DNA of 64,000 nucleotides from Chthonomonadaceae bacterium (GTDB lineage Bacteria; Armatimonadota; Chthonomonadetes; Chthonomonadales; Chthonomonadaceae). The first letter of the stretch is position 1; each line of letters opens with the position of its first letter. The notes under the pieces were generated by a model. It did not search any database and was not told where the DNA came from. It saw only the letters and a program-made list of their open reading frames with translations. Where the stretch lies: the NCBI GenBank assembly GCA_043762265.1, contig JAYUMV010000239.1, positions 2,142-66,141 of the forward strand. The letters are read 5' to 3'. The position numbers and the translations under genes are program-made. Shown here in pieces: positions 1 through 64,000 of the stretch.

Positions 1-19
1 CAAACCGGTTTTAATAGCA

Positions 20-51
20 CATCGGGCGTCCTAAGGTCAGGACGCCCGATG
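20..51. repeat. 13-bp perfect inverted repeat (stem-loop) CATCGGGCGTCCT-aaggtc-AGGACGCCCGATG
   Basis: Read directly from the sequence. No U-tract on either strand, so it is not called a terminator. On the minus strand it lies just 3' of the tRNA-like fragment. Confidence 0.6.
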
Positions 52-62
52 CGAAACGAAAA

Positions 63-117
63 TGCCCTCAGAGCGATTCGAACGCTCACTACACCCCGAA
101 ATCGCACAGGTATGGGC
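63..117 (-). other. tRNA-like 3' fragment (T-arm plus acceptor stem only)
   Basis: The minus strand reads GAGCG-TTCGAAT-CGCTC (canonical T-arm), then TGAGGGC-A. An imperfect 5' partner GCCCATA lies only 23 nt upstream of the T-arm, so D and anticodon arms are missing. Confidence 0.3.
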
Positions 118-360
118 GCGATGTTATCTCGTGAGCCTGTAGACCTCTGGATCGGCATACCGTTGTTGATGAGTTCCATGCCCTTAGTATGCCGGAAGGC
201 TTGTGGATGGAAGCGGTATAGTGATCTTTGATTCCTTGATCCGCTAATTCTTGAGGTTGGAATTAACGGATTAGACCGGCAAAGATCATATATAGTGTAT
301 GATGGCCCAAAGAACTTAGACACGAAAAGGGACGGAAATACGTTAGATCAATGTAACTAT

Positions 361-537
361 TCACCCGGCGCATTCCGGGTAGATGAGTTCTCCTCGGAAG
401 ACGTGCTCCAACGCTGACAAGATTTGCTTGCCTTGCTTTCGGATCGTGCAAATATAGGAACGGATCCGGCAGAATGCATCCGCTCCCTCCGTGCTTCGGA
501 AACATCCCGAGACTTTCTGACTGAGGACGGTGCATGG
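361..537 (-). mobile_element. IS66-family transposase C-terminal remnant (about the last 55 codons only)
   Basis: The translation ...QKVSGCFRSTEGADAFCRIRSYICTIRKQGKQILSALEHVFRGE... matches the conserved C-terminal block I recall from IS66-type transposases. No upstream transposase body is present. It abuts the truncated regulator gene. Confidence 0.5.
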
Positions 538-544
538 GATTATG

Positions 545-2305
545 AGCGTTTCCCAGCAACAGCCCCTGCTCTCGACATTTACCCAACGCCCTCTCGAAAT
601 ACCCGCAGGCCTTTTCATACCTGCCAGCCTCTGCATGCGCGGAGCCTACGTTGTTGAGCAGGTTTGTAACAAGGCGCTCGTCTCCCAACCGCTCAGCCAG
701 TCGCCGACTTTGCTCCGCCAGCGCGCAGGCGCGATCAAAGTCGGCTACCTCTATCGCCACCATCCCCAGGTTGTTCAGCGCACGGACCGCCGCCGCATCG
801 TCTCCCGCCTGCTCGGACTCTGTCAGCGCGTGCTCGAACGCCTCCTGAGCCTAAAGGTAATCCTTCAGCATCGCATGCAGAGACCCCAGTGCGTTCCAGG
901 CCGTCCTGCGCTCTGGAGTGGCCTCTCCATAATGCCGTTGAAGCGCATCCCGCAGCTAGTCGCGCCCCTCCGCCCAGCCACCTCGATTGCACCAGTAGTG
1001 CATTAGCGCGTTCAATAGCGCCAGTTCGAGCTTCTGCCCGGTCACCGAGCGCCGACACCAAGCGACAGCGGCACGCATATTCTCCCGATCAATGATCGCC
1101 ACCGGGTAAGAACGCGCACGGGCGATGAGAGCTGTGACCAGCCGTTCATATCCCGCTTCGACTTCGAAGGGACTAAGCTGCTCCAGCCCGAAATCGCGCA
1201 ACGTCTCCAACATGTAAAAATGAAGCGAGGTTCCTGTCGGATCCTCTTGCTCGCGCGCGAGCAGAAACGAGGCTTCCCGTAGGCGCTGAAGCCTCTCTGG
1301 CACCGTGCGAGCATCGTCGGCCATGACGGCCGCCGTCTCCAGTGTCCACTCCCCGCGCAGCAGGCACAGCCGGCAGAAAAACGCCTGCAATTCCGGCTCC
1401 AGCAGCCGGTAACTCCACGCGATACACGTCTCCAGCGCCTGATGCCGGAGCGCCATTCCCTTGCGCCGTGCCCGCAGCAGTTCGAAACGTCGATCAAGCC
1501 GCGCCAGCATCTGCGCTGGCGAGAGCGTCTGCGCCCAGCTCGCCGCCAGTTCCAGCGCGAGCGGCAGCCCTTCCAGCCGTCGGCACAAAGCCGCAACACT
1601 CGCCGCATTGCGCACCGTCAACTGAAAATCCGCACACGCCGCCTGCGCCCGATCGACAAACAACTGTACGCTCGCGATCTCCAGCAGACATTCCGGGCTG
1701 TCCATGTGTTCCGGTGTAGAGAGAGGCGGCAACAGAAGTTCGCGCTCGCCATCCAGATTCAGCCGCTGTCGGCTCGTGGTCAGAATAGTAAGACGCGGAA
1801 GGCGGTGCAGAAGATCAGCGACGATCTCCGCGCCCTCTTCGGCGATCTGTTCCATGTTGTCAAGCACCAGCAGGCTGGAGCTTCCCCCCAGCGTAGACGC
1901 GATCACGGCCATCGGCTCGCGATCGGCTGGAGGATTCGGGCAGACTGCTTCTGCGATCCTCTCTGCCATGCGTTCGGGGGTATGGGTATCGGCCAGCCCT
2001 ACAAAACAGACGAACCGATCTGCGCCAGCACAGTCCCGCGCGGCTTCGATCGCAAGACGCGTCTTACCTGAGCCCCCGACTCCCAGCAATGTCACAACAC
2101 GCGGTCGCCAGCGCCGATGTATCGGCAGGAACTCTTCGCGTGCTGTCACCGCCTCTGTGGGCGGCTTCAACATAGCGCACAGACGAGCGAGCTCCTCCTC
2201 CCGACAAAAAAACGGCGTCAGTGCGAGGGGAAGGCGTACAGCAGAGTGGGCAGGGAGGGGACAAGGCGATTGTTGCGCTACGCAAGCCGATGCAGCCTCG
2301 GACAA
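545..2305 (-). pseudogene. NB-ARC/TPR regulator paralogue, decayed (no BTAD domain, two in-frame TAG codons, 3' end replaced by the IS66 remnant)
   Basis: One reading frame is roughly 70 % identical (by eye) to residues about 295–840 of the 3916..6723 protein (GGSGKTRLAIE Walker A; 38 identical aa AALCRRLEGLPLALELAASWAQTLSPAQMLARLDRRFE). TAG at 956-958 aligns with W and TAG at 851-853 aligns with Q of the paralogue. Confidence 0.8.
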
Positions 2306-2518
2306 TCTAGGCTTTGCGCCATGCGTTTTAAGGGCACTCCAACCCGAAAATTCCTGATGAATGCCTGGGAAGCGCTATGTTCGACCGCTATCCCCCACGA
2401 TTTTCTCTTTATTTACGCATGTAATCGGATTTTCATTCCCGTGCTGCCGTCCCGCTCGGCCCCGGATCCATTTCCAATGTCGCCTCCTCGATTCCTATCT
2501 TCCCTTGGATCCCAGCTA

Positions 2519-2558
2519 TAAAAAATTCCCCGGTGGCCATCTCGTGGCGACCGGGGAA
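2519..2558 (-). terminator. Rho-independent terminator of the HAF/PEP-CTERM gene
   Basis: Minus strand: TTCCCCGGT-(15 nt loop)-ACCGGGGAA followed by TTTTTTAT, about 30 nt after the stop codon. Confidence 0.65.
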
Positions 2559-2589
2559 ATCATCTCGCGGACCTGCGCGACTGCGGCCC

Positions 2590-3762
2590 TTATTTTCGGC
2601 GCTTGCGTCGTACCGCGAAACCGATACCGGTCATGCTCATCCCCATCAGCAGGGCGACCGCGCCCGGCTCTGGTGTCGTCGCCACGGTCGCGTCCGGAAC
2701 CAGCAGGAAGGCACGTCTCTTACCAGCCGGATCGACACCGGTGCCGACGATATAGCCGTTGTCGGTAATGCCCGTCGCGTCCGTCAGCTGCCATCCCGTG
2801 CTGCTGGCGTCCAGGTAGTTGTTCAGATCGTACAGCGCGGTGTCGTAGTAGAAAGCCCGATTGGCGGACTGCCCGACCACATCTCCGAAATTGTCGATCG
2901 CGCGCCCCTGAGAGAAGAAGCCATCGAAGGAGCCGATGTTGGTCGCCGTACCGTCGATCAATCCGCCCACCGTGGTGCGAAAAGCGTGGCTGTACCCGGA
3001 CCCGTCGTCCGAATACCCCGTCACCTGGCCGAGATCGTTGATCGCATAGGCCGCGGAGGCGCCGCCCGCTCCCGCGAAGGTACCCAGATCCGAGCCGCTG
3101 TCGATAAGGCCTCCAGAGGTCGTGCGGAAGACATCCTGCTGAGCAGGGCTTCCGGACACAATGGAAAAGCCGACGATCTGATTGTTATTGTTGATGCCCT
3201 GTGCGGAGGAGTAGTCTCCGCTCAGCGCGCCCAGGTCCACCATCCCCCCATTGCTGTACCGGAAGCCGTGCTTCGTGAAGGTTCCATTCTTGTCCGAAGT
3301 ACCGGCGATGATTCCCGCCGCGTTGATTGCGTTGCCCTGAGACTGCAGACCTGTCGTCAGCGTCCCCAGATCGTGCATCGTTCCGTCGTAGAAGAACGCG
3401 TGGCGATAGTTCCCGGTTGCGTTTGCCCAGCCCGTGATCTGACCGAGGTCGTTTATCCCATATCCGATGGCGCCACGGCCGCCCAGAGTTCCGGTGTCAT
3501 GCATTGCGCCGTCGTAAAAGAACGACCGTGGATTCCCATCGTTGGGGATAAAGGAGAAACCCGTTACCTGTCCGCTCGAATTGACAGCCTCTGCTGTCGA
3601 GCCGCCGAAGACTCCCGAGCCACCCAGCGTGCCGAGGCCTATGGCCTGGTAGAGCGGTGGAGTCGCCAGAGCGGCTGGCGCCGCAGCCAGGGAGCCGGAG
3701 AAGAGGGCAAAAGTGAGGAGGAACCTGTGGCCGTGGAGGCTTCGATGGCGGTTGCGTACAAT
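2590..3762 (-). CDS. HAF-repeat extracellular protein with PEP-CTERM sorting signal (start codon unresolved)
   Basis: Repeated ..HAF(F/R)YDG.M.DLGTL..G.INDLGQ(I/V)TG.. units. C-terminus is TPEPGAVALLMGMSMTGIGFAVRRKRRK. The frame stays open upstream of the ATG at 3504 and encodes another repeat plus a signal peptide (RFLLTFALFSGSLAAAPAALA), with no in-frame ATG/GTG/TTG. Confidence 0.75.
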   Translation of the reverse strand: MVRNRHRSLHGHRFLLTFALFSGSLAAAPAALATPPLYQAIGLGTLGGSGVFGGSTAEAVNSSGQVTGFSFIPNDGNPRSFFYDGAMHDTGTLGGRGAIGYGINDLGQITGWANATGNYRHAFFYDGTMHDLGTLTTGLQSQGNAINAAGIIAGTSDKNGTFTKHGFRYSNGGMVDLGALSGDYSSAQGINNNNQIVGFSIVSGSPAQQDVFRTTSGGLIDSGSDLGTFAGAGGASAAYAINDLGQVTGYSDDGSGYSHAFRTTVGGLIDGTATNIGSFDGFFSQGRAIDNFGDVVGQSANRAFYYDTALYDLNNYLDASSTGWQLTDATGITDNGYIVGTGVDPAGKRRAFLLVPDATVATTPEPGAVALLMGMSMTGIGFAVRRKRRK

Positions 3763-3915
3763 GCGTATCGGGCGGCGTATAAGAATCAGACGGCAGCGAC
3801 GAGAATGGACAGTGCGAATATCGCAGATAGGCTCGCGTTGTGGTAAGGGAGAGGCTATTGCTCGTTGGTCTCCCGCAAATACGAAAATGGCGAATGGATA
3901 TAGGAAAAGGCTTCT

Positions 3916-6723
3916 ATGTTGGAAGAACCCTGGCGTGTGACCCTATGCGGCGGCTTATCCGCGCGCCAGGGCGCCCATAGCGTGTCGCGTTTTCGGACGC
4001 AGAAGACGGGACTTTTGCTGGCTTATTTGGCACTACATAGGGAGCGCACGCACGGGCGCGAGGAGTTGGCCGAGCTTTTCTGGCCCGAAAGCGCCGACTC
4101 GCTGCATAGTCTGAGGCTAGGCTTGGCCTCGCTGCGTCAGCAACTGGAGCCGCCGGGAGTGGGCAGGGGGCAGGTGTTGAGAGCGGATCGCAACCATGTC
4201 GGGCTGGTGTCCGGGACCGTGCGTACGGATGTGGCCGACTTTCACGCGGCAGTCGCGGAAGCGGCGCGCACGGTGGAGACGAAGCAGACGACGCAACGGC
4301 TCCGGGACGGCGTGGAGGCCATTTCGGGCGAACTGTTGCCGGGGAGCTATCTGGAGTGGGTGTTGCAGGCGCGTGAGATTCTGTCGGAGCAGTTGCAGAG
4401 CGCGCTCAAGGATCTGGTCGTGTTGCTGATTGCCCAGGAGGAGGCGGAGTCGGCGCTGCCGTTTGCGCTGCGACGGGTGCATCTAAACCCGCTGAACGAG
4501 GAGGCGCATCTGGCGGTGATGCAGTTGCTGCTGCGGTTGGAGCGCCCGGCCGACGTGCCACGGCAGTTCGAGCATCTGCGTGCGCTGTTAAAGGAGATCG
4601 GCATTGCGCCCTCCCTGCAGGCGCAAGAGTTGGCGGATGGCTGCCTCTCGTTTTCGGAGGATCCTGTTGTTTCGGTTCTTAGCTTCGGTGGATTGGGTGC
4701 GCGTCCGGTCGCCTCCCTGGTCGGCCCACTGCCGGCCACTCCCCCGTTCGCCCCTCCGCGTTTCCCTCCCGCGCCCTCCGTTTCAACCCGGCCTGCGGTT
4801 CGTCTGCCTCTGCCTCTTACCTCTTTCTTCGGGCGAGAGACGGAGTTAAGCCAAATACGCGCGTTGCTGGCGCCGCCTTCTGCCGCTAATGCGGATGGCG
4901 AAGAGCTTTTGTCAGGCGCGCAGCTCTGGCGCGCGCGTGTGCTGACCGTGCTTGGAACGGGAGGCTCGGGCAAGACACGACTGGCGATCGAGGTCGCACG
5001 CCTCTGCGCCGCCGACGCCGATAGGACGGTCTGCTTTGTAGAGTTGGTGGATGCGGACACCCCCGAACACATGCTGCAGGCGATTGCGGAGGCGGTCTGC
5101 CCGCATGCACCGGCCGATTGCCTGCCTTTGGAAGGGATTGTGAAGGCCCTTGGAGCAGGAGCGACTCTGTTGATCCTGGATAACATGGAGCAGCTCGTCG
5201 AAGAGGGCACGGAGGTCGTTGGGCGACTGCTGGAGCGGCTGCCGGACCTGACGATCCTGGTGACGAGCCGACTTCGCCTGAGCTTGGCTGGGGAACGCGA
5301 GTTTCCTCTGTTGCCGCTACCCACCCCTGAGCGCGCCGATGCGCCGGAGTGCCTGATGGAGTTTGCGAGCGTGCGGTTATTTGTGGACAGGGCGCAGGCG
5401 GCCCGCGCCGATTTTCAGTTGACCGCGCGGAACGCCGCCGCTGTGGCGGCGTTGTGCCGGCGGCTAGAAGGACTGCCTCTGGCGCTGGAGCTTGCGGCAA
5501 GTTGGGCGCAGACGCTCTCTCCGGCGCAGATGCTGGCGCGTCTGGATCGGCGGTTCGAGATGTTGCGCACGCGGCAGAGAGGCGTGGCCTCGCGGCATCA
5601 GGCGCTCGATGTGTGTATCGACTGGAGTTTTCGCTTATTGGATCCGGAGTTGCAGACTTTTTTCTGCAGGTTATGTCTGCTGCATGGGGAGTGGACCCTG
5701 GAGACGGCGGAGGCCGTCGTCGGGGAGAGAGATATTTTGGAGAAAGTGCAGCGGTTGCGGGATGCCTCTTTGCTGCTGGTGCGCGAGGCGCAAGACGCGG
5801 AGGGAACATCGCTGCGCTTTCACATGCTAGAGTCGTTACGCGAGTTCGGGCTGGAGCGATTGGAGCCGAAGGAGTGGGATACCGGACATGAGCGTCTAAC
5901 GCACTATTTTAGCGCCCTCTCCGGCCCAGACCCTTTTGCGACGGTCGATACCGAAAACGTGCGCGCAGTCGTCTCCTGGTGTCGCACTTCAGCGGTCGGG
6001 TATGCGCTGGAACTGGATCTGCTCAATGCGCTCATGCATTTCTGGGGCAATCGCGGTGGCTGGGTAGAAGGACGGGACTGGTTACAGGCGGCGCTGGAGC
6101 GCCATGCGGGGGAGGCCGTTCTTGCGCAGAGGAAGGCATGGAATACGCTCGGCTTTCTACATGCGATGCTGGGTGACGACGGCCAAGCCCGAGACTGTTT
6201 CGAACGCCTGCTGGCCGATTCGGAACGGGCGGAAGATCCGATGATGGCCGTGCGCGCCCTGAGCAACCTGGCGATTATTGCGATGAGAGCAGAAGACTTT
6301 TCACAGGGATGCGCGCTTATGGAGCAGAGTCTGTCTCAGGCGGAGAGACTCGGGGATGCGCGGATGATTGCCACGCAAAATTACAATTTGGGCGCAGCGT
6401 ACGTGGAACTGGGACACTATGAAGAGGCGCGCCGTTTGCTTGATCGGAGTCTGCTGCAGAGCCGTGAACAGAATTTTGCGGCTGGCGTCGCTCTCTGCCT
6501 CTGCAGCCTTGCTGAGGTGGCGCGAAAAGAGGGAGATAGCCTGGCAGCCCGGCAGATGCTTGAGGATAGTCTGGAGATATTTCGCTCTGTCGGCGAGCAG
6601 CCGCGTATCGCAGAGATGCTCGATCGCCTGGTAAAACTCTTGGAAGCTGAGGGGGATGTGCTCCAGGCACGTCTTTATGCCGAGGAGAGCGCTCTGCTGC
6701 AGACGCAACTGCGGGGTGAATGA
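3916..6723 (+). CDS. SARP/AfsR-like regulator: OmpR-type wHTH + BTAD + NB-ARC ATPase + TPR
   Basis: N-terminus WRVTLCGGLSARQG..VSRFRTQKTGLLLAYLA. BTAD-like helical region. Walker A GTGGSGKTRLAIE. C-terminal TPR units (NLAIIAMRAEDFSQG.., NLGAAYVELGHYEEA..). Confidence 0.9.
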   Translation: MLEEPWRVTLCGGLSARQGAHSVSRFRTQKTGLLLAYLALHRERTHGREELAELFWPESADSLHSLRLGLASLRQQLEPPGVGRGQVLRADRNHVGLVSGTVRTDVADFHAAVAEAARTVETKQTTQRLRDGVEAISGELLPGSYLEWVLQAREILSEQLQSALKDLVVLLIAQEEAESALPFALRRVHLNPLNEEAHLAVMQLLLRLERPADVPRQFEHLRALLKEIGIAPSLQAQELADGCLSFSEDPVVSVLSFGGLGARPVASLVGPLPATPPFAPPRFPPAPSVSTRPAVRLPLPLTSFFGRETELSQIRALLAPPSAANADGEELLSGAQLWRARVLTVLGTGGSGKTRLAIEVARLCAADADRTVCFVELVDADTPEHMLQAIAEAVCPHAPADCLPLEGIVKALGAGATLLILDNMEQLVEEGTEVVGRLLERLPDLTILVTSRLRLSLAGEREFPLLPLPTPERADAPECLMEFASVRLFVDRAQAARADFQLTARNAAAVAALCRRLEGLPLALELAASWAQTLSPAQMLARLDRRFEMLRTRQRGVASRHQALDVCIDWSFRLLDPELQTFFCRLCLLHGEWTLETAEAVVGERDILEKVQRLRDASLLLVREAQDAEGTSLRFHMLESLREFGLERLEPKEWDTGHERLTHYFSALSGPDPFATVDTENVRAVVSWCRTSAVGYALELDLLNALMHFWGNRGGWVEGRDWLQAALERHAGEAVLAQRKAWNTLGFLHAMLGDDGQARDCFERLLADSERAEDPMMAVRALSNLAIIAMRAEDFSQGCALMEQSLSQAERLGDARMIATQNYNLGAAYVELGHYEEARRLLDRSLLQSREQNFAAGVALCLCSLAEVARKEGDSLAARQMLEDSLEIFRSVGEQPRIAEMLDRLVKLLEAEGDVLQARLYAEESALLQTQLRGE

Positions 6724-6849
6724 AAAGGGAGCAGAGGGTTGGAGAAAGCGGCAATTGGAGGGATAGTTGTGACGCGACGGTTTCGGTGAGCCATTTTCGG
6801 GTTGTCTATACGGTGGAAACATCGGGGCTGCCGACACAGGCGCCGGGAA

Positions 6850-6902
6850 AGACGGTGCAGACGGACGCTTGAGACGCTGTTGAGACGATAGGTCACTATA
6901 AT
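6850..6902 (+). promoter_or_regulatory. Activator-type promoter: TTGAGACG x2 (11-nt register) - 9 nt - TATAAT, with two extra AGACGG copies upstream
   Basis: TTGAGACG at 6869-6876 and 6880-6887; TATAAT at 6897-6902. The hexamer 17 nt upstream (ACGCTG) is not -35-like. AGACGG at 6850 and 6859. Confidence 0.6.
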
Positions 6903-7039
6903 GGGTGTGTACGTGGGTGTTTCAGGCAGGCGGGCGCAGGGAGAACTGCCGGCACTATGTCTCTCCGTGCGCCGCGCGCCTGTTTGCGAACCCCTCGCTG
7001 CAATGACTTTCATTTCTGTTCTGGAAAGGGACAACACCC

Positions 7040-7762
7040 ATGTTCACGACACGCTCTTCTTCTCGCCGCGCCCTCTCGGCGTCGGCAAGCCTCCTGCTCC
7101 TCGGCGGCGCCCTGGTCTGCTCTGCACCGCAGGCCCATGCCGATCAGTACCTGGTCGGTGCCCTGCTGTTCGCCGCAGATTTTACAGGTGCGACCACCGC
7201 CTCCACTTCCTATCAGTACGATACGAATACTGGGAACGGGGCAAATACAACCGCGCTCAACTTCACTTTCAATGGGACGACCTTCGGCAAAGGCATCTCT
7301 CTTCTGCTGCCCAGCGGCAACAGTACCTTGTCGTTCGTTGAGAACGTGGTGACTCCAATCTCGCAGTTCAACGGAACCGCAGGAGATCTGGGGCTGTTCT
7401 TCTCCTCGACCAACACGCCGTACAACCCGGCCGCTGGGGCTCGAACGCCCGATCTGCTGGTATCCCGCGCTACGAATGGGTCCACGGCGTTCTTCTTCCC
7501 CACAGCGGGAACCTCGATCAACGACTATGTCTTTCCCGGCAATCGCGCTTACAGCGGAGCGACCAGCGCGACGCCGGGCTCACTTCCGATCACGGTGACA
7601 AGTTATAGTGTCGATAATAATGGGAGCGGCTCCGTGACTTTACGGGTGGGTGCTGCGGGAGCGGCCACGCCGGAGCCCGGCAGTATCGCCCTGCTTGTCG
7701 GAATGGGACTGACCGGCGGCGCCGTCGCACGACGCCGACGCAGAACCACGCTCGGCAGCTAA
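7040..7762 (+). CDS. Secreted PEP-CTERM protein, S/T/N/G-rich, function unknown
   Basis: Signal peptide MFTTRSSSRRALSASASLLLLGGALVCSAPQAHA. C-terminal TPEPGSIALLVGMGLTGGAVARRRRR. Confidence 0.85.
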   Translation: MFTTRSSSRRALSASASLLLLGGALVCSAPQAHADQYLVGALLFAADFTGATTASTSYQYDTNTGNGANTTALNFTFNGTTFGKGISLLLPSGNSTLSFVENVVTPISQFNGTAGDLGLFFSSTNTPYNPAAGARTPDLLVSRATNGSTAFFFPTAGTSINDYVFPGNRAYSGATSATPGSLPITVTSYSVDNNGSGSVTLRVGAAGAATPEPGSIALLVGMGLTGGAVARRRRRTTLGS

Positions 7763-7807
7763 ACCCGGGTTGATTCTGCTCTCCCTGCTTAACCTCGCTG
7801 TGCAGCC

Positions 7808-7849
7808 TTCCCCGTCCGCGCCTCTGTTGCGGACGGGGAATTTTGTTTG
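7808..7849 (+). terminator. Rho-independent terminator
   Basis: TTCCCCGTCCGC-(9 nt)-GCGGACGGGGAA followed by TTTTGTTTG. Confidence 0.8.
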
Positions 7850-8006
7850 TTGTGCGGAGAGGTAGAGCAGGAAGGAGAGGGAAGCATCGGAGCGTTAGGG
7901 CAGAGAAACGATGCGCCTGTCCGGTCTCAACCATTATTGAAGAGGAGTTTGCTGCCCGCTTCCCGAACTGTCCGGCAGTTGATTGGATAGAGAGGAGACG
8001 GCGGCA

Positions 8007-9701
8007 ATGGCCCTATTTGAGCGAGGTACGGCAATTGAGCAGTCGATTTTGGAGGCGCTGGCGGAGACTCCGGGGAAGATGCGACCGATCATGGAGCGCT
8101 ACGAGGCCGACCGACATAGCCTGGAACGAAAATATCCGTTGATGTTGTCGGTCGTGCGCCGAGAGCGGATGAATCGTTTTTTTGCAGGTTGGCGGGCCGC
8201 GCTGGAAACCCTGGACTTTGCGTCCTTCGCGCACGACGATCAGATCGACTTTTTGCTGTTTGACAATCACCTGCGGCATCAGTTGCGGCGACTGGCGATC
8301 GAAGCCGCACGCGCGGAAGAGACCGCGCAGCTGGTTCCGTTTCAAGCGAGTCTGCTAGGCCTCGAAGAGCAGCGCCTGCGCATGGAATGGGTTCAGCCGG
8401 AAGCGGTGGCGACGCTCCTCGACAAAACCGAGAAGCAGATTCGGCTGCAACAGCAAGCGCTCCACGACGACCCGCAGGCGAAGACTACCTGGAAAACAAC
8501 GGTTGCCAATCGCGCCGCCGATGCCGTTGAAACGCTGCGCAACGCCCTGAAGCGCTGGAATAAGTTTTATAACGGATACGATCCGCTCTTTACCTGGTGG
8601 GTAACGGAACCGTACCGTGCCGTGGATGCGGCGCTGGAAGAGTACGCCGGATTCTTGAGAGAGCATCTGGTGAGAGGCGAGAAGGGCGCGATCGTCGGGG
8701 ATCCGTTGGGGCGCGCTGCGCTGACTGCCGAACTCGCGTTTGAGATGATCCCCTATACGCCGGAAGAGTTGATCGCGATCGGAGAGAAAGAGTTCGCCTG
8801 GTGCGAATCGGAGATCCAGCGTGTGGCGGCGGAGTTAGGACTGCCGGACCATCATGCCGCACTGGAGCATATCAAATCGCAGCACCGTGCGCCGGGAGAG
8901 CAGCCCGAGATGATCCGAGCGATGGCGGAGGAGGCGGTGGAGTTTCTGCACGCTCATGACCTCGTCACGATACCGCCATTGGCCGAGGAGACCTGGCGCA
9001 TGGAGATGATGACGCCTGAAGCGCAGTTGGTCAACCCGTTTTTCCTGGGTGGCGAACTGATTCAGGTCTCCTTCCCGACCCATACTATGACGCATACGCA
9101 GAAACAGATGAGCCTGCGCGGCAACAACCCGCATTTTGCCCGCGCCACGGTACAACACGAACTCATACCCGGACATCACCTACAGATGTTCATGCTGACG
9201 CGGTACCGCCCCTATCGCCGCACCGTGGGCACCTCCTTCTGGATCGAAGGCTGGGCGCTCTACTGGGAGATGCGCCTCTGGGATCTGGGATTCCCGCTGA
9301 CGCCCGAGAATCGCCTGGGAATGCTGTTCTGGCGCTCCCACCGAGCCGCCCGTATCGTCTTCTCGCTCAAATTTCACCTCGAACAGATGACCGCTCCCGA
9401 GTGTGTCGCCATGCTGATCGAACGCGTCGGCCATGAGCCTGCGAATGCAGAGGCCGAAGTGCGACGCTCGTTCAAAGGCGATTACGGCCCCCTCTACCAG
9501 GCCGCTTACATGCTCGGAGGACTTCAGATGAGGGCGCTGCACCGGGAGTTGGTGGAAGAAGGTTCCCTGACGGAGCGCGCTTTTCACGATGCCATTCTGC
9601 GCGAAAACAGCCTCCCGATCGAGATGCTCCGCGCTGCCCTAACCCTGCAGCCTCTGACCCGTGATTTCGTCTCGTCCTGGCGATTCTACGGGGAAGAATG
9701 A
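8007..9701 (+). CDS. DUF885-family protein (putative metallopeptidase-like)
   Basis: Motif HELIPGHHLQ is typical of DUF885. The ATG at 8007 has a GAGGAGA Shine-Dalgarno; the ORF-track start at 7983 is TTG. Confidence 0.8.
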   Translation: MALFERGTAIEQSILEALAETPGKMRPIMERYEADRHSLERKYPLMLSVVRRERMNRFFAGWRAALETLDFASFAHDDQIDFLLFDNHLRHQLRRLAIEAARAEETAQLVPFQASLLGLEEQRLRMEWVQPEAVATLLDKTEKQIRLQQQALHDDPQAKTTWKTTVANRAADAVETLRNALKRWNKFYNGYDPLFTWWVTEPYRAVDAALEEYAGFLREHLVRGEKGAIVGDPLGRAALTAELAFEMIPYTPEELIAIGEKEFAWCESEIQRVAAELGLPDHHAALEHIKSQHRAPGEQPEMIRAMAEEAVEFLHAHDLVTIPPLAEETWRMEMMTPEAQLVNPFFLGGELIQVSFPTHTMTHTQKQMSLRGNNPHFARATVQHELIPGHHLQMFMLTRYRPYRRTVGTSFWIEGWALYWEMRLWDLGFPLTPENRLGMLFWRSHRAARIVFSLKFHLEQMTAPECVAMLIERVGHEPANAEAEVRRSFKGDYGPLYQAAYMLGGLQMRALHRELVEEGSLTERAFHDAILRENSLPIEMLRAALTLQPLTRDFVSSWRFYGEE

Positions 9702-9880
9702 GGTTTTGCATGGCATGGTGGGGGCCTTCCCTGAAATTTGACTCTGTTGCCGGGTTGGCACTGCAACTCTTCCCGCCAATGCGTTCGTAAAAACGCTGAC
9801 ACGACTTTCGTCTGTCTCGCTACGGTGGAAAGCCGGGCGGGAAACGCTCTTCTAAATTCGTTTTTGAAAGGTTTCTACCT

Positions 9881-10846
9881 ATGAACCGACGTGAGTTGCT
9901 TTCAACGGCAGCCGGTCTCAGCGCCATGTTCGCCTTCGAAAATCTGCGTACCCGCACTCCGGCGTCCGCCGCTCCCCGCTTCGACGGTTTCGAGCCACAG
10001 ACTCCCGAACCGCTCAGTACCGTAAAACTGACCGATCACCTCTCGGTCGTCATGGGCAACGGGGGAAATATTGCGGTCCTCACCGGGGACGAAGGCACGG
10101 TGCAGGTGGACAGCGGCTATGCGAACCGAGCCACCGATGTCGCCAAAGCGATCGCGGATCTGAGCGCACAACCGGTGACGACGCTGATCAATACGCACTG
10201 GCATCTCGATCATGTCGGCGGCAACGAGGCGGTCGGCAAGGGAGGAGCCCGAATCCTCGCGCAGACGACCACCCGAGCGCGCATGGCGACCGATCAGACC
10301 GTCGAGTTCATGAACATGCACTTGCCGCCCTCTCCTGCCATCGCCCTGCCCGTCATCACCTTTGCGGATAGCCTCACCCTCTATTCCAACGGGGAACAGA
10401 TCACGATGACGCACGTGCCGCCCGCGCACACCGATACGGACATCGTAGTCTATTTTCGCAAAGCGAACGTGCTGCATGCGGGCGATCTGTTGTTCAACGG
10501 CTTCTATCCATTTATCGACTACTCCAGTCGGGGCTGGATCGGGGGAATGGTCGCCGCCGCCGATATCGTGCTGAAGCTCTCGGACGCGAAGACCAAGATC
10601 ATTCCCGGCCACGGCCCGATGGCGACACGCGCCGATGTCGTGGCCTTCCGCACTATGCTGCATACCGTTCAGACACGTATCGAAGCGCTGATGAAGAGCG
10701 GGAAGAGTTTGGAGCAGGTCGTCGGGTCGAAACCAACTCATGATCTCGACGAGAAGTGGGGCCAGGGCTTCCTGAAGCCGGACCAGTTTGCGACGTTGGC
10801 TTACACCGGCATCGTCCGCCATCGTGGTGTCGTCCGTCATGCCTAG
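9881..10846 (+). CDS. MBL-fold metallo-hydrolase with Tat-type signal
   Basis: HWHLDHVGGN (HxHxDH motif). N-terminal MNRRELLSTAAGLSAMFAF. Confidence 0.9.
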   Translation: MNRRELLSTAAGLSAMFAFENLRTRTPASAAPRFDGFEPQTPEPLSTVKLTDHLSVVMGNGGNIAVLTGDEGTVQVDSGYANRATDVAKAIADLSAQPVTTLINTHWHLDHVGGNEAVGKGGARILAQTTTRARMATDQTVEFMNMHLPPSPAIALPVITFADSLTLYSNGEQITMTHVPPAHTDTDIVVYFRKANVLHAGDLLFNGFYPFIDYSSRGWIGGMVAAADIVLKLSDAKTKIIPGHGPMATRADVVAFRTMLHTVQTRIEALMKSGKSLEQVVGSKPTHDLDEKWGQGFLKPDQFATLAYTGIVRHRGVVRHA

Positions 10847-10935
10847 GCGGTGCACCCGAACAGGATCGATGCAAAACTTTGTATGAGAGGCGTTCGGGAG
10901 TCTGCTCAGAAGAGAAAAAGGGAAAGGAGAGCCCT

Positions 10936-11418
10936 ATGGCCGAAATCACGTTGCGGCCGGAAGCGCCGCAGGATAAGGAGTTCTTGTACGCTCTCTACGC
11001 CTCTACGCGTGAGGAAGAGCTCGCGGCGGTACCGTGGGCGGAAGCGCAGAAGGCCGCGTTTCTGCGGATGCAGTTCGCGGCCCAGAGCCATCACTATCAC
11101 GCCTCGTTCACGGAATGCGACTTTCTGGTCGTGCTGGCCGATGGAATTCCGATAGGGCGTCTCTACCTGGACCGAAGAGAGCAGGTATTGCACATCGTAG
11201 ACATCGCGCTCCTGCCACCGTGGCGGGGAAAGGGGATCGGCAGCGCTCTCCTCAGTTCGATTCTTGCCGAGGCCGACCGGGTCGGTAAGGCAGTTTCGCT
11301 CCATGTAGAGAGCTTTAATCGAGCGGCGCGCCTTTATGAACGTCTCGGCTTCGTTCTGGGCAAACAGGAAGGTGTCTATCACTTCATGGAGCGCCCTCCG
11401 CGTACTATTGCTCTCTAA
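10936..11418 (+). CDS. GNAT family N-acetyltransferase
   Basis: LLPPWRGKGIGSALLSSIL..RLYERLGF (acetyl-CoA binding motif A). The ATG at 10936 is preceded by GGAAAGGAGAG. The longer ORF from 10756 overlaps the MBL gene. Confidence 0.85.
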   Translation: MAEITLRPEAPQDKEFLYALYASTREEELAAVPWAEAQKAAFLRMQFAAQSHHYHASFTECDFLVVLADGIPIGRLYLDRREQVLHIVDIALLPPWRGKGIGSALLSSILAEADRVGKAVSLHVESFNRAARLYERLGFVLGKQEGVYHFMERPPRTIAL

Positions 11419-11496
11419 CGCCTGCTAACCGCTGCGTTCCTATAGCGGGAACTTACGCGTTCCAGACGTAGATCGGCATCGCCTCCCCAACAAGAA

Positions 11497-11535
11497 AAAC
11501 GGCGCTGTTCTCAGGATCTGAGATCAGCGCCGTTT
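11497..11535. terminator. Bidirectional terminator hairpin between convergent genes
   Basis: 18-bp stem (1 mismatch) AAACGGCGCTGTTCTCAG-gat-CTGAGATCAGCGCCGTTT, flanked by an A-run and a T-run. Confidence 0.7.
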
Positions 11536-11588
11536 GGCGTGATGCCTTCGGTTCGCGCAGTCTGCCATGTCTCTCGTTTGGCGCCAGA

Positions 11589-12383
11589 TCAGGCGTTGGC
11601 AGCCTTTACCGGCTCCACGGAGAGGACCAGGTAGTGGAAGGGAACCGGGCCGAGGCAGTTCCACAGAGTCCCGCCGGTCAACTTGTCGTCCTCGTATTCC
11701 GGTATGAACCGGTAGTCGTCCCAGTTGGGAAGCGCATGAGACCGGGGGTCGGGAAGGGCGACGAAGTAGACTCCCTGGCGCAGTTTCGGCTGCTTGTTCC
11801 AGGCTGCCGTGCTGAAGCGGCAAACATGCTCGGTGCGTACCGTGCTGTCCTGCGTTTCGCCCGTGCTCTTTTTGGGATAGACGACGGAGAGCGCAAGACC
11901 TTCCGTGCGGCTGACCGGCATGCAGAAACTCACTGGACTGCTGTGGTGGTTCAGCGTGTCTCGCCGGTAGTTCCAGGCGTTGAACTGCACACTGACGCCC
12001 GGCTGCTGAGTCGGGAAATGCGCGAAGAGCGAGAATGCCGAGAGGCTGGGGTCCGGATGTCCGCTTCCCAGGCCGTGTACCGTGAGCCGCACTCCGGTGT
12101 CGGCCAGACTGCGGGCGCCCCACATCAGGCTCGCCGCCGGTTTTACGGTCTCGGTCTGTGCATCCCAGTAGCCGACCGCGTTGGCAGGGATCGGCTGCTC
12201 GGTTTTCGTCTGCTCCGACGCCTGCGCTGGCTGCGAAATCTGAGTAGTTGCGGCTGCCATCAGGCCAGCAGCGGTTCCACCCATCAGAAAGGTGCGGCGG
12301 CTGGGCACGGTGCGCTGTGCGCCGGAAGCTGCCAGGGGGGCCGGAGCCTCGTCATACCGAGCCTGCCTATTTTGAGTTTGCAT
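11589..12383 (-). CDS. Tat-signal secreted protein, function unknown (last gene of the tail-collar operon)
   Basis: Twin-arginine motif SRRTFLMGGTAAGLMAAA..AQA. SD AAGGAGAG. 59 nt downstream of the third collar gene. Confidence 0.75.
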   Translation of the reverse strand: MQTQNRQARYDEAPAPLAASGAQRTVPSRRTFLMGGTAAGLMAAATTQISQPAQASEQTKTEQPIPANAVGYWDAQTETVKPAASLMWGARSLADTGVRLTVHGLGSGHPDPSLSAFSLFAHFPTQQPGVSVQFNAWNYRRDTLNHHSSPVSFCMPVSRTEGLALSVVYPKKSTGETQDSTVRTEHVCRFSTAAWNKQPKLRQGVYFVALPDPRSHALPNWDDYRFIPEYEDDKLTGGTLWNCLGPVPFHYLVLSVEPVKAANA

Positions 12384-12442
12384 CGATACTCTCCTTACGG
12401 GTAACGGCAGGACTGGCTGTCGTTCCGTCGATATGTTTCGTT

Positions 12443-12952
12443 TTACGAGGGATAGACCCCGATGAGGGCTATGATGAAGTTTATCGCTAAATAAGGCCCG
12501 ATATTGGAATGGGCATTGCTGACAGGTGGTGCAGAGATTGCCACAGGCGCCATGGAGACCGTCTGAGGCGCATTCTTATAGGCCGCGCCTGCGTTCGGCG
12601 CTGCCAGGAAATGACCGACAGGCGAACTGGAAGTCGCCGTTCCGGACTTGGCCTGCAGGTCATGGCTATGGACGGGCAGTTGCGCCTCCGTCAGGACCAC
12701 GTTTTCCACTCCCGCCGTGTCGCCCAGATTGTAGGTCGAGAGGCCAGGACCCTGTCCTGCATGGACGGGGACTCGTCCACGCAGATCCGGAAGATTAAAA
12801 GTCGTCGCATCGCCTCCGTAGGTGGTGCCGATTATCGCAAACAAGACCTGGTAGTCGGCTTGACTTAATGCGCTGCCGTCGCATATCGCCCAGCCGCGGG
12901 GCGCGAAGTTGCCCGTAAATATTCGAATCTCACTGATATAGGGTGTTGCCAT
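12443..12952 (-). CDS. Phage-tail-collar-domain protein (MdpB-like), copy 3
   Basis: N-terminus PYISEIRIFTGNFAPRGWAICDGS.LSQADYQVLFAIIGTTYGGD..TFNLPDLRGRVPVH. C-terminus HSNIGPYLAINFIIALIGVYPS. SD AAGGAGG. Confidence 0.85.
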   Translation of the reverse strand: MATPYISEIRIFTGNFAPRGWAICDGSALSQADYQVLFAIIGTTYGGDATTFNLPDLRGRVPVHAGQGPGLSTYNLGDTAGVENVVLTEAQLPVHSHDLQAKSGTATSSSPVGHFLAAPNAGAAYKNAPQTVSMAPVAISAPPVSNAHSNIGPYLAINFIIALIGVYPS

Positions 12953-12963
12953 TTGCGTCCTCC

Positions 12964-13464
12964 TTAATTGCGTGGTGGGAAGATGCCCAATAGGGCGATG
13001 ATAAAGTTAAGGGTCAGGAAGGGTTGACGATTTTCGTGTCCTTGACCCGCCCCGGCGCTCGATACGCTCCCGGACTCCATCAGCGTATCGGCCGTGGAGT
13101 CGTAGAGGGTGCGGCGCGGCGGAGCTGCAAGCAAAGATCCTGCCGGTGACACGGTGTTCGCTGCTGCCGAGGAAGCCATGATCGTATGGCTATGCGTGGG
13201 CATTGTGCTCTCCGTCAGAACGACCGACTCCGCGCCCCCCTGCGTCCCGTAAGGCATGTTAGTGTCGAAATGCATCGGCACGCGGCTGCGCAGATCCGGA
13301 AGCGCGAACGTCTGTCTTCCGTCGCCGCCATAGGTGGTCCCAAGCAGGGAAAACAGAGCCGTATTCTGGCTTATCGAGAGTAACTGACCGTTGCACAGTG
13401 CCCAGTTTTGTGGAATAGTGTTGCCGGAGATCATTTTGATCTCTCCCAAGAATGGTTCTGCCAT
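12964..13464 (-). CDS. Phage-tail-collar-domain protein (MdpB-like), copy 2
   Basis: PFLGEIKMISGNTIPQNWALCNGQLLSISQNTALFSLLGTTYGGDGRQTFALPDLRSRVPMH ... HENRQPFLTLNFIIALLGIFPPR. 11-nt gap to the next gene. Confidence 0.9.
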   Translation of the reverse strand: MAEPFLGEIKMISGNTIPQNWALCNGQLLSISQNTALFSLLGTTYGGDGRQTFALPDLRSRVPMHFDTNMPYGTQGGAESVVLTESTMPTHSHTIMASSAAANTVSPAGSLLAAPPRRTLYDSTADTLMESGSVSSAGAGQGHENRQPFLTLNFIIALLGIFPPRN

Positions 13465-13476
13465 GGTAATCTCCTT

Positions 13477-13998
13477 TTACTGGTGACTCGGGTAGATGCC
13501 GGACGTGCAGATGATGAAATTGAGCGCAAGAAAAGGCGATCTGTTTTCGTGCGCCTGATTGCTCCCTCGTGAAACGAGGCTGTTTGCATTCATCGCGACG
13601 AGATTGGTTGGCGAGTGGTAGATATTGCCCAGGCTGCTATTCGCTTGACTCAAAGCCATCGTCGTCGGATTCGCCTGGTTCGCGGCATTGGGAGCCGCCA
13701 TCAGTGTGTGCGTGTGTGCGGCCTGGTCCGCTGTCAGAGCGACTCCTGCCTGCCCGTCTGCTTCGCCCAGAGTGTACGCAGTCAGTCCTGTGCCAGCTCC
13801 GCATTGGAGGGGAACTCGCTCGCGCAAATCCGGTAGGGCGAAAGTGTTAATACCGTTTCCGCCGTAGGCGGTGCCCAGAATGCTGTACAGGCTGGCGTAG
13901 GTAGTCGTACTGAGAAGCTGACCGTTGCAGAAGGTCCAGCCTCTAGGCTCAAAGTTAAAGGGTACGAGTCTGATTTCGCCGATAAATGCTTCTGACAT
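13477..13998 (-). CDS. Phage-tail-collar-domain protein (MdpB-like), copy 1
   Basis: AFIGEIRLVPFNFEPRGWTFCNGQLLSTTTYASLYSILGTAYGGNGINTFALPDLRERVPLQ ... HENRSPFLALNFIICTSGIYPS. 12-nt gap to the next gene. Confidence 0.9.
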   Translation of the reverse strand: MSEAFIGEIRLVPFNFEPRGWTFCNGQLLSTTTYASLYSILGTAYGGNGINTFALPDLRERVPLQCGAGTGLTAYTLGEADGQAGVALTADQAAHTHTLMAAPNAANQANPTTMALSQANSSLGNIYHSPTNLVAMNANSLVSRGSNQAHENRSPFLALNFIICTSGIYPSHQ

Positions 13999-14030
13999 TG
14001 TGCTTTCCTTTCGGTTGGTGAGGCAGCGTC

Positions 14031-14828
14031 TTAGCTGCGTTTTTTCATTTTGCGTTTGAGGAGCAGGCTGCCGATACCGGCCCCGAATAAGAGCGCTACG
14101 GAACCCGGCTCGGGCACATCCGGCGTCCCGCCACCTGCGTCCGGGCCGATATGGACATTGTCTACTAGGATCGCTGAGGAGATACTGTTGTCATCGACGT
14201 TGACTGCACCGAAGCCCAGGGTATAGTTGCCGGTCGTCGGCAGCGTGATGGTTTGCGTGGAAAAGCCGGTGTGCTTATCGTACGGCGCATCGAGGCCACC
14301 CGCGACGGAACTGAGCGAACTGTTGGTGTCGGCCAGTTTGAAGGCGATGCCATTCAAGGTGTAGAAGCCGAAATCGTTGTTGATAGGCGCGGTGGTTTCG
14401 CTGGTGGCGAAATCCCAGGCAAACGATAGTTGCTCGCCTGCATTGCCGTGGAAGGTCTGCTTGAAGGCCGAACCTTCGATGGCGGTGCCCGGATTGGCAA
14501 TCGTATTCAGCGCGCCATTAGACAGCCCTAGAAATGTCTCAAGGCTGCCAGCAGCAACGGGGTTCGGCGTAACGCCTCCGAAGTGATCAGTGCCTGCAAG
14601 CGCCAGAGAGGTTCCTTGCGTGGGAGCGATCTGGAAACTGCCGTAGTAACCGTCGGTGGTCGGATTGGCTGTGAACTGCTCTACCGCTGTGAACCCACTT
14701 GAAATCCAAATCGTAAGATCACCGGTCTCGAAGCCGCCGTTGGCAACCTGAGCCTGGGCTGTGCCTGAAGCGAGCAGGGTGCAGAGGCCGAAGAGACCCG
14801 CGCCAACGATTTTGTGATGTAAAGTCAT
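14031..14828 (-). CDS. Secreted PEP-CTERM protein (first gene of the tail-collar operon)
   Basis: Signal peptide ..LLASGTAQA. C-terminal VPEPGSVALLFGAGIGSLLLKRKMKKRS. 32 nt upstream of collar copy 1. Confidence 0.85.
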   Translation of the reverse strand: MTLHHKIVGAGLFGLCTLLASGTAQAQVANGGFETGDLTIWISSGFTAVEQFTANPTTDGYYGSFQIAPTQGTSLALAGTDHFGGVTPNPVAAGSLETFLGLSNGALNTIANPGTAIEGSAFKQTFHGNAGEQLSFAWDFATSETTAPINNDFGFYTLNGIAFKLADTNSSLSSVAGGLDAPYDKHTGFSTQTITLPTTGNYTLGFGAVNVDDNSISSAILVDNVHIGPDAGGGTPDVPEPGSVALLFGAGIGSLLLKRKMKKRS

Positions 14829-14952
14829 ATTGATTGACCTTTCTTCCCGTTCGCCGTGAGGAGTGCTGGGCGAAACAAAGGCGATTTTGAGAAACCGAAT
14901 GTGAATGGGGATCGCTACCGGGATAGGAAACTCTCTCCTTCGTTCTATTATC

Positions 14953-14995
14953 AGTATAGGGCCACCAGCGCCATTAATCTGTGACCCGCATCACA
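14953..14995 (-). promoter_or_regulatory. Putative promoter (TATACT) with a perfect CRP/FNR-type palindrome TGTGA-N6-TCACA centred about -41.5
   Basis: TGTGACCCGCATCACA at 14980-14995, then a 21-nt spacer, then minus-strand TATACT at 14958-14953. No -35 hexamer. About 125 nt upstream of the ATG at 14828. Confidence 0.5.
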
Positions 14996-15046
14996 CTCGT
15001 TTCGTGCGTTCCGCACAAAGCTCTCACCTCTACGGGACAAGCGAAA

Positions 15047-15075
15047 GCCCGCCTCTCGGAAGTCGAGAGGCGGGC
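15047..15075 (-). terminator. Terminator hairpin downstream of the beta-propeller/phosphoesterase gene
   Basis: 12-bp perfect stem GCCCGCCTCTCG/CGAGAGGCGGGC. On the minus strand it is followed by TTTCGCTTG (weak U-tract). Confidence 0.55.
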
Positions 15076-15151
15076 CGGTTTTGAGATTAAAATCCCGTTT
15101 TAGAGCGGCAATTCATGGCCGAAAAAAGCTTTTCGGACGACGTAGGACTGC

Positions 15152-17779
15152 TTAACGAGAGGCGGTGGCCGGTGGGTAGGAGGCGTCGCCGTGGGTGTGG
15201 TGCCAGAGCGCTTCGGTCAACAACTCGGGATCGGCGCGGTCCGGAGCCGAGAAGTCGAGGAGCGCGGAGACGGCGGCCCAATGGCGCGGTGTGCCCGCCA
15301 GTTTCTTGAGCGGAGGGTTGATCAGGTTGAGGGCGATTATGTTCTTGTGCGCTGTATAGGGCTGATAGTCGGCTTTTTCCTGGAAGACACTGCGCATCGG
15401 GATCGCCGCTGCATCGAACTGGTTGAGCGGAGGAATGTTGAGGATCTGCTCGATGGTGCGAATCATGTTCAACTGATTGAAGTTGGCGCTGAAGATCTGG
15501 CCGCGCTTGTTGAACGGACTGACGATCAGAGCTACCGTACGATGGCCCTCTACATGGTCGAGGCCGCCCTGCGCATCGTCTTCCACCACGAACACCACAG
15601 TCGGCTCATCGTGCCAGTATTTCTGGCTGTGTGAAAGGGTATCGATCAGTTTGCCGACGGCGAGATCGTTGTCGGCAATGTCCGATTCGGGCGTATAGCT
15701 GCCGGGTCGGGTGCCCGAGGTGTGGTCGTTCCCGAACCAGATGGTCGTCAGATCCGCGAGCGGTTTCCCGCTGTCGAGGTCTTTCACGATCCGCTCATAG
15801 TGCGCTACATCGGCATTTCGGTCCGCAGTGACCGGAACCTCTTTGTCGTAGTCCGTGTCGGAGTGGGGCTTGATGCTTGGCAGCGGGTCGAACTCGCCGT
15901 AGTTGTGGAACGAATGTCCGTTGTCCATCGCGGCCTGCCAGAGGAACTTATTGCCCGCATAGACCAGAGGATCTGTGCCGCAGCAGGGATAGGAGCGCGG
16001 ATAGTTGTTCATCGCCCGCTCGGAATAGTCGTCGGCGAACGCCTCGTTGAGCCAGTGGTGCCCGTCGGCGCTGATGGCGCCGCTGCAGTAGAAGTTGTCG
16101 AACAGGCCGAACTCGCGGGCGAGCGCATGGTGGTTGGGCGTGATCTTCTCCCCGAACATCAGCAGACTGGGGTCGCCGCCGATATGCCCGGCAGGCACCG
16201 CAACGTCCGCAAAAAGCTGGTCGTAGGTGCGGTTCTCTTTAATGACCAGGACGACATGCTTAAACCTCGACCAGAAGGCGTCGCGCTTGCCGCTCAAAGC
16301 CTCGGCCATCCGATCAAAATGATCGTAGCGATTCACGGTCGTCGTCAACTGTGCCAGCGCCGTCCTGTCGGGGATGGGAATCACGCCCAGACTGCCGAGC
16401 ACCGAATAGACACTGTGGCCGGTCAGACTGTCGGATTGTATCGCCCCGCCAGGGCCTGCCTTCGGCGTCGCGGCTCCCTCCCCACGCGGGCGAGTGACCG
16501 TAGCGCCGAGCGAGCCGATGCCCTTACTGTTCGCGACATAGAGGCTGGCGCCGTCCGGGCTCAGGAGAACGCCGAGCGGAAACCAGGCCGTCGGGATCAG
16601 CCCCACGATTTTCGTCGCGAGCGCCTTACCGCCAGCGGTGGCGTCCAGAGCGAACACGGCCACGGCGTTGTCGCCGCCCAAAGTGACGTAGAGGGCGCTG
16701 CCATCCTGGCTGACGGCGATCCCGTTCGGACTGCTGGCCGCGAGTTTGCCGGGGGCGGGACTGGTAGCGATGGTCTCCACCACCGTATCGCTGCCGATGC
16801 CGATCACCGAAATAGTGTCGTTGTTCGCATTGGCGACGAAGAGACGACTGCCATCCGGTGAGAACGTCATATCGGTCGGCTGCAGGCCGACCGGGATCGT
16901 TTTGGAGACGGCATGTTCGGCATCGGCGGCGATCTGCGCGGTGGCGATTACGGAGACCGTGCCTGTCGAAGCCTTGTAGGATTTGGGATCGACCACTACC
17001 GGATCGTCTTCATCCAGCGTGTCCCCTGCTTCCGGCGTTTTGCCGCCCCGGTTGGCGACATAGATCTTGCCGCCGTCCTGACTCACGACGACTCGTTCCG
17101 GCGAACTGCCCACAGGAACTTCGGTATAGGTCGCGCGGCCGGTCTCCGCCTCATACGTGGAGAGATCGACGGCAGCGAGAGTCCCGTTGTTGAAAAGCGT
17201 CACGTACAGGGTCTTCTCATCGGGAGAGAGCGCCAGTCCGCAGGGCTGCGAGTCCTTTGCATTCTTGTTCGGCTCTATACGCGACTTCAAAGCGAGGCCT
17301 ATCGGCTTGGACGCTGTGGCTTTGCCGCTCGCATCGAAATGCGTCACGAACACGACCCCGGCAGCATCTGCCGTGCCGCCCTGCGGCGCCGCCTGCGCTT
17401 TCCCGGTGGTGTAGAGCGTCCGTCCGTCCTTCGACCAGGCGATTCCGCCTAAGTTGTGGGAGCCCGGGACGAGATCCGGCAGAAACTGCTGGGTCTGGGT
17501 GTCGAACAGACGCGTCCCTCGCTGACACATCAGCGCCAGTATTTTGCCGTCGGGCCGCAGCGCCATATCGATGGGCCGCCCCTCGAAGGAAATATTTTTG
17601 CCAGCGGGACTGAGCGTCTGCCCGGTTGGGACGAAGTAGGTGCCATCGGTCTGCTTGCCGATCGTGGACATATCGGGTGATTTTGCTGCGGGCTTCGCCG
17701 CCAGACGTATTCCGCCATAGAGCAGACCGGCAGCCGGAAGCAGCAACATAAGATGACGAGTAGTGCGCGAAAGAGGCAT
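15152..17779 (-). CDS. Fusion protein: YncE/YVTN-type beta-propeller + phosphoesterase (PlcC/AcpA) family domain
   Basis: N-terminal half has repeated ..SPDG..LYV(A/T)N.. propeller blades. C-terminal half starts HVVLVIKENRTYDQLFAD (the ENRSFD-like signature of the phosphoesterase family). N-terminal signal/anchor. Confidence 0.85.
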   Translation of the reverse strand: MPLSRTTRHLMLLLPAAGLLYGGIRLAAKPAAKSPDMSTIGKQTDGTYFVPTGQTLSPAGKNISFEGRPIDMALRPDGKILALMCQRGTRLFDTQTQQFLPDLVPGSHNLGGIAWSKDGRTLYTTGKAQAAPQGGTADAAGVVFVTHFDASGKATASKPIGLALKSRIEPNKNAKDSQPCGLALSPDEKTLYVTLFNNGTLAAVDLSTYEAETGRATYTEVPVGSSPERVVVSQDGGKIYVANRGGKTPEAGDTLDEDDPVVVDPKSYKASTGTVSVIATAQIAADAEHAVSKTIPVGLQPTDMTFSPDGSRLFVANANNDTISVIGIGSDTVVETIATSPAPGKLAASSPNGIAVSQDGSALYVTLGGDNAVAVFALDATAGGKALATKIVGLIPTAWFPLGVLLSPDGASLYVANSKGIGSLGATVTRPRGEGAATPKAGPGGAIQSDSLTGHSVYSVLGSLGVIPIPDRTALAQLTTTVNRYDHFDRMAEALSGKRDAFWSRFKHVVLVIKENRTYDQLFADVAVPAGHIGGDPSLLMFGEKITPNHHALAREFGLFDNFYCSGAISADGHHWLNEAFADDYSERAMNNYPRSYPCCGTDPLVYAGNKFLWQAAMDNGHSFHNYGEFDPLPSIKPHSDTDYDKEVPVTADRNADVAHYERIVKDLDSGKPLADLTTIWFGNDHTSGTRPGSYTPESDIADNDLAVGKLIDTLSHSQKYWHDEPTVVFVVEDDAQGGLDHVEGHRTVALIVSPFNKRGQIFSANFNQLNMIRTIEQILNIPPLNQFDAAAIPMRSVFQEKADYQPYTAHKNIIALNLINPPLKKLAGTPRHWAAVSALLDFSAPDRADPELLTEALWHHTHGDASYPPATASR

Positions 17780-17853
17780 CGGTTTCTCCTGATCTGTCGG
17801 ACCTTTCCCTAGGAATCGAGCGGGGACAAAGCCCGGAATTGTGTAGGACCTAT

Positions 17854-17887
17854 AGATTATCGCACAGGCATGTTAAGAAACCGTTAA
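17854..17887 (-). promoter_or_regulatory. Weak candidate activator-type promoter: TTAACGGT-ttc-TTAACATG-9 nt-TAATCT
   Basis: Same 8+3+8+9+6 geometry as the other three sites, but the repeats share only TTAAC. Overlaps the nominal regulator start at 17888. Confidence 0.25.
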
Positions 17888-20800
17888 ATGCAGAGGCACA
17901 ACCCCGTGGCTTGTGAGGGCTCTCAGGTTAGAACAGCAGGATTTGAGGGTGGCAGAGTCGCAATGAGAGGAGCGAATCATTATCCCCACGGAGCCGCGAA
18001 CACATTGGACACAGGGCAACAGACAGAAGTCATATGGCGGATCGAACTCCTGGGAGGCGTGTCTCTTTCACGTGGGGGGGAACAACGTCCTCCCTTTAAA
18101 ACGCGCCGTATGACACGCCTGTTGGCGCGTCTCGCCTGTTTTCCGGACAGGGCGCATGCCCGTGACATCCTGGCAGAAGAGTTGTGGCCGGAAGAGGACC
18201 CGGAAGCGATTCGGGAGCGGTTTCGGCAGACCCTGGCGCTATTGCGGCGCGAGTTGGAGCCTGCGGACGTTTCGGCCGGAAGCGTTCTGATTGCGGACCG
18301 CTCCACGGTGCGTTTAGCTCCTCGATCCTTCACCACCGATATTGCGGATTTTACCGCAGCGCTCCGCATGGCCGCCACCGAGACCGATCTTGTTCGGCAG
18401 ATCGCGCCATTGCGGCAAGCGGTCACGCTCTATCGCGGCGATCTAATGCCGGGGTTCGATGAAGACTGGATACAGACCGAGCGCCTGCATCTGGCGGAAC
18501 GCTCCCGGCAGGCGCTGGTCCGCCTGACCATGCTGCTCGCCTCGGGAGGGCAATGGGAAGAGGCCATCGAAACGGCGCGTCGGACCATCACCGCCGATCC
18601 CCTGCATGAGGAGGCGCACTGCATGCTGATCCGCCTCTTCGCGCAGTCGGGGCGTATGGCGGATGCGCACCGGCAGTACGAAGCGTTGGAACGGCTCCTG
18701 AAGGAGCAGATGAACCTGGAACCCGCTGCGGCAACGCAGGATCTCATGCGGGAGTTGCGCAGCGGACTCACGTTGGCCTCTTTGCTTTCGGTCTCCCCGC
18801 AACCTCCAGTCGTCGTAGCCCCGCTGGAACCGACTCTTCCAGCACAGACTGTCGCTCCTCCCACAGCCGTCCTGCCACATCCGATGACACGTTTCTACGG
18901 TCGTGAGGCGGAAATAGAACAACTGACAGCGCTGCTCTCACCTCAAGGTGTCCCCTCCAACGCGCCGCCGCCGCTCGTCACTTTGACTGGGCAGGGGGGA
19001 GCCGGGAAGACGCGTCTCGCGCTGGAGGTCGCCCGGCGACTGGCCCCGTCCTACGCGCAGGCGGTCTGGTTTGTGCCGCTTGCCGATGTCCTCTCCCCCG
19101 AACGTATAGGGGATGCGGTCTGTGAGACGCTGGAACTAGCGCGTTCCGGACAGTCCGATCCGATCCAACAGGCCATCGCGTTTCTGCGTGGATATCCGAA
19201 CGCGCTTTTGATCTTCGACAATTTCGAACATCTCCAGGAGGAGGGAACGCCGGTGCTGCAGGCGCTGCGTCACCGGCTGCCGCACCTCGCCTGTCTGGTC
19301 ACCTCGCGCCATAAACTCAATCTGGACGGGGAGCGCGATCTGACTCTCTCTCCACTCGCCACTCCGGAGGGGGAGCAGAGCAGCGAACAGTTGCAGAGTT
19401 ATCCGAGTGTGCAGCTTTTCCTGGACCGTGCGCAGGCCGCACGCTACTCTTTCGCCCTGACGCCAGCGAATGCAGATGCCATTGCGACGCTGGTGCAGCA
19501 GCTCGAAGGGCTTCCACTGGCGATCGAACTGGCGGCAGCCTGGGCCGCGACACTCACGCCGGAACAGATCCTGCTGCGTCTGTCGCATCGCTTTGAACTT
19601 CTCGTCAGTCGGCGTAGAGACGCTCCGCAGCGGCATCGCAGTCTGCAAGCGGTGCTGGAAGGCAGCGTTCAACTGTTGCCCCCCTGGCTGCAGAAGCTCT
19701 ATGCGCAACTCTCTGTCTTTCGCGGGGGATGGACTCTGGAAGCGGTAGAACAGGTGGCGCGGGTGCCCACGACGACCAGCGTCGGAACTCTGCACTATAT
19801 GGAAGGGCTGGCGCTGCTTCAGGAGCGCTCCTTCGTGCACTCGGAGGAGGCGGACGCGGAGATGCGCTACTCGCTTCTGGAATCCTTGCGAAAGTTCGGC
19901 GCGGAGCAGTTGACCGCAGAAGAGCAACGGAGTCTGGCGCAGCGGCATGCCGCTTTCTATCTTGTGCTGGCAACGGAGGCCCAGGCACATCTGCGCACAC
20001 CGGCAGAAAAACAGTGGTTCGACCGCCTGGAGCTAGAGAACGAGAACTTGCGTGCGGCTCTGGGGTGGGCGCTCGCAAACGAGCCGGATACCGCCTTGCA
20101 GATGACGGCGCGTCTTCCTCACTTCTGGATGACGCGTGGTTTTGCGCGGGAGGGCAGCGATTGGCTGCATCGGGCGCTGCGGTGTCCCGCAGAAGTCTCG
20201 ACGGTACGCGCGGAAGCGCTCAATGGGTTGGCGCTGATGAAGTTCTCCCTGAGCGAGTACGATGCCGGTAAGGCGTGGGCGCTGGAGAGCCTGAAGGCGC
20301 GGCGAGAGTTGGAGGATCCGCAGGGAACCGCGAAGACCCTCAACACCCTGGGAGCGATTTTGATGGAACAGGGCGACTATCGTGAAGCGCAGACCTGCTA
20401 TGAGGAGTGCCTCGGTCTGCACCGCCTGACCGGCCATCGCATGGGCGAATCGATCGTGCTGGCCAACCTGGGCAATCTGGTCTATGGCCAGGGAGAGTAC
20501 GCCATGGCCTGCAACTACTACGAGGCGTGCCTGGAAGCACGACGCGCGCTGGGCGATCGGCGTGGGATCGCGGCGGCCCTCGACTACATGGCGCGGGCCG
20601 TGCGAGAGCAAGGCGACTACGGGAGGGCCTGCGATCTGCATGCCGAGAGTCTGGACATGCGGCGCGAACTCAACGACAAACAGAGCGTGGCCCTTTCGTT
20701 GAATCATATGGCCTTCGCGAAAATCCTGATGGGAGAAAAGGTTGTGGCCCGCACTCTGCTGGAAGAGAGCCTGGTCTACTCTCGGGAGATCGGGGATAAA

Positions 20801-21178
20801 GCAGGAGTCGCGGAAGCGTTCTCTCTTTTAGGAGAACTGGCACGTCAGGACAATGCCGGAACGAGTCCCCGGGGGTACTGGTCGGAGAGCCTGACGATCT
20901 GGCAGGAGATGGGAGATAGAGCCAGCACGGTCGCCCTCCTGGAATCCTTTGCAGGACTGGTGCATTCCGAAGGCCAAAGCGATGCGGCAGCGCAACTGCT
21001 CGGCTTTGCCGAGGCCCTGCGCACCGAAATCTTCTCTCCCCTGCGACCCTCCAGCCTCCCTCGCTACGCACAGACCCTGGATGCTGTCCGTGCCGCCCTG
21101 GGGTCCGAAGCGTTCGAGGCTGCTTGGACCGTAGGGCGCTCTCTTACCCTTGAACAGGCGATTCGCCTGGTTCTCTAA
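17888..21178 (+). CDS. SARP/AfsR-like regulator: wHTH + BTAD + NB-ARC + long TPR array
   Basis: VIWRIELLGGVSLSRGG..FKTRRMTRLLARLA. Walker A GQGGAGKTRLALE. About 8 TPR units at the C-terminus. The true start is probably downstream (ATG 17963 or TTG 18005), because the paralogues start about 5 aa before the WR(I/V) motif. Confidence 0.9.
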   Translation: MQRHNPVACEGSQVRTAGFEGGRVAMRGANHYPHGAANTLDTGQQTEVIWRIELLGGVSLSRGGEQRPPFKTRRMTRLLARLACFPDRAHARDILAEELWPEEDPEAIRERFRQTLALLRRELEPADVSAGSVLIADRSTVRLAPRSFTTDIADFTAALRMAATETDLVRQIAPLRQAVTLYRGDLMPGFDEDWIQTERLHLAERSRQALVRLTMLLASGGQWEEAIETARRTITADPLHEEAHCMLIRLFAQSGRMADAHRQYEALERLLKEQMNLEPAAATQDLMRELRSGLTLASLLSVSPQPPVVVAPLEPTLPAQTVAPPTAVLPHPMTRFYGREAEIEQLTALLSPQGVPSNAPPPLVTLTGQGGAGKTRLALEVARRLAPSYAQAVWFVPLADVLSPERIGDAVCETLELARSGQSDPIQQAIAFLRGYPNALLIFDNFEHLQEEGTPVLQALRHRLPHLACLVTSRHKLNLDGERDLTLSPLATPEGEQSSEQLQSYPSVQLFLDRAQAARYSFALTPANADAIATLVQQLEGLPLAIELAAAWAATLTPEQILLRLSHRFELLVSRRRDAPQRHRSLQAVLEGSVQLLPPWLQKLYAQLSVFRGGWTLEAVEQVARVPTTTSVGTLHYMEGLALLQERSFVHSEEADAEMRYSLLESLRKFGAEQLTAEEQRSLAQRHAAFYLVLATEAQAHLRTPAEKQWFDRLELENENLRAALGWALANEPDTALQMTARLPHFWMTRGFAREGSDWLHRALRCPAEVSTVRAEALNGLALMKFSLSEYDAGKAWALESLKARRELEDPQGTAKTLNTLGAILMEQGDYREAQTCYEECLGLHRLTGHRMGESIVLANLGNLVYGQGEYAMACNYYEACLEARRALGDRRGIAAALDYMARAVREQGDYGRACDLHAESLDMRRELNDKQSVALSLNHMAFAKILMGEKVVARTLLEESLVYSREIGDKAGVAEAFSLLGELARQDNAGTSPRGYWSESLTIWQEMGDRASTVALLESFAGLVHSEGQSDAAAQLLGFAEALRTEIFSPLRPSSLPRYAQTLDAVRAALGSEAFEAAWTVGRSLTLEQAIRLVL

Positions 21179-21221
21179 TCCTGCACCTCCCCCACTCCCC
21201 GAGTCTTGCTGAACTTTCAAA

Positions 21222-21287
21222 ATATCACGGTAAACTCCGCATATATCACGCCTTTGTCATGAAGATGTTACGTTGGAAGTGTATCCT
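21222..21287 (+). promoter_or_regulatory. Activator-type promoter: ATATCACG / ATATCACG / ATGTTACG (21–22-nt spacing) - 9 nt - TATCCT
   Basis: Repeats at 21222, 21243 and 21265; TATCCT at 21282-21287. Lies inside the ORF-track start extension (21259), which supports the ATG at 21337 as the real start. Confidence 0.5.
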
Positions 21288-21336
21288 ACCTGCAACACCG
21301 CGACCCCACAGGGCGCGGATCTATGGGAGGAACCTC

Positions 21337-22431
21337 ATGAAAACGCGAATGACGATGAATGTGCTCTCCGCCTTGCTCCTGCTCCTGGCCCTGACGCCAC
21401 GAGCCCATGCCGACGCCGCCGGGCCGACGGTGCTCAAACCCAGTATGAATATCATGGTGACGCGCTACCTGCGTTATTTCCCCACGCCGACGGCGGCGGA
21501 GCCCACCTACAACACCTGGAGTTGGCGGCCCCGTTTCAACTTCACCCTGGCCGGTCCGATTACGGGCGGCAGCCAGATCAGCATCTCTTTCTTCAAGCCG
21601 GACGGCAGCGCCTGGCTGACTATGCCGTTGCCGGTAAATGAGATTGCCGAAGGACAGACGGTCCCGGTCGTCAATCCCAACGACTCCACGCAGGACGCCG
21701 AGCGCCACACGACAACGCTAATCGGCACCTTCACCTTCAAAATCAATATGAAGAACCCGCTGACGAGCACCAACAAGACGCTCTATGCCGGTAAATTCAC
21801 GGTCAACAAGTTCCATGTCGGCCCCAACCTTCCGGCGAACGCGCATCAGTGGGACTACTATGTCGAGCACGACTGGCTGCTGCCCATCGGCTACCTGGGC
21901 TGGAAACAGGATCCGAGCGAGCAGGCGCCGCAGCTGATGTCGCTGATGTGGTTCCGGGGCGATCTGAAGCAGGAACAGGTCTCGGCCTACATGTACTACA
22001 AGGGCAAGCAGATCAGTAGCACGGGCAATTCGGAGCAGGGCAGCAGCTATCCGCAGTACAGCCTCATCCCGCCGAGCACGCCGGAAGATCCGCGTTGGGT
22101 AGGATTTGTCTTCCGCTTCTTCAACGTCGCAACGACCAACAAGAAGACCACCGACAACCCCTTGACGGACACCTTTTTCCTGGACAAGAATCCCGGCGCC
22201 TACGAGATCAAAGTCCTGGTCAAAGGCCAACTGGCGCGGACCACGTCGTTCATGGTCGGTGAGGACGGTAAAGTCGTGGACCCCGGCATCGCCGCTGCCA
22301 ACGGCATCAGCCCGATGCCCATCATCCTGCCGCTGAAGGTGATCGCGGGTGGCGATGTGAAAGTCGTCCCGACGACTTACAAGACGGACGCCTTCTTCGG
22401 CAACCCGCTCAACAAGTTCATGATCCCCTGA
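21337..22431 (+). CDS. Secreted protein, function unknown
   Basis: MKTRMTMNVLSALLLLLALTPRAHA signal peptide. SD GGGAGGAA upstream of the ATG at 21337. No recognisable motif. Confidence 0.75.
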   Translation: MKTRMTMNVLSALLLLLALTPRAHADAAGPTVLKPSMNIMVTRYLRYFPTPTAAEPTYNTWSWRPRFNFTLAGPITGGSQISISFFKPDGSAWLTMPLPVNEIAEGQTVPVVNPNDSTQDAERHTTTLIGTFTFKINMKNPLTSTNKTLYAGKFTVNKFHVGPNLPANAHQWDYYVEHDWLLPIGYLGWKQDPSEQAPQLMSLMWFRGDLKQEQVSAYMYYKGKQISSTGNSEQGSSYPQYSLIPPSTPEDPRWVGFVFRFFNVATTNKKTTDNPLTDTFFLDKNPGAYEIKVLVKGQLARTTSFMVGEDGKVVDPGIAAANGISPMPIILPLKVIAGGDVKVVPTTYKTDAFFGNPLNKFMIP

Positions 22432-22499
22432 TCCGCACTCCACCCTCCTCCGGATAGACCTTCTGTCCGGAGGAAGATCGTTCTCAGGGAGAGAGTCTG

Positions 22500-23087
22500 A
22501 TGGGGCTACACGGAACAACCTTCGTCCAGAAAATCACGACGACCGCGCGTGCGATCAGCGTGGTCGATCCCAAAGAACTGCGGACCGGTCAGGTCGGCAA
22601 GGAGATCGGAGAAGCTGTCCTTGCTCAGTGCGACATCTGTCTCACGGCTCTGGCTTCCGCTCTCAATGTCGAGGCGGAAGCGAGCGGAACGATTACGATT
22701 TCCCTTTGCGAACCCGGTGAGCCGCAGACGATGCCCCTCGCAGCGCTGCAGGTCTGGTGCCGAGAGCGGGCAGGCTGGGCCAACGAAGGCCTTTATCGGG
22801 TTCGCATTCAGCGGGCGCTCTTGCAGGCCAGCGTCTGGGTCGGTGACCTGAACGAACCGGGCGTATTGAGCGAGGACCAGGCCGTTCTCGCAGCGGAGAC
22901 AGGTCGGTATCTGCTCCAGGTGCTGCACGATGCGCAGTCCGCCGGTGTTTCCGAGCGCATGCAGGTTTCCTGGAACTCGACCACGATCACGCTTGCAGCG
23001 GCGACAAAACTCGCCGCCTATGTCGCGACCACCGACAGTCGCCGCAAACTGCTCCTGAAAACCGAGCGTGCGGCACCCGAAATTTAA
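22500..23087 (+). CDS. Hypothetical cytoplasmic protein
   Basis: SD GGGAGAGAG. Protein-like composition, whereas the overlapping minus-strand ORF is R/G-rich. No recognisable motif. Confidence 0.6.
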   Translation: MGLHGTTFVQKITTTARAISVVDPKELRTGQVGKEIGEAVLAQCDICLTALASALNVEAEASGTITISLCEPGEPQTMPLAALQVWCRERAGWANEGLYRVRIQRALLQASVWVGDLNEPGVLSEDQAVLAAETGRYLLQVLHDAQSAGVSERMQVSWNSTTITLAAATKLAAYVATTDSRRKLLLKTERAAPEI

Positions 23088-23122
23088 CCGTTCGAGGGCG
23101 TTCGACGCCCCTTCGAAGGAAC

Positions 23123-23857
23123 ATGACGACAATGAAATCTCACCTGAAAACTTCTCTTACCTTCTGTCTCTTGCTGGCTGCCTCGGCAGGAGGCGCGCAC
23201 GCCGGGCAGAATAGCCATGCGACACACTTCATCGGTGCGCCGAAGGTCGCCGCCAAAGCGGGAGGGCAGGATGCGGGCCTCGACCGCCTGTGCAACAATC
23301 ACTACAATCGCCTCAACCTCCCGGTGGGTAAGATGTCCGATGTCAAACAGACGATCGATGTCGCCCGAAAATCCACCCCAGCGGAGTTAAAAGCTAAGCT
23401 GAATGCCAGCAAAATCACGTTGGAAGAGGCTTCCTGGTATCTCTACTATCTGGGCCAGAAGGCGATCCAAAACGACGATTATAAAGGCTATATCAAGTAT
23501 ATGACCGTTGCTGCCGACGACTATCTCAATCCCTGGGCGATGACCAAACTGGCCAAAGTCTACTACTACGACAAGGCGGAGTGGCAGAAGCAGTTCCCGA
23601 AAGCTCAGATCACGACCGACAAAAATCTGGAGAAGTCCTATGTCTATCTGCAAGTCGCCTTCGTCATCGGCGGCGAGGTCGAGACCGACACCAAGGACAA
23701 CTCTATTCTAACTGGCGTTACCAACGGCGGGCTCGCTCTGAAAGACACCTTCGAAGGCACCGGCGTCAAAGGCTTCAATCCCCAGGCTGCCATCACCAAA
23801 AACAAGGCCGCCATGATCGACAAAGTTAAAACCTTCAAACGCCTCTACGAGAAGTAG
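23123..23857 (+). CDS. Secreted protein, function unknown (lower-GC gene)
   Basis: Signal peptide ..LLLAASAGGAHA. K/Y/D-rich helical sequence. Followed by a terminator. Confidence 0.7.
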   Translation: MTTMKSHLKTSLTFCLLLAASAGGAHAGQNSHATHFIGAPKVAAKAGGQDAGLDRLCNNHYNRLNLPVGKMSDVKQTIDVARKSTPAELKAKLNASKITLEEASWYLYYLGQKAIQNDDYKGYIKYMTVAADDYLNPWAMTKLAKVYYYDKAEWQKQFPKAQITTDKNLEKSYVYLQVAFVIGGEVETDTKDNSILTGVTNGGLALKDTFEGTGVKGFNPQAAITKNKAAMIDKVKTFKRLYEK

Positions 23858-23874
23858 AAGGCAGGTCCGAGGTT

Positions 23875-23902
23875 GCGGCCTGACCAAATCAGGCCGCATT
23901 TT
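23875..23902 (+). terminator. Rho-independent terminator
   Basis: GCGGCCTGA-ccaaa-TCAGGCCGC followed by ATTTTC. Confidence 0.7.
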
Positions 23903-23966
23903 CATGTCTCCCATTGGCACCTCATAAATTGTTTAGCATAGGGCTATTGGCAGGCGAGAAGTAAGT

Positions 23967-25212
23967 ATGCAAGCTACTCAACACACACACGCCTCAATCC
24001 CCCGCTTCCCGCTGAAGCTCTAGCGGAACAAGCCCGCCTCCTCGGCCATGCTGCAAGCGATGGCAACATCGAACAGGTGCGCTCTATTCTCAAAACTTGT
24101 CCCAATGTCGTGCATTTGCGGGGCGGTATTATGCGAAGCACGCCTTTGCACTTTGCCGCCGACCGAGGATTCATTGAGATTGCCTTGCTGCTGCTGGAGG
24201 CTGCCGCTGATGTCAACGCCAGAGAGGAGGCTAGTGGCACAACACCTCTACATTGGGCCGCCGTGAGCGGACATCTCGATATGGCAAAACTCCTCATAGC
24301 GCATAGAGCCCATATCGAAGCAAGGGATGATTGGCACAACCTGGGGCCATTGGGTTGGGCAGCGGCTGTTGCCAACACGCCGCAGCTTCCGATAGTAGAC
24401 TACCTCCTTGAGCAAGGAGCAAAGATGGACATCTTCTCCTCGGTTGCCCTTGGCCGAAAAGACGATGTGCGTAAACTTGCCAAACGGAGATCTGTCTCAC
24501 TTCAACAACGAATGAACAAGATCGAAGACGCGCGCCAACCTTTGCATTACGCCGTCCTCAAAAACCTGCCGGACATGGTAGAGGTGTTGGTCGCCTGCGA
24601 TATGGACGTCAACAGTAAAACAGCATGGGGCTTGACATCGTTATGCCTGGCCAACAGAATTAATGCCACGGTCACGGTGATGATGGAATTGCTGGGTCGC
24701 AGTGGAGCCGAGATAGACTTATCGACTCTGGTGGGAACAGGGCAACTGGTGCAAGCATTGGGATTTCTGGAGCGTAAGGCCTTATTAGGCCCTACGGGAG
24801 CATATCACTTGCTGCTCCACTTCACAGCGCGTGAGAACCTGTCTCAAGCGGCAGCATTACTCTTGATGAAAGGCGCAGATCCCAACGCTTTCGGCAAGCA
24901 AATCGTGGACGAGCTTGTTTGCTCCGTAACTCCATTGCACCGAGCCGCTTCGTATGGACAGTGGAAATGGTACGCGTTCTTTTGGAACATGGCGCCGATC
25001 CGAATAAGCGAAGCAGAGGCTATTGGGATGTAACGGCTTTGCATGTAGCGGCCTGGCGCGGTCATGTGGAGGTCGCTCGGCTCCTGCTCGAACATAGCGC
25101 CAACCCGCGTCTAAAAGATCGGCACCGTGGCGGTACGGCGCTGGATTGGGCGGAAGCACATGACAACATTACTGTCGTGTCCCTTCTGAAACCTCTCATG
25201 CCCGACAAATAA
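23967..25212 (+). pseudogene. Ankyrin-repeat protein gene with two apparent 1-nt deletions
   Basis: ANK units (TPLHFAADRGFIEIALLLLEAAADVN, TPLHWAAVSGHLDMAKLLIAH.., TALHVAAWRGHVEVARLLLEHSANP). The ATG at 23967 leaves the frame at the C5 run 23999-24003. A second shift occurs at about 24960 (..TPLHRAASYGQ|VEMVRVLLEHGADPN). Confidence 0.75.
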
Positions 25213-25291
25213 AAGTTCCGACACACGTCCACAACGGAGGACCTACCGCCCCTAATACAAGACATCGGTATCGTCATGAGTTGGTGTACGA

Positions 25292-25966
25292 TTACCACAT
25301 TGATGGGCGCGAGGGAGTGATGGTGGCTACCAACTCTGCCTGGAGCGTATCGCATCGGGCCATTTCGCGGGCGGCCTCATGGATAGCGGCTACCTCTGCA
25401 TCCAGGGAGCGACAGAGGCTCTCCTCGGCAGGGGCTGCGGGCGCAGCGATGCGTGCGCTGTGCAGAGTGAGGCAGGTAGTATCGAGCAGCGCCTCAATGC
25501 TGTTGAGCCGCAGGGCGCTGTTCGTCTCGGCACGCTCCAGAGCATCGAGCAGATTCCGGGAGTGGCGCTTCTGCTTGCCGGAGAGAGCACGCTGAACCTC
25601 GGACAGCGGAATGGTGTACTGGTCGATGAACGGATCAGGATCGACTCCGAGGGCGACGGAACCGCCGGAGGACTGGAGGTTACAGTCCGGCGCGATTCGA
25701 AAGACGTAGCGATGCGCCTCTCGATCTTCGCTCTCCAGAAGGGGAACGCCCGGCGTCCACTTGAGGTAGCGGTGCCGCTGCGGAATACTCGCCCCTGCGA
25801 CCCATCGATAGACGGCGTCGAAAACCTCCCCCGTATAGCCGAAACGAAGGACGCCCTCCAAAACGATCCTGTAGCCGTATGTCTCTCTCTCCACGAGCGG
25901 CGGGGTCAGGATCTGTCCGCCGCTCGGGTTCAGCGCAAAAGAGCCAATGATGGTGCTGTCAGGCAT
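25292..25966 (-). CDS. Hypothetical protein co-transcribed with the vWA lipoprotein
   Basis: SD GGAAAGGAGAGG. 24 nt downstream of the vWA gene stop. N-terminal half looks beta-rich and the C-terminal half helical. No known motif. Confidence 0.7.
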   Translation of the reverse strand: MPDSTIIGSFALNPSGGQILTPPLVERETYGYRIVLEGVLRFGYTGEVFDAVYRWVAGASIPQRHRYLKWTPGVPLLESEDREAHRYVFRIAPDCNLQSSGGSVALGVDPDPFIDQYTIPLSEVQRALSGKQKRHSRNLLDALERAETNSALRLNSIEALLDTTCLTLHSARIAAPAAPAEESLCRSLDAEVAAIHEAAREMARCDTLQAELVATITPSRPSMW

Positions 25967-25990
25967 GTGCTTCTTCCTCTCCTTTCCCGC

Positions 25991-27952
25991 TCACTGGGTC
26001 ATCCGGTAACCGTTGTAGGTGAGCGACCGGCGCAGGTACGCACCGAACTCACCCTGCGCCAGTTGCTGATTGGTGTTGAGTTGGGCCAGAACAGCCTTGT
26101 AGCTGTTCAGCAGCCGTCCATCCCCGTCCAGATCCTGGTCCTGCCACTCGCGTGCGGCCACTCCCAGCACGGTCATGCGCTCATCGACCTTGCGGATCGC
26201 CTCCGGTACGCGCCCCTGGGCGATGAGAGTCGCGGCATCCGTAAGCGCCTCGCCGGTCTGGAACCCGAGCAGGTTTTTCTTGACGTTGCGATGGATGGAA
26301 TCGATCATGTCCGCGCGGTTCGGAGTGTATTGGATGGCGACCGTGCTTCTGGTTTCGCGATTGGCCTTGAAGGCGAGGTCTTTGTACTTCATGAAGACAT
26401 CCGCAATCCTGCAGGTTCCCTGACCGCGCGGCACGGTAATCTCCAGCATGACGACATGGCTGTCGCCTCGATAGAAGTCGGGGATCAGCATTTTGATGCC
26501 CGGTTCGTCCGGAGTGTGCTGGCGGTTGGACGAAATTCCCAACTCCTCCGCCACCTTGCGATCGATGTGCTTTTCGTCTGCCTTGACGCGGGCGGTCTGT
26601 TGGGCGTCGAGCGTGGAGGAACCGAGTACGCGCACCAGGCCGACGCCATCGGCGAGTTGGATTCGGAGTCGGATCGCTTTCGCGACGACATGAGTCAGGT
26701 CGTCCAACTCCTTCGCAAAGACCTGCCGGGTATCCACGCCATCCCGCAGGAAATGGTAACTGCCCTTGCCGTCGCGCGCGATCCCGAGCATGAGATCCTC
26801 GTTGAACTCGACGCCGACCCCAATGGCGCTGGTCTGTATGTCCTGATCGGCGCTGACGCCGCTCACCAGTTGTTGGAACTGCTTCGGATCCTGAATACCT
26901 GCGGTCACCTCTCCGTCCGAGAGCAGGATCACCCGGTTGACTCCATCGGCGATCCGGTTCTTGGCGGCTTCCCGGTAGCCAAGGCTCAGTCCATCGTAGA
27001 TATTAGTGCCGCCTCCCGGCGCCAGCGCTGCGATCTGTTGCTTGATCCGGGCGCGGTTAGCGCCGCGCTGCGCGGGGACAAGGATCTGGGCGGTATCGTC
27101 GAAGGCGATGAGGGAGAACACATCGTTAGGGCCGAGATGGTCCAGAAGCGAGATCACGGCCGACTTCACGAAATCGAGCTTATGCTCATCGGCCATGGAT
27201 CCGCTGCGGTCGATGACCAGGGCGATGTTGAGCGGCGGACGCCGAGGCGTTTCGCCCTTCATTCCCTGAATCCCGATCTGCAGATAGGTATGATCGCCTT
27301 CTTGAATAACCGTTCCGCGCTCCGTATCCACGTTTAGCCCAAGCGCGGTTTGGGTCGGGATCGGGAACGTCTGCGCGTAAGTTCGGACAAAGGATTCGAG
27401 TTTGACACGCTTGCCATCGACCACTACGCCTGCCTGGATCAGTTTCTCCAGCCGCTCCTTCTCGCCGTTCCCGCCAAGATAGTTGCTCGCAACGTACATG
27501 TTCGGATTGTAAGTTGTCTGTCTGCTGCCGCCGCCCCCTGCAGGCATCACACGCATCGACATGGGGATGCCCCCCACCCTTGCCCCACCAGAAAAGTTGC
27601 TGCTCGCGGAAGGGTACCCGCTGGACATTCTGCTCTTCCCGAGTGACGGCATATACCGAAGCTGCATCGTCGCAGAGGCGGCAGCGGCTACTTTAGCGGA
27701 TGCGTCGTTGGGCACACTTTTTGTAACGTCTGTGGGCATAGCCGCTGCGTCCCGGCTTGCATAGGGAGGCGTGGTCGGAGTGGCACGGGACACCTTTTGT
27801 TCGCCTGCGGTCAGCGCGGCAAGGCTTGCCGGTTGGCTCGACGCAGTTCGGGCAACAGGATTTGACCGTTTGTCCGTCGCCGAACATCCTCCTAAAAGCG
27901 CCAACGCGCTTCCGAGAGCAAAACGGGCTCCGATGGCAACTCGAACATTCAT
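25991..27952 (-). CDS. von Willebrand factor type A (vWA) domain lipoprotein, YfbK-like architecture
   Basis: Lipobox ALALLGGCS. MIDAS motif VIDRSGSM...LIAFDD. vWA-N-like segment (VDGKRVKLESFVRTYAQTFP). Confidence 0.85.
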   Translation of the reverse strand: MNVRVAIGARFALGSALALLGGCSATDKRSNPVARTASSQPASLAALTAGEQKVSRATPTTPPYASRDAAAMPTDVTKSVPNDASAKVAAAASATMQLRYMPSLGKSRMSSGYPSASSNFSGGARVGGIPMSMRVMPAGGGGSRQTTYNPNMYVASNYLGGNGEKERLEKLIQAGVVVDGKRVKLESFVRTYAQTFPIPTQTALGLNVDTERGTVIQEGDHTYLQIGIQGMKGETPRRPPLNIALVIDRSGSMADEHKLDFVKSAVISLLDHLGPNDVFSLIAFDDTAQILVPAQRGANRARIKQQIAALAPGGGTNIYDGLSLGYREAAKNRIADGVNRVILLSDGEVTAGIQDPKQFQQLVSGVSADQDIQTSAIGVGVEFNEDLMLGIARDGKGSYHFLRDGVDTRQVFAKELDDLTHVVAKAIRLRIQLADGVGLVRVLGSSTLDAQQTARVKADEKHIDRKVAEELGISSNRQHTPDEPGIKMLIPDFYRGDSHVVMLEITVPRGQGTCRIADVFMKYKDLAFKANRETRSTVAIQYTPNRADMIDSIHRNVKKNLLGFQTGEALTDAATLIAQGRVPEAIRKVDERMTVLGVAAREWQDQDLDGDGRLLNSYKAVLAQLNTNQQLAQGEFGAYLRRSLTYNGYRMTQ

Positions 27953-27968
27953 AGCGGTTCTCCTTACA

Positions 27969-28014
27969 GATCGCGATCACGGCAAACGCGATAGAGCGGT
28001 CCTTCGCGATAGAG
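27969..28014. promoter_or_regulatory. Three CGCGAT-core motifs in the vWA / aldo-keto reductase divergent region
   Basis: Palindrome GATCGCGATC at 27969-27978, 4 nt upstream of the vWA SD. Identical 10-mers CGCGATAGAG at 27987 and 28005 (18-nt spacing). Confidence 0.35.
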
Positions 28015-28178
28015 GCCAGCGGCCATTGAACTGTTAGTTACTAGGGCTCCCCAATAGGTTCACAGTCATGTCAAACTGATTTCAAATGACGAATTTTCCC
28101 TCTGGGAGATCCGACATGCAGACATAAGAGAGAGATAAAGCGTATAAGCGGAGGATTGCTACCTTGAAGGAGGGGACG

Positions 28179-29147
28179 ATGCAGTATACCAATTTGGGAC
28201 GGACGGCTTTGAAAGTCAGCCGCCTGTGCTTGGGAACCATGAACTTCGGACCGCAGACGACCGAAGAAGACAGCTATGCGATCATGGACAAAGCCCTGGA
28301 TCTGGGCATTAACTTCTTCGATACCGCCAACGTCTACGGCTGGAAGAAGGGCGAGGGCATCACCGAGCAGATCATCGGACGCTGGTTTGCGCAGGGTGGC
28401 GGACGCCGGGAGAAAGTCGTGCTCGCGACGAAGGTCTACGGCGATATGGGCGACTGGCCCAACACCAGTCGGCTCTCCGCGCTGCATATCCGACAGGGCT
28501 GTGAGGCCAGCCTGAAGCGCCTCCAGACCGACTATATCGACCTCTATCAGATGCACCATGTCTGGCGGGATGCCCCCTGGGATGAGATCTGGCAGGCGCT
28601 GGATCTGCTCGTGCAGCAGGGGAAAGTCCTCTACACCGGCTCGTCCAACTTTGCGGGTTGGCATATCGCGCAGGCCAATGAAGCGGCCAAACGACGCAAT
28701 ACCCTCGGTCTGGTCTCGGAGCAGAGCATCTACCATCTGCTGCGCCGCAACATCGAAACCGATGTCCTGCCCGCCTGCGAAGCCTACGGCCTGGGCGTGA
28801 TTCCGTGGAGCCCGCTTGCCGGGGGACTGCTGGGCGGCGTGCTGGAGAAGGCGGAGAAAGGTCGCCGCGCTTCGGAAGGCATGCAGAAAGAGATTGAAAA
28901 ACGACGTCCGCAGATCGAAGCCTGGGAAGCGCTCTGCAAGGAACTCGGCGAGAACCCTGCCGATGTCGCCCTCGCCTGGATGCTTCAGGACAAACGCATC
29001 ACCGGACCCATCATCGGACCGCGCACCATCGAGCAGTTGGAAGGCTCTTTGAAAGCGCTGGAAATCAAACTGGACGAAGAGACCAATACGAAGATCAATG
29101 AAATCTTCCCCGGCCACAAGTCCGCCCCCGAGGATTACGCCTGGTAG
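28179..29147 (+). CDS. Aldo/keto reductase
   Basis: MQYTNLGRTALKVSRLCLGTMNFG..., IDLYQMH, GVIPWSPLAGGLL. The ATG at 28179 is preceded by GAAGGAGGGG. Confidence 0.9.
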   Translation: MQYTNLGRTALKVSRLCLGTMNFGPQTTEEDSYAIMDKALDLGINFFDTANVYGWKKGEGITEQIIGRWFAQGGGRREKVVLATKVYGDMGDWPNTSRLSALHIRQGCEASLKRLQTDYIDLYQMHHVWRDAPWDEIWQALDLLVQQGKVLYTGSSNFAGWHIAQANEAAKRRNTLGLVSEQSIYHLLRRNIETDVLPACEAYGLGVIPWSPLAGGLLGGVLEKAEKGRRASEGMQKEIEKRRPQIEAWEALCKELGENPADVALAWMLQDKRITGPIIGPRTIEQLEGSLKALEIKLDEETNTKINEIFPGHKSAPEDYAW

Positions 29148-29258
29148 GCCGAACGTTCTCGGAAGCAGGATCGTTTTCCGTTTTGCAACCCTGACCCCTG
29201 ATCTGAATTTGCACTCCCTGTCCCTTCGGACGGAGCAAAGAAGGAACGGGGGTTTTGT

Positions 29259-29906
29259 TTGGCTAATGAAGCAGGCAGTACAAGGAACGTGGCAGAAGAT
29301 TTACTGTGGAGGTGCCGGAGGGTCCGAAGGAGCAAAGGGATCGCGCTTGCATGCATGTTGGTTTTTGTTGCTGCCTGGTGTCGGGCAGATATTCCGGTTG
29401 CTTCGTTGCGGTCCCTGTTTGCTCATGCTCAAATCCTTTTTCATCCTCCGCTGCTCCTGAAAGAGCATCTGCGCGAAAACCAGGAGTTTCGCGTCCAGCT
29501 CCTGACGCCGCCTCAAGGCGCGGCGGAAGTTACGGTAGATCTGAGCCTGAGCGCAGACGCCAAAGATCATCGCAGTTTTCACGCGGTCTCCAGAGATGGG
29601 CGTACCTTTGTGGTGCAGGCATCTCTCCTTCCTGCTCTCAAAGAACAGGCGCCTCTGCAATTGACGCTCCGCTCCCACAACAACGAGGTCGTCGGTTTTC
29701 TCCCGGATCAATCTATCCGCGTGGGTGGGATCCAGGTGCCGTTAAGCCGCGTCAGCCAGATTGAGAACGGTTCATCTCCACAGGTGATCCTCGTCGACCT
29801 CTCCGGCAAAATCTCCTTGCAAAGTGGCGAGACCGTTCCCCCAGGTGATCGATGGCAGATACTGGCTGGGAGCCTACAAGGACACGAAGGATCCGAACTA
29901 TCGTAA
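29259..29906 (+). CDS. Hypothetical exported protein
   Basis: Signal-like RRVRRSKGIALACMLVFVAAWCRA. Start uncertain (TTG 29259, or an internal GTG or ATG). Confidence 0.5.
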   Translation: MANEAGSTRNVAEDLLWRCRRVRRSKGIALACMLVFVAAWCRADIPVASLRSLFAHAQILFHPPLLLKEHLRENQEFRVQLLTPPQGAAEVTVDLSLSADAKDHRSFHAVSRDGRTFVVQASLLPALKEQAPLQLTLRSHNNEVVGFLPDQSIRVGGIQVPLSRVSQIENGSSPQVILVDLSGKISLQSGETVPPGDRWQILAGSLQGHEGSELS

Positions 29907-29955
29907 TCCTGCCTAGATCGAATGGATAAGACTGCACGAGGAAGGGGCAAGAAGT

Positions 29956-30525
29956 ATGGGCTTCGCGCGGGCGACAGCAAGGCAGATCGATGCGGTCGAG
30001 GAACTGGTGAATCAGTGCCGGGAGGATCTGGCGGCACGGCAGATTTTTCAGTGGGACGCGAGCTATCCCAACCGAGCTTACTTCGAGGGTGCGTTGGCGG
30101 CCGGAAGTCTGTTCGTTCTCACGGACGCAGATCGCGTAACCGGTGTCGTAGTTTTGGATGAGGGGCAGGCATCCGAATGGAGCGCGGTGGACTGGCAGGA
30201 AACGGAGGGACCGATCCTGGTCGTCCATTCGTTCGCGGTTCTGCTGTCGTCGCAAGGGAAGGGCTACGGAGCCACCATGATAAGCTGTTGTGAAGCCTTC
30301 GCTAGAGATGCGGGCTATAAGAGCATGCGCCTGGACGCTTTCTCGGAAAACGAATCGGCGTTGCGCTTCTATGAACGAAACGGGTATAGCTTTCAAGGGG
30401 AGATCGAACTCGCCTTCAAACCAGCGGGGCATCAACGCTACTACTGTTACGAGAAGCGCCTTATCGATTCTACAGAACAACCGACGTTCGGTCGCCCGAT
30501 TGAGACGCCCCACCCCAAATCGTAA
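29956..30525 (+). CDS. GNAT family N-acetyltransferase
   Basis: FAVLLSSQGKGYGATMISCCEAFA...ALRFYERNGY. SD GAGGAAGGGG. Confidence 0.85.
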   Translation: MGFARATARQIDAVEELVNQCREDLAARQIFQWDASYPNRAYFEGALAAGSLFVLTDADRVTGVVVLDEGQASEWSAVDWQETEGPILVVHSFAVLLSSQGKGYGATMISCCEAFARDAGYKSMRLDAFSENESALRFYERNGYSFQGEIELAFKPAGHQRYYCYEKRLIDSTEQPTFGRPIETPHPKS

Positions 30526-30744
30526 ACGAGAGACGGCGCTGGGCGGTCAGAAGACGCGAACGATGATGACAGACACTTTGACCTGGACCTCCCCCTTCGG
30601 ATGGATCGTCAACCTGGCAGACATCCTGTTTTTGAAAGCCCACATGCGGCGATTTCTGAACGAGCGTGATTCCAACCTGAAACAGATCGCAGAATCAGCG
30701 AATGGGTGAGGTGTCGTGACTTGCAAGAGTGGGAAAGCCAGACA

Positions 30745-30778
30745 TAGAAAAGCCGCTCGGTCCATTGAACTGAGCGGC
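30745..30778 (-). terminator. Rho-independent terminator of the lipoprotein gene
   Basis: Minus strand: GCCGCTC-(13 nt)-GAGCGGC followed by TTTTCT. Confidence 0.55.
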
Positions 30779-30821
30779 CGATGAGCGGCCTTTTGCTGCC
30801 GCTGCTGCGAGAGTGACAAGA

Positions 30822-31367
30822 TCAGGTAGTCCCCTTGGTCAGCGTGATCGTGCCGGAATTGGTGGTGCCGTCGGTGTTGTGAACGATAACGTTCAGCGTC
30901 ACGCTCTGGGAGGTGGATGGTCCTCCGTAGTTGATGCTGCTGACGGTGGGAGAGATGTTGGTGATGAGGCCGGTAAACAGGCCCGATTTGGCGATGGTGA
31001 GATTGGCCACAGTCGCCGTGCCGGAGGGGCCGGTAACGGTGATCGCATCGTTGTTGTAAGAGCCTGTCAGGGCTGTCTGGGAGCCCGCGAAGCCGAACTG
31101 ATTGCCGCTGAGGGCGATGGTTATGGTCGCCGCCTTCGTCGTGGGGTTCAGGGTGATGTTCATCGTAGAGGTGCCGCTGGTGCCGTCGACGTCGTGCCAT
31201 TGGCCGCTCCAGGTACCGGCGTAGGCCGTGGCAAAGCTGGTGGTGTTCACGGTCCCGTTGCCACTGCCTCCACAGCCTGTAAGCAAGGATGCTGCGACGA
31301 CGGCCAGGCAGGCGAACAGAGTAAATGCCATGCGTTGGGACGATCCTGGAAAATTGAGGTGTTTCAT
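30822..31367 (-). CDS. Small S/T/N/G-rich lipoprotein, function unknown
   Basis: Lipobox SLLTGCGGSG. SD AAGGAG. Confidence 0.8.
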   Translation of the reverse strand: MKHLNFPGSSQRMAFTLFACLAVVAASLLTGCGGSGNGTVNTTSFATAYAGTWSGQWHDVDGTSGTSTMNITLNPTTKAATITIALSGNQFGFAGSQTALTGSYNNDAITVTGPSGTATVANLTIAKSGLFTGLITNISPTVSSINYGGPSTSQSVTLNVIVHNTDGTTNSGTITLTKGTT

Positions 31368-31433
31368 AGTCTGGTGTCTCCTTAACGAGGGCGTAAGCGG
31401 TGCCTACGGCCCGGTTTAGTATTGGCTCCATCA

Positions 31434-31467
31434 GACTCTACAGCACGCCCATTACAACATCATTACA
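31434..31467 (-). promoter_or_regulatory. Activator-type promoter: TTGTAATG x2 (11-nt register) - 9 nt - TAGAGT
   Basis: Minus strand: TTGTAATG-atg-TTGTAATG-ggcgtgctg-TAGAGT. Lies 37 nt after the regulator stop and about 60 nt before the lipoprotein ATG. Confidence 0.6.
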
Positions 31468-31503
31468 AAGGAAACCCCGACTATCTCGGCTGCTCTTTCA
31501 AAC

Positions 31504-34500
31504 TCACGCAGATTCATTTTTCGACTGCAATGCCAACGAGATCGCGGCTTCGAGAGGCAGGCTTCTTCCTCTCTTCAGGCCGTCGAGGAAGCGAGGATCG
31601 GTGGCTACAGGGAGAAATGCGTCGTCAAATAGTTCCGCCTCTAGGGAGGACTTCTCTGACTGCATCTTGTGTCGGAGAGCCTGGGCAGCGCCCATCAGGA
31701 CGCCAGCACGTTCAGGAATTTCGGTCAGGACGGCATGGAGGGCGAAGCCCTCAAGGGCATGGGCCTGACCGAAACGACTGCCCACCGCCCTGTGGAGCTG
31801 CAGACTCTCCGTGAAGCAGCGAGAAGAGGCAGTATAGTCTTGTAGAGACAGATAGTTCTCCCCGAGGTTTACCAGACTTATGCCGGTAGCGTACCGATCC
31901 TCCAGTTCCCGCGCGATCATAAGCGCCTCCTCATGTACCTTTATGGCCTCCGCATACTCCTCCCGATAGTGCGCTAACGCGCCCAGATTGTTCAGAGTAG
32001 ACCAGATAGCCCCACGGTCACCGATCTGTTTGCGTAGATTGAGCGCTTCCTGGAGATTGACCTGGGACGCCTCGAAATCTCCCATAGATGTCTGGAGAGA
32101 GCCTATGTTATTCAGGCCCGTGGCGATGCGCCAGGTTATTCCCAGTTCCCGGAGGATGGCCAATCCCGCTTCATAGTAACGCAGGGCCTCCTTCAACTTG
32201 CCCTGTTCGCTGTAGTAAGTGCCTATATTGCTCAGCGTCAGGCCGATCCCTTCCAAGTTTCCTGCCTGCCGAAAATAGAGCAGCGCCTGCTCCTGGTGCG
32301 CCAGGGCCTGTGGATAGGCGCTTTCAGATTTCGCCAGTCCCGCAGCCGTCACGTAAGCACGGGCCAATACCTGCGGATCGAGGCCCGGTGCTGCGCGCTC
32401 TAGAAGCTGTTTTGTGAACTGTCGGTCTTCCCGGGTGCTGCCGCGCATATCCCAAAATCTCCAGAGCGATCCCACGATTCGCAGGCCGATTTCAGTCGGA
32501 GAGGGAGAGAGATCGGCGGTCGGCGCCTCGATACACCAGGTTAGCGCTGCCGTCAGGTTGGCGTGATCCTCCTCCAGTCGCTTCAGCAGGTCGCCCAGTT
32601 CAGGGCCGTTCAGACGAGGTGCGATCTCTTCCACCAGTTTCATCAGGCATAAAGCATGTGTATACTGTATCCGCTCCTGTTCCCAAGGCGGCAACTGCTC
32701 CCAGGCAAACTCCCGCAGCGTCTCCAGCATGCGAAAGCGCATCGCTCCGCTACGCTCTTCGGCGATCAAGAGCGATTCCGAGACCAGCCTCTCCAGCAGA
32801 TCGAACGCACTCCATCGGGCCGGTTCCAGCAGTACACTTCTCGACCCGTCTTCTTCGTCCCTCGGCAGGCACACCTCTGCCGCTTCCTTGGCATCCCAAC
32901 CGCCCTGAAAGACTGCCAACCGCGCAAAGAAACGCCGTGTTTCCGGGGAAAGCATCTGTACGCTCCAGGCGATGGCGGTGCGGAGTGAGCGATGGCGGGC
33001 GTCTTTATCGGCGCGTGGATTGACAAGCAGTTCGAGGCGCGGCACCAGGCGGTCGCTCATCTGCGCCGGGGTCATGGTGCGGATGCGCGCTGCTGCCAGT
33101 TCAATAGCCAGGGGAATGCCTTCTAAATACCGGCACAAGGTTGCGATGGCTTCGGCATTACGAGGGGTGAGTTGAAAGTCGGGGCGTACCGCCTGTGCCC
33201 TATCGAGAAATAGGCGAACGGAAGCGAACGTCGTCAGGGCTTCGGGAGTCGTCTCTCTCGTCGGCGTCGCCAGGGGAGCCAACGGAAACTCTTGCTCCCC
33301 CGCGATCCCGAGTACACGGCGAGAAGTCACTGCGAGCGTCAGAGACGGGACCGCTGCGAGCAGCGTCTGCACCAGCGAAGCTCCCTGCTCGACAAGATGT
33401 TCGAAATTGTCCAGAATGAGCAGAGAGGGAGCCGCCGAGAGCGCCGCGATCACCTGATTCAGGGGCGCGATGCCTCCCTGCGCAGGCAGGCGCAGGGTCT
33501 GCCGAAGGGCATCCGGCAACTGGCCGATATCCAGCAGGTTGCCCAGATAGACGAAGCGAACGCCGCCTGCAAACTGCGCCTGCAGTAAGGCCGCCGTCTC
33601 GATGATCAGGCGAGTCTTGCCATTGCCGCCCGGCCCGGTAAGCGTTATGAGACGATTTGTCTGCAAAAGGGCTGCAACGCGTGCTTGCTCCCGCTCTCTG
33701 CCGAAAAAACGCGTGAGACGCACGGGCAGTTCGACAGGGAGCGAAGGTATGGGAACGGTAGGCACGACCGGAGTAGGCGGCGCAAGCGTGGGAGCGTCGG
33801 CGGTAACGCCAACCCGCAATGCGGCTCCATGCCCCAATCGGTCACGTACCTGCTGAATAAAATTTCTTGCTGCCGCCGTCGGTTTGGCGTCGAACTGCTC
33901 CCGCAGGGTCTGTTCCAGGGTCGCGTACTGGCGAAGCGCAGCAGAGGGTTGTCCGACCGCAACGAAAAGACGGATGAGATCGAAGTGCGCCTCTTCGTTC
34001 CAGGCATCGGCCTGAAGCGCACGCTGGGCATAGGCGATCGCTTGATCGAAATCCCGCTCATGGGCCAGCCTCCGAATCAGTCTCCGCAGGGCCTCCTGAT
34101 GCAAGGAAGCAAGCCGCTCGCGCTCCGCAGCGATCCAATCGGCATCATAGCCCGGCAGCAGGTCGCCACGATAGAGGTCGACAGCCTGCGCCAGGAGTCG
34201 GATCTGTTCGGGTCGCTCTGACGCCCTGCCCGCCTGCGCCAACCCCTGTTCGAACTCTGCGGTATCGATCAGGAACGCTTCCGGATGCAGGCGCACCAGG
34301 AACCGGTCCGCTTCAATCAGCGGTGGCGCTGCTTGACCAGGCGCTTGAAACTGCCGTCGCAGAGCCGCCAACTCTACCCGTAGTCGGTTGCGCGCGGCCT
34401 CCGGGTCCTCGTCGGGCCAGAGCCGCAGCAGCAACTCTTCACGCGGCAACGTGCAATGGGGATGGAGCGCCAGGGCTGCCAGCATCTCGCCACCCTTGCG

Positions 34501-34584
34501 GGTACGAAAGCGATCTACCATCTGCTCGCCCTGTCGGGCGATAAAACCACCCAGTAGTTGAATTCTCCAGCGCTCCGTGAGCAT
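31504..34584 (-). CDS. SARP/AfsR-like regulator: wHTH + BTAD + NB-ARC + TPR
   Basis: MLTERWRIQLLGGFIARQGEQMVDRFRTRKGGEMLAALA. Walker A GPGGNGKTRLIIE. C-terminal TPR array. Confidence 0.9.
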   Translation of the reverse strand: MLTERWRIQLLGGFIARQGEQMVDRFRTRKGGEMLAALALHPHCTLPREELLLRLWPDEDPEAARNRLRVELAALRRQFQAPGQAAPPLIEADRFLVRLHPEAFLIDTAEFEQGLAQAGRASERPEQIRLLAQAVDLYRGDLLPGYDADWIAAERERLASLHQEALRRLIRRLAHERDFDQAIAYAQRALQADAWNEEAHFDLIRLFVAVGQPSAALRQYATLEQTLREQFDAKPTAAARNFIQQVRDRLGHGAALRVGVTADAPTLAPPTPVVPTVPIPSLPVELPVRLTRFFGREREQARVAALLQTNRLITLTGPGGNGKTRLIIETAALLQAQFAGGVRFVYLGNLLDIGQLPDALRQTLRLPAQGGIAPLNQVIAALSAAPSLLILDNFEHLVEQGASLVQTLLAAVPSLTLAVTSRRVLGIAGEQEFPLAPLATPTRETTPEALTTFASVRLFLDRAQAVRPDFQLTPRNAEAIATLCRYLEGIPLAIELAAARIRTMTPAQMSDRLVPRLELLVNPRADKDARHRSLRTAIAWSVQMLSPETRRFFARLAVFQGGWDAKEAAEVCLPRDEEDGSRSVLLEPARWSAFDLLERLVSESLLIAEERSGAMRFRMLETLREFAWEQLPPWEQERIQYTHALCLMKLVEEIAPRLNGPELGDLLKRLEEDHANLTAALTWCIEAPTADLSPSPTEIGLRIVGSLWRFWDMRGSTREDRQFTKQLLERAAPGLDPQVLARAYVTAAGLAKSESAYPQALAHQEQALLYFRQAGNLEGIGLTLSNIGTYYSEQGKLKEALRYYEAGLAILRELGITWRIATGLNNIGSLQTSMGDFEASQVNLQEALNLRKQIGDRGAIWSTLNNLGALAHYREEYAEAIKVHEEALMIARELEDRYATGISLVNLGENYLSLQDYTASSRCFTESLQLHRAVGSRFGQAHALEGFALHAVLTEIPERAGVLMGAAQALRHKMQSEKSSLEAELFDDAFLPVATDPRFLDGLKRGRSLPLEAAISLALQSKNESA

Positions 34585-34791
34585 AGATCTGTCCTGAACT
34601 CCTCAAACTGCGTAGACTCTATTATACCGCTCGCTTCTAATTGCGGTAGAATAGAGGGGATAGAAACATCGCCACGTCGCAAAAAACGCAAGATCGACGG
34701 ACCAGGGCAGGATTCACTCCCCTAAGAGACGAAAAGAGAACGGAATCCGTTCCACGACGCACGACTATTATGCAAGGAGTTGCACTCACCG

Positions 34792-35952
34792 ATGAAGATA
34801 CACGAATACCAGGCGAAAGAGGTCCTGGCGAAGTACGGCATCGCGGTTCCTAAGAACGCAGGTATCGCCACCACGCCGCAGGAGGTTCGCGCCGCCGTCG
34901 AAGCGCTTGGGGGACGCGGAGTTATCAAAGCCCAGGTCCACTCCGGCGGACGCGGCAAGGCAGGCGGGATCAAGGTCGCGAACTCCCCGGAAGAGGCGGT
35001 AGAGATCGCCGAAAAGATGCTGGGAATGCTGCTGAAAACGCACCAGGTTCCGGAAGGCATCGTCATCGAGAAAGTGCTGATCGAAGAGCCGATCCAGATC
35101 GAAAAAGAGTACTACCTCGGTATTGTACCCGACCGCGATACGCAGCGCGATGTGCTCATCGTCAGCGCGAAAGGCGGCATGGATATCGAAGCCGTTGCGG
35201 AAGAGGACCCGGACGCGATTGCCCATCTCTTTGTCGATCCGCTGGAAGGCATCTGCGACTTCCAACTGCGCCAGGTCTGCTACGACGCCAAACTGGACCC
35301 TGCTATCATCAATAAGGCGATGGTCTTCTTGCGCCAACTCTACACGGCTTACGTCGCGTCCGATGGATCGCTCGCCGAGATCAACCCGCTCGCCGTTACG
35401 GCGGATGGGCGCGTACTTGCGGCAGACGCCAAGTTCCAGGTGGACGACAGCGCCCTATTCCGACATCCGGAATTTGCCGCCTACGCCGACTCTAGTGCGG
35501 AAGATCCCATCGAAGCCGAAGCCCAGAAGGACGACATCGCCTATGTGCGTCTCGGAGGCGACATCGGCATCATCTGCAATGGAGCCGGACTCACCATGAC
35601 GACCATGGACGAGGTCAAGCGCGCCGGTGGCGAAGCCGCCGACTTCCTGGACGTGGGCGGTGGCGCACAGGCCGACCGTGTGCGCAAGTGCCTCGGGATC
35701 GTGCTCTCCGACACGAATGTGAAGGGCGTGCTCACCAATATCTTCGGCGGCATCACCCGGTGCGACGAAGTGGCCAAAGGCGTCATCGCCGCCACGCAGG
35801 TCATGGACATCAAGGTGCCGATCGTCGTGCGCCTCGCCGGCACGCGCGCCGAAGAGGGGGCGGCCATTCTAGCGCAGTCCAACCTGATCCCGGCCACCAC
35901 CATGCAGGAGGCTGCCGCCAAGATCGTCGCCCTGGTCAAAGCAGCGGCCTGA
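34792..35952 (+). CDS. sucC: Succinate--CoA ligase (ADP-forming) beta subunit
   Basis: MKIHEYQAKEVLAKYGI.VP...AQVHSGGRGKAGGIK...NIFGGITRCDEVA. Full-length match to the SucC pattern. Confidence 0.95.
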   Translation: MKIHEYQAKEVLAKYGIAVPKNAGIATTPQEVRAAVEALGGRGVIKAQVHSGGRGKAGGIKVANSPEEAVEIAEKMLGMLLKTHQVPEGIVIEKVLIEEPIQIEKEYYLGIVPDRDTQRDVLIVSAKGGMDIEAVAEEDPDAIAHLFVDPLEGICDFQLRQVCYDAKLDPAIINKAMVFLRQLYTAYVASDGSLAEINPLAVTADGRVLAADAKFQVDDSALFRHPEFAAYADSSAEDPIEAEAQKDDIAYVRLGGDIGIICNGAGLTMTTMDEVKRAGGEAADFLDVGGGAQADRVRKCLGIVLSDTNVKGVLTNIFGGITRCDEVAKGVIAATQVMDIKVPIVVRLAGTRAEEGAAILAQSNLIPATTMQEAAAKIVALVKAAA

Positions 35953-35990
35953 CCGCATCCGACATACTGCTGAGAAAGGTCCGGCTTCGC

Positions 35991-36617
35991 GTGGAAGACC
36001 AACTCGATCCTCTCCAAAAGGTAGAAGTCGCGCTGTTGCGCGCCGAATACCAAAAGCGTTTCCAGGGGACCATCCAATACCTCAAGGAGAGGGTCGGGGA
36101 GGGGATCGAGTACCGCAATACGGTCGTGCGCGTGGTGGTCTCGGAAACCGGGGTTTACTACGAACTCAACGATCTGCCGGAAGAGTTCTTCGGAGCGGTC
36201 GGGGAAGACCTGGTGCGACGATTTGTCGCGCCTACGGAGGCGATCACCCTGCTCACCCGCGCGGTAGAGGCTTCAAACTGCGTCACGGCGGAAAATACCC
36301 GGCAACTCTCCATTCTGGTCCTCTACACGCGGCGCGGCATCGTGGATCGAAAGAACTGCTTTCTCTTCGACTATGCCCCGCACGAATCGATGCAGAAGGC
36401 CCCCCGAATCATCGGGAAGTTTCAGCCTGATGTCATGCCATTGTTCTTTAAAGTCAAAATGGATGCGGACTTCGCCGAGGAGACGCTGGGCTTCCAAGGT
36501 GGGATCGTCTTCTGCATGGCGAATGCCGGGGACCGCCATCTGCTGATCCAGGTCCATCCTATCGACGGTCAGGTCACGGATCTTGGGGCGCTGCCGATCT
36601 CCGAGACGCTGCACTGA
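35991..36617 (+). CDS. Hypothetical protein (occupies the position where sucD is normally found)
   Basis: In-frame GTG at 35991 after the sucC stop. Protein-like composition. No SucD motifs (no CoA-binding GITGKQG). Confidence 0.55.
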   Translation: MEDQLDPLQKVEVALLRAEYQKRFQGTIQYLKERVGEGIEYRNTVVRVVVSETGVYYELNDLPEEFFGAVGEDLVRRFVAPTEAITLLTRAVEASNCVTAENTRQLSILVLYTRRGIVDRKNCFLFDYAPHESMQKAPRIIGKFQPDVMPLFFKVKMDADFAEETLGFQGGIVFCMANAGDRHLLIQVHPIDGQVTDLGALPISETLH

Positions 36618-36642
36618 TGCCTTCCGCCGCCACAAATTCTTC

Positions 36643-36671
36643 TTGATTTCGCCTCCTCCGCCTGATATAAT
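36643..36671 (+). promoter_or_regulatory. Near-consensus sigma70 promoter with extended -10
   Basis: TTGATT-N17-TATAAT, with a TG dinucleotide one base upstream of the -10 (cTGaTATAAT). About 340 nt upstream of the ECF sigma start. Confidence 0.6.
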
Positions 36672-37021
36672 AGAGAGTGATAGTTGCAGATATTGAGTGC
36701 GAGTAATTCGGGTGCCAGGTAAGGAATGTGAAACCGAATCGTGGGTTGCAGCGTCTATAAGATCACCTGTAGATCGAACGCGAATTTCCGAACACACCCG
36801 GATCGAGCCGCCGATCTCCCGTACCCCCCGCATCCCGTGCCCGGAAGCGTGGAAGTGGCAGACCGACCGTCACATTCGCGCTCGGTTTGCGTTTCTAAAG
36901 ATAACTCTTAAGACCAGTGTGCGAGGGCGCACCCTGGAAACCGGAGAGCCCTCTTCGGGAGGCGACTCACGAGGCAGGACATCCGTTGATTCATATATTC
37001 TCCGCAAGAGGGAGGCGGGTT

Positions 37022-37672
37022 ATGAACTCTGTAAACGTGAATGAAGCGGCGTTGGAAAATCCGAGGGACCACGCCGAGTTTGAAAGGCTGCTGGAGCGTA
37101 CGCAGCGCCAGGCCTATAATATCGCCTATCGAATGACCGGCAACCGAGACGATGCCGAAGACCTGACCCAGGAAGCCTACCTTCGCGCCTACCGTTCCTT
37201 CGGAACTTACAATCGGCAACTGCCGTTTGAGAGCTGGTTCTTCCGCATCCTGTCGAACCTTTTTATCGACCTGATGCGGCGCAAGCCCAAACAGAAACCG
37301 CTGTCGCTGGATCAGCCAGTGGGCGACGACGAGGGCGACGACAACCTGCTCCTGCAAATCGCGGACGACAATGCCAACCCGGAACGCAACCTGATGGACA
37401 CCGTCATGGACGAGCGGCTGCAGGTGGCCCTGGCCGCGCTGCCGGACGCATTCCGCACGGCCGTGATGCTGTGCGATGTCGAAGGTAAGTCGTATGAAGA
37501 GATCGCTCAGACGATGGGCTCTTCGATCGGAACGGTGCGTTCGCGCATTCACCGGGGCCGGACGATGCTCCGCCGCCTGATGAACAGTCCGATCAAACCG
37601 GCCAAATCGGAGGAACGGACACGCGGCCAGCAACTGCCGCCCCTGTTCACCGCCGCTGCCCAACCTGCATAA
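37022..37672 (+). CDS. ECF-type (group 4) sigma-70 factor
   Basis: Region 2 DAEDLTQEAYLRAYRSF...WFFRILSNLFIDLMRR. Region 4 SYEEIAQTMGSSIGTVRSRIHRGR. SD GAGGGAGG. Confidence 0.9.
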   Translation: MNSVNVNEAALENPRDHAEFERLLERTQRQAYNIAYRMTGNRDDAEDLTQEAYLRAYRSFGTYNRQLPFESWFFRILSNLFIDLMRRKPKQKPLSLDQPVGDDEGDDNLLLQIADDNANPERNLMDTVMDERLQVALAALPDAFRTAVMLCDVEGKSYEEIAQTMGSSIGTVRSRIHRGRTMLRRLMNSPIKPAKSEERTRGQQLPPLFTAAAQPA

Positions 37673-37697
37673 AGGCGTCGTGTGCCCACAGTTCCGA

Positions 37698-37729
37698 GCG
37701 TTCCCGTCCCCAGACGGGAACGCTCTTTT
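37698..37729 (+). terminator. Rho-independent terminator
   Basis: GCGTTCCCGTC-ccca-GACGGGAACGC followed by TCTTTTG. Confidence 0.8.
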
Positions 37730-37798
37730 GTCGGGATCTTTTTCCGTACCCAGGATCCCTTCCCATTCCCCCAGGACGTAAAAGAGGAAATCAGAAGC

Positions 37799-38575
37799 AT
37801 GTTGATCGATACCCATTGCCATTTCAACCACGCCCGGTTTGCCGAAGATATGCCGGAGTGCATCGCGCGGGCGCACGAGGCGGGTGTGACGCAGATGATC
37901 GTGATAGGGACTGATCGAGAGAGCAGTGAACAGGCGGTCGCGATCGCTGAGGAGTGGGGACACGGGATTTTCGCCACCATTGGTGTCCATCCACACGACT
38001 CCCGGCACTGGGATGCCGCGACCGAAGCACGGTTTCGTACGCTCGCCGACCATCCCAAAGTCGTCGCAATCGGCGAGATCGGGCTGGACTACCACTATGA
38101 CTTCTCGCCTCGGGAGGCCCAGTTCGAAGCGTTCCGAGCCCAGATGCGACTGGCGCGGCAGGCGGAACTTCCGGTGGTCATTCACTGCCGTGAGGCGTAT
38201 GCCGACACGCTGCAGCTCTTAGGAGAAGAAGGGGCGGACGAAACGAGAGGCGTGATGCACTGCTGGGCGGGCACGGTCGAGGAGGCGCAGCAGACGGTCG
38301 CGCTGGGCCTGGTGCTCGGTTTCGGCGGCACGCTGACGTTCAAAAATGCGGAGGAGATCCGACAGGCGGCGCAGACCGCGCCTCTGGAGACGCTCCTGAT
38401 CGAGACCGACGCGCCCTTTCTGGCCCCCATGCCCCACCGAGGCAAACGCAACGAACCGGCCTATGTCCGCTTCGTCGCCGAGCGCCTCGCGGAACTCCGG
38501 GGCATGACCCTCGAAGAGATCGCCCGCCTCACCACCGGCAACGCCCACCGTACCTTCCCACGCCTCACGCTTTGA
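37799..38575 (+). CDS. tatD: TatD-family metal-dependent hydrolase/DNase
   Basis: MLIDTHCHFNH..., IGEIGLDYHYD, VVIHCREA, GGTLTFKNA, ETDAPFLAP. Confidence 0.9.
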   Translation: MLIDTHCHFNHARFAEDMPECIARAHEAGVTQMIVIGTDRESSEQAVAIAEEWGHGIFATIGVHPHDSRHWDAATEARFRTLADHPKVVAIGEIGLDYHYDFSPREAQFEAFRAQMRLARQAELPVVIHCREAYADTLQLLGEEGADETRGVMHCWAGTVEEAQQTVALGLVLGFGGTLTFKNAEEIRQAAQTAPLETLLIETDAPFLAPMPHRGKRNEPAYVRFVAERLAELRGMTLEEIARLTTGNAHRTFPRLTL

Positions 38576-38579
38576 GGCG

Positions 38580-39626
38580 TTATTCGGTTTTCTTGCTTTC
38601 GGCAATGGTGTCGGCGATTCCGGCGACGTAGAGGACGATGGTGAAGGCGAAACTGGCGATCAGCCCAGGTCCGATACCACCGTGTTTGTGGCTGCCGGAA
38701 AATCCCCACGGAGACCCGGCCAACAAGTAGATGCAGAGCGCATCCAGGACCAGGAAGACCGCGCCCTTTACATAACTTCCGTAGAAGAACTGACCGGCGC
38801 CGGGCAGCAAGAGCGAAAGCAATACTGGTAACCGCGCATTCGGAGGCGTGGACGACTCCGGATCGTAGTTGGCCCAGTTCTCCTGCCGCATGAGCAGGTC
38901 AGCGTACTTCTTCTCGGCGGAGGAGCGTCTGGGATCGGCTTCCAGGGCACGTTTGTAGGCGGCAAGGGCCTCGTCGATACGCGCCACGCCCTGTAAGACA
39001 TCGCCCAGCATCTCCAGCGCAGAGCCGTCTTTGGGCGACAGTTCCAGGGCTTCCCGGCACTTCGCCTCTGCATCGACGAACTTCTCGCGCCTGCGCAGCA
39101 TATTCGCATCGCGCAGCAGGCTCTCCGCCGCGCGCACCTCCTGCACTGAGGACTCACGGAACTCCGGCAGACTCTTGCCGGCGGTCGTGATCGAGACCTG
39201 CCGCTCGGCGTCTTTCTGCACTTTCAGTTGCGCCGCAAAGGCTGCCAGGGAATCGGCGGTGACGCGGTCGGAGCCCTTTTTGGGCGGCGTGGGAGCGAAG
39301 GGCTTGGGAGGAATGAGGGTCGGTTTCGGGAGCGCGGAAGGGGCGACATCCGCCGTGTGCGCGTTCGCATTCAGCAGGCGGCGCACCTCGTCGGGAGAGA
39401 GGCCGAGTTTGGTCATCTCAGCCTCGATACGACGGCGCTTTTCGGCATCGGAGATCTCAGGTTGGGCCGCTGGAGGAGTTACCAGGGATGGAATCGCCTG
39501 CGTAGGCTCCAGCGTGGGACGGGCCGACGGCGCAAAAGCCTCCGTCGGCTCAGCCGCGGGCCAGGCAGGCGGCGGCGAAAATGCCTGCGTCGGTTCGGGC
39601 GCGGAGGATCGGTTCGTCTCATCCAT
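38580..39626 (-). CDS. Pro-rich / TPR protein with C-terminal membrane segments
   Basis: P/A/T-rich N-terminus; TPR-like AEAKCREALELSPKDGSALEMLGDVL..AYKRALEADP. C-terminal hydrophobic LPVLLSLLLPGAGQFFYG... Confidence 0.75.
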   Translation of the reverse strand: MDETNRSSAPEPTQAFSPPPAWPAAEPTEAFAPSARPTLEPTQAIPSLVTPPAAQPEISDAEKRRRIEAEMTKLGLSPDEVRRLLNANAHTADVAPSALPKPTLIPPKPFAPTPPKKGSDRVTADSLAAFAAQLKVQKDAERQVSITTAGKSLPEFRESSVQEVRAAESLLRDANMLRRREKFVDAEAKCREALELSPKDGSALEMLGDVLQGVARIDEALAAYKRALEADPRRSSAEKKYADLLMRQENWANYDPESSTPPNARLPVLLSLLLPGAGQFFYGSYVKGAVFLVLDALCIYLLAGSPWGFSGSHKHGGIGPGLIASFAFTIVLYVAGIADTIAESKKTE

Positions 39627-39664
39627 CAGCAGGGTCTCCCTCAGCGAAACGGTCGAAACCAGCG

Positions 39665-40228
39665 TTACGGCGTCGGCGCCAGCGAAGAGGCGTCGAGTGT
39701 CGCGGGCTCAGGCACAAGGTTCAGTTCCACATGGGGAGCCTCGGACCAGAACTCTTCCAGCCGGAAGAAGGCGCGCTGCTCTTCCGCCATGACATGCGCG
39801 ACGACATCGCCGAAATCGATCAGGATCCAGGTCGCTTCCTGGTAACCTTCCATCCGCAGTTTGCGATAGCCATTGTCCCGCATCTTCTCTTCCATACGGT
39901 CGGCGATACCGCGAATCTGGATGGAAGACTTGCCGGTGCAGATCACGAAGAAGTCTGCGATGATCGTCAGGCCACGCAGGTCGAGCGCGAGAATGTCGGT
40001 GGCTTTGACCGCATCGGCGGCCTTCACGATGATCGCCAGACGCTCTTCGGTATCGAGATCCTGCAGGGTCGCGACGGGCTCTTCTTCCTCCAGCTCCTCG
40101 TCCTCTAGCTCTTCGTCGATCTCGTCGTTGATCTCATCTTCGTCCAACTCGGTGAGGTCCAACTCGTCCTCTTCCAGTTCCGTTGCGTCGTTGAGGGGCG
40201 ACGTTGTTTGTTCAGTCGAATTCGTCAC
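39665..40228 (-). CDS. rsfS: Ribosome silencing factor RsfS with a roughly 65-aa acidic N-terminal extension
   Basis: Core ATDILALDLRGLTIIADFFVICTGKSSIQIRGIAD...WILIDFGDVVAHVM. The GTG start overlaps the nadD stop (GTGA). Confidence 0.9.
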   Translation of the reverse strand: MTNSTEQTTSPLNDATELEEDELDLTELDEDEINDEIDEELEDEELEEEEPVATLQDLDTEERLAIIVKAADAVKATDILALDLRGLTIIADFFVICTGKSSIQIRGIADRMEEKMRDNGYRKLRMEGYQEATWILIDFGDVVAHVMAEEQRAFFRLEEFWSEAPHVELNLVPEPATLDASSLAPTP

Positions 40229-40914
40229 GGTGTTCTCTCTCCAGCCAGGGAGGCGATGTCCTCCAGTGGGACGGCCTTGTGCTCATACAGATGATGCTCG
40301 CGAATATAGTCCACCACCTCCTCCGGCGTGAGGTAGCGGATCGGCAGTTGGGTGCGCGTGCGCTCCCGTATTTCGGTGGACGAGATCCCCTGCGCGGTCG
40401 TGCCGAGCAGCAGTATCCGTTCCCTATAGGCCGCAGGCAGGCGGTCTTGCAGTGTCTTCAGATCGAAGCCGGGGCGAGCGGCGGCAATGAAGGTGGCCAG
40501 TTGAATGATCTCGGCATGCCGTCGCCAGGTGAGTATGTCGGCGATGGCGTCGATGCCGGTAATGTAGAACAGTTCCGCATGCGGGTAGCGGGCGCGCAGC
40601 GTCGTCAGGGTATCGACCGTGTAGGACGCGCCGGGCCGGTCCAACTCCAGCGCCGTGCAGGTGAAAGCCGGATTGTTTGCCGTCGCGAGGCGAGTCATCT
40701 CGTAACGGTCGTGGGCGGCGGTCAGCAGATACTCTTTCTTGTGCGGGGGCGCGCCGTTGGGCACGAACAGCACATGATCGAGGGCGAACCGCGCGCGTGC
40801 CTCTTCGGCGACGAACAGATGCCCATAGTGGATCGGATCGAACGTGCCGCCCATGATGCCGAGCCGTTTGCCCGCATGCTGTTCCGTCGGCAGATCCGGC
40901 TCGATCACGGACAT
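40225..40914 (-). CDS. nadD: Nicotinate-nucleotide adenylyltransferase
   Basis: GIMGGTFDPIHYGHL...VPNGAPPHK...ISSTEIR. Confidence 0.93.
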   Translation of the reverse strand: MSVIEPDLPTEQHAGKRLGIMGGTFDPIHYGHLFVAEEARARFALDHVLFVPNGAPPHKKEYLLTAAHDRYEMTRLATANNPAFTCTALELDRPGASYTVDTLTTLRARYPHAELFYITGIDAIADILTWRRHAEIIQLATFIAAARPGFDLKTLQDRLPAAYRERILLLGTTAQGISSTEIRERTRTQLPIRYLTPEEVVDYIREHHLYEHKAVPLEDIASLAGERTP

Positions 40915-42413
40915 TGCAGAAATCGCATTCCGGTTTTGTCCACTTCAACACTGCCCAGGGTCGTCGTCACGCTGACGGCGAGCGTACGGACCGCTGCGCC
41001 CTGAAGAGGCTTTGTCAGCGCTTCCCAGGGCAGTTCGGCGACCAGAGTGCGTCCCTCGGTCTGCGTCTGCACCCTCGCGCCTGTGTTCGTCTCCGCAAGG
41101 TTCAGCCCCAGGTGCAGCACACAGTCTGCGGCTGGCGTCTCCTCGTGTGGCCCGAAGGCGCGCAGGCGGATCGTATAGACGAACCGCTTACTGATCGGCT
41201 GCCGGGTGTCCAGGCGCAGACGCAGCACGTCTCCAACCCGGCAGGCGTAGAGGGTGCGGATGTCACCTCCTCCTTGCAGATCGCGCAGTACGGTGTCGCG
41301 AGCCGGATCGAGCAGGACAGGCGGCAGATGCTCCCAGGCCTCTGCGTTGGAAGCGAGGCGCATGCCACTGGCAGGCACGACTGGCAACTGCATCTGCGGC
41401 AGGGTTCCGAAAATCTCGGTGCGGCGCGCAAAGGCGCTCAAAAACTCCTGCGCGATCTCGCACTGCGACGGATAGAGCGCAATGCTCTGCGCCTTACGGC
41501 GTGTCTGCGCCGGAGTGAGTTCACGCGTTTCCCAGCGGGTATCGACGGTGCGCATCTCGACGGGCGGCAGCAGAGGCGCGTCCGGATGCGCGCCTTGCGG
41601 CAGAGGCCAGTCGCCCCGGTGGACGAGATAGTAGCGCAGCCGCATCTGAACGGCCCAGCTCGCCTCCTTCGGATCCGCCTGCAGCTCCTGCACCGCGCGG
41701 GCCACGAAGGCGGCGGCGGCGGCATGGTCGGAGTGATCGTCGGCAGGATGCGTTACGGTGACGAGGGTCGGGTGGAAGGCACGGAGATTGGCCTTGATGT
41801 CGGCCAGCAGATCCTGGCCGCAGTAACGCGCGGTGCGGTTGAACGTGTTGGCGTAGGGCGAACGCTCCTGGTGGGTGAAGACCGAAGCGTAGGGGCTTTC
41901 CGGGGACCAATGTTCGTCCCAGAGCGCCATCAGGCCACGATCCGGATAGCCCAGAAACAGAATATCTTTTGGCTTGACGCCGAGCGCTTCCAATGCCGTA
42001 TGGGACTCGCCCTGCCGCAACGCGGCAAAGCGGATATAGTCCTGCGGACCGATGCGCAGCGTCCGAGCCTGCCGCTCGACGGCAGTGCGAAAACCGTCGC
42101 CATTGGTCAGCATCACCGTCTGGACGGCGCCGCCTGCCGCTAGCGTCTGTTGGATGAGGCCGCCACAGCCCAGTGTCTCGTCGTCACAGTGCGGCGCGAA
42201 AACCAATAGGCGTTCAGGGTGGTTCGCAGTCGGCATCTCCGGCAAGCGCATGGCGCCGGTCGCCGCATAGACAGCGCGCTGCCGGTAGAAGAACGCTCCT
42301 CCTTCTCCCGCAAAATAGACGCAAGGCACCAGGAGGCCCGCAACGATCCACCGGGCGACGACACGCGCAGAGACAGGACGACGGGGCAAGTACTCCTCCT
42401 GAACCACGAACAC
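40905..42413 (-). CDS. PIG-L/LmbE-family deacetylase with a C-terminal extra domain
   Basis: LLVFAPHCDDETLGCGG...HPADDHSDH. GTG start. Overlaps the nadD start by 10 nt. Confidence 0.85.
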   Translation of the reverse strand: MFVVQEEYLPRRPVSARVVARWIVAGLLVPCVYFAGEGGAFFYRQRAVYAATGAMRLPEMPTANHPERLLVFAPHCDDETLGCGGLIQQTLAAGGAVQTVMLTNGDGFRTAVERQARTLRIGPQDYIRFAALRQGESHTALEALGVKPKDILFLGYPDRGLMALWDEHWSPESPYASVFTHQERSPYANTFNRTARYCGQDLLADIKANLRAFHPTLVTVTHPADDHSDHAAAAAFVARAVQELQADPKEASWAVQMRLRYYLVHRGDWPLPQGAHPDAPLLPPVEMRTVDTRWETRELTPAQTRRKAQSIALYPSQCEIAQEFLSAFARRTEIFGTLPQMQLPVVPASGMRLASNAEAWEHLPPVLLDPARDTVLRDLQGGGDIRTLYACRVGDVLRLRLDTRQPISKRFVYTIRLRAFGPHEETPAADCVLHLGLNLAETNTGARVQTQTEGRTLVAELPWEALTKPLQGAAVRTLAVSVTTTLGSVEVDKTGMRFLQCP

Positions 42414-42495
42414 ATCCGCAGATGCGGGAAAGGGGCCGAACCCGGCTTCCTGCCGAATTCGCCCCTTTGGACACTAACCAGGCTTCGCACAGAAA

Positions 42496-42583
42496 CGGAG
42501 CGAGAGGGATTCGAACCCTCGAAAGAGTTTCCCCTTTACACGATTTCCAATCGTGCTCCTTAGACCAACTCGGACATCACTCC
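42496..42583 (-). tRNA. tRNA-Ser (anticodon GGA), long variable arm, CCA not encoded
   Basis: Hand-folded: acceptor GGAGTGA/TCGCTCC, anticodon arm CACGA-TTGGAAA-TCGTG, long variable arm, T-arm GAGGG-TTCGAAT-CCCTC, discriminator G. Confidence 0.9.
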
Positions 42584-42652
42584 ACACTATCCATTCCATC
42601 CTCACCCGGTTTTCACTTCGGGTGGAATGTATCCCTGCACAATCCAATCCCT

Positions 42653-42681
42653 ATTATATCATGCCGAGGCGTCGCTGTCAA
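42653..42681 (-). promoter_or_regulatory. Perfect-consensus sigma70 promoter for tRNA-Ser
   Basis: Minus strand TTGACA-N17-TATAAT. Predicts a roughly 60-nt 5' leader on the tRNA precursor. Confidence 0.7.
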
Positions 42682-42760
42682 TGGAAAACGCCGAGCAGGA
42701 ACAGGGAAACCGCCGTTATGCCCGCCCTTTCTTGCAAAGGAGGCAACTTCCGCCCTCCTC

Positions 42761-42789
42761 TTGACAACCGGCTTGAGACAGCCTATAAT
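42761..42789 (+). promoter_or_regulatory. Perfect-consensus sigma70 promoter of the thrS leader
   Basis: TTGACA-N17-TATAAT. About 310 nt upstream of the thrS ATG. Confidence 0.7.
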
Positions 42790-42983
42790 AAGGGTGTTCG
42801 AGCGCATGTACGAGGAGACAATACCGATTTTGTACGGTTCCCACGCACAATTTTATCCCAGGCAGGAGGCTTCGCCCGTGTCGGTTGATACCGGGTGTGG
42901 CGGCGTGATGTTACGTCGTCCAGCCTGCGCTCACGGCTCTTCCTAGCCGCCCGCTCTCCTCTGCCGGACCTTCGTAACCCACG

Positions 42984-43016
42984 CCGCTACCCTCTCAGCA
43001 GGGCAGGCGGTTTTTT
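42984..43016 (+). terminator. Leader terminator/attenuator upstream of thrS
   Basis: CCGC-ta-CCCT-ctcagc-AGGG-cag-GCGG followed by TTTTTT, about 90 nt before the thrS ATG. The upstream 8-mer GCGGCGTG (42900-42907) can pair with CACGCCGC (42980-42987), which overlaps the 5' arm of the terminator. Confidence 0.5.
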
Positions 43017-43105
43017 GTCGTCCTCCCCTCTACGCTTTCCTATCACCTGATCTACCGCCCCAAACGAGGGCAGTCTATTTTAGTCCATCGAGGAGAACCC
43101 AACCC

Positions 43106-44857
43106 ATGAACGAAGTCGCTCATGATTCGCTTTACGATCTGCGCCATAGCACGGCGCACCTGATGGCTCAAGCCATCGGAGAGCTTTTTCCCGGCGTGAA
43201 ATACGCCATCGGCCCGCCCATCGAGGACGGCTTCTACTACGACCTGGAGTTCAAAGACCCGCTCAAGGAGGAGGACCTGACGCGGATCGAAGACAAGATG
43301 CGCGAGATCGCGGGGCGCAACCTGCCGATCGTGCGCGAGGAGAGAGAGCGCGCCGACGCCCGCGCCTTCGTAGCGGGTCTGGATCAGCCCTATAAGGTGG
43401 AACTGATCGACGATCTGCCGGAGGGCGAAGTCATCTCCTTCTACCGGCAGGGCGACTGGATCGACCTCTGCCGCGGCCCGCACCTGCCGAGCACGGGCTA
43501 TATCAAGCACTTCAAGCTGCTCCATCTGGCCGGGGCCTACTGGCGCGGCAGCGAGAAGAACAAAATGCTTACGCGCGTCTACGGCACGGCATGGCCCACG
43601 AAACAGGAGCTCTACGACTACTTGCAGCGGCTGGAAGAGGCGAAACTGCGCGACCACCGCAAGCTGGGCAAGGAGTTGGGGCTGTTCGTGTTCGCACCGG
43701 AGGCGATCGGTTCGGGTATTCCCCTGTTCCTGCCGAAGGGCGAAATGCTGCGCCATACGATGGAGAGCTATGTGCGTGAGGTGCAGACGCGCTACGGCTA
43801 TCAGCACGTCTGGACGGGTCATCTGGTGCGCGAAGACCTCTATAAGAAGAGCGGTCACTACGAGAACTACGCGGACGTCATGTTCCCGGCGATGAAGGAC
43901 GAGGAGGCGGGCATCAACTACCGCCTCAAGCCGATGAACTGCCCGTCGCACATGACGCTCTTCAACTCCCAATACCACTCGTACCGGGATCTGCCGCTGC
44001 GCTACGCCGAGTTCGCGACGCTCTACCGCTACGAGAAGACGGGCGAACTGAACGGCCTGACGCGCGTGCGCGCCCTGACGCAGGACGACTGCCATATCTT
44101 CTGCACGGAGGACCAGATCGAGAGCGAGTTCGCGCTCGCCCTAAAACTGATCCGAGAGGTGCTGACGCGCTATGGCTTCACGGACTATCGGGTGCGTCTC
44201 TCCCTGAAGGGCGAGGAGCCGGGCGGCAAATACGTCGCCGACGACGAGAAGTGGACGAAAGCGACCAACGCCCTCCGCAGCGCTCTGGACGCCAACGAGG
44301 TCGAGTACATCGAAGCGCCCGGCGAGGCGGCCTTCTACGGCCCCAAAGCCGACTTCCTGACGAAGGACGCGCTCGGTCGCGAGTGGCAGATCTCCACGAT
44401 CCAGGTGGACTTCATCCAGCCTGCCCGCCTCGGCTGCAAATACATCGACCACGAGAGCAACGAGCAGACGCCGGTCGTGCTGCATCGCGCTGTCACGGGC
44501 ACGACGGAGCGGTTCCTCGGCGTCCTGATCGAGCAGTATGCGGGTGCATTCCCTTTCTGGCTGGCTCCCGAGCAGATCGCGATCATCCCCATCGCCGAGC
44601 GGCACTACGCCTATGCCAACGAGGTGGCTGAGCAGATCAAAGCCGCCGGTTTCCGTGTCAAGATGGACGACCGCAACGAAAAGATGGGCAAACGCATCCG
44701 CGAGTCGGAGATGCAGAAGATCCCGGTCATGCTGATCCTCGGCGACAAAGACATTGAGAACCAGACGGTCAGCGTACGCCGCCGCACCGAAGGTGACCTC
44801 GGCGCGATGTCCCTCGCCGATGCCCTCGCCCTCTTCACCCAGTACCGCGACGCTTGA
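43106..44857 (+). CDS. thrS: Threonine--tRNA ligase lacking the N-terminal TGS domain
   Basis: Starts directly at the editing-domain motif (LRHSTAHLMAQA), followed by class II catalytic motifs and an anticodon-binding domain. 583 aa, versus about 640 aa for canonical ThrRS. Confidence 0.95.
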   Translation: MNEVAHDSLYDLRHSTAHLMAQAIGELFPGVKYAIGPPIEDGFYYDLEFKDPLKEEDLTRIEDKMREIAGRNLPIVREERERADARAFVAGLDQPYKVELIDDLPEGEVISFYRQGDWIDLCRGPHLPSTGYIKHFKLLHLAGAYWRGSEKNKMLTRVYGTAWPTKQELYDYLQRLEEAKLRDHRKLGKELGLFVFAPEAIGSGIPLFLPKGEMLRHTMESYVREVQTRYGYQHVWTGHLVREDLYKKSGHYENYADVMFPAMKDEEAGINYRLKPMNCPSHMTLFNSQYHSYRDLPLRYAEFATLYRYEKTGELNGLTRVRALTQDDCHIFCTEDQIESEFALALKLIREVLTRYGFTDYRVRLSLKGEEPGGKYVADDEKWTKATNALRSALDANEVEYIEAPGEAAFYGPKADFLTKDALGREWQISTIQVDFIQPARLGCKYIDHESNEQTPVVLHRAVTGTTERFLGVLIEQYAGAFPFWLAPEQIAIIPIAERHYAYANEVAEQIKAAGFRVKMDDRNEKMGKRIRESEMQKIPVMLILGDKDIENQTVSVRRRTEGDLGAMSLADALALFTQYRDA

Positions 44858-44879
44858 TCGTTGTCAGACCGCACAAACA

Positions 44880-44958
44880 GAGGAAGAGTCTCTTCCTCAT
44901 GCCAAAGTAGAAGCGTGGATGCACAATCCTTATTGTTGTGCATCCAAGCTTCTACTTT
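44880..44958 (+). terminator. Two tandem hairpins after thrS (8-bp, then 23-bp stem)
   Basis: GAGGAAGA-gtc-TCTTCCTC. Then AAAGTAGAAGCGTGGATGCACAA-(9 nt)-TTGTGCATCCAAGCTTCTACTTT (1 mismatch), ending in CTTTCTT. Confidence 0.55.
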
Positions 44959-44975
44959 CTTAGACCTGCCGCCAC

Positions 44976-45004
44976 TTGCTGCCTGCTTCGACTCCTGCTA
45001 TAAT
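44976..45004 (+). promoter_or_regulatory. Sigma70-type promoter
   Basis: TTGCTG-N17-TATAAT, about 90 nt upstream of the metallophosphoesterase gene. Confidence 0.55.
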
Positions 45005-45092
45005 ATCTGCATCTTAGGCTTTATGACGAGAATGTGGCCCTTGCCGAGGCAGGTATGAACGACGACCGGAAGCAAATTTTCTATAGGGAGAG

Positions 45093-46208
45093 ATGTCTAT
45101 GAAACGGATGTTTTTACTTCTTTGGTCGATGACCCTGCTCGTTATCGCATCGAAAGTACAGGCGCAGCAGTGGCAGTTTGTCGTCATGGGGGATGATCGG
45201 TCCGCATACAGGCAATCAGACACGAACATCTTCGCTGTCAATACGCCCGAGCTTTCGGCGTTGGCAACGGCAGTCACAGCGCAAAAACCGGAATTCGTGC
45301 TTTTTACAGGGGACCTCGCTTTTGGCTACACCGACAACTCAAAATGGTTCGAAGCGGGCCTGGAGCAGTGGTATGATGCGATGAAGCCGGTCTTCGATGC
45401 CAAAATCCCGGTCTATCCGGTGCGGGGTAATCACGATGCCGCCTGCGCTGAGAGCGCGACGATATGGACGCGGTTCATGGCAGCGCATCATATCGCTATC
45501 CCAAAGAATGGACCGTCTGGAGAGAAAGGCCTTACCTACTATTTCGATCATAACAATGCGCGGGTGATCGGGCTCGACGATTATCAGGGACAGAGCTTTC
45601 CCGGCGAATTCGCTCCTGCCGCACATGCCTTTCCCCATATCGTGGACAACCGCTGGCTGAAAAGCTTGCCGCCACCCAAACCTGCCACTCACGTCTTCGC
45701 CTTCAGCCATGAAATGCCGTTTCGAACGGGGTCGCATGCGGACTGCCTGAACTCGAACGCGACTGTACGCGATCAAATGATGGAGACACTGTTTGCGATG
45801 GGGGCACGTGCTTTCCTGGCAGGTCACGACCACGATTACGATCTGATCTCGGTCGTCGATCCGAACGATGTGACGGGCAATACGGCCATGCTGCAGATGG
45901 TCGCGGGGACAGCGGGCGCTCCGTTCTATTCCACCGTAAACCGCTCGGGCAACGCGTGGCCGCTGAAGGCGCACGGACACTGGACTATGACCTATGGCTA
46001 TGTGCTGGTTCAGATAGACGGCTCGAAGGCTACCCTGATCTTCTATGGCAGAGATACTATGGCGAATCCACCCGAGAAATCCTATACGGAAAAACAGCGC
46101 GTTTCGTATGATGTCACAGCAGTCCCACCGGTTTTCACCTATGTTCCGGATCTGAAAGGGAATGTGAACATCGAAGACGGCACTCCATTGATCCCGAAAA
46201 CCCCTTAA
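45093..46208 (+). CDS. Secreted calcineurin-like metallophosphoesterase
   Basis: Signal peptide; FVVMGDDRS, FTGDLAFG, VRGNHD, GHDHDYD. The start may be the second ATG at 45099. Confidence 0.88.
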   Translation: MSMKRMFLLLWSMTLLVIASKVQAQQWQFVVMGDDRSAYRQSDTNIFAVNTPELSALATAVTAQKPEFVLFTGDLAFGYTDNSKWFEAGLEQWYDAMKPVFDAKIPVYPVRGNHDAACAESATIWTRFMAAHHIAIPKNGPSGEKGLTYYFDHNNARVIGLDDYQGQSFPGEFAPAAHAFPHIVDNRWLKSLPPPKPATHVFAFSHEMPFRTGSHADCLNSNATVRDQMMETLFAMGARAFLAGHDHDYDLISVVDPNDVTGNTAMLQMVAGTAGAPFYSTVNRSGNAWPLKAHGHWTMTYGYVLVQIDGSKATLIFYGRDTMANPPEKSYTEKQRVSYDVTAVPPVFTYVPDLKGNVNIEDGTPLIPKTP

Positions 46209-46258
46209 GACACGACTTTGCAGAGAGGGACCGGGGATGAAATCCTGGTCCCTATAGC

Positions 46259-46572
46259 TTAAAGTTTTCCTTTACCGACGCTTCCTCCTGTGGACCTGGC
46301 AACCCAGTCGGTATCGATCCCCTTCGCCATCAGCAGTTCAGACAACTGCCCCACATGGCCCTGGATATGGCGCAGGTTCATAAGTTGATGGGACAGTTTG
46401 CCCATGTTCTTATACCATGAAAAGCCCGTCTCGCCAGCGGCGAGGTCGAGATGATCGACGGTCACATGGCCTCCGGACACTTTTCCACACACTCCGCGAG
46501 CATCGCCAGCCCGGCATGGTACTGCTCCTTAAGCGGCTGTCGCATCTTCCCATCTCCTGGATAAGTTTCCAC
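46259..46572 (-). pseudogene. DinB-like remnant, frameshifted and probably internally deleted
   Basis: Frame A: (V)ETYPGDGKMRQPLKEQYHAGLAMLAECVEKCPEAM*. Frame B continues ..KLSHQLMNLRHIQGHVGQLSELLMAKG (DinB-type H..H.GQ C-terminus). The combined length is only about 95 aa. Confidence 0.3.
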
Positions 46573-46715
46573 TCTCTTTCGCCTCCTTTCGGTTGTGTAC
46601 CTCCTTTTATCACTCCGGCTGAGCAGAAGCAAGGCGGAAAGGATTTGATTCGTAGCGCGTCGAAGAGAGGACGCAGGTCTGTTCTCGAAATCACGAAATT
46701 CAGACAGTTCATTCT

Positions 46716-47963
46716 ATGCGAACAAAGATATGCAGTTTCAGTGAAAAGGAGAACGGATTGTCTACGCTGATCGCGCAGAAGTTGGAGCAGGCCGGGCGGC
46801 TGGTGGCGGCCTCGGGGGTCGATGTCTGGCTGACCTTTGTACGGGAGACAGGTGGGGGCGGCGATCCGGTCCTGCCTTTTCTGGTCGCCGGAGGGCTGAC
46901 CTGGCAGACCGCTCTGCTCGTCGCTTCCGGCGGCGAGCGGGTCGCGGTAATCGGAAACTACGACGCCGATCCGCTCGTCGCCTCGGGCCATTGGACCGAA
47001 GTCGTGCCCTATGTGCAGGGCATTCGTGCGCCGTTGCTTTCGGCGCTGGATCGCTTGATCCCGGCGAACGTCACGACGCCCCGCATCGCCGTCAACTACT
47101 CCCTTAACGACGATAAGGCGGACGGCCTCTCCCACGGGATGTATCTGCTCTTGACCGACTATCTCCGTGGCACCCGCTTCGAGCACAGCCTGGAAAGCGC
47201 GGAAGAGATCGTGATGGCGCTGCGGTCGCAAAAGGTGCTGGAGGAGATCGCACGCATGCGCGGCGCGATCGCAGCCACGGAAGCCTTGTTCGCCGAAGTG
47301 GGTGTGTTTGCTGCACCGGGACGCACCGAACGCGAAATCTACGGTTTTGTGCAGGCCCGCATCGATGCGCTCGGGCTAGGCTACGCCTGGGATCGGCACG
47401 GCGACCCGATCGTCAACAGCGGCCCGGACTCGATGATAGGCCACGGCGTCCCCTCTGCCTCCATCGCGATTGCGCCAGGACATATCTTCCACATCGACCT
47501 CGGCGTGATCCGCGAGGGCTACAGTTCCGACATCCAGCGCTGCTGGTATGTACCGCATTCCGGAGAGACCGACCTGCCTGCCGATGTCCGGAAGGCACTT
47601 GAAGCCGTGACCGGAGCGATCGCGGCGGGCGCGCGGGCGCTCCAACCGGGTGTGGCTGGCTGGCAGGTCGATGCCGCCGCACGTGCGTTCCTGATGGCTG
47701 CGGGCTATCCGGAATACCTCCACGCCTTCGGGCACCAGGTGGGCCAGGTCGCGCACGACGGCGGATCGATTCTGGGTCCGACCTGGGAGCGATACGGCCA
47801 AACGCCTTTTCTGCCCATTCGGAAAGACCAGGTCTATACTCTGGAACTCGGCGTGATGGTCGAAGGCCGGGGCTATCTCGGCCTGGAAGAGATGGTCCTC
47901 GTGACCGCAGAAGGGGTGGAATGGTTGACCACACCGCAACGCACCCTGCCGATGCTGCTCTAA
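46716..47963 (+). CDS. M24-family Xaa-Pro aminopeptidase/dipeptidase
   Basis: HIFHIDLGVIREGYSSDIQR, FGHQVGQVAHDG, YTLELGV, GLEEMVLVT. The start may be TTG at 46758 (SD AAGGAG). Confidence 0.88.
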   Translation: MRTKICSFSEKENGLSTLIAQKLEQAGRLVAASGVDVWLTFVRETGGGGDPVLPFLVAGGLTWQTALLVASGGERVAVIGNYDADPLVASGHWTEVVPYVQGIRAPLLSALDRLIPANVTTPRIAVNYSLNDDKADGLSHGMYLLLTDYLRGTRFEHSLESAEEIVMALRSQKVLEEIARMRGAIAATEALFAEVGVFAAPGRTEREIYGFVQARIDALGLGYAWDRHGDPIVNSGPDSMIGHGVPSASIAIAPGHIFHIDLGVIREGYSSDIQRCWYVPHSGETDLPADVRKALEAVTGAIAAGARALQPGVAGWQVDAAARAFLMAAGYPEYLHAFGHQVGQVAHDGGSILGPTWERYGQTPFLPIRKDQVYTLELGVMVEGRGYLGLEEMVLVTAEGVEWLTTPQRTLPMLL

Positions 47964-48017
47964 ACCCCGGATCGAACCGACGTTCAGACTACGAAATAGA
48001 AAGTGAAGGAGAAGACC

Positions 48018-49022
48018 ATGAAAATACTGATTATCGGCGGCACGGTGTTCCTGGGGCGCGCACTGGTCGAGGCGGCGCTCGCGCGCGGGCACGACGTCAC
48101 CCTCTTCAACCGGGGGCAGCACAATCCTGACCTGTTTCCAGAAGTGGAAAAGCTCCGGGGCGACCGTGATGGGCAGATGGAAGCGCTGAAGGGCCGCAAG
48201 TGGGACGCCGCCATCGATACCTGCGGCTACTTTCCGCGCGTGGTACGACAGTCGGCGCAACTTCTGGCCGATGCGGTCGGACACTACACCTTTATCTCCA
48301 GCATCTCGGCCTACTCCAACTTTCGCGAGTCCTGGGACGAAAACGGCCCCCTGGGCCAGATGGACCTGGAGGAGGCGGAAGCCGCGACTGCCATCACCGG
48401 CGAGACCTACGGACCGCTCAAAGTGTTGTGCGAACAGACCGTGGAGGAGGCTCTGCCCGGACGCACCCTTGTGCTGCGCCCTGGACTGATCAACGGCCCC
48501 TTCGATCCTTCCGACCGCTTTACCTACTGGCCAGCACGCGTTGCGCGAGGCGGCAAAGCGCTTGTGCCAGGCGACGGGGAGATGCGTGTGGAGATCATCG
48601 ATGTGCGCGACCTGGCGGAATGGAATATTCGGCTTGTGGAAGAGAACAAGACCGGTATCTACAACACGACTGGCCCGGACTATCCGCTGACCATGCAAAG
48701 TATGCTGGAGACCTGCAAGGCGGAAACCGGAAGCGATGCGGAGTTTGTCTATGTGTCGGGAGAGTTCCTGAAAGAGCATGAGATCGATGCGAATCGCGTC
48801 AGTTGCTGGTGGATCCCTGCGGACGACGAGGACTATCGCTACTTCTGCGACGTGAACTGCAAAAAGGCGCATGCGGATGGCCTGACCTTCCGACCCCTCG
48901 CAGAGACGGCGCGCGACACCCGCCTGTGGGCAGCCACCCGTCCGGCAGACTGGACCTGGCGGGCCGGACTGACTCCGGAAAAAGAGGCCGCTCTGTTGGA
49001 AGCCTGGAGCAACCGCGCCTGA
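48018..49022 (+). CDS. NAD-dependent epimerase/dehydratase (SDR) family protein
   Basis: MKILIIGGTVFLGRALVEAAL Rossmann motif. SD GAAGGAGAAG. Confidence 0.88.
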   Translation: MKILIIGGTVFLGRALVEAALARGHDVTLFNRGQHNPDLFPEVEKLRGDRDGQMEALKGRKWDAAIDTCGYFPRVVRQSAQLLADAVGHYTFISSISAYSNFRESWDENGPLGQMDLEEAEAATAITGETYGPLKVLCEQTVEEALPGRTLVLRPGLINGPFDPSDRFTYWPARVARGGKALVPGDGEMRVEIIDVRDLAEWNIRLVEENKTGIYNTTGPDYPLTMQSMLETCKAETGSDAEFVYVSGEFLKEHEIDANRVSCWWIPADDEDYRYFCDVNCKKAHADGLTFRPLAETARDTRLWAATRPADWTWRAGLTPEKEAALLEAWSNRA

Positions 49023-49224
49023 CAATCAACGCCGGAATTGGTTGGGACTTTCAGCATAGGCGACCAGGCAAAATCCAAATCGTCCCGCTTCGTGAACCAG
49101 CGATATTTCGGCAAGGTGTGTACTTTCTTTCTATTCTTTACTATGGAAGGATTATTCTTATCCTCTGGTGAAGAAACCCTCATACGCTAGTAATCACTTC
49201 ATTTTTCAACGAGGAGGCAGTACC

Positions 49225-50529
49225 ATGTCGGAAGACAAACGGATAGATCGGCGTTCTCTCATTAAGGGCGCGTTGGGAGCAGGAGCAGGAGCAGCGCTGT
49301 TCAACGTCGTTCCCGCCTCAGCGCTGGGACTGGGCGGCCATGTCGCTCCGAGCAACCGGATCGTGATGGGCTGTATTGGGGTCGGCGGGCAGGGTTCCGG
49401 CAACATGGGCACCTTTCTGAACATGCCGGACACCCAGATCGTCGCGGTCTGCGACGTCGATAAGAACCGGCTGGCTGGCGCAAAGAAGACCGTCGATCAG
49501 CATTACAGCAATGCGAGTTGTGCCGCTTACGGAGATTTCCGGGAACTGCTCAGCCGCAAAGATCTGGATGCCCTCTCCCTGGCCACTCCTGACCACTGGC
49601 ACGCTATTCCGGCCATCACAGCGCTGAATGCCGGCCTCGATGTCTATGGGGAGAAACCGGTCTCGCACTGCCTCGCCGAGGGGCGCGCGATGGCGGATGC
49701 GCAGAAAAAGAACAACCGGATCTGGCAGACCGGAAGCTGGCAACGCTCTCAGAGCCATTTCCGCACGGCCTGCGAACTGGTGCGCAACGGACGTATCGGC
49801 AAGGTAGCCCGGATCGAGGTCGGCCTGCCGACCGGCAGCGCACATGGCCCGGTGACGTTCAAAGACCCGCCTCCGGAACTCGACTACGAATTCTGGGTCG
49901 GCCCCTCACGCATGGCCCCCTACTGCGACGACCGCACCCACTATCAGTGGCGCTGGCAGCTCGACTACGGCGGCGGGCAGATGATGGACTGGATCGGCCA
50001 CCACGCCGACATCGCGAACTGGGGCATGGGCTGGGACAGCACCGGCCCGCTGACCGTCGAAGGCAAAGGCGAATATCCGACCGAGGGAATCTGGAACGCG
50101 GCGACGACCTACCACTTTATTGCCACCTATCCGGGTGGAATCGAGATGCATGTCGCCAACGGCGGTAATGCGAACATTCGCAGCGGCACGAAGTGGATCG
50201 GCGAGAACGGTCAGTGGATCTGGGTGGATCGCGGCGGTCTGGAAGCCAGTTCGAAAACCATTCTCGAAGAGAAGGTCGGCCCGAACGAGACCCAACTATT
50301 CCGTAGCCCCGGCCACTGGCGTGAGTTCCTGGATAGCGTGAAAAGCCGTCGTCCGACGATCACGCCTCTGGAGACCGGTCACCGCGCAGCCTCCATCGGT
50401 CATCTCGGTCAGATCGCCATGCTGACCGGCCGTAAGCTGCACTGGAACCCGGAGACCGAACAGTTCCAGGACGACGCGACCGCGACCCACATGCTCTCCA
50501 CGCCGATGCGCGCCCCCTGGCACGTCTAA
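49225..50529 (+). CDS. Gfo/Idh/MocA-family oxidoreductase with Tat signal
   Basis: DRRSLIKGALGAGAGAALF..ASA; MGCIGVGGQGSGN...VAVCDVD; EKP motif. SD GAGGAGG. Confidence 0.9.
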   Translation: MSEDKRIDRRSLIKGALGAGAGAALFNVVPASALGLGGHVAPSNRIVMGCIGVGGQGSGNMGTFLNMPDTQIVAVCDVDKNRLAGAKKTVDQHYSNASCAAYGDFRELLSRKDLDALSLATPDHWHAIPAITALNAGLDVYGEKPVSHCLAEGRAMADAQKKNNRIWQTGSWQRSQSHFRTACELVRNGRIGKVARIEVGLPTGSAHGPVTFKDPPPELDYEFWVGPSRMAPYCDDRTHYQWRWQLDYGGGQMMDWIGHHADIANWGMGWDSTGPLTVEGKGEYPTEGIWNAATTYHFIATYPGGIEMHVANGGNANIRSGTKWIGENGQWIWVDRGGLEASSKTILEEKVGPNETQLFRSPGHWREFLDSVKSRRPTITPLETGHRAASIGHLGQIAMLTGRKLHWNPETEQFQDDATATHMLSTPMRAPWHV

Positions 50530-50571
50530 GAGTGTGTTTAGCAAATCCCACGACCGGGATCTCTATCCTGT

Positions 50572-50625
50572 CCCTCCTGTTCCTCCTGTCCAAAGAAATG
50601 CATTGAGACAGGAGGAACAGGAGGG
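50572..50625 (+). repeat. 19-bp perfect hairpin pairing two CCTCCTGT units with two ACAGGAGG units
   Basis: CCCTCCTGTTCCTCCTGTC-(16 nt)-GACAGGAGGAACAGGAGGG. No U-tract directly after the stem. Confidence 0.7.
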
Positions 50626-50766
50626 GAATGCAGGGTTTGTTCAACACGCATTAGGCCTTAGTAATTGCTGCGCTTTACTCCCCGACCCGTTCTGGCCGCC
50701 GACACAGCGCCCGTCGGGCCTCTGTACGCGGGAGGCGACACCCATTTTCCGAAAGGACACGCAGGC

Positions 50767-52833
50767 ATGAAGCCGATCCCTCGCATCGCGACAGCGTTGA
50801 CGCTGACCGCACTGGTTGCCGGAACCCCGTTCTCCGCCTCTGCCGGAGGCCGCCGTGGCCAGGACAACGCATTTGAACAACTGAAGGCGTACGATTTCCA
50901 GAAATACGCTCCCGTCACGGCGATCCGCAACATGATCGTGGAAGCACAGAACGACAAAGCCAAAACGGCGGACATCGAGCAGCATCTCATCGGGGTTCTG
51001 GAAGATGCGAATGCTACCTTTGCCGGCAAGCAGGAGGCTTGTCGCTTCCTCTGGATCATCGGCACCGGGCGCTCCGTGCCCGTACTGGCGAAGATGCTGA
51101 CCGATCCGAAACAGTCCGATATCGCGCGCTATGCGCTGGAACGCAATGCGGACCCCTCCGCCGCGAAGGCGCTAAGAGCGGCCCTCGCGACCACCAAGAA
51201 CTTTCCCCTGATCGGCGTGATCAACTCGGAAGGCGATCGGGGCGACGCGGAGGCGGTAGGTGCTTTGAAAGCGTTCTCCACAAATACGGACCCACTCGTT
51301 GCGGAGGCGGCGATCAGCGCGCTTGGCAAGATCGGGACGGCGAACGCGCTGGCCGCTCTGCGCGCGCTGCCCGCTTCCAATCTGCCTGCCGCGAGGGCTA
51401 CTCTGCACATCGCCGAACATTTCGCGGCGACCGGGAAGACAGCGGAGGCGACCAAAATCTACGACGGGCTTACTACTGAGAGCAAACCGCCGCAGATTCG
51501 GGGCGAGGCGCTGCGCGGCCTGTCGGTCCTGCAGTCGCCGCATGCGACTCCGGTCGCGATTGCGTTCCTGAAATCCACCGATCCCTATCTGGAAGAGGTC
51601 GGGGCGCGCACTACCGGCTCGATGTCCGACCCACAGACCACCAAAACCGTTCTCGGCCTCTACCCTAGTTTGCCTCCCGCGCCACAGGCCGTTCTGCTGA
51701 CGGCATGGGGCGAGCGAAAGGAGATGGCGGCGGCTTCGGTGGTCGAAACATCGCTCCAGAGCGCGGATCCCCAGGTGCGCGGGGCGGCCATTCTCGCTCT
51801 GTCTCGCATCGGCGGCGGTAAAGCGGTGCCGACACTGGTCAACATCGCGCGGAAGGGTGAAGGAGAGGACCGACGGATCGCACGTGAGAGCCTGGAGAGC
51901 ATGCCGGGCACAGAGGCCGAACAGGCGATCCTCCAGACAGCGCTCAAAGGCGCGCCCGCTGACCGTGCGCTGGTGATGGGCATCCTCGCGGAGCGCCCTT
52001 CTCCGGCAATGACAGCGGCGCTGCTGGAAGCGATCAACGGTTCGGATTCGGCGGTTGCGGTCGAAGCAGCGCGCGCGCTGGGCCGCACCGGAGGAATGAA
52101 AGAGCATGCCGCGCTGCTGAAAGTGGTCGTGACGACTCGCGACGTCGATATCCGCGATGCCGCCCGCGATTCGGTCGTCAATATCGGCACGCGCCTCGGC
52201 GACCGGGACGCAGCGGCCGCGCCCGTTCTGGCCGCCCTGCCGGGAACCGCAGGAGCGACGAAAGCCGCACTGCTTGCCATTCTGGCAGGCACGGGAGGAG
52301 ATCGCGCTTTGGAGGAGTTGACGCAATCGGCCAACTCCACGGATGCGGAAGTCAAGCAGGCTGCCGTCTCGCTTCTGGCCGAATCGTGGGGGGATACGCG
52401 CCCGCTGCCGACCTTACAGTATGTCGCCAAAACCTCCGCCGACAAGTCGCTGCGGATCGAAGCGGTCCGGGGCTATCTGCGCCTCGTCGGGCAGGAAGAA
52501 AAGATGCCCGCCGATCAGAAGGTGTCGAAGATCGCGGCCATCCTCCCCTTGGCCGAACGGCCGGAAGAGAAGCGTCAGGCGCTGAGTGTGCTGCGCGAAT
52601 GTAGGCTCTCGACCTCCGTCGAGCAGGCCGCCACCCTCCTCGACAACCCGGCGGTCGCCTCAGATGCCGCCGACACCATCCTCTACCTCGCCACGATGCA
52701 GAAAAAGAACAACCGATCCCTGTCTGCCGTGCGCGGCGCAGCCACGACGGCCGCGCTCAACAAGATCCTTCAGACCGGGCAGGCCAACCAGAAACAACTC
52801 GCTCAACAGATCAAAGACGGCACCAAGTTCTAA
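50767..52833 (+). CDS. Secreted HEAT-repeat protein
   Basis: Signal peptide MKPIPRIATALTLTALVAGTPFSASA. Many ..D..VR..A..ALG.IG....AL.. HEAT/PBS-lyase-like units. Confidence 0.85.
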   Translation: MKPIPRIATALTLTALVAGTPFSASAGGRRGQDNAFEQLKAYDFQKYAPVTAIRNMIVEAQNDKAKTADIEQHLIGVLEDANATFAGKQEACRFLWIIGTGRSVPVLAKMLTDPKQSDIARYALERNADPSAAKALRAALATTKNFPLIGVINSEGDRGDAEAVGALKAFSTNTDPLVAEAAISALGKIGTANALAALRALPASNLPAARATLHIAEHFAATGKTAEATKIYDGLTTESKPPQIRGEALRGLSVLQSPHATPVAIAFLKSTDPYLEEVGARTTGSMSDPQTTKTVLGLYPSLPPAPQAVLLTAWGERKEMAAASVVETSLQSADPQVRGAAILALSRIGGGKAVPTLVNIARKGEGEDRRIARESLESMPGTEAEQAILQTALKGAPADRALVMGILAERPSPAMTAALLEAINGSDSAVAVEAARALGRTGGMKEHAALLKVVVTTRDVDIRDAARDSVVNIGTRLGDRDAAAAPVLAALPGTAGATKAALLAILAGTGGDRALEELTQSANSTDAEVKQAAVSLLAESWGDTRPLPTLQYVAKTSADKSLRIEAVRGYLRLVGQEEKMPADQKVSKIAAILPLAERPEEKRQALSVLRECRLSTSVEQAATLLDNPAVASDAADTILYLATMQKKNNRSLSAVRGAATTAALNKILQTGQANQKQLAQQIKDGTKF

Positions 52834-52863
52834 ACCAGACGGCCCTGATATGCCTTCTTGTTA

Positions 52864-52900
52864 GTCTGTGTGCCGGTCTAAAGGCCGGTGCACAGACTTT
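52864..52900 (+). terminator. Terminator hairpin after the HEAT gene
   Basis: 13-bp stem (two G·U pairs) GTCTGTGTGCCGG/CCGGTGCACAGAC, followed by TTTG (weak U-tract). Confidence 0.5.
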
Positions 52901-53388
52901 GAACAGAACGTAGTGCCGTTCCAACCGTCCGATGTATTTTTCGTCCGCTACCACATTTATAAAATAGTCTCTCGTTGCGTATCACGGTAATGGATCGAGT
53001 CTCACTCACCGCGATTTCACGAAACCGAGAAGCAGATGCGCACATTTCCATCGTTCAACTTCCTCATAGACCCCTGACTCTCAATATCAAGGCGACGTTC
53101 GACACTGCAACTCCTTTGTCCTGTCGGATCGATCGAATGCTCAACTTGGCAAGGGCATGAACCTTTTGCGATCACTCCAGAACCAACACGACAATACCGA
53201 TGCACAGGGGTTCCGGCGTTTGGGTGTCGCTGCCGGACGGTGAGGCGGGGTCGTTACGCAGCGGGATGGCGAGCGGGTAACCCTATTGTTGACCGCTTCG
53301 TCTAAGGGCCAGATGTCATCGCATCCTCGAAGCGACGCCCTGTCCTATGGCGCTGTCTTGAGCTACTATGAAGTGATAGGAGAGTTTC

Positions 53389-54323
53389 ATGAGATCGATC
53401 ATTACCCCCCTGGGCTTATCCCTTGCCGCATGCGGACTGCTCGCGCTGATCCCCGGCGGTGCACACGCGCAGAGCCAGAAAGTGGCGGGTAAGCCGGTGC
53501 AGAAGGCGATTCCGGCGGGCATTGGGTTCGTCAAGAAGGGCGCGACATCTGTCAGCTTGAAACCTCTGAGCGCACACGTCACGAAGGGACTGGCCTGGCT
53601 GGTGAAGTCTCAGCTCGACAATGGCGGTTGGGGCCAGGGCGAAGAGTCAGAAGCGATGGGCCGTGGGCTGGCGCTCAAGGACAAACCCAGCGTGGCGGAC
53701 ACCTGTATGGCGACGATGGCGCTGCTGCGTTCCGGCAGCACACCGAGTTCGGGCGAGTATGCAAAGAGCATCCGCCATGGCATCGAGTACGTCTGCGCCG
53801 AAATCGAAGAGTCGGATAAGAGCTCGCTCTACATCACCAGCAACCGTTCGACACGCATACAGATCAAACTTGTCCCCTACATCGATACCTTCGGCTCCGA
53901 ACCGAGAACTACGCCCGTGGCCAGTTTGCCGACGCGTCGAAGTCCGGCAGTGCGGCGGGAATGTCCGGGAGCGGCGGGTTCGCCGGGGGAATGGGGGGAC
54001 GTGGGAGAGTGATAAGCGGGAGGGCTGTCTCCGCAAAAGGAGACGCCGGAGTCTCTCTCTATTCGACCTCGGCAGATCTCGCGACCCTCCAGAACTCGGA
54101 CGATACGAATAAAGCCCTGGAACAGAAGGCTCAGAATCAACTGAAGACCGCCAAAACCGCCAAGGTCAACGGCGTCCAGAATCAGGACGGCACCTGGTCC
54201 GGCTCCCACTGTATCACTGGCCGTACCGTCTGTACTGCCGCCGCCCTCATGGTGCTGATGGTGGATCGCGCTCGAACCCCGGTCGTCCTGAAACTCAAAC
54301 CGATCACCGTCGGAAGGAAATAG
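53389..54323 (+). pseudogene. Secreted prenyltransferase/squalene-oxidase-repeat-like protein, frameshifted
   Basis: Signal peptide; LVKSQLDNGGWGQ. Reading switches frame between about 53890 and 53960. The C-terminal part QNQDGTWSGSHCITGRTVCTAAALMVLM lies in the second frame. Confidence 0.6.
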
Positions 54324-54325
54324 CC

Positions 54326-55567
54326 GTGCGGCGTCTGCTCCTCATGGCTCTCTGTCTATCGCTCTCCCTGCTGGCTGCGGCGCAATCGGCGGGGAAAGCG
54401 GCGCCTGCTCCTGCTCTCGTCTCTCGGATCGATCTTGCCCTGGCAAGCGCCGCGCGCTGCCTCATCAAACGCCAGTCTCCAGATGGCGCCTGGCGTTCGC
54501 AGACCTATGGCTTTTTGAAGGACGGCCCCTCGCTGACGCCCCTTATCGCCAATGCCCTCTACTTCCTCCCCCAGGGCGGCAAGGATTCGCGCAAGGCGTT
54601 TGCGCAGGGCGCCGCCTACCTCGCAGGCTTGGTCGGGAAAGAAGGCGGTATCCAGACGGGAGAGAGCGGCTTGAACTTCCCGGTCCTCACGGCGGCCTCC
54701 GCTTGCCGTGTCCTGGAGCTTGCGGAACCCACCGCGCGGAATCGACACGCACGGGACGGCTGGTGGAACTATTTGAAGTCGTATCGGCTGAACCGTGATC
54801 TGGGCTGGCAGCCGGAGAACCCGGAGTTCGGCGGCTGGGACTTCTCGCTGTCGCCGCCTCAGAAACCGGCCCCAGGTCAACCCAAAGAGCGGTTCTGCGA
54901 GTCCAATCTGGTCGCCACGGTCTTTGCGATCGCCGCCGTGCGTTCGGTAAAGCTGCCTGCAAGCGATCCGACCTACGCAGAAATCCTGACCTTTGTGCAG
55001 CGCTGCCAGAACTTCTCCGGCGACCCCGTAAAGTCCGATCCGAAATTCGACGACGGCGGTTTCTTCTTTATTCCGGGAGATCCTCTCCAGAACAAGGCGG
55101 GCGTTGCGGGCAAAGATCGATTCGGCAAGGAGCGTTATCTCTCCTATGGCAGTATGACTGCCGACGGCATACGCGCGATGATCCGCTGCGGCCTGCCGCT
55201 CGACCATCCGCGTGTCGTGGCGGCCCGTCGATGGCTGGAACGGAATTTCACCGCACAAGCGCATCCGGGTAAATTCCTGCCTGACCGTCAGATCCTCGGC
55301 AAAGCGACCTACTACTACTACGGCTGGGCAGTCGCGCATGCCTTTCTCGCGCTGAACCTCCATGTGATCGAAACGAAGACCGGCAAGGTCCGTTGGGCGA
55401 AGGCCTTAGCGGAGGAGCTGCTGCAACGCCGGAAGGCCGACGGCTCCTGGCAAAACCGGCTTACCGCCTCCAACGAAGACGATCCTCTTATCGCCACCTC
55501 CTGGGCCGCCTCCGCCCTGGCGATCTGTCGCGCAGACCTCTCCCCCTCCCCGCCGTCTACTCCCTGA
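54326..55567 (+). CDS. Secreted prenyltransferase/squalene-oxidase-repeat (terpene-cyclase-fold) protein
   Basis: Signal peptide; RQSPDGAWRSQ, RKADGSWQN repeat signatures. GTG start with SD GGAAGGAAA. Confidence 0.75.
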   Translation: MRRLLLMALCLSLSLLAAAQSAGKAAPAPALVSRIDLALASAARCLIKRQSPDGAWRSQTYGFLKDGPSLTPLIANALYFLPQGGKDSRKAFAQGAAYLAGLVGKEGGIQTGESGLNFPVLTAASACRVLELAEPTARNRHARDGWWNYLKSYRLNRDLGWQPENPEFGGWDFSLSPPQKPAPGQPKERFCESNLVATVFAIAAVRSVKLPASDPTYAEILTFVQRCQNFSGDPVKSDPKFDDGGFFFIPGDPLQNKAGVAGKDRFGKERYLSYGSMTADGIRAMIRCGLPLDHPRVVAARRWLERNFTAQAHPGKFLPDRQILGKATYYYYGWAVAHAFLALNLHVIETKTGKVRWAKALAEELLQRRKADGSWQNRLTASNEDDPLIATSWAASALAICRADLSPSPPSTP

Positions 55568-55627
55568 TGTTGCAGTAGGCTCCGGATAGTTCGACTTTCT
55601 GAATCCACCTTTTTCACGCTGCCGGAG

Positions 55628-57382
55628 CTACGGCAGTATCCCCTGTCCCTCACGGATGGTGAGGCAACGGTCCATCGGAATCGAACTTAGACGATCCGTC
55701 CGCCCGCTCGGCCACTGGATCGTCAGCGCCTCCAGTCTCGCCGCCGCTCCCAGACCGAAGTGCACGCGCGGATCGCTGCTGGACATATAGGATCCGTCCG
55801 CATGACAGAGGCGGGTCAGACGACGTCCGTCGACCTGCGCCGTCACGACCGCGCCGTATCCGTCCCGGTTGCTTTTGACCCCGATCAGCCGGACCTCCAG
55901 CCAGTGCGAAGCCGTTTTCACCTCGTTGTGCAGCAGCAACGGACGGCCTTCGCTGTCCACGACCAGAAGATCGACCCGGCCATCGTTATCATAGTCGCCG
56001 ATGGCAAGTCCGCGGCCGACGATCTTACGCGCGAAGTCCGGCCCTGCCTGTCGGCTCATCTCTTCGAACGTGATGCGTCCGTCCTGACCGGTTCCCCGGT
56101 TCCGCAAGAGTTGCATTGTCTGACGATAGGCCGTGCCCGCATCGAACTCGGCGATATTGTCCTGTACATGCCCGTTCGCGGTGGCGATGTCCAGCCAGCC
56201 ATCGTTGTCGTAGTCGAAGAACTTGCACCCAAAGGCCACGTTGGGGACGGTGGCGGCGCCTAGGCCGGTCGGGTAGGAGACGTCGGTAAACAGGCCGCCG
56301 CCTTCATTGTGATAGAGACACTTCGGCTCATTCTGAAAGGTGGCTACGAACAGATCAAACCGACCGTCGTTGTCGTAGTCGCCCCAATCCACTCCCATGC
56401 CGCCATGGACATTGCCTTCCCGATCATAGGCGGTACCGGACAACGTGCCCACATTGACAAAATTTCCCGCCACTTGATTTTGCAGCAGGTCGCCCTGGGC
56501 CTCGTCGTTGGCGAAGGCGATCCCCTGCCGCCCCGAACTCTCATAGTCACATGCCGCTACGCCCAACCCTCTTCCGGTCACCATGGTGAGCGGGACAGGA
56601 GGATCGAAGCGGCCCTCACCGCGATTGCGGAACATCACCGCCTTGATTGGCGTGTACTGGCGCGGGGCGCAGGAGGTCAGGAGAGAGGCGCCTTGCAGAC
56701 TTTTCTGTTCGCACAGTTGGGGAATGCCCGCCCCTTGGGCAAAGCGGGCATAGTTGGCGACGATCAGGTCGAGCCTGCCGGAGCCGGGGGCCGTCTCGAC
56801 GAACGTTGCAGACGTACCCCACGGCTGCGCCTGGAGAGGTATGGGCCGAAAACCGCGTCCCGCCTCGTTATGCAACAGAACTCCGCCCTGGTACGCGGTG
56901 AGATAGATGTCGTCGTAACCGTCGTTGTCGTAATCGCCGATGGCACAGCCCAGGAAGTGGCCCTTAAGCTTGTCCAAGCCGGTTTCGTGTGTCACCTCCG
57001 TGAAATGCCCCTTGCCGTCGCCGTGATAGAGCGCCGGATGGGGACCGACCAGCAGGATATCCAGGTTACCGTCGTGGTCGTAGTCCAGGAAGGCGCAGCC
57101 GTTGCCGATGGTCTGCAGGATGTTCAGAGGCCGTGCGCCGGGGATAGCCCAGACGTAGCGCAGCCCGGCGGTCTCGGCGACATCGCGGAACAGAGGCGCC
57201 GCCTGCCCGGTGTTTGCCGACCCGGTGTTTTTCGGTGTGATGTTTGCCGGCTTGGCGCTTGTTGGGGGGCTTGTCCTGCTGTTGTGACACCCCGCCGCGA
57301 CGAGGGCGACGCCTATCGCCAGCACACCGGCGCAAAGACGCATGCGAGAGGCTGCCCGCGATATGTGCCCGGTGGTCCTCAT
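55628..57382 (-). CDS. CRTAC1-family lipoprotein (FG-GAP/VCBS repeats + ASPIC/UnbV domain)
   Basis: Lipobox VALVAAGC. FLDYDHDGNLDILLVG, GDYDNDGYDDIYLT, GDYDNDGRVDLLV. C-terminal VKSNRDGYGAVVTAQV...DPRVHFGLG. The ORF-track N-terminal extension to 57724 is rejected. Confidence 0.88.
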   Translation of the reverse strand: MRTTGHISRAASRMRLCAGVLAIGVALVAAGCHNSRTSPPTSAKPANITPKNTGSANTGQAAPLFRDVAETAGLRYVWAIPGARPLNILQTIGNGCAFLDYDHDGNLDILLVGPHPALYHGDGKGHFTEVTHETGLDKLKGHFLGCAIGDYDNDGYDDIYLTAYQGGVLLHNEAGRGFRPIPLQAQPWGTSATFVETAPGSGRLDLIVANYARFAQGAGIPQLCEQKSLQGASLLTSCAPRQYTPIKAVMFRNRGEGRFDPPVPLTMVTGRGLGVAACDYESSGRQGIAFANDEAQGDLLQNQVAGNFVNVGTLSGTAYDREGNVHGGMGVDWGDYDNDGRFDLFVATFQNEPKCLYHNEGGGLFTDVSYPTGLGAATVPNVAFGCKFFDYDNDGWLDIATANGHVQDNIAEFDAGTAYRQTMQLLRNRGTGQDGRITFEEMSRQAGPDFARKIVGRGLAIGDYDNDGRVDLLVVDSEGRPLLLHNEVKTASHWLEVRLIGVKSNRDGYGAVVTAQVDGRRLTRLCHADGSYMSSSDPRVHFGLGAAARLEALTIQWPSGRTDRLSSIPMDRCLTIREGQGILP

Positions 57383-57681
57383 ATCGGCGCTCCCCAGCGC
57401 TGCGCCCACCGCCGAAGGAGTTCGCGCCGACAGCCTCGCGTTTGTAGAAGAGCAATTTGTAGAAGAACCGTGTGTACCATAGCAGCCTCCTGCATCGGCG
57501 ACCCGCTTTCGTTCGTTCAAGAGAGTGAAGGGTGACATGAGCCGCGCCTGGGACCAACCACGATACGCGTCGTTGCGGCTATCATGCAAAGTGTACCTCA
57601 CATTCCCGCACATTCCTGCCTCGATCGAAGTCCGCCCGCGCCCGCCGGAAACCGCAATATTAAAAAAAAATCCAAAAAGTA

Positions 57682-57710
57682 TTGACAAACAAAAGGCGTT
57701 GTGATATGCT
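57682..57710 (+). promoter_or_regulatory. Sigma70 promoter of the LacI-family gene
   Basis: TTGACA-N17-TATGCT, preceded by an A-rich tract (UP-like). Confidence 0.6.
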
Positions 57711-57722
57711 TCCCAAAACACC

Positions 57723-57740
57723 ATATGAAACGTTACATAT
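57723..57740. promoter_or_regulatory. LacI/Cra-type operator-like palindrome
   Basis: ATATGAAACGTTACATAT (16/18 symmetric). The core TGAAACGTTACA resembles LacI-family half-sites (TGAAAC|GTTTCA). It sits just downstream of the -10. Confidence 0.45.
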
Positions 57741-57829
57741 AAGGAGAGATCACGGCCCTCGGACGGAGTTCCAGCTGCAGATTGTGCCGCGTCTATCTGG
57801 TTGCACTGTTTCGAGCGATTGAGAGACTC

Positions 57830-58918
57830 ATGGCTATCAGACTGCGTGACATCGCTACCAAACTGAACTTATCGCCAAGCCTCGTGTCCGGCGTACTCAA
57901 CGACCGTGCGGGTGTCTGGGCATCGGCAGAGACACGCGAGCGTATCCATCGAACGGCGCGCGAACTGGGCTACCGTCCCCATGCTGCAGCGCGAGCGCTG
58001 CGCAGCGGCAAGACCGAAAAGGTCGCTCTGGTCTATATCAATCCGGCGGATGCCGCTTCCATCCCTTATGGCCAGGTGACGGAGGTGCTGGCGGTATGTT
58101 TGGGAGCGCACAACTATCAACTTCTGGTCTCCGTAGTGCCCAACCTGGAACGCTCTCTGTCCACGTTGCGGGATATGTTTCATACACGGGTCTGCGATGC
58201 CTTCATTTTATGGGGCGTGGAGCAGGAGGTCGCGATTCAGGGAGAACTGTTGCAGCAGCTTGGAGCTCCCTTTGTGGTCAAAGGCCACCATGAAGGAGAG
58301 CATCCGGACTGGCTTCAAATCGATTATCCCCATGAGGATATGATGGCAGTAGCGGTCGCCTATCTGGTCTGCCTGGGGCATCGCCGTATTGCGTACATAG
58401 GCTATCCCTTCCAGCATATCTTTTGTCAGCGGCTGGTGGGGGGTTACCTCAGCGCGATGCGCGCGAAACTGGAGGCGGAGGTGCCTTCCGACTACGTTTT
58501 CGAGGACTGCGGCTCGGTACAGGCGGCAGAAGAGCAGATGATGCGCTGGCTTGCCATGACGGAAGCGGGCCGCCCGACCGCCCTGGTCTGCGGTGCAAAC
58601 CGGTGGTCCTGGCATGGTGTCGAGAAGGCACTGGCCGAAAGAGAGCGTCGCCTGGGATGGGAGAAAGACGATTTTTGTATGGTCGGCAACATTGAACCCG
58701 GCGATCAACTGCTCTTCGGCGGCGCGATGACATTTCAGGGAGTCGGCCTGCCGCAACTCGCTCAGGAGATGACCACGCGACTGCTGATACCTCTGCTTAC
58801 CGGACAATCACCAGAGACCAGCATCGTCCGTCTGCATCCCGAACTGGCTCCGACGCAGAGCATGCGTTTGCCGCATCCGAATTCGCGTGCCGACGGATCT
58901 CGCCATCGTGGTTTTTGA
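57830..58918 (+). CDS. LacI-family transcriptional regulator
   Basis: HTH IRLRDIATKLNLSPSLVSGVLNDR followed by a periplasmic-binding-fold body. Confidence 0.88.
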   Translation: MAIRLRDIATKLNLSPSLVSGVLNDRAGVWASAETRERIHRTARELGYRPHAAARALRSGKTEKVALVYINPADAASIPYGQVTEVLAVCLGAHNYQLLVSVVPNLERSLSTLRDMFHTRVCDAFILWGVEQEVAIQGELLQQLGAPFVVKGHHEGEHPDWLQIDYPHEDMMAVAVAYLVCLGHRRIAYIGYPFQHIFCQRLVGGYLSAMRAKLEAEVPSDYVFEDCGSVQAAEEQMMRWLAMTEAGRPTALVCGANRWSWHGVEKALAERERRLGWEKDDFCMVGNIEPGDQLLFGGAMTFQGVGLPQLAQEMTTRLLIPLLTGQSPETSIVRLHPELAPTQSMRLPHPNSRADGSRHRGF

Positions 58919-59102
58919 CGGGGCGATGATTGTTACCGGCCGACTTAATCGATCCTGTCGTTTTAGTGTTCTGTGCCATCGATGCAATATACGACAGCAT
59001 GAAGGAGGTGAGACCTAGCAAAAGAAACAACGCACCAGAAATTCCGGTATCTTCAGACTACAACTATTCGATTCTATTCCCTACCAATCAAGGAGCCGAC
59101 TG

Positions 59103-59960
59103 ATGAAACAAAGAGGTTTTACACTCATCGAACTACTGGTTGTCATCGCTATTATCGCCATTCTTGCGGCGATTCTCTTCCCTGTCTTTGCTCAGGCACG
59201 CGGCAAGGCGCGACAGGCGTCCTGTACGTCCAATGTCAAGCAGCTTTCGCTGGGGTACATGATGTACGTGCAGGACTATGATGAGACCTTTCCGTTCTGG
59301 AACTGGGGCGATTCCTCCGGCGCTGGCAGCCGAACCCCCAACCACTTCGAGTCCTACTGGGTCAACGCCATCTATCCCTATGTCAAGAATGGCGCGGTCT
59401 TTGCCTGTCCCAGTGCCAACGACGATAGCACCGTTCGCCAGAACCTGCTATGGGGCTGGCTCAGCAGCGCCCAACTCCCCACCTCCGGTATCGTGCCCGC
59501 GCTGCTGGATGTGCCGATCAGCTACGGCATCAGCGAGCCGTTGGAGTCGGGCAACGTTTGCGGTCAAGACGGCAACCACAAAGGCTGTTCCGTAGCAAGC
59601 CTGCCGACACCCGCCAACACGATGATCGTGGCCGATTGCAACACCGGCCTTACCACCGGATGGAGCCCCAGCAGCTCCGACCCGAACGATCCGCTGCACC
59701 ACTACATCATCTCTCGTGTTGCCTATCCCAACACCCCTCCGGGCTGCTGGGGCACTACCGCCACCTGCGGGGCCGCTCAGGTGGATGTAGGCGACCTTCG
59801 CTCCGACATCAACGCCAATTTCCCCTCCTTTGACAAGCAGACCCGCCACTCAGGCGGTAATACCATCGGGTATGCCGACGGGCATGTCAAGTTTCTCAAG
59901 GATAACCGTACTACCTGGGATCTATACACCGGATATACGGGGCCGGGCAGTTCGCTCTAA
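59103..59960 (+). CDS. Prepilin-type N-terminal methylation domain + DUF1559 protein
   Basis: [33 protein letters not shown]...; C-terminal [15 protein letters not shown]. Confidence 0.9.
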
Positions 59961-60017
59961 CGAGTTCTGCGCTATCGCAGGGAACTCACTCCGCCGGCGC
60001 TTCACGCCGGCGGGGAT

Positions 60018-60299
60018 ATGTCGATGAGGAGACAGATGATGAAACAGAATGTACCGGCCACCGTGGGTGTGGTGATCGCAGTCATCATGGGGTTGTTGGT
60101 GGTGTTTTTTGGGTGGCGCAAGGTCTCAGGCAGCGATAACGATGTGACCCAGGAGTCGATCAAGCGTTATCAGGATATGTCCAAGCAGAGATTTGGGGAC
60201 GGCTCCAACGGGGGAGGCCCTCAGCAGATGACGCATGGCGCCCCGCCCGCCAACAGCTCCAACAACCCGCCGGCCAACACCGCGGGCAATCCACAATAG
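60018..60299 (+). CDS. Small single-pass membrane protein
   Basis: TM segment ATVGVVIAVIMGLLVVFFGW, then a G/N/P-rich tail. The start is probably the ATG at 60036/60039 after GAGGAGA. Confidence 0.55.
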   Translation: MSMRRQMMKQNVPATVGVVIAVIMGLLVVFFGWRKVSGSDNDVTQESIKRYQDMSKQRFGDGSNGGGPQQMTHGAPPANSSNNPPANTAGNPQ

Positions 60300-60377
60300 C
60301 GCCAGACATCGTGCTCGGATCCGGATAGGGGGTCGTTCTCTCAAATGTGTCGGCGCCCACCAGAAAGCAACGAGGAA

Positions 60378-61649
60378 ATGGTACACGTTTTTTGGCGTCG
60401 AAACGTGCCGACAGGGGGGATTTTCTGCCTCCTGGCGCTTTGCGGCTGCTCGCATCCTGCGGTGGTGCCCACACGCCCAACCTCTCCCCCTCCCACAGCG
60501 GCCGCATCGCCCCGGGTCGAAGCGCCTTCGGTCGCCCGACCGGTTACGCGCCAGGATCTCGATGCGGCGCTGCAGGCCGTGCATGCAGCCCCCCACAGCA
60601 GCGCTGCCTATCTGCGCCTCGCAGATGCCTATCTGGCGCTCGAACAGGGCGCGGACGGTGCGAATGCGCTGCGCCGGGCCGCCGAGCTTGACCCGCAGTC
60701 CCAGATTCCTCTTTTGGACCTGGCGCGCCTGTATAAGGAGGCGGGGAGGTATGAGGACCGCGAATGCAACGTTCTGCGTCGTCTGATCGCGCTTCACACG
60801 CAGAATTCGCTGGTCTACCTGCGCCTCGGCCAGATCTATCTGGGCCTCAACTGGCTGGAACCGGCGCGGCCCCTACTGGACACATCGCTCAAACTGAACC
60901 CAACCTCAACGCCAGGGCAGATAGAGATGGCGCACGCTCTATTTCTGAGAGGCAATGTGAATCAGGCTATCAGCTTACTGCAGGCCCTCCACCACAAGGC
61001 GGTCGGCGACACCGTTATTGCCAATCTCCTGGGCCAGTATCACCTTGCGATGCACGATTTTCCCGCAGCCGAGGCGGTTTTGCGGGAGACCCTGCGCCTT
61101 CAACCCTCCGATAGAGACCTTCAGGTAGAGTTAGCTTTCGTCCTGATGCAGCAGAACCGTCCCGAGGTTCTTCCCGAAGCCATCTCGCTGTTGCAGGGGG
61201 TCATCGCTTCGGGGCAGCGTCAGGTCGAAGGCTATACCTGGCTGGGACGCATCTATGAAAACCAGAACCGGACGGCGGAGGCGATCGTCTCCTACGAGAA
61301 CGCGGTACGGCTGCAGCCTTCCTTCGAGAATGTCTCCATGGCCTTGGGACGGCTCTACCTGAGGCAGGGCAAGAAGCAGGACGGAGAGCGACTGGTACAC
61401 TTCTATCAGGAGATCAAACAAAATTCCGCCGACTACTCCCTCACGCGCGAACTTCTGGCGCAGCACCCTGACGATGCGAAGGCACACGCCAAAGTCGCCG
61501 GGTGGTACATGCGCATGAAAGAGTATCAGAACGCGATTATGGAGTGGAAGAAAGTGCTGGAGTTGCGCCCCGGCGATGCGACCGCGCGCCGACAACTCAT
61601 CACCGCACTTTCAGCTACAGGCAGGGTCACCGAGGCCAGGGCACTCTGA
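60378..61649 (+). CDS. TPR-repeat lipoprotein
   Basis: Lipobox LLALCGC. Multiple TPR units. SD GAGGAA before the ATG at 60378. Confidence 0.85.
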   Translation: MVHVFWRRNVPTGGIFCLLALCGCSHPAVVPTRPTSPPPTAAASPRVEAPSVARPVTRQDLDAALQAVHAAPHSSAAYLRLADAYLALEQGADGANALRRAAELDPQSQIPLLDLARLYKEAGRYEDRECNVLRRLIALHTQNSLVYLRLGQIYLGLNWLEPARPLLDTSLKLNPTSTPGQIEMAHALFLRGNVNQAISLLQALHHKAVGDTVIANLLGQYHLAMHDFPAAEAVLRETLRLQPSDRDLQVELAFVLMQQNRPEVLPEAISLLQGVIASGQRQVEGYTWLGRIYENQNRTAEAIVSYENAVRLQPSFENVSMALGRLYLRQGKKQDGERLVHFYQEIKQNSADYSLTRELLAQHPDDAKAHAKVAGWYMRMKEYQNAIMEWKKVLELRPGDATARRQLITALSATGRVTEARAL

Positions 61650-61654
61650 TCAGG

Positions 61655-63412
61655 ATGGCACGACAGACGTCATCACCCCGTCGCAACTCCGTCCGCCTGC
61701 TGGTTGGTCTATGGATCAGTGGGACGGTTTACGGTTGTGGAACGGCACCCCCTCCCCCCTCCGCATCCGGAGAGCATGCCGCCCAACAGAAGGCGCTGGC
61801 AGCCGACCGATCCGTCCGCTTTGTGGATATTTCCAAATCGGCTGGCATCCACTTCACGCATCAGAGTGCAAAGTCGAAGCACAAATATTTGATCGAGACG
61901 ATGGGATCCGGGTGCGCCTTCCTCGACTACGATAGCGACGGCTGGCAAGATATCTTGTTGCTGAACAACACCCCGATGACAGGAGGAGCCGTAACGGGCA
62001 GCCCCCGGCTCGCACTGTATCACAACAATCACAACGGCACGTTCACCGACGTCACCGCCGGATCGGGGCTGGACAATGGACCGATGTATGCTATGGGCGT
62101 CGCCGTGGGGGACTACGATAACGACGGACGCGACGACATCTACATCAGTTGCGCGCTGGGACCAGGGCATCTGTTTCACAACGAGGGCCACGGCCGCTTT
62201 CGCGATGTCACACAGGAGGCAGGGGTCGCCAACAGCGGAATGTGGGGAACGAGCTGCATGTGGGTCGACTACGACCGCGACGGCCGGCTCGATCTGTTCG
62301 TCTGCAACTATGTTCCCTATCGTTCGTTGGCGGATGACGTACCATGCTATGCTGGCGATCCCCCGAGGAACGTCTATTGCGATCCTACCGCCTACCGTAC
62401 AACGCACTGCACCCTCTACCATAATGAGGGACACGGCCGATTCAAGGATGTGACGCAGGCTTCGGGCCTTGGCGCTCTGGAGGGAAAATCGCTGGGCGTT
62501 GCGATGTGGGATACCACGGGAAGCGGTTGGCCCGACCTCTTCGTCGCGAATGATGGCAGCCCCACTTTTCTGCTCGCCAATGGGCGCAACGGCACCTTTA
62601 AGGAGAGCGGGATCGAGGCGGGAATCGCGATCATGGCGAACGGATCGGCGCCCAGTGGAATGGGGATCGATGCAGAGGACCTCTACAACGACGGAAGCTT
62701 CTGCCTGGTGATGAGCAACTTTCAGGGCAGAGGGTCGCTGCTTTTTCACGCAACTCAGCCCGGCGTGTTCATGGATGAAGGTAGTCTCTCCGGCGTCAGT
62801 CAGGCGACTGCCAGTGTCCTGGGATTCGGGGTGCTCGCCTGTGACTTCGACAACGACGGCTGGAAGGACCTTCTACAGGTCGATGGCCATGTCGACGACG
62901 ATGTTGCCGAGCGCGAGACGGGCATCACCTACGCGCAGCCCACGCTGCTGCTCCGTAATAGGGGTGACCACCGCTTTACCGAAGTCGGGCTCAAGAGCGG
63001 CGCGCCGTTCGATCACAAGATCGTAGGGCGCGGATCCGCTTGGGGCGACATCGACAACGATGGCCGGCCGGACGTGCTGATCCTGCAGAACGATGGCGCA
63101 GCGCTCCTGTGGCATAACGAGACACCCACCAAAAACCACTGGGTCATGTTCAAGCTGATCGGCGTCAAGAGCAACCGCGACGGCATCGGCGCGATGGTGA
63201 CGGTGACTACGCCCGGCATGACCCAGCGCACGATGGTGCGCGGCGGATCGAGCTACTGTTCTCAGAGCGACATGCGCGCCCACTTCGGCCTGGCAGACAG
63301 GACGACAGCCGAGGTCTCTATCCGCTGGCCATCGGGCATCGTGGACCGGATACCGAGGGTCTCTGCAGATCGAATCTGGACGGTGCGCGAAGGCGCAGGG
63401 AGGGTGGAGTGA
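61655..63412 (+). CDS. CRTAC1-family lipoprotein (FG-GAP repeats + ASPIC/UnbV)
   Basis: Lipobox TVYGCG. FLDYDSDGWQDILL, GDYDNDGRDDIYI, CDFDNDGWKDLL, GDIDNDGRPDVLI. VKSNRDGIGAMVTV...DMRAHFGLA. Confidence 0.9.
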   Translation: MARQTSSPRRNSVRLLVGLWISGTVYGCGTAPPPPSASGEHAAQQKALAADRSVRFVDISKSAGIHFTHQSAKSKHKYLIETMGSGCAFLDYDSDGWQDILLLNNTPMTGGAVTGSPRLALYHNNHNGTFTDVTAGSGLDNGPMYAMGVAVGDYDNDGRDDIYISCALGPGHLFHNEGHGRFRDVTQEAGVANSGMWGTSCMWVDYDRDGRLDLFVCNYVPYRSLADDVPCYAGDPPRNVYCDPTAYRTTHCTLYHNEGHGRFKDVTQASGLGALEGKSLGVAMWDTTGSGWPDLFVANDGSPTFLLANGRNGTFKESGIEAGIAIMANGSAPSGMGIDAEDLYNDGSFCLVMSNFQGRGSLLFHATQPGVFMDEGSLSGVSQATASVLGFGVLACDFDNDGWKDLLQVDGHVDDDVAERETGITYAQPTLLLRNRGDHRFTEVGLKSGAPFDHKIVGRGSAWGDIDNDGRPDVLILQNDGAALLWHNETPTKNHWVMFKLIGVKSNRDGIGAMVTVTTPGMTQRTMVRGGSSYCSQSDMRAHFGLADRTTAEVSIRWPSGIVDRIPRVSADRIWTVREGAGRVE

Positions 63413-64000
63413 CGACGGCGCGAAAAGCAAGTCGTAAGGACAAGCGGCCAAACCGCCTCCGTCCGCTGCTGGTTGCACTGGCGGCAATCGCGCTGCTCTA
63501 CCTGGCGCTGCTGCCGAAACTACGACTCATTCAAGCGGAGAACGAGCGCAGAGACCGCGAGATACAACGGCGCGAGACGGCGCTCTCTCAACCTGTGCCC
63601 CCGACCGATGCCCTGGATGCCGCTCGCGCCGCTGTCGCGAAATCGCCAGACGACCTGCACGCGAATATGACACTTGCGGGTGCGCTCGTGGCGGCCGGTA
63701 AACCGAACGAAGCGCTGGGCTATGCCCGGCAATGCGCCTTGCGGGAGCCAGGAAACGTGCCGGTGAACCTGGCGCTTGCCGATATCTACAAGCGTCTCCG
63801 GCGACACTATGAGGCAATGGAGATCTATCGCGCTCTCCTGAGGCTTTCCCCCGAAACGGTGGAGGCGGTCAACAGACTGAGCTGGTTGTACATCTCGTAC
63901 GGTTGGACTACGGACGCGCGCGCGCTGCTCGAACCGACGGTGAAGGCGAATCCCGACGATCCTCACCTTGCGATCGAATTGGCCCTCACCTATCTGCAGA
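63409..64000 (+). CDS. TPR-repeat membrane-anchored protein (3' end outside the window)
   Basis: The GTG start overlaps the upstream stop (GTGA). TM segment LLVALAAIALLYLALL, then TPR units. The frame is open to the window end. Confidence 0.7.
   Translation, partial: MTTARKASRKDKRPNRLRPLLVALAAIALLYLALLPKLRLIQAENERRDREIQRRETALSQPVPPTDALDAARAAVAKSPDDLHANMTLAGALVAAGKPNEALGYARQCALREPGNVPVNLALADIYKRLRRHYEAMEIYRALLRLSPETVEAVNRLSWLYISYGWTTDARALLEPTVKANPDDPHLAIELALTYLQ

Follow-up and report, generated by a model that had tools for sequence, protein, structure and literature searches.

Within 35 kb of the window, the 64,000-nucleotide stretch of DNA analysed here, from a Chthonomonadaceae bacterium of the phylum Armatimonadota, three intact genes (R1, R2 and R3) encode proteins with the domain order wHTH–BTAD–NB-ARC–TPR, and a truncated pseudogene lies beside them. 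R1, R2 and R3 are probably activators of the large SARP family (AfsR-like STAND proteins), each using a private operator to drive adjacent cargo encoding exported proteins (T1, T2 and T3). At the sequence level, this assignment draws on the architecture of the proteins, their homology to AfsR, the geometry of the target promoters, the co-conservation of regulators and operators, and the enrichment of operator-like sites at regulator flanks.

The sequence-only reading had placed three intact and one decayed locus in these 35 kb, and the coordinates and Pfam matches bear it out. The decayed copy runs in a single frame from window position 2260 to 545 and corresponds to R1 residues 285-859 with 61% identity and in-frame stops. 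The three intact paralogues share 33-37% pairwise identity, and no additional regulator copies were found in the 64 kb. The SARP-type STAND identity that the same reading had assigned to R1, R2 and R3 is supported by several lines of evidence. BTAD (PF03704) scores 45.4, 74.9 and 63.9 bits in the three regulators against a GA of 22.1, and C-terminal TPR_12 scores 62.5-85.7 bits against a GA of 30.1. The domain check proposed earlier thus came out positive for BTAD and TPR_12 in all three. The other two domains are less uniform: NB-ARC, at 22.8 and 20.7 bits in intact regulators, falls slightly below its GA of 23.5, which the decayed copy exceeds (27.3 bits), and Trans_reg_C (PF00486) is above its GA of 26.2 only in R3 (27.2), is sub-GA in R1 (21.7) and is not listed for R2. 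R2 matches AAA_16 with 47 bits. The STAND motifs are intact (Walker A GxGGxGKT, Walker B LLILDN, TSR and GLPLA), those of R1 reading GTGGSGKT, LLILDN and GLPLA. R2 50-475 aligns with AfsR 25-439, including the DNA-binding domain (PDB 8k60/8jke), at E=2e-18, and the recognition-helix region is alignable in all homologues. Homologues at E<=1e-50 number more than 6,600. The sequence hallmarks of large SARPs are present, namely an OmpR-type DNA-binding domain, BTAD, a STAND NTPase, TPR and promoters with 11-bp repeats. The NCBIfam equivalog for AfsR (NF053617) scores 41-83 bits, far under its cut-off of 1430, so the three proteins are relatives of AfsR rather than its orthologues. Assignment to the MalT/LAL-type regulators was rejected, as no LuxR/GerE match was found and DNA binding falls to an OmpR-type module at the N-terminus.

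Table 1. Features of the three regulator loci and the decayed copy, in window coordinates
Feature	Position	Strand	Description and basis
Decayed paralogue	545-2305	-	R1-like; NB-ARC and partial TPR, in-frame stops, wHTH/BTAD deleted
R1	3916-6723	+	Predicted large SARP (AfsR-like), wHTH-BTAD-NB-ARC-TPR, 935 aa; ORF, Pfam, motifs
R1 operator	6869-6887	+	TTGAGACG-n3-TTGAGACG, 11-bp period, copies at 6869 and 6880
Locus 1 -10	6897-6902	+	TATAAT, 9 nt past the proximal repeat
T1 leader	6908-7039	+	Conserved, structured, ~130 nt
T1	7040-7762	+	Signal peptide and PEP-CTERM, 240 aa; predicted cargo of R1
Terminator of T1	7808-7840	+	Intrinsic, 3' of T1; 13-bp stem and T tract
R2	17888-21178	+	Predicted large SARP, 1096 aa; ORF, Pfam, AfsR alignment
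R2 operator	21222-21272	+	Five units ~11 bp apart: ATATCACG / AACTCCG / ATATCACG / TTGTCATG / ATGTTACG
Locus 2 -10	21282-21287	+	TATCCT, 9 nt past the last box, kept in 5 relatives
T2	21337-22431	+	Secreted, 364 aa; all-beta, tandem Ig-like sandwiches, orphan family
Second gene of probable T2 operon	22500-23087	+	195 aa, without signal peptide
Third gene of probable T2 operon	23123-23857	+	244 aa, signal peptide
Locus 2 terminator	23874-23898	+	First strong terminator past the putative R2-dependent promoter
T3	30822-31367	-	Lipoprotein, 181 aa, lipobox LTGC; predicted cargo of R3
Locus 3 -10	31435-31440	-	TAGAGT, 9 nt past the proximal repeat
R3 operator	31450-31468	-	TTGTAATG-n3-TTGTAATG, copies at 31468 and 31457
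R3	31504-34584	-	Predicted large SARP, 1026 aa; ORF, Pfam including Trans_reg_C above GA

Downstream of each intact regulator gene, on the same strand, comes an exported-protein gene, at a distance of 316, 158 and 136 nt for loci 1, 2 and 3, and the PEP-CTERM, secreted and lipoprotein products expected there were confirmed; all three are identical to the called products of the public record. T1 exceeds the cut-off of NCBIfam TIGR02595, which identifies it as a PEP-CTERM protein (22.2 bits against 16), and scores 19.0 against 20.7 with Pfam PF07589; its C-terminus combines the PEP motif, a TM helix and a basic tail (...TPEPGSIALLVGMGLTGGAVARRRRR). The T1 leader shows 87% mean column identity across three genomes, a folding energy (MFE) of -59.3 kcal/mol (z=-3.9) and compensatory changes in four pairs. 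T2, whose signal peptide reads ...ALTPRAHA, belongs to a family of 38 clusters among 5.8e9 proteins, none of them named; its AF2 model has a pLDDT of 82.7, and Foldseek matches it only to Fab-like two-sandwich chains, which are generic Ig-like folds. No similarity among T1, T2 and T3 was found, and T2 and T3 have no Pfam or NCBIfam match.

The earlier suggestion of a single exported protein as cargo holds at locus 1, where the intrinsic terminator makes T1 monocistronic, and probably does not hold at locus 2, where the first terminator lies past two more genes and the cargo is therefore likely to be a three-gene operon. A homologue of the 195-aa second gene adjoins the T2 orthologue on its 3' side in the relative L002, and the homologue of the 244-aa third gene in L001 (61% identity) bears R2-type boxes of its own. 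The one-target description overreaches, as it was drawn from a 64-kb window. The genes flanking the regulators include sucC and genes for exported proteins of unknown function, a DUF885 protein, a metallo-beta-lactamase-fold protein and an aldo-keto reductase, and no biosynthetic (secondary-metabolite) genes were found among them. An Rfam scan of the window returned tRNA-Ser only.

All three target promoters have locus-specific 8-bp repeats that recur every 11 bp and stop 9 nt short of a TANNNT hexamer, and all three lack a -35 element; this bears out the earlier claim that each target has its own direct-repeat promoter. At locus 1, no -35 was found at 16-18 bp and a sigma-70 scan gave no canonical promoter; in the locus 3 region no canonical sigma-70 promoter was found either. 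The repeats of locus 2 are irregular, with good copies stepped 21 and 22 bp. Judged from its sequence, this layout is the classical SARP/AfsR promoter geometry, published sites consisting of 11-bp units that overlap the -35 and lie 8 nt before the -10 (PMC10972967, PMC11301090). Direct repeats upstream of the regulators' own genes or by the pseudogene, sought as signs of autoregulation or divergent targets, were not found.

In relatives, the repeats are preserved at orthologous loci, whereas the cargo has diverged or given way to unrelated exported proteins. R1 orthologues in L017 and L012 (86% and 81% identity) are immediately followed by T1 orthologues of 75% and 39% identity, and the two copies of the R1 operator repeat are invariant in both, despite the low identity of T1 in L012. 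R2 orthologues are found in L001 (62%) and L002 (58%); R2-type boxes stand 9 nt before the -10, which reads TATCCT in L002, L088, L089 and L086 and TACATT in L001. R3 orthologues (65-73% identity) share the synteny with sucC, and L081, L083, L084 and L167 preserve the operator TGTAATG x2. L081 and L167 have a T3 orthologue (85%) after that of R3, L167 carrying the entire R3-operator-T3 module in tandem duplicate, and unrelated PEP-CTERM proteins take the place of T3 in L083 and L084. The recognition helix is invariant inside each orthologue group and different among groups. A metagenome scan for TGTAATG pairs was swamped by chance matches from low-GC contigs, 3 of 120 loci being informative among the matches listed.

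Adjacency of regulator and target is frequent in these sequences and is not obligatory, and some putative targets lie in trans. In the reverse test, which started from T2 homologues, a regulator was adjacent in only 3 of 9 contexts, by which obligatory adjacency was rejected. Adjacency is no proof of pairing, because several T2-family genes retain R2-type boxes with no regulator nearby and, conversely, cargo downstream of the regulator is absent in L082 and L001. Such unlinked box-bearing T2 homologues would also be expected if the regulators acted chiefly on distant targets, for example in carbohydrate use or secondary metabolism, in the way that AfsR works via AfsS, with the adjacent gene a minor member of the regulon. 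This is distinctly unlikely, although AfsR itself also binds the pstS, phoRP and glnR promoters (PMC10972967), L056 has two box-bearing promoters with their targets, and the genome search covered 64 kb. Within those 64 kb each of the three operators is unique, no second copy having been found, and, for all orthologue groups examined, the box-bearing promoter that is conserved belongs either to the adjacent gene or to a homologue of the adjacent cargo.

A sample of 79 regulators, 45 from Armatimonadota loci and 34 from other phyla, was surveyed by promoter; a crude survey of downstream neighbours proved noisy and overlooked the T1 orthologue of L017. A stringent site was found downstream in 9 of the 45 Armatimonadota loci (0.1 expected) and in upstream-divergent position in 6 of the 34 loci of other phyla, of Chloroflexi type (0.03 expected). 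Enrichment was confined to the 11-bp spacing, those of 9, 10, 12, 13, 16, 21 and 22 bp giving no signal in this survey. The pairing predicted for relatives thus stands far above chance, sites being present at 18 of the 158 flanks of regulators and at 6 of the 407 control flanks (P=1.3e-6, ~8-fold), but it is not general, as no adjacent operator was detectable at about half of the surveyed regulators even at relaxed stringency. The ORF behind the promoter looked exported, having an N-terminus like that of a signal peptide, in 21 of 30 cases, compared with 142 of 490 in the background (29%, P=4e-6), by a home-made heuristic with a high background of 29-42% and a crude gene caller. PEP-CTERM, lipoprotein, Ig-like, beta-helix and prepilin-like proteins were met among the cargo.

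The winged-helix proteins of the OmpR/PhoB family, including classical response regulators, recognize direct repeats of 11 bp that overlap the -35. The repeats might thus be pho-box-like operators of another regulator of that family, the SARP-STAND neighbours being unrelated or global and their adjacency a coincidence in a secretome-rich genome, where 20 of 48 window genes look exported by the loose heuristic and 29% by the strict one. The box-bearing genes without a regulator beside them would fit. This explanation is very unlikely: the operator sequence follows the orthologue group and recognition helix of the regulator rather than the cargo, identical boxes precede the unrelated cargo of L083 and L084 while boxes differ per paralogue, the module is duplicated as one unit, and the enriched sites obey a strict orientation rule by phylum. 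It is extremely improbable that the regulators are NLR-like immune sensors of the Avs type, recognizing phage or foreign protein through TPR and acting through an exported or membrane effector to abort infection or mask the surface. Avs proteins likewise couple a STAND NTPase to a repeat sensor at the C-terminus and have diverse paralogues, and the expansion, divergence and partial pseudogenisation of the present paralogues, with fast-evolving, exchangeable cargo of lineage-restricted orphan families, would fit, but the N-terminus is an AfsR-homologous DNA-binding module with transcription as its output instead of an enzymatic effector, PADLOC yields a generic TPR model and sub-threshold noise with no defence-family match, the cargo resembles structural or adhesive surface proteins, and the loci lie in housekeeping synteny (sucC) rather than in defence islands.

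For the large SARP-type activators favoured here, the closest known systems can be compared in turn. MalT of E. coli, likewise a STAND ATPase whose sensor domain is built of helical repeats, switches on genes for exported proteins in response to ligand and ATP, and R1 has a weak NCBIfam match to it; MalT, however, carries a C-terminal LuxR-type HTH and uses irregular MalT boxes, whereas the DNA-binding module here is an N-terminal OmpR-type wHTH with BTAD. In PhoB/OmpR, winged helices bind head-to-tail to 11-bp repeats substituting for the -35, as proposed here, but they are governed by a phosphorylated receiver domain, in place of which R1, R2 and R3 have a STAND NTPase and TPR. Small and medium SARPs such as ActII-ORF4, DnrI, RedD and CdaR likewise place wHTH and BTAD on heptameric repeats of 11-bp period near the -10 (PMC10972967), but serve multi-gene biosynthetic clusters and mostly have no TPR sensor. 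The archetypal large SARP, AfsR, activates the adjacent afsS via direct repeats that stop 8 nt short of the -10 (PMC10972967, PMC11301090), and the likeness extends to domain order, sequence homology, the adjacent target and two repeats one helical turn apart, the gap being 9 nt at the present loci. The differences are that AfsR-afsS belongs to Actinomycetota and the present type to Armatimonadota and Chloroflexi-type bacteria; that AfsS is a small cytoplasmic sigma-like regulator and the cargo here is exported, as surface protein or lipoprotein; and that the present loci show no link to antibiotic clusters, divergent paralogues with their own operators, and cargo exchange.

The mechanism is therefore already known, as the regulators are homologous to AfsR, itself an activator of an adjacent gene. 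The sequence-only reading had proposed an undescribed family of one-target modules; the exported cargo is indeed unreported in the literature searched, where no paper was found that ties regulators of the SARP/AfsR type either to these phyla or to cargo that is exported, but the adjacent-target design is familiar from AfsR-afsS. The newest SARP survey covers Actinomycetota only (bioRxiv 10.64898/2026.09.02.748808). AfsR-like activators beside exported-protein genes, with Streptomyces-type repeats, thus suggest a known mechanism in a different, undescribed job, the new elements being the phylum, the exported cargo, the expansion of paralogues with private operators, and cargo swapping.

By analogy with the family, a cue read by the C-terminal TPR sensor would free the NB-ARC switch to pass from the ADP-bound to the ATP-bound state, and the N-terminal wHTH-BTAD modules would then bind in tandem to the locus-specific 8-bp repeats, whose 11-bp spacing is one turn of the helix. 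With its end 9 nt before the -10, the proximal repeat would take the place of the -35 element and recruit RNA polymerase, as has been demonstrated for AfsR at afsS. We infer that the adjacent regulator binds this DNA, that it activates and does not repress, that ATP throws the switch, and what kind of signal is read. R1 would thus switch on the surface protein T1, R2 the T2 operon with its secreted Ig-like proteins, and R3 the lipoprotein T3; since each operator would drive its own downstream gene or genes, each paralogue would have a private operator and private exported cargo. The regulator-operator pair would be retained in evolution while the cargo evolves fast or is swapped, and the outcome would be independent switches remodelling the secreted and surface proteome.

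A wider reading, that Armatimonadota and Chloroflexi-type bacteria carry a large undescribed class of NLR-like switches, each with a private 8-bp operator and one fast-evolving, exchangeable exported protein, is rather unlikely. If true, regulator and operator would form a portable 'expression socket' at whose transcription start new surface or secreted cargo is recombined, so that the cell would possess a surface repertoire both combinatorial and gated by signals, with which it might recognize substrates or partners or escape phage and predators; the activator/operator pairs, mutually orthogonal, would amount to a natural library. The literature presents regulators of the SARP/AfsR type as controlling antibiotics in actinomycetes, and the same machinery and promoter geometry are abundant across Armatimonadota and further phyla, where they are coupled to exported proteins of unknown function. 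For synthetic biology they may offer a panel of naturally orthogonal activator/operator pairs, and for promoter evolution a case in which the activator/operator 'socket' is conserved and the cargo can be exchanged. Finally, the regulator-operator-target triplets are testable predictions for the almost unstudied Armatimonadota and may provide a handle on what their orphan secreted proteins respond to.

Three long open reading frames (R1, R2 and R3) were found where the sequence-only reading had placed them, in a window of about 60% G+C that is most closely related to uncultured members of the Chthonomonadaceae (phylum Armatimonadota). The domain architecture proposed for them was recovered by Pfam, each protein possessing a BTAD domain, a P-loop STAND NTPase with matches of NB-ARC, AAA_16 or NACHT type, and C-terminal TPR_12 repeats. 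The OmpR-type Trans_reg_C domain passes the Pfam threshold in R3 only; the N-terminal helix-turn-helix region is alignable in all homologues, and residues 25-439 of AfsR, whose structure is solved (8k60, 8jke), align with residues 50-475 of R2 (E=2e-18). The Walker A, Walker B, TSR sensor and GLPLA motifs are intact. R1-R3 display every sequence-level feature of the large-SARP family and, at 33-37% identity to one another, are old paralogues. The decayed fourth copy that had been noted was also recovered; it contains in-frame stops, lacks the entire DNA-binding half and is a pseudogene. No further regulator copies occur within the window. In a subset of the family, for example in the N-terminal region of L014, a related locus from another genome or metagenome contig (as are all L-numbered loci), a class III adenylate/guanylate cyclase domain (PF00211) is added to BTAD-NTPase-TPR, and is an alternative output module on a shared sensor chassis.

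Features of the regulator loci and neighbouring genes
Feature	Position	Strand	Description
Terminal stretch	1-420		AT-richer, immediately past the decayed regulator's 3' remnant
Decayed regulator	2260-545	-	matches R1 residues 285-859 at 61% identity, single frame
HAF/DUF3466-like gene	2590-~3750	-	PEP-CTERM; between R1 and decayed paralogue
R1	3916-6723	+	regulator
Locus 1 promoter	6869 and 6880		repeats TTGAGACG; gap 9 nt; -10 TATAAT (6897-6902)
T1 leader	6908-7039	+	~130 nt, predicted T1 promoter to T1 start
T1	7040-7762		signal peptide, PEP-CTERM tail
Tail Collar genes	12443-13998	-	three in tandem, ~170 aa, each with Phage Tail Collar domain (PF07484)
PEP-CTERM gene	14031-14828	-	before Tail Collar genes
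Beta-propeller/phosphoesterase gene	15152-17779	-	secreted; before Tail Collar genes; divergent from R2
R2	17888-21178	+	regulator
Locus 2 promoter			five units ~11 bp apart: ATATCACG, AACTCCG, ATATCACG, TTGTCATG, ATGTTACG; gap 9 nt; -10 TATCCT
T2	21337-22431		signal peptide
Ankyrin-repeat gene	24077-25033	+	between R2 and R3 modules
VWA-domain lipoprotein gene	25991-27952	-	between R2 and R3 modules
T3	30822-31367	-	lipobox
Locus 3 promoter	31468 and 31457	-	repeats TTGTAATG; gap 9 nt; -10 TAGAGT
R3	31504-34584	-	regulator

The exported-protein gene reported downstream of each intact regulator (T1, T2 and T3, the cargo) was borne out by N- and C-terminal signals, and the three products are identical to proteins called in the public record. 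Compared with one another they show no similarity, and the PEP-CTERM tail is their only match to a curated family in Pfam or NCBIfam. The orphan family of T2 amounts to 38 clusters among 5.8 billion proteins; modelling gives T2 an all-beta fold (pLDDT 82.7) similar to Ig-like sandwiches in tandem. T1 is followed by a strong terminator and T3 by a hairpin plus T tract. Locus 2 is probably a three-gene operon, because the first strong terminator past T2 (23874-23898) lies beyond two further genes; this reading is supported by L002, where a homologue of the 22500-23087 gene follows the T2 orthologue, and by L001, where the homologue of the 23123-23857 gene has R2-type boxes of its own. Exported proteins are unusually abundant throughout the 35-kb stretch. 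The HAF/DUF3466-like gene has a good signal-peptide segment (…RHRSLHGHRFLLTFALFSGSLAAAPAALA) in frame upstream of its first canonical start, ATG at 3504, and no ATG, GTG or TTG ahead of that segment; either its start is lost or non-canonical, or the gene is a pseudogene. The terminal 420 nt contain, up to the window end, no recognisable repeats or cargo gene and may mark the breakpoint that destroyed the module of the decayed regulator.

Each target gene does have its own direct-repeat promoter, as had been claimed, with locus-specific repeats before the -10 hexamer, and each repeat pair occurs once in the window. A -35 hexamer at 16-18 bp is absent from all three promoters. Known SARP sites are heptameric direct repeats in 11-bp units that overlap the -35 position (PMC10972967), and the geometry of the three predicted operators corresponds to this. 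The T1 leader is 87% conserved over three genomes (window 6908-7039; L017 5021-5156; L012 8971-9116), even while T1 protein identity drops to 39%. The leader is predicted to form a long hairpin showing a few compensatory changes (MFE -59.3 kcal/mol, z=-3.9), has no Rfam match and could be a leader RNA element.

Orthologous loci separate the conserved parts of these modules from the variable ones. L017 and L012 carry R1 orthologues of 86% and 81% identity with T1 orthologues (75% and 39%, respectively) directly downstream, and both loci retain TTGAGACG-n3-TTGAGACG, 9 nt and TATACT. R3 orthologues are 65-73% identical and share sucC synteny. The R3 boxes are retained in L081 with a T3 orthologue (85% identity), and in L083 and L084 before two different, unrelated proteins, each with a signal peptide and PEP-CTERM tail; L082 of the same group has neither boxes nor cargo. 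Similarity of L083 (6052-7185) and L084 (4529-5527) to window 31367-31503 stops just past the -10 hexamer, where a different exported-protein gene follows, and the junction of cargo replacement therefore lies near the transcription start. In metagenome contig L167, the entire module of R3, operator and T3 lipoprotein is duplicated in tandem (1642-5356 and 8047-11605). L130 and L209 have R3-type boxes as well, placed immediately after regulators that share just 40% identity with R3; the cargo there is a 582-aa secreted protein. R2-type boxes number three in exact 11-bp steps in L002 and L089, and have the wider spacing of the window in L088; in all three loci the last box stands 9 nt before TATCCT. 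These boxes also occur with no regulator nearby in L089 and L086, and 5.5 kb from the regulator in L001, ahead of its 23123-23857 homologue. Adjacency of regulator and cargo is thus common yet dispensable. The recognition-helix segment is invariant inside each orthologue group and different between groups, which argues that a regulator and its operator travel together, the cargo being the variable part. L056 carries an identical box, TGTTCGGA, on both sides of one regulator (~5800-6010 and 9483-9700), each preceding a signal-peptide protein, and therefore represents a two-target module.

For a stringent site, two copies of an 8-mer agreeing in at least 7/8 positions had to be spaced by exactly 11 bp, and TANNNT had to follow 8-10 nt later; such sites were counted within 500 nt of regulator ends. 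Downstream same-strand sites were found for 9 of 45 Armatimonadota regulators, versus 0.1 expected from Markov shuffles, and upstream divergent sites for 6 of 34 regulators of other phyla, mostly Chloroflexi-type (0.03 expected). Repeat spacings of 9, 10, 12, 13, 16, 21 and 22 bp gave no signal in this survey; relaxation to 6/8 matches gave downstream sites for 16 of the 45 (1.4 expected). The pairing extends to relatives: set against real sequence, sites are present in 18/158 flanks of regulators versus 6/407 belonging to other genes (Fisher P=1.3e-6), and their density is 12-fold higher close to regulators. By a crude gene caller and a signal-peptide heuristic with high background, the N-terminus of the first ORF past these promoters is signal-peptide-like or has a lipobox in 21/30 cases versus 142/490 other genes under the same procedure (P=4e-6). 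It looks exported in 17/19 of the stringent set; orthologous loci are not independent, leaving about 14 independent families, 12 of them exported. Among the surveyed cargo are PEP-CTERM proteins, lipoproteins, prepilin-like proteins, a beta-helix repeat giant and an NHL propeller; no Pfam family covers the majority of the cargo.

R1-R3 match no defence-system model and have no LuxR domain, and NCBIfam scoring rules out that they are AfsR orthologues. The observation made in the sequence-only reading is confirmed and its interpretation partly supported: the one-target design, taken there as undescribed, already exists in AfsR-afsS, where a single target is adjacent to its regulator (PMC10972967). 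The present modules differ from AfsR-afsS in phylum, in their exported cargo, in the lack of biosynthetic clusters, in the multiple paralogues with private operators and in the exchange of cargo at a conserved promoter. In the literature searched, no paper was found that links Armatimonadota or Chloroflexota to SARP or AfsR; the newest survey of AfsR-like proteins covers Actinomycetota only (bioRxiv 10.64898/2026.09.02.748808), and JGI pipelines already annotate the homologues, more than 6,600 at E<=1e-50, as 'predicted ATPase/DNA-binding SARP family transcriptional activator'.

With the parts, geometry, co-conservation and enrichment observed in these sequences, an AfsR mechanism with a different output is most likely. 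A presumed signal would act on the TPR sensor and the NB-ARC module would then switch its nucleotide-dependent state; in AfsR, an auto-active mutation of the NB-ARC 'MHD' histidine has been made. At least two SARP modules would bind DNA head-to-tail, on one face, over the -35 position, and, as putative activators, would bring RNA polymerase to the promoter of the cargo. Such a mechanism is unsurprising to the specialist. What is gained for a poorly known phylum is a regulatory code for its orphan secreted proteins that is unexpectedly clean and can be tested, together with an instance of cargo swapping that is of interest.

Follow-up and report, generated by a model that had tools for sequence, protein, structure and literature searches.

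What reads the pair of direct repeats TTGAGACG that stands ahead of a consensus -10 hexamer, just past the end of a large regulator gene, in a bacterium of the order Chthonomonadales? The question arises in a stretch of 64,000 nucleotides from a Chthonomonadaceae genome, which as a whole is called the window here. Activators of the SARP type are usually viewed as actinobacterial proteins linked to antibiotics; in Chthonomonadales, the same architecture and the same promoter geometry are met beside exosortase-sorted surface proteins. The original prediction for this site was a SARP-type operator, served by the upstream regulator with its winged helix (wHTH) and BTAD domain. As far as sequence comparison can tell, the domains and fold of this regulator, the conservation of the site in 13 loci, the co-variation of repeat and regulator, and the geometry of the promoter all agree with it. 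The TTGAGACG pair, together with TATAAT, is very probably a conserved SARP box and the activator-dependent promoter of the gene at 7040-7762, with the protein encoded at 3916-6723 (regulator 1) as the activator that serves it.

The regulator and the probable promoter past its gene

Regulator 1 is encoded on the plus strand at 3916-6723 and is an AfsR-like protein of 935 aa, in which a wHTH, a BTAD domain, an NB-ARC/AAA STAND NTPase and TPR repeats follow one another. The OmpR-type winged helix takes up approximately residues 1-100, with the recognition helix at 62-77; the Pfam family Trans_reg_C is matched below its threshold (21.7 vs 26.2 bits). The BTAD domain, at residues 104-240, is matched by PF03704, whose cut-off of 22.1 bits is well exceeded (45.4). 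Further, the NTPase (about 306-570) matches AAA_22 with 29.6 bits (cut-off 27) and NB-ARC with 22.8 bits, just under the cut-off of 23.5, while TPR_12 is found above its cut-off at about 730-925.

A phmmer search with the N-terminal 300 aa against the PDB returned nothing at E<=0.01, and profiles were needed. With a profile of the N-terminal part, AfsR (8k60) was matched at E=1e-33 over its residues 28-361, and EmbR at 1e-12. When the profile was built from regulator 1 and its relatives, the full-length AfsR (8k60) was the best match among natural proteins (E=4e-46), and a second aligned stretch covered AfsR 490-975. The AF2 model of residues 1-270 (pLDDT 91.5) has the strand and helix order of a wHTH. 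Its Foldseek matches in the PDB at E<=0.001 are AfsR and EmbR only, with TM 0.66-0.74, and the AfsR matches are to the SARP domain in its transcription complexes. Because of the domains, the AfsR profile match and the match of the modelled fold to AfsR and EmbR, regulator 1 can be called a 'large SARP' in architecture and predicted fold. Its host is a member of the Chthonomonadales (Armatimonadota) and so stands outside the actinobacteria, which is a point of distribution and not a structural criterion. The window encodes three such AfsR-like regulators, at 3916-6723, at 17888-21178 and, on the minus strand, at 31504-34584.

The site lies past the stop of the 935-aa ORF and ahead of a 240-aa ORF at 7040-7762, and the first repeat comes 146 nt past the end of the regulator ORF. 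Read directly from the plus strand, the upstream core TTGAGACG occupies 6869-6876, the gap CTG 6877-6879, and the downstream core TTGAGACG 6880-6887, the two repeat starts being 11 nt apart. The 9-nt spacer ATAGGTCAC (6888-6896) and the -10 hexamer TATAAT (6897-6902) follow. One SARP protomer each would sit on the upstream core (about -40 to -33) and on the downstream core (about -29 to -22). Thus, what had been described beforehand, namely two perfect 8-mers in an 11-nt register, then 9 nt and a consensus -10, is exact in sequence. The placement between the regulator stop (6723) and a PEP-CTERM gene starting at 7040 is likewise borne out, the nature of this gene being supported by a TIGR02595 PEP_CTERM match within 7040-7762 (22.2 bits vs a cut-off of 16).

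The lack of a -35 hexamer, also part of the original prediction, held up. A consensus scan of 6600-7100 gave no sigma-70-type -35/-10 pair, and with CGCTGT, ACGCTG and GACGCT as the hexamers 16-18 nt from TATAAT, the -35 is weak or absent. The TTGAGA hexamers within the repeats have spacers of 22 and 11 nt to the -10 and are unusable. No terminator was predicted between the stop codon of regulator 1 and the TTGAGACG site.

The layout had been likened to that of known SARP promoters. In such promoters, the direct repeats are 11 or 22 bp apart and the 3' repeat is 8 bp from the -10 (PMC10936776). In the complex of AfsR with the afsS promoter, two SARP protomers lie side by side on two 11-bp repeats at -40 to -19, each contacting the first 8 bp of its repeat and not the last 3; the protomers hold sigma region 4, replacing its -35 contact, and the -10 of the scaffold ends at -7 (PMC10936776). 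Counted from the figures of this complex, the downstream core falls at -29 to -22 and is followed by 9 nt and a -10 at -12 to -7. The window site, with its 8+3+8+9+6 arrangement, equals this geometry.

Conservation of the layout and its chance expectation

The site was compared across a set of 13 loci (the window and 12 others), in which the regulators are 50-100% identical. The loci were collected by contig scans with regulator 1 and, mostly, by exact look-ups of the loci of its relatives; the scans of metagenome and genome contigs yielded two close orthologues only. The layout of 8-mer, 3 nt, 8-mer, 9 nt and TAnAnT is present without gaps in 13/13 loci, and the 11-nt period is kept throughout. 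Averaged over the 13 loci, the information content per position is 0.37 bits for the 40 nt that precede the repeats, and then 1.53 in repeat 1, 1.67 in the 3-nt gap, 1.59 in repeat 2, 0.87 in the 9-nt spacer and 1.67 in the -10 hexamer.

Within the hexamer, T1, A2, A4 and T6 are invariant, the variants seen being TATAAT, TATACT, TAGAAT and TACAAT. The spacer is invariant in length and has a G at its fourth position in all 13 loci. The gap reads yTG, again in 13/13, and its TG is conserved although AfsR leaves the last 3 bp of the repeat uncontacted. In the repeat word itself, positions 2, 7 and 8 are constant, and the changes between loci are greatest at positions 4-6. A 71%-identical orthologue, L024, is without the site, and an IS66 transposase adjoins this locus.

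Two further elements named beforehand fared differently in this comparison. The AGACGG copies upstream of the core are indeed present, at 6850-6855 and 6859-6864 (+). They are off the 11-nt register with the core (offsets of 13 and 9), although the AGACG within the first repeat lies 22 nt from the copy at 6850. As extra repeats they were rejected: they fall in an unconserved stretch, neither their sequence nor their position is kept in the orthologous loci, and the meaning given to them is therefore unsupported. They are probably outside the element. A weak minus-strand site upstream of regulator 1 and of the divergent gene, with GGGAGACC, 9 nt and TAGCCT, was tried as a second operator and discarded, because its GGGAGACC at 3868-3875 is not conserved and reads GGGAGGCC in both close orthologues (L002 and L003).

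How often such a layout is to be expected by chance was estimated for the window. TTGAGACG alone is unremarkable there, with 3 copies against 2.35 expected, and exact 8-mer pairs at period 11 occur only 3 times in the 64 kb. The full layout (an 8/8 repeat at period 11, 9 nt and TAnnnT) was observed twice against 0.02 expected, and 0 of the 200 first-order Markov simulations that formed the null reached 2. Both full-layout sites are less than 150 nt downstream of an AfsR-like gene. The second one, TTGTAATG-atg-TTGTAATG-ggcgtgctg-TAGAGT, runs from 31468 to 31435 on the minus strand, between the stop of the regulator at 31504-34584(-) and a lipoprotein gene at 30822-31367(-). The ORF at 30547-31431(-) had been a candidate for the gene after this operator (operator 3); its translation is rich in R, H and Q and looks like a wrong frame, and the lipoprotein ORF was taken instead. 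A lone TTGAGACG at 30500 was also rejected as an operator, since it stands unpaired where an acetyltransferase-like ORF ends (3' end), which fits chance. For regulator 2 (17888-21178), only weak candidate sites were found.

A strict scan, with a repeat match of at least 7/8, period 11, 9 nt and TAnnnT, was run over 602 kb made up of the window and the loci, with both strands counted. It gave 14 sites, each of which is within 450 nt of one or the other end of a SARP-STAND gene. In a relaxed scan, there were 1.37 matches per kb near the ends of SARP-STAND genes vs 0.063 per kb elsewhere. With more distant regulators, strict sites were found that face a divergent gene, in L009 (CCTCACG) and in L014-L016 (GATAGA). 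In L008, from the Armatimonadaceae, about four CCTGACG-like repeats come directly after the regulator gene.

Repeat words, recognition helices and other readings

Across the 13 loci, the repeat word and the recognition helix of the adjacent regulator change together. A helix of the form LR[L/M][A/G]L[A/G]S goes with TTGAGACG in 8 loci, of which L026 and L031 each have one repeat with a single mismatch. L030 and L032 combine the helix LRMALVS with TTGTGACG in both repeats, LRTALTT is paired with TTTTAACG/TTGTAACG (L029), and LRMALPS with TGTTGCG (L033 and L028). The words also differ between paralogues: L029 belongs to a paralogue in the same metagenome-assembled genome as L003, whose word is TTGAGACG, and L033 to a paralogue in the genome of the window itself, with three repeats downstream of its regulator. 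In L028, the TGTTGCG site precedes the regulator on the opposite strand and is predicted to drive a divergent beta-propeller gene. Words were predicted for three regulators and found as predicted in all three (TTGTGACG for P0014, TGTTGCG for P0018 and TTGAGACG for P0010; none had been predicted for P0005). Because LRMALPS pairs with TGTTGCG both downstream (L033) and at a divergent promoter (L028), the word, as judged from these alignments, tracks the regulator and not position, side or target. This co-variation is to be read as one of four helix/word classes in related sequences, with few independent events.

The helix was also set against that of AfsR, by hand-mapping on a profile alignment in which AfsR R87-T88-Y89-A90-S91-R92-L93-R94-K95 corresponds to R67-L68-G69-L70-A71-S72-L73-R74-Q75 of regulator 1, a stretch inside the helix that the model places at 62-77. 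The variable helix residues L68, A71 and S72 align with AfsR T88, S91 and R92, of which T88 and R92 are base-contacting residues of AfsR (PMC10936776). Among the AfsR contacts Q48, W74, R87, T88, R92, R94 and K95, four are kept under this mapping (as Q29, W56, R67 and R74) and three are changed (T88 to L68, R92 to S72 and K95 to Q75). The contact positions that differ from AfsR are those that vary with the repeat word. With these contact residues being different, the base reading of AfsR is therefore not transferable to regulator 1. It was further seen that P0005, whose helix is LRMALGS with an M at the T88 position, keeps TTGAGACG; the 'code' is therefore not a simple one, and position 71 agrees with the data better than position 68.

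These results bear on other readings of the repeats. The repeats could be the site of another winged-helix activator, such as a response regulator of the OmpR/PhoB type, with the SARP gene as a mere neighbour. The class II activators PhoB and OmpR bind with their winged helices head to tail on 11-bp direct repeats that replace the -35 (the pho boxes), and a layout of this kind is common to the whole superfamily. In Streptomyces, PhoP and AfsR even bind the same afsS repeats (PMC10972967). Such a reading is nevertheless improbable, as 14/14 strict sites in 602 kb adjoin a SARP-STAND gene and the word changes with the recognition helix of the adjacent gene, including in paralogues of the same genome and at the divergent-side site, while a response-regulator gene is not conserved in these neighbourhoods. 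Regulator 1 itself differs from PhoB and OmpR in that it is without a receiver and has BTAD and STAND parts, its fold matching AfsR and EmbR instead.

It is similarly improbable that regulator 1 binds the repeats to repress, or that it targets its own 3' end or read-through transcription instead of activating a separate promoter. A site at -40 to -22 could block RNA polymerase; however, a constant distance of 9 nt to a conserved -10, with no -35, is required at a promoter that depends on an activator but not at a repressed one, and the BTAD domain and the AfsR precedent point to activation. A role at the 3' end or in read-through would suit the stretch from the regulator stop codon to the site, in which no terminator is predicted, but the word of L028 stands ahead of its regulator, at a divergent promoter, and is therefore not a 3'-end feature. 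Least credible is a duplication by chance or slippage, or a pair of -35-like TTGAGA hexamers, without any regulator-specific function, and the comparison of loci already contradicts it. While TTGAGA is one base from TTGACA and the 8-mer taken singly shows no excess in the window, the two spacers to the -10 are unusable, only 0.02 sites are expected per window, and both copies are conserved over 13 loci and vary together (two copies of TTGTGACG, two or three of TGTTGCG). The reading as a SARP box served by regulator 1 is preferred over these alternatives because of the strict adjacency, the concerted change of the repeats, the match of word and helix, and the fixed phase to a -10 without a -35.

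The proposed module, its relatives and its target

In the preferred reading, the SARP box and regulator 1 would work as follows. The gene at 3916-6723 encodes an AfsR-like STAND regulator, whose NB-ARC/TPR part would be switched on by a signal. Two copies of the N-terminal winged-helix/BTAD part would then bind side by side on both TTGAGACG words, which lie on the same face of the DNA, one helical turn apart, in place of a -35 box. The SARP dimer would act by 'sigma adaptation', as at the afsS promoter, keeping hold of both sigma region 4 and the RNA polymerase, and transcription would run from near 6909 through a conserved leader of 131 nt into the PEP-CTERM gene at 7040-7762. The regulator gene and the target promoter would form a two-gene module. 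This module has been duplicated within genomes, and in each copy the repeat word goes with the recognition helix of that copy. Here we infer the binding, the start site, the gating by a signal, and activation rather than repression. That the scheme functions with the RNA polymerase of Armatimonadota is assumed, because SARPs have been described as confined to the actinobacteria (PMC10972967).

The closest known system is AfsR with its afs box in Streptomyces coelicolor (8k60, 8hvr; PMC10936776, PMC11301090). Both regulators have the order wHTH-BTAD-NOD-TPR. Both sites have 11-bp repeats (8 bp contacted and 3 not, in AfsR) with 9 nt to the -10, and in both the box covers the position of a -35 that is poor or absent. 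The differences are, however, considerable. The identity is about 23% in the SARP domain, the AfsR word is CGTT(T/C)ATCG as against TTGAGACG in the window, and the hosts are Actinomycetota and Armatimonadota, respectively. AfsR has afsS as its target and serves antibiotic control, whereas regulator 1 would have the adjacent gene of a secreted PEP-CTERM protein. The -10 is weak in afsS and consensus in the window site. A further difference is that there is no sign of control by Ser/Thr kinases for regulator 1.

Similarly, the small, pathway-specific SARPs (ActII-ORF4, DnrI and RedD) have heptameric direct repeats at 11 or 22 bp with the 3' repeat about 8 bp from the -10, and sometimes three repeats, as in L033. 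They consist of the SARP domain alone and are found inside antibiotic clusters, whereas regulator 1, at 935 aa, is of the STAND type and is paired with one target gene. EmbR of Mycobacterium tuberculosis (2fez), the second-best structural match (TM about 0.7), shares the wHTH and BTAD fold and has an FHA domain where regulator 1 has NB-ARC/TPR. A review states that SARPs are 'exclusively found in actinobacteria' (PMC10972967). GSU1771 of Geobacter sulfurreducens is a SARP-type regulator outside the actinobacteria that affects cell-surface and biofilm genes (PMC10599522); unlike regulator 1, it begins with a receiver domain and lacks a STAND module. It was the only non-actinobacterial SARP-like regulator that the literature search found discussed, and no repeat-type operator of this layout was found described for it.

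Among the papers that this search covered, none connects Armatimonadota to SARP or BTAD. Neither the type of promoter nor the protein family is new, and the presence of SARPs outside the actinobacteria is not itself new either, because proteins of this kind are already annotated as SARP-family activators by database pipelines. What is new, as read from sequence, is a conserved operator with the exact geometry of AfsR, a predicted PEP-CTERM target, and words specific to each paralogue. If this reading were confirmed, SARP-type 'sigma adaptation' would have a wider range and more roles than are known, a first regulator-to-target link would be available in the barely studied phylum Armatimonadota, and a signal-sensing STAND ATPase would be tied to the expression of PEP-CTERM cargo. 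The natural variants of regulator and operator (TTGAGACG, TTGTGACG, TTGTAACG, TGTTGCG and TTGTAATG) could then serve for decoding SARP helices and for orthogonal promoters.

A broader proposal is quite possible, though it is put forward tentatively: the Armatimonadota may have an enlarged repertoire of AfsR-like STAND regulators, each wired to its adjacent promoter by an 8-bp word of its own, the helix positions of T88, S91 and R92 co-diversifying with word positions 4-6. If true, nature would have provided a library of SARP/operator pairs insulated from one another, and with it a readable recognition code of the SARP winged helix. 'Sigma adaptation' at -40 to -19 would then be old and shared across phyla, and variable PEP-CTERM surface proteins would be switched on by separate signals.

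The presumed target, on the plus strand at 7040-7762, encodes a secreted protein of 240 aa with the PEP-CTERM tail TPEPGSIALLVGMGLTGGAVARRRRR; an N-terminal signal peptide and, at the C-terminus, the PEP motif, a transmembrane helix and a basic cluster are all present. A PEP-CTERM gene follows the operator in 12/12 loci of the same orientation. Since the gene past it differs or is convergent in other loci, the unit is taken to be the regulator and one target gene.

By setting the -10 at -12 to -7, the transcription start can be placed near G6909, which gives a predicted 5' leader of 131 nt (6909-7039, +). The leader, at about 6909-6985, is nearly invariant in 11/12 loci of the same orientation, including paralogues with different words, and no further copies of it were found within the window. 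A search of 6700-7100 against Rfam gave no match at E<=1, and the conserved leader therefore belongs to no described RNA family. In RNAalifold runs on 8 and on 12 leaders, a long hairpin could form at about 6930-6976; there are just 1-2 compensatory pairs, and for this reason an RNA structure is not claimed. The conserved leader may provide a second control, at the level of RNA or DNA. Across the loci, the mature part of the target protein differs, whereas the promoter, the leader, the signal peptide and the PEP-CTERM tail are kept.

Repeat sites beside regulators 3 and 2

A second repeat site, with a layout identical to that of the main site at 6869-6902, is present in the window at 31435-31468 on the minus strand and reads TTGTAATG-atg-TTGTAATG-ggcgtgctg-TAGAGT. 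Its neighbours are, on one side, the stop of regulator 3, which is AfsR-like (31504-34584, minus), and, on the other, a lipoprotein gene at 30822-31367 (minus). An ORF listed beside this site, 30547-31431 on the minus strand, looks like a wrong-frame artefact and was set aside. Of the exact period-11 repeats in the window, the third, TGAGCGGCC-ga-TGAGCGGCC, falls in the intergenic stretch past the lipoprotein gene, at 30771-30799; no -10 element is present 9 nt from it, and the repeat may belong to a terminator-like hairpin.

For regulator 2 (17888-21178), the true start of which probably lies about 44 codons after the annotated one, only weak candidate sites were obtained. One of these, TTAACGGT-ttc-TTAACATG-9 nt-TAATCT at 17854-17887 on the minus strand, faces the divergent beta-propeller/phosphoesterase gene (15152-17779, minus). 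The other, on the plus strand at 21222-21265, consists of two copies of ATATCACG with a 21-nt period, followed by 9 nt and TGAAGA, and is located 5' of a secreted-protein gene that begins near 21337.

Related modules with other repeat words

The window's own genome carries a paralogous module, L033 (contig JANYEZ010000006, 4324-4379), in which three in-phase repeats read TTGTTGCG-ctg-CTGTTGCG-ttg-CTGTTGCG-9 nt-TATAAT. Gene calling splits its regulator into two ORFs of 769 and 158 aa, so a frameshift is possible. The same word, TGTTGCG, and the same recognition helix (the DNA-reading helix of the winged-helix domain) are found at locus L028, where the site at 2242-2275 on the minus strand, unlike that of L033, lies 5' of the regulator. 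This predicted site would drive a divergent lactonase-type beta-propeller gene, and it is panD, not a PEP-CTERM gene, that is present 3' of the L028 regulator.

More distant SARP-STAND genes (30-40% identity) from Armatimonadaceae, Armatimonas and soil metagenomes share the arrangement of repeat, 9 nt and -10, while their words (CCTGACG, CCTCACG and GATAGA) differ. These sites are either 3' of the regulator or point at a divergent gene, as observed in L008 (~7505-7590), L009 (4961, minus) and L014-L016 (minus, directly 5' of the regulator).

The leader and product of the PEP-CTERM gene

The 5' leader of the PEP-CTERM gene shows almost no change at 6909-6985 among 11 related loci, including those with a different repeat word. 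The segment could be an RNA element, or else a further protein site. A possible hairpin of ~20 bp spans ~6930-6976, with the palindrome CTGCCGGCAG at its tip, which becomes TGTCGACA in L033; it has only 1-2 compensatory pairs, and a search of 6700-7100 against Rfam gave no match. What stays constant across L025, L026, L029-L035 and the window (7040-7762) is the promoter, the leader, the signal peptide and the PEP-CTERM tail. The target protein's mature domain comes in four or more types that look unrelated, as though different cargo had been exchanged inside a fixed expression cassette.

The 71%-identical orthologue at L024 lacks the operator, the leader and the PEP-CTERM gene downstream of the regulator; an unrelated 270-aa secreted protein takes their place. 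The 120-nt spacer before it contains two ACGTCTAT words, 47 nt apart, and an IS66-family transposase is located immediately 5' of the regulator.

The region upstream of regulator 1

The ~160 nt preceding the start codon of regulator 1 (3750-3915) are well kept in the close orthologues L002 and L003, with the conserved elements GCGTATAA, GACGGCAGCGACGAGA and an inverted repeat, GGGAGA...TCTCCC. The stretch presumably serves as promoter or leader of regulator 1 itself. The weak minus-strand match of the original prediction 5' of the divergent gene, GGGAGACC, did not hold up, as it reads GGGAGGCC in both orthologues. The divergent gene itself is a 304-aa ORF (2590-3504, minus) with a faint DUF3466 match, which is preferred over an overlapping 437-aa plus-strand ORF (2533-3846). 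Further upstream, 956-2305 (minus) encodes a 449-aa NB-ARC/AAA ORF without a SARP domain.

Elsewhere in the window, a tandem gene pair with phage tail collar domains (PF07484) occupies 12964-13998 (minus), and in L001 the tandem pair is followed by a third, partial gene of this kind.

Follow-up and report, generated by a model that had tools for sequence, protein, structure and literature searches.

A five-gene operon of Chthonomonadaceae with three tandem collar-domain genes: a cellular cassette proposed to encode a heterotrimeric knob at the cell envelope

Results

Organization of the operon

The analysis was carried out on a 64-kb stretch of Chthonomonadaceae DNA, referred to as the window, which originates from rock/sediment metagenomes. 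Five genes on the minus strand encode a PEP-CTERM protein, three collar proteins and a Tat-signal protein (Table 1). Their coordinates and the gaps of 32, 12, 11 and 59 nt between them, as recorded in an earlier note on this DNA, agree with the list of open reading frames (ORFs). The Shine-Dalgarno sequence ascribed there to each gene was seen as an AAGGAG-like sequence ahead of every one of the five starts.

Upstream of the operon, the core of a CRP/FNR-type palindrome (GTGA...TCACA) is invariant in an alignment of four Chthonomonadaceae upstream regions, and we infer that the palindrome is a regulatory site. The candidate -10 hexamer is kept as TA(T/C)AC(T/C) in four relatives; upstream of it, a hairpin resembling a terminator (about 15041-15076) marks the close of the phosphoesterase gene. 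The long hairpin beyond the last gene is a candidate bidirectional terminator, common to the operon and the convergent GNAT gene; it was not among the reports of a simple terminator scan.

Table 1. Position of the operon genes and of adjoining features in the window
Feature	Position	Strand	Description
GNAT N-acetyltransferase gene	10936-11418	+	160 aa, PF00583; convergent with operon
Long hairpin CGGCGCTGtTCTCAG-ga-TCTGAGAtCAGCGCCG	11495..11537		between A5 and T3; read directly in the sequence
Tat-signal protein gene	11589-12383	-	264 aa ORF (SRRTFL + h-region); last gene
Collar protein 3 gene	12443-12952	-	169 aa ORF, PF07484
Collar protein 2 gene	12964-13464	-	166 aa ORF, PF07484
Collar protein 1 gene	13477-13998	-	173 aa ORF, PF07484, no signal peptide, HxH motif = HTH
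PEP-CTERM protein gene	14031-14828	-	265 aa ORF; first gene
TATACT, candidate -10 hexamer of operon promoter	14953..14958	-	conserved in alignment
TGTGA-N6-TCACA palindrome, CRP/FNR-type site	14980..14995	-	upstream of operon; read in the sequence

The PEP-CTERM protein and the upstream slot

The first gene encodes a protein that begins with a signal peptide and ends in PEP-CTERM. Its N-terminal domain is of the jelly-roll type (NGGFE...W), and its C-terminal sorting signal consists of VPEPGS, a transmembrane segment and KRK; VPEPGSVALLFGAGIGSLLLKRKMKKRS covers the PEP motif, the transmembrane helix and the basic tail. The protein scored 21.4 with TIGR02595 (cut-off 16) and 17.3 with Pfam PF07589, under the cut-off of 20.7 of the latter. 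In three relatives it is 65-77% identical, and in each its gene immediately precedes the triplet. Similarly built PEP-CTERM proteins are found at the same position in Massilia (L018, L075), and others of about 205 aa in a Burkholderiaceae MAG (L066) and in Inhella (L040). The upstream slot of collar cassettes is occupied either by a giant cadherin/Big_9 surface protein, as at 27 other collar loci, or by a PEP-CTERM protein; in the window, the 265-aa PEP-CTERM protein takes the place of the large exported surface protein, as do its counterparts in Massilia, the Burkholderiaceae MAG and Inhella.

The collar proteins resemble phage receptor-binding tips

A check against Pfam, suggested earlier, showed that all three proteins match PF07484 (Collar), with E values of 8e-26 to 6e-28 and 90-97 bits against a cut-off of 24. 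The shared N-terminal block and C-terminal NFII block reported in the earlier note were recovered in an alignment of the three paralogues, which are pairwise 42-45% identical and have in addition an invariant HxH motif. The reported lack of a signal peptide holds for all three, because each begins directly with the collar domain. Such a start at domain position 1 is seen in 208 of 225 homologous collar genes, with Ser or Ala as the second residue of 198 of these 208 proteins. H95, H97 and H150 are invariant across 81 sequences. Collar protein 2 has a class-specific 5-residue deletion after the collar.

The collar profile matches 8KEC, the long tail fibre of cyanophage A-1(L), through the HxH motif (E 7e-9), and also T4 gp12; the best PDB folds for the collar model are 1OCY (the gp12 receptor-binding domain), 8KEC and 5IV5. 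As in gp12/gp37-type tips, the collar strands are parted by an inserted head domain with HxH. In the monomer model pLDDT is above 90 for the collar part and 54-70 for the head region, and the low values of the head are as would be expected of an intertwined oligomer. The head diverges faster than the collar (orthologue identity 0.50 against 0.62). Since the proteins are of about 170 aa and have no shaft, the product is a knob and not a fibre.

The Tat-signal protein and DUF6916

The protein of the last gene is a predicted Tat substrate. Its SRRTFLMGGTAAGLMAAA is a twin-arginine motif, after which comes a hydrophobic region; SRRTFLMGGTAAGLMAAATTQISQPAQA comprises the S/T-R-R-x-F-L motif, the hydrophobic region and the cleavage site. 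The Pfam TAT_signal score is 14.1, under the cut-off of 22.7. The mature protein is an all-beta sandwich that belongs to no Pfam family. Its own family, which is unnamed and without a Pfam model, has 516 clusters, and an RR signal with h-region is present in 136 of 146 representatives. In distant members with readable context (L078, L013, L095, L096, L097, L098 and L099, four of which were blind picks from the list of the family), the gene adjoins collar genes in 7/7 cases.

At other collar loci a different protein, DUF6916, is common: it is found at 57 of 81, with a twin-arginine signal at no fewer than 20. Only signal-less copies are seen at 37 of the 57, and 24 collar loci have no DUF6916 within ±7 kb. 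Among the ORFs of at least 60 aa in the 64-kb window, none matched DUF6916 (PF21880). The Tat protein shares no homology with DUF6916 beyond the signal.

The GNAT gene

The GNAT gene, the most widely conserved partner of the collar genes, was missing from the earlier note. Its product matches PF00583 with an E value of 1e-14, shows the motif LYASTREEE...W...QK..FL.MQF and reaches 205 bits against an HMM built from collar-flanking GNATs of other phyla. The gene is convergent, not co-directional, with the triplet, and the same convergent GNAT is present in the relative L093. A GNAT was found within 4 kb at 64 of 81 collar loci and is adjacent at only two of six Chthonomonadaceae loci.

Conservation of the five-gene unit

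The unit of PEP-CTERM, three collar and Tat genes is conserved in at least three Chthonomonadaceae relatives, being complete in L081/82, L091/92 and L085/86. The earlier note had allowed that the triplet and its flanking genes might not be conserved as one unit in relatives, which would have spoken against it; this was not borne out. On two short contigs (L093, L094) the Tat gene follows immediately after collar genes. At the syntenic site, L083 and L089/90 have retained the Tat protein but no collar genes; the Tat protein is therefore not strictly dependent on them. In these two collar-less relatives Asp/Glu residues occur within the hydrophobic stretch of the Tat signal, a loss pattern that counts in favour of the envelope-knob reading and represents a single evolutionary event. 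Analogous operons of PEP-CTERM protein, triplet and Tat-signal protein are present in Betaproteobacteria.

The PEP-CTERM and Tat genes could in principle be mere neighbours of the triplet, co-inherited by synteny with no functional link. The persistence of the Tat gene alone in L083 and L089/90 would agree with this, as would the presence of the window's Tat family at only 3 of 81 collar loci. Such an explanation is nevertheless very unlikely, as the complete unit lies among entirely different surrounding genes in L085/86, all seven distant members of the Tat family with readable context, the four blind picks included, have collar genes next to them, and PEP-CTERM proteins precede the triplet independently in Betaproteobacteria.

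Absence of a viral context

In agreement with the earlier note, a Pfam scan of ten flanking ORFs revealed neither phage structural nor integrase genes within ±10 kb; the products are STAND/BTAD regulators, DUF885, a metallo-beta-lactamase-fold protein and a propeller-phosphoesterase. The loci of the relatives likewise have no virion, baseplate or integrase neighbours. All five operon genes are under purifying selection (dN/dS 0.1-0.4 against three relatives, with dS near saturation). PADLOC models gave no significant match to the six proteins; for the Tat protein, two Cas8 matches at chance level were all that appeared.

PF07484 is for the most part a domain of phage tail fibres, homologues are named 'tail fiber protein' in RefSeq, and full-length homologues occur as minor tail proteins of Microbacterium and Arthrobacter phages. 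That the operon is the remnant of a prophage or tailocin fibre module is scarcely credible all the same. The lack of phage genes around it and the purifying selection speak against a remnant, as do the conservation of the operon with its own conserved promoter, the occurrence of the same cassette with cellular partners in many phyla, and the rarity of triplets in viruses, with no more than about a dozen loci among 2.9 million viral contigs.

Three positional classes of collar genes

Tandem threes or multiples of three were found at 63 of 81 collar loci, spread over many phyla. Exactly three tandem collar genes are present at 59 loci, 3+3 at three, and eight at one locus that ends at the contig end. 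Eleven loci have a single collar gene, and homotrimers must therefore also work in the collar family. When the position labels were placed on the tree, 25 changes were counted against about 105 for shuffled labels, and none of 200 shuffles was as low. Class HMMs gave the order A-B-C in 52 of 65 triplets. As judged from these sequence comparisons, the three positions correspond to orthologous classes of ancient origin, whose order is fixed across phyla.

Within Chthonomonadaceae, collars 1, 2 and 3 each form a clade with class-specific indels. The orthologue clade of collar 1 (support 87) is sister to the canonical position-1 class, that of collar 2 has a support of 99, and that of collar 3 (support 93) groups with canonical position-2 proteins; the three collars of the window are assigned to the canonical classes by small margins only, and the HMMs and the tree do not agree on the assignment. 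Three consecutive co-oriented PF07484 genes for proteins of about 170-180 aa, with positional orthology, are present in the window.

A similar set is known from the virophage DSLV2 (Aquatic Virophage 1 lineage), in which three consecutive PF07484 proteins co-purify as a 1:1:1 heterotrimer of 58 kDa that binds LPS, and the collar proteins bind Synechococcus (cyanobacterial) cells (PMC12724248, J Virol 2025). The likeness, which is one of gene organisation, extends to the three consecutive co-oriented genes, the protein size, the positional conservation across relatives and the architecture of a collar with a variable head. In contrast to the DSLV2 virion genes, which lie beside capsid genes, the cassette of the window has no viral context; it is accompanied by a PEP-CTERM protein, a GNAT and a protein exported by Tat, and cassettes of this kind reside on the chromosome in bacteria of many phyla. 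The idea that the three chains form one heterotrimer is thus supported, through sequence and analogy, by the ancient fixed-order position classes and by the DSLV2 precedent.

Alternatively, the triplet may encode three separate homotrimeric knobs with different ligand specificities, i.e. three lectins and not one complex. The phage proteins gp12 and gp37 are homotrimers (structures such as 1OCY and 2XGF), the eleven single-collar loci often have the same GNAT, and HxH and the collar residues are kept in all three classes. We consider this unlikely. A fixed order with one gene of each class across phyla is easier explained if co-assembly is obligate, the gaps of 11-12 nt point to coupled expression in equimolar amounts, and the co-purifying form in DSLV2 is the heterotrimer (PMC12724248).

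Discussion

The operon of the window is best explained as the form taken in Armatimonadota (Chthonomonadaceae) by a widespread cassette that is cellular and non-viral and would give rise to a heterotrimeric metal-centred knob at the envelope together with exported partners; we put the probability of this reading at about 0.55. The product of the triplet is probably a binding knob of three chains that serves the cell envelope. Each collar protein, of about 170 aa, would act as a stand-alone receptor-binding fibre tip of the T4 gp12/gp37 type, its collar domain split by a variable head bearing the invariant HxH. Folding in the cytoplasm, the three chains would yield one 1:1:1 heterotrimeric knob, on whose threefold axis the HxH motifs, with six His in all, would coordinate a metal ion. 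The N-termini of the chains, which are Ser/Ala almost without exception, may be acetylated by the GNAT of the cassette. The variable head would bind a ligand, most likely a glycan or an envelope polymer, and the knob would work at the envelope with the PEP-CTERM-anchored jelly-roll protein and the Tat-exported beta-sandwich protein.

The folded knob may cross the membrane via the Tat pathway by hitchhiking on the Tat-signal partner, a route proposed because the collar proteins have no signal peptide while such a partner is encoded beside them. In known Tat hitchhiker export, a signal-less subunit leaves the cell with a Tat-signal partner, e.g. the hydrogenase large subunit with the small subunit, or DmsB with DmsA. 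The resemblance to a signal-less, cofactor- or metal-containing oligomer encoded beside a twin-arginine partner is purely one of analogy. Since DUF6916 is signal-less or absent at a number of collar loci, hitchhiking cannot be the universal export route, or else the partner is encoded elsewhere.

It is improbable, in our view, that the collars stay in the cytoplasm as chaperone-like or modifying factors for exported neighbours or as sensors, the Tat-signal neighbours being clients or unrelated co-regulated genes. The missing signal peptide, the many cassettes with signal-less DUF6916 only, and a cytoplasmic GNAT as the most constant partner would fit a cytoplasmic role. MrpA and RhiA, found as abundant cellular proteins in the older literature, weigh against an envelope knob. 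The collar fold, however, is known from receptor-binding tips that act outside the cell, the great majority of the neighbours are surface or exported proteins, and the head diversifies faster than the collar, as outward-exposed ligand-binding surfaces tend to do.

With regard to the envelope knob, the closest structural counterparts are the tips of T4 gp12 (C-terminal domain; 1OCY, 5IV5), T4 gp37 (2XGF) and 8KEC, in which the head is likewise inserted between collar strands. These tips are the best fold and profile matches, and the HxH of 8KEC aligns with that of the window collars. The phage tips are homotrimers which end long shafts and form parts of virions, whereas the window proteins are stand-alone cellular proteins of 170 aa with three paralogous classes and a single HxH. 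Non-phage PF07484 proteins encoded next to exported or surface proteins are also known, namely RhiB of Rhizobium rhiABC and MrpB/MdpB (COG4675) of Microcystis; RhiC has a signal peptide and MrpC is an extracellular CT pilin (PMC12397347; PMC3328848; PMC13133039). RhiB is only a remote relative, with an E value of 4e-12 to the triplet HMM, a 45-aa N-terminal extension and a single collar gene at its locus, and RhiA and RhiC of pRL10 match no collar, DUF6916, Tat-family or GNAT profile.

Non-phage collar proteins such as RhiB, MrpB and COG4675 have been known for decades without a known function, and the RefSeq label misleads prophage prediction. The fixed unit of three paralogues, with a dedicated GNAT and Tat-signal partners near surface proteins in many phyla, provides a concrete, testable system. 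To this the window adds an Armatimonadota variant with a PEP-CTERM anchor and a second, large and unnamed family of Tat partners. A still wider proposal, which we offer tentatively, is that a domesticated phage fibre tip serves many phyla as a surface-recognition device: a signal-less, GNAT-acetylated, heterotrimeric, metal-centred, lectin-like knob, carried in folded form through Tat by DUF6916-Tat or by the window's family, might dock on a PEP-CTERM protein or giant adhesin for cell-cell or cell-polymer recognition. As a bacterial module for surface recognition or adhesion, the cassette would be of a new kind, and it may add a new example of co-export through Tat. Should both the heterotrimer and the export route be confirmed, a phage receptor-binding architecture would be linked to cellular envelope biology, and several domains of unknown function would gain a function.

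A five-gene operon with three collar genes

The earlier note had described a non-phage operon of five closely spaced genes, with three tandem tail-collar proteins between a PEP-CTERM protein and a Tat-exported protein. This observation was confirmed by ORF calling. The five minus-strand ORFs are separated by 32, 12, 11 and 59 nt, and an AAGGAG-like ribosome-binding site precedes every start. All three middle proteins match the Pfam phage tail collar domain (E ~1e-26 to 1e-28). They are 42-45% identical in pairs and share the N-terminal block and the C-terminal NFII strand that had been noticed, as well as an invariant His-x-His (HxH) motif. The first product is a PEP-CTERM protein, scoring over the cut-off of TIGR02595 and just under that of Pfam PF07589, and the last one carries a twin-arginine signal. 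Pfam scans of ten flanking ORFs found no phage genes among them, as the note had held; the matches were STAND/BTAD regulators, DUF885, a metallo-beta-lactamase-fold protein and a propeller-phosphoesterase. With dN/dS of 0.1-0.4, all five operon genes evolve under purifying selection. Membership in a defence system was rejected, as PADLOC gave no match to any such system. The window sequence was found only in DNA runs of rock and sediment metagenomes, and the nearest named homologues are from Chthonomonadaceae (Armatimonadota).

Features of the operon and its surroundings in the window
Feature	Position	Strand	Remark
GNAT gene	10936-11418	+	cassette GNAT type; convergent with operon
Long hairpin	11495-11537		between Tat-signal protein gene and GNAT gene
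Tat-signal protein gene	11589-12383	-	SRRTFL, then hydrophobic region
Collar 3	12443-12952	-	PF07484
Collar 2	12964-13464	-	PF07484
Collar 1	13477-13998	-	PF07484
PEP-CTERM protein gene	14031-14828	-	signal peptide and PEP-CTERM end
TATACT	14953-14958		upstream of operon; kept in four relatives
TGTGA-N6-TCACA	14980-14995		upstream of operon; kept in four relatives
Second inverted repeat, GTGCGGAACGCAC	15004-15016	-	~10 nt upstream of TGTGA-N6-TCACA
Propeller-phosphoesterase gene	15152-17779		adjoins operon
BTAD/STAND/TPR regulator gene	17888-21178		divergent; with phosphoesterase gene, adjoins operon

Between the phosphoesterase gene and the operon lies a terminator-like hairpin. A simple scan of the minus strand for sigma-70 consensus promoters gave none, and the promoter is proposed from a phylogenetic footprint of the upstream regions. 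Of four upstream regions from Chthonomonadaceae, three keep the second inverted repeat. The hairpin and the conserved TGTGA-N6-TCACA and TATACT elements support, at the level of sequence, an independent, regulated transcription unit.

The unit in Chthonomonadaceae relatives

Conservation of the unit in relatives, on which the earlier note had staked its proposal, was observed. All five genes are present in three Chthonomonadaceae loci, whose Tat-signal proteins are 71% (L081/82), 64% (L091/92) and 46% (L085/86) identical to that of the window; the flanks in L085/86 are entirely different. On two short contigs (L093, 62%; L094, 59%) collar genes lie directly upstream of the Tat gene, and L093 has the convergent GNAT as well. 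At the syntenic site of two further relatives (L083:8001-8804, 57%; L089/90, L089:3972-4730, 56%) the PEP-CTERM, collar and GNAT genes are absent and the Tat-family gene is kept. The hydrophobic region of its signal now holds Asp/Glu (RRRTSLTDGTDAGPV...), which suggests that the Tat signal decayed after loss of the collar genes. As L083 and L089/90 are closely related, this counts as one evolutionary event. An apiosidase gene comes next after the Tat-family gene in both. The phosphoesterase and regulator genes adjoin the operon in L081/82 too. In L083 and L089 they adjoin the Tat-family gene, and the five-gene unit of L085 sits elsewhere, away from this pair.

Collar triplets across bacteria

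With one genome taken per species, a pattern scan gave more than 577 stretches encoding a relative. The best 80 loci were kept and, with the window, make up the 81 loci in which collar genes were identified from newly called ORFs with an HMM built on the window's three collar proteins; relatives of these proteins are over-represented in this sample. The 80 loci come from Pseudomonadota, Acidobacteriota, Chloroflexota, Planctomycetota, Bacteroidota, Actinomycetota, Myxococcota, Bacillota and others. As a unit, the triplet is kept far beyond the genome of the window. Exactly three tandem collar genes occur in 59/81 loci and two triplets in 3; the others have a single gene (11), two separate single genes (1), pairs (6, three of them at contig ends) or an array of eight ended by the contig end (1). 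Two loci with 8 or 9 tandem collar genes, L028:1690-6641 (an Acidobacteria MAG) and L101:1-5456 (a contig filed as viral), are arrays of three consecutive triplets.

In 2.9 million viral contigs the collar matches were mostly single fibre genes; about a dozen of the 79 loci retrieved carry triplets, three with the GNAT. The same gene order is seen in plasmid and chromid records of RefSeq, which label the collar genes 'tail fiber protein'. On a Comamonas antarctica plasmid (L087, 6627-12519) the order DUF6916, DUF6916, GNAT, triplet is the reverse of the usual arrangement, and the cassette is convergent with a gene of ~11.8 kb for a 'YDG domain-containing protein' (~3,900 aa).

Conserved partners of the triplet

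Neighbour clustering placed a specific GNAT (PF00583; LYASTR...W...QK..FL.MQF) within 4 kb of the collar genes in 64/81 loci, usually directly downstream on the same strand. The window has this cassette partner, absent from the operon as first described, 1025 nt past the third collar gene and 170 nt past the stop codon of the Tat gene. For this GNAT gene, the mechanical ORF (10756-11418) begins from a GTG overlapping the metallo-beta-lactamase-fold gene; the start codon conserved across the family is the ATG at 10936 (MAEITLRPEAPQDKEFLYALYASTREEE). The nearest curated models are, weakly, RimI-like.

DUF6916 (PF21880) genes are found in 57/81 loci, often in two copies. One copy is signal-less (~97-106 aa); a copy with a twin-arginine signal is present in at least 20 loci. 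No DUF6916 gene was found in the window and no mention of the domain in the literature searched. Upstream of the triplet, 27 loci encode a giant cadherin/Big_9/tandem-95 surface protein, and Massilia, a Burkholderiaceae MAG and Inhella a PEP-CTERM protein of ~205 aa. The design NG.FE...W ... DNV...PEP is common to the Massilia PEP-CTERM proteins and that of the window.

The Tat-signal protein represents a separate family

A Pfam search assigned the Tat-signal protein to no family. Homology to DUF6916 was rejected, since hhalign aligned the signal peptide only (probability 24-30%). The predicted fold is an all-beta sandwich; a structure search gave no significant match in the PDB (best Foldseek E 0.01), and the likeness to C2-like beta-sandwiches is weak. 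Searching 1.84 billion representatives with a profile gave a family of 516 clusters (E <=1e-3, clusters at 50% identity). An RR motif and hydrophobic region were seen in 136/146 representatives examined. The proteins are ~250-290 aa long (the window protein and representatives P0012-P0157), with the motifs (S/I)(V/I)GYW after the signal and PKLR.G.YF.

All seven distant members with readable context adjoin collar genes, four of them picked blind from the family list. Those of L078, L013 and L098 do so; L095 has a giant cadherin, three collars, the Tat-family protein, a beta-helix protein, GNAT and DUF6916, and L096 has DUF6916, three collars and the Tat-family protein. On the short contigs L097 and L099 the upstream ORF cut by the contig end is a collar gene, and the ORF downstream in L097 is the start of a cassette GNAT. 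L098 also has a PrmA/PRMT5-like methyltransferase gene inside the cassette, between DUF6916 and the Tat-family gene (4597-5508), and a fourth, partial collar ORF (110 aa) upstream of the triplet. The family is present in only 3/81 collar loci and is thus a rarer alternative to the Tat-DUF6916 partner.

Collar proteins resemble phage fibre tips

A profile of 81 collar sequences matched the long tail fibre of cyanophage A-1(L) (8KEC) via HxH (E 7e-9), and also T4 gp12. The monomer model has pLDDT >90 in the collar and 54-70 in the head, and its best PDB folds are 1OCY (the gp12 receptor-binding domain), 8KEC and 5IV5. By these profile matches and modelled folds, each collar protein is a fibre tip without a shaft. 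The head is less conserved than the collar (identity 0.50 vs 0.62 between close relatives).

The absence of a signal peptide noted in the window extends to the homologues: 208/225 genes start exactly at domain position 1, so that these 208 proteins have none. M1, P4 and E8 are nearly invariant, and residue 2 is Ser in 133 and Ala in 65 (198/208). A Ser or Ala N-terminus exposed by Met removal is the classic substrate type of RimI/J/L-like N-alpha-acetyltransferases.

Non-phage collar proteins without assigned function are already on record, namely RhiB of rhiABC and MrpB/MdpB (COG4675) (PMC13133039, PMC6969944, PMC3328848); MrpC is an extracellular CT pilin (PMC12397347). RhiB of pRL10 is only a remote relative of the cassette collar proteins. 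RhiA and RhiC of pRL10 match none of the cassette profiles, and because they are unrelated to cassette proteins, rhiABC was rejected as a model for the whole operon.

Positional classes of the three collar proteins

Position labels on the tree of 208 proteins required 25 changes as against ~105 when shuffled (0/200 shuffles as low), and class HMMs under five-fold cross-validation read the order A-B-C in 52/65 triplets. Judged by these sequence patterns, the positions correspond to three ancient classes of paralogues. In Chthonomonadaceae, one clade unites the first proteins (support 87), one the second (99) and one the third (93), each with class-specific indels. Mapping of the window proteins onto the canonical classes is uncertain, as HMMs and tree disagree: the HMMs assign collars 1-2-3 as C-A-B by margins of only 2-13 bits, whereas the tree places collar 1 with class 1, collar 3 with class 2 and collar 2 with no class. 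No alignment column is diagnostic at >=70% in all three classes; a strong class bias is seen at position 35 (Q / D,E / T) and in several other columns. H95, H97 and H150 are kept in all classes.

A proposed mechanism

In virophage DSLV2, the products of three consecutive PF07484 genes are purified together as a 1:1:1 heterotrimer and bind Synechococcus cells (PMC12724248). In the cassette, the three collar chains may likewise assemble into a single heterotrimeric knob, in which the HxH motifs would hold a metal, and the variable head would bind a ligand that is probably a glycan or a polymer of the envelope. Twin-arginine signals are carried by dedicated neighbours of the signal-less collars; the folded knob could be exported by hitchhiking on the Tat-signal partner and would then act together with the PEP-CTERM-anchored protein. 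The cassette GNAT may acetylate the Ser/Ala N-termini of the collar chains. Four observations count against this mechanism: many cassettes have no visible Tat partner, loci with a single collar gene exist, L083 and L089/90 retain the Tat gene but no collar genes, and only 2/6 Chthonomonadaceae loci have an adjacent GNAT. Overall, the interpretation of the earlier note, a heterotrimeric fibre with the exported proteins as anchor and partner, is supported.

The Tat family, large and without a Pfam model, could be defined as a new family. The window holds a new form of a widespread cellular cassette of unstudied function that is based on phage fibre tips; this form has a PEP-CTERM anchor, a non-DUF6916 Tat partner and a convergent GNAT.

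Follow-up and report, generated by a model that had tools for sequence, protein, structure and literature searches.

In the 64-kb stretch of DNA analysed here (the window), a pair of short direct repeats lies between the gene for a large regulator, regulator 3 (R3), and a lipoprotein gene on the same strand. This arrangement raises the question of whether the element is an operator of the SARP type, which protein would bind it, and how binding would affect the lipoprotein gene. The question also has a taxonomic side, since the literature usually presents SARPs as activators of antibiotic clusters that occur mainly or exclusively in Actinobacteria (PMC10936776, PMC11301090), whereas the closest genomes to the window are Chthonomonadales/Armatimonadota.

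The element and its predicted promoter setting

On the minus strand, the R3 site consists of an upstream repeat, DRup, with the 8-mer TTGTAATG (31468-31461), the trinucleotide atg (31460-31458), a downstream repeat, DRdown, with the same 8-mer (31457-31450), the 9-nt spacer ggcgtgctg (31449-31441) and a predicted -10 hexamer, TAGAGT (31440-31435). The element thus measures 34 bp, spans 31435-31468 and follows an exact 8+3+8+9+TAnnnT layout. The initial annotation had placed it at 31434-31467; the site is real, but its span was offset by one base and it lies on the minus strand. The R3 gene (31504-34584, minus strand) has its stop ending at 31504, and the first repeat therefore begins 35 nt past the stop, not 37 nt as had been proposed. 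The ATG of the lipoprotein gene, at 31367, lies 67 nt beyond the -10, a distance previously given as about 60 nt. If TAGAGT is set at -12 to -7, the box occupies -40 to -19, with eight conserved and three variable bases per unit, DRup at a predicted -40 to -33 and DRdown at a predicted -29 to -22. From this layout we infer a transcription start for the lipoprotein promoter near 31428. No canonical sigma-70 -35 is found at 16-18 nt from TAGAGT, and a sigma-70 consensus scan called no promoter here or at the related site of regulator 1 (R1), from which we take the -35 to be absent at both. The TAGAGT of the window is also weaker than the TATAGT of its orthologues.

The R1 site is the closest parallel within the window. 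It reads, on the plus strand, TTGAGACG (6869-6876), ctg, TTGAGACG (6880-6887), ataggtcac and TATAAT (6897-6902), and the whole element (6869-6902) follows the gene for regulator 1 and precedes a gene (7040-7762) for a PEP-CTERM secreted protein of 240 aa, whose weak PEP-CTERM match falls just under the Pfam cut-off. The boxes of the two sites differ at 3/8 positions, so that the earlier observation of an identical 8+3+8+9+TAnnnT geometry with a different repeat holds on both counts (TTGAGACG versus TTGTAATG). The window holds just three exact repeats with a period of 11 and a length of 8 nt or more, two of which are the R3 and R1 sites. The 8-mer TTGTAATG has no exact copies in the 64 kb other than the two at the R3 site, and no second pair is present. 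We defined the full architecture as two 8-mers with a period of 11 and at most one mismatch, followed by 8-10 nt and then TAnnnT; the 128 kb of two-strand window sequence holds it at three places, namely the R3 and R1 sites, both perfect, and a weak match at 2349-2381 on the plus strand (AATTCCTG-atg-AATGCCTG-8 nt-TATGTT). This weak match is intergenic and SARP-adjacent, upstream of an ORF (2533-3846) that precedes regulator 1. We did not count it as a third site because it is at background level, with about 1.6 matches expected per window from the non-adjacent rate.

The target gene (30822-31367, minus strand) encodes a lipoprotein of 181 aa with the lipobox LLTGC, preceded by a predicted 5' leader (31368-31434) with a ribosome-binding site, AAGGAG, at 31383-31378. 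An overlapping longer ORF (30547-31431) was rejected as the gene, being in another frame, without a ribosome-binding site and without a family match. The lipoprotein family comprises only 16 clusters, all from Chthonomonadales-like sources, and no Pfam family or domain was found for it. An AlphaFold2 model is an all-beta barrel with a mean pLDDT of 77 and values above 90 across most of the mature part, and its weak matches are to calycin-type folds (nitrobindin, Rv2717c, FABP-like; TM 0.44-0.52), a hint from the model that the protein may bind a small ligand. Since the next genes, for a GNAT protein and an aldo-keto reductase, are convergent, the lipoprotein gene is apparently monocistronic in the window. 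In three relatives, a same-strand gene for a large secreted protein (452-827 aa) that is absent from the window follows the lipoprotein gene (L082, 5433-7916; L164, 5067-6431; L169, 658-2016), so that the gene would be regulated on its own here and as part of an operon in some relatives.

The lipoprotein mRNA leader, of about 65 nt, is conserved in five related loci (L081, L082, L084, L167, L169). A hairpin is possible just upstream of the ribosome-binding site (GGGCCGTAGGC...GCTTACGCCC), with a few compensatory changes between loci (GGGCCGTAGGC/GCTTACGCCC versus GGGTGAATGTA/TACATTTCCCC). RNAalifold detected no net covariation signal in it, and a search of 31250-31560 against Rfam gave no match. 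Although a few compensatory changes are present, the covariation signal is missing, and we do not claim the hairpin as a feature.

The regulator and its known relatives

R3 has 1026 aa and the domain order OmpR-type winged helix-turn-helix (wHTH), BTAD, STAND ATPase and C-terminal TPRs. The Trans_reg_C family of Pfam matches residues 28-91 at 27.2 bits (cut-off 26.2), and BTAD matches residues 106-247, directly after the DNA-binding domain (DBD), with an E-value of 2.7e-17. The ATPase region matches nSTAND1 and AAA_16, the latter with a score under the Pfam cut-off, and has an intact Walker A motif (GPGGNGKT, residue 317) and an intact Walker B-like motif (LLILDN, 388); the TPR region matches TPR_12 (E 3e-24). 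When the R3 N-terminus was compared with the PDB as a single sequence (phmmer), only designed TPR proteins came up; EmbR and AfsR became detectable only with a family profile. A SARP-domain profile of 25 N-terminal domains, covering R3 residues 1-265, matches EmbR (2FEZ, 3e-21) and AfsR (8HVR, 1e-20; also 8K60 and 8JKE) along its whole length. Of the solved structures, EmbR 2FEZ matches the N-terminal wHTH and BTAD best in sequence (E 3e-21, residues 2-260 versus 7-268), and the DBD profile matches EmbR, ToxR, AfsR and PhoB-type domains. From the domain composition and these profile matches, we classify R3 as an AfsR-like large SARP and as the presumed binder of the box. R3 lacks the two attributes that have historically gone with the SARP name, an actinobacterial host and control of secondary metabolism, which are taxonomic and historical rather than structural. 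The genes next to R3 encode the lipoprotein, the GNAT protein, the aldo-keto reductase and a VWA protein, and no biosynthetic cluster is evident around the site.

Two paralogues in the window, R1 (3916-6723) and regulator 2 (R2, 17888-21178), share the architecture of R3 at 33-37% identity to it; both also match NB-ARC just under the cut-off of 23.5 bits (22.8 and 20.7 bits). About 45 nt past the R2 stop, ATATCACG occurs twice (21222-21250, plus strand) with a 21-nt period (13-nt gap), which is near the 22-bp spacing also reported for SARP sites; no TAnnnT follows the second copy at 8-10 nt. Translation of the gene after R2 probably does not begin at its annotated ATG (21259), and a signal-peptide-like start lies at about 21337. 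A lookalike of a fourth member of the regulator family lies at 263-2305 on the minus strand, with a STAND NTPase ORF (956-2305) and a separate TPR ORF (263-763). With no SARP DNA-binding module and a frameshift that possibly splits it, it may be a decaying paralogue or a partner without a DBD. Elsewhere in the window, three paralogous genes stand in tandem at 12443-13998 (minus strand), each encoding about 170 aa, with similar N-termini (M..PF/YIGEIR...N..P.GW..C.G). We take this N-terminal pattern to resemble that of phage-tail-collar or microcystin-dependent (MdpB-like) proteins.

Among characterized systems, AfsR of Streptomyces coelicolor, bound to the afs box of the afsS promoter (cryo-EM structures 8HVR, 8JKE, 8K60), has the same domain order as R3. 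The afs box is 22 bp long, with two 11-bp repeats running from -40 to -19 and centred at -29.5 (PMC10936776, PMC11301090). Each AfsR SARP protomer contacts the first 8 conserved bp of a repeat and leaves the last 3 uncontacted, and the side-by-side dimer occupies the place of sigma region 4 at the -35, a mode called sigma adaptation (PMC10936776, PMC11301090). The R3 box has the same 8+3 layout and, relative to the predicted -10, a downstream repeat 8-9 bp away and a poor or absent -35, which would imply a side-by-side dimer and sigma adaptation here as well. Its direct repeats have an 11-bp period, and its 8-mers are fixed while the 3-nt linker is free (atg, gta or ata among orthologues), the linker being the counterpart of the three positions left uncontacted by AfsR in each 11-bp afs repeat (PMC10936776). 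In SARP target promoters, direct repeats lie 11 or 22 bp apart and the 3' repeat is 8 bp from the -10 (PMC10936776); the 9 nt between the 8-mer and TAGAGT are counted in another repeat frame and agree with this to within 1 bp, given the predicted start. The differences from AfsR are also clear. The R3 host belongs to the Armatimonadota (Chthonomonadales-like) and not to the Actinobacteria, similarity to AfsR is detectable by profile only, and the box sequence (TTGTAATG) is unrelated to the afs box. Moreover, AfsR targets a regulator of secondary metabolism, whereas the target of R3 would be a single lipoprotein gene directly downstream, and, unlike AfsR, R3 has several paralogues within one 64-kb stretch, each with its own box.

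Other relatives share parts of this design. Small pathway-specific SARPs such as ActII-ORF4, DnrI and RedD bind heptamer direct repeats spaced 11 or 22 bp apart, the 3' repeat overlapping the -35 and lying about 8 bp before the -10 (PMC10936776), a layout close to the one predicted here, but they have no STAND or TPR regions and lie inside antibiotic clusters. EmbR of Mycobacterium tuberculosis carries a C-terminal FHA domain instead of the STAND and TPR regions of R3, and is under Ser/Thr kinase signalling control. The Pho boxes of PhoB/PhoP and other sites of OmpR-family response regulators resemble the R3 box, as we interpret it, in their head-to-tail winged-helix binding, in 11-bp repeats that replace the -35 and in targets that are often secreted. 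They differ in that no receiver-domain regulator is implicated here, and in that the boxes described here are unshared within the genome and co-vary with the adjacent SARP-STAND genes. A literature search for SARPs outside Actinobacteria returned nothing usable.

Conservation and genomic distribution of the architecture

We collected R3 orthologues with 70-73% regulator identity from a metagenome scan. The site reads TTGTAATG-gta-TTGTAATG-ggcgtactg-TATAGT in L081 and CTGTAATG-ata-TTGTAATG-ggcgtactg-TATAGT in L082 (= L083), the latter with a changed DRup, while L084 (= L166) has the box of the window with TATAGT. In all three loci the box, spacer and -10 are kept, and the stretch from the regulator stop to the first repeat is unalignable between loci. 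The leader is also conserved in these closest orthologues, which means that part of the conservation there reflects low divergence. A further match of 73% (L085) was left out, as its contig is rearranged or chimeric and lacks the intergenic region.

More distant loci were reached through the lipoprotein family. In L164 (lipoprotein 71%, regulator 72% identical) the box, with DRup unchanged, and the -10 are kept although the leader has diverged; L169 keeps box, spacer and -10, also with an unchanged DRup; and L167 reads TTGTAATG-ata-GTGTAATG-gaagtgttg-TATAGT. At lipoprotein loci of 57-66% identity, the sequence of the two 11-bp repeats is different but their register relative to the -10 is exactly kept: L162 has GTCTAATGgta, CGTTAATGgta, cgtctg and TAAAAT; L161 has CGCTAAGTgta, CGCTAAGActa, cgcctg and TACAAT; and L170 has CGCTAAGGatg, GGCTAAGGatg, ggccgg and TATAAT. 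In L163 the lipoprotein gene lies in a different operon and no box was found. The R3-type repeat is kept in at least seven independent orthologous loci with diverged flanks. Two of these neighbourhoods have further features of their own: at L161 (5246-6838), the lipoprotein gene keeps its box, the adjacent regulator is lost and a serine recombinase gene stands beside it, and at L164/L165 (1-1206), the R3 orthologue is directly preceded by a Cas12f1/TnpB-like gene. Such neighbours suggest that mobile elements may reshuffle regulator-target cassettes.

No orthologues of R1 or R2 were present among the 160 loci retrieved with R3, and orthologues of the R1 site were reached through its target protein, whose family comprises 27 clusters. 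The 8+3+8+9+TAnnnT layout recurs in 5/5 R1-target loci (the window and four others) with a drifting box sequence: TTGAGACG in the window, TTGTCACG in L171, TTGTGAGA and TGGTGAGA in L172, TGTTAACG and TGTAAACG in L173, and TTGTGACG and TTGTGACA in L174. Across the lipoprotein and R1-target families together, the 11-bp period and the 9-nt distance to the -10 are constant in 15/15 promoters. Half-sites agree at 7.1-7.4 of 8 positions within a promoter and at 5.0-5.6 of 8 between loci, an excess which indicates that the two repeats change in concert.

The architecture is also concentrated beside genes of this regulator family. It occurs in 9/33 non-redundant 300-nt regions downstream of DBD-containing homologues, against 0.115 +/- 0.35 in dinucleotide-type shuffles, and the nine represent six independent box families (the R3 group, R1, L090 with TTGACTCG, L097 with TTTTAGAG, L006 with TCTGTAA and L117 with TTAGGAG). 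Because a first control on all non-adjacent DNA could be inflated by coding sequence, the comparison was repeated on intergenic DNA only. In about 140 related loci, SARP-STAND-adjacent intergenic DNA holds 25 matches in 73.6 kb and other intergenic DNA of the same loci holds 7 in 169.7 kb, an 8-fold enrichment (Poisson P ~4e-15). The sites have two layouts, being either on the same strand just downstream of the regulator or divergent just upstream of it. The divergent promoters, 8+3+8+(8-10)+TAnnnT, lie at most 350 nt upstream of the regulator start on the opposite strand (L013, L014, L031, L047, L078, L098, L133, L137, L158), on Armatimonadota, Chloroflexota-like and Abditibacterium-like contigs, with a density of 0.56 per kb versus 0.013 per kb elsewhere. 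In all inspected cases, the genes after the boxes encode N-terminal signal peptides.

Taken with the assignment of R3 to the large SARPs, the afs-box geometry and the missing -35, this conservation and enrichment support the initial annotation in reading the element as a SARP-style operator. They likewise bear out its view that the arrangement does not arise by chance, the architecture being perfect at only two sites in the window, kept in orthologues and enriched beside SARP-STAND genes.

Possible cognate pairing, proposed mechanism and alternatives

The initial annotation further proposed that each paralogue recognizes its own operator. The predicted recognition helix of R3 (residues ~64-79), GRNRLRVELAAL, is identical in 5/5 independent R3 orthologues (L081, L082, L084, L164, L004), and the TTGTAATG box is present in 4/4 of those with downstream sequence, the L004 contig ending inside the regulator gene. 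The corresponding helices of R1 (SLHSLRLGLASL) and R2 (IRERFRQTLALL) both differ from that of R3. Elsewhere, the helices GRLNLRVALASL (L013, L014, L031) and GRLSLRVALASL (L015) go with a TTTAACG box in all four loci; L117 and L098, with similar helices (GRN[RN]LSTALSSL), have boxes with a common TAGGA core; and a 2-residue deletion is common to R1 and L174, whose boxes are both of the TTGnGACG type. This correlation of helix with box, together with the concerted change of half-sites, supports cognate regulator-box pairs with paralogue-specific recognition, as far as sequence comparison can indicate. Several observations speak against its strict form. At L167/L168, a box almost identical to that of R3, TTGTAATG-ata-GTGTAATG, precedes a 67%-identical lipoprotein, and the SARP-STAND regulator upstream shares just 36% identity with R3 and has a different helix, GRVSLRTALASL, a combination that would contradict strict paralogue specificity. 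In addition, the box is kept without an adjacent regulator gene at L161, L172 and L173, so adjacency is not obligatory, and a TTGT.A-like core common to the boxes of different paralogues makes cross-binding possible. A helix-to-box code based on a single residue was rejected, as three different helices (those of R3, L006 and L167) occur with TGTAA-core boxes.

With a probability of roughly 0.7, we propose that the lipoprotein gene has an activator-dependent promoter whose core is the 34-bp element, bound by the adjacent R3 and acting through sigma adaptation; binding by R3 itself, and activation rather than repression, are the parts of this proposal that we infer from the comparisons above. 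According to this model, two SARP domains (each an OmpR-type winged helix with BTAD), most likely from R3, would sit side by side on one face of the helix, as the 11-bp period would allow, and each would contact a single 8-bp TTGTAATG repeat. The centre of the 22-bp box would lie near -29.5, in the region that a -35 hexamer and spacer ordinarily take up. Since a -10 is present and no usable -35 is, the bound dimer would stand in for -35 recognition, and it could offer a protein docking surface to sigma region 4 and the RNA polymerase core, as described for AfsR. The STAND ATPase and TPR regions of R3 may gate this activity in response to ATP and a further signal.

The geometry alone does not name the binder, because OmpR/PhoB-type regulators use the same repeat geometry: PhoB, PhoP and GlnR bind 11-bp-period direct repeats that replace the -35, a likeness noted in work on AfsR (PMC11301090). 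The box could accordingly belong to another tandem-binding winged-helix protein, such as an OmpR/PhoB-family response regulator or a SARP paralogue encoded elsewhere, with the adjacency of R3 being incidental or a loose link. The box of L167 beneath a different regulator and the boxes of L161, L172 and L173 without an adjacent one speak for such a binder. So does the L082 box (CTGTAATGATATTGTAATG), which is alike at 13 of 18 positions to what we take to be the Pho box of E. coli (CTGTCATAWAWCTGTCAY). Nonetheless, a global regulator should keep one consensus, and the boxes differ within the same genome (TTGAGACG versus TTGTAATG) and drift between related species with both half-sites changing together. 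One consensus at several promoters, stable between species, as in Pho boxes, is not what the 64 kb of genome covered here contain, where the TTGTAATG pair has no second copy. The 8-fold enrichment is specific to intergenic regions flanking SARP-STAND genes, and in several independent genomes the box tracks the recognition helix of the adjacent regulator. We consequently regard a binder other than R3 as unlikely.

Two further explanations concern what the repeats do. R3 or a paralogue could act as a repressor or roadblock, with protein on the box at -40 to -19 keeping RNA polymerase from a promoter that would otherwise be constitutive or depend on read-through. A position between the -35 and -10 is typical of repressors (PMC11301090), and no terminator-like structure is found between the R3 stop and the box, so that read-through is possible. 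What makes repression improbable in our assessment is that there is no -35 for activator-independent initiation, that the characterized SARPs with such geometry are all activators (PMC10936776, PMC11301090), and that the 9-nt distance kept in 15/15 promoters is needed for face-of-helix contacts with RNA polymerase and not for occlusion. The repeats might also have no regulatory role and be a chance duplication or what is left of a small tandem duplication, given that about 1.4 exact 8-mer repeats of period 11 are expected per 64 kb (an order-of-magnitude estimate) and three are found. Chance would have to account for a repeat kept in at least seven orthologous loci whose flanks have diverged, for a register that persists while the sequence changes, and for the excess over shuffles (9/33 versus 0.1) and over other intergenic DNA (P ~4e-15), and we consider it exceedingly improbable.

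The activator-dependent promoter thus remains our preferred reading, and the data support an afs-box-type promoter with an AfsR-like regulator in Armatimonadota. The regulatory design is known from Streptomyces; what appears to be new is the phylum, the wiring of one regulator to one neighbouring envelope gene and an apparently rapid co-evolution of box and helix. The R3 locus offers a testable triplet of regulator, operator and target in a barely cultured phylum. That the geometry of the AfsR promoter appears to be kept to within one base pair in Armatimonadota points to a conserved mode of RNA polymerase contact. The boxes collected here (TTGTAATG, TTGAGACG, TTGACTCG, TTTAACG, TAGGA-type and TTTTAGAG) and their helices are a first basis for deciphering the recognition code of SARP winged helices and for designing orthogonal expression parts, and they suggest that individual envelope or secreted proteins of these bacteria are under the control of STAND-type signal-sensing activators. 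It is tempting to go further and propose, with slightly less than even confidence, that Armatimonadota, and also Chloroflexota and Abditibacteriota with their divergent sites, may harbour a large radiation of AfsR-like STAND regulators with private, fast co-evolving afs-type boxes and secreted or lipid-anchored neighbours as targets. If this is true, helices and boxes would amount to a naturally occurring set of orthogonal activator-promoter pairs, and sigma adaptation, instead of being special to Actinobacteria, would be an ancient mechanism common to several phyla.
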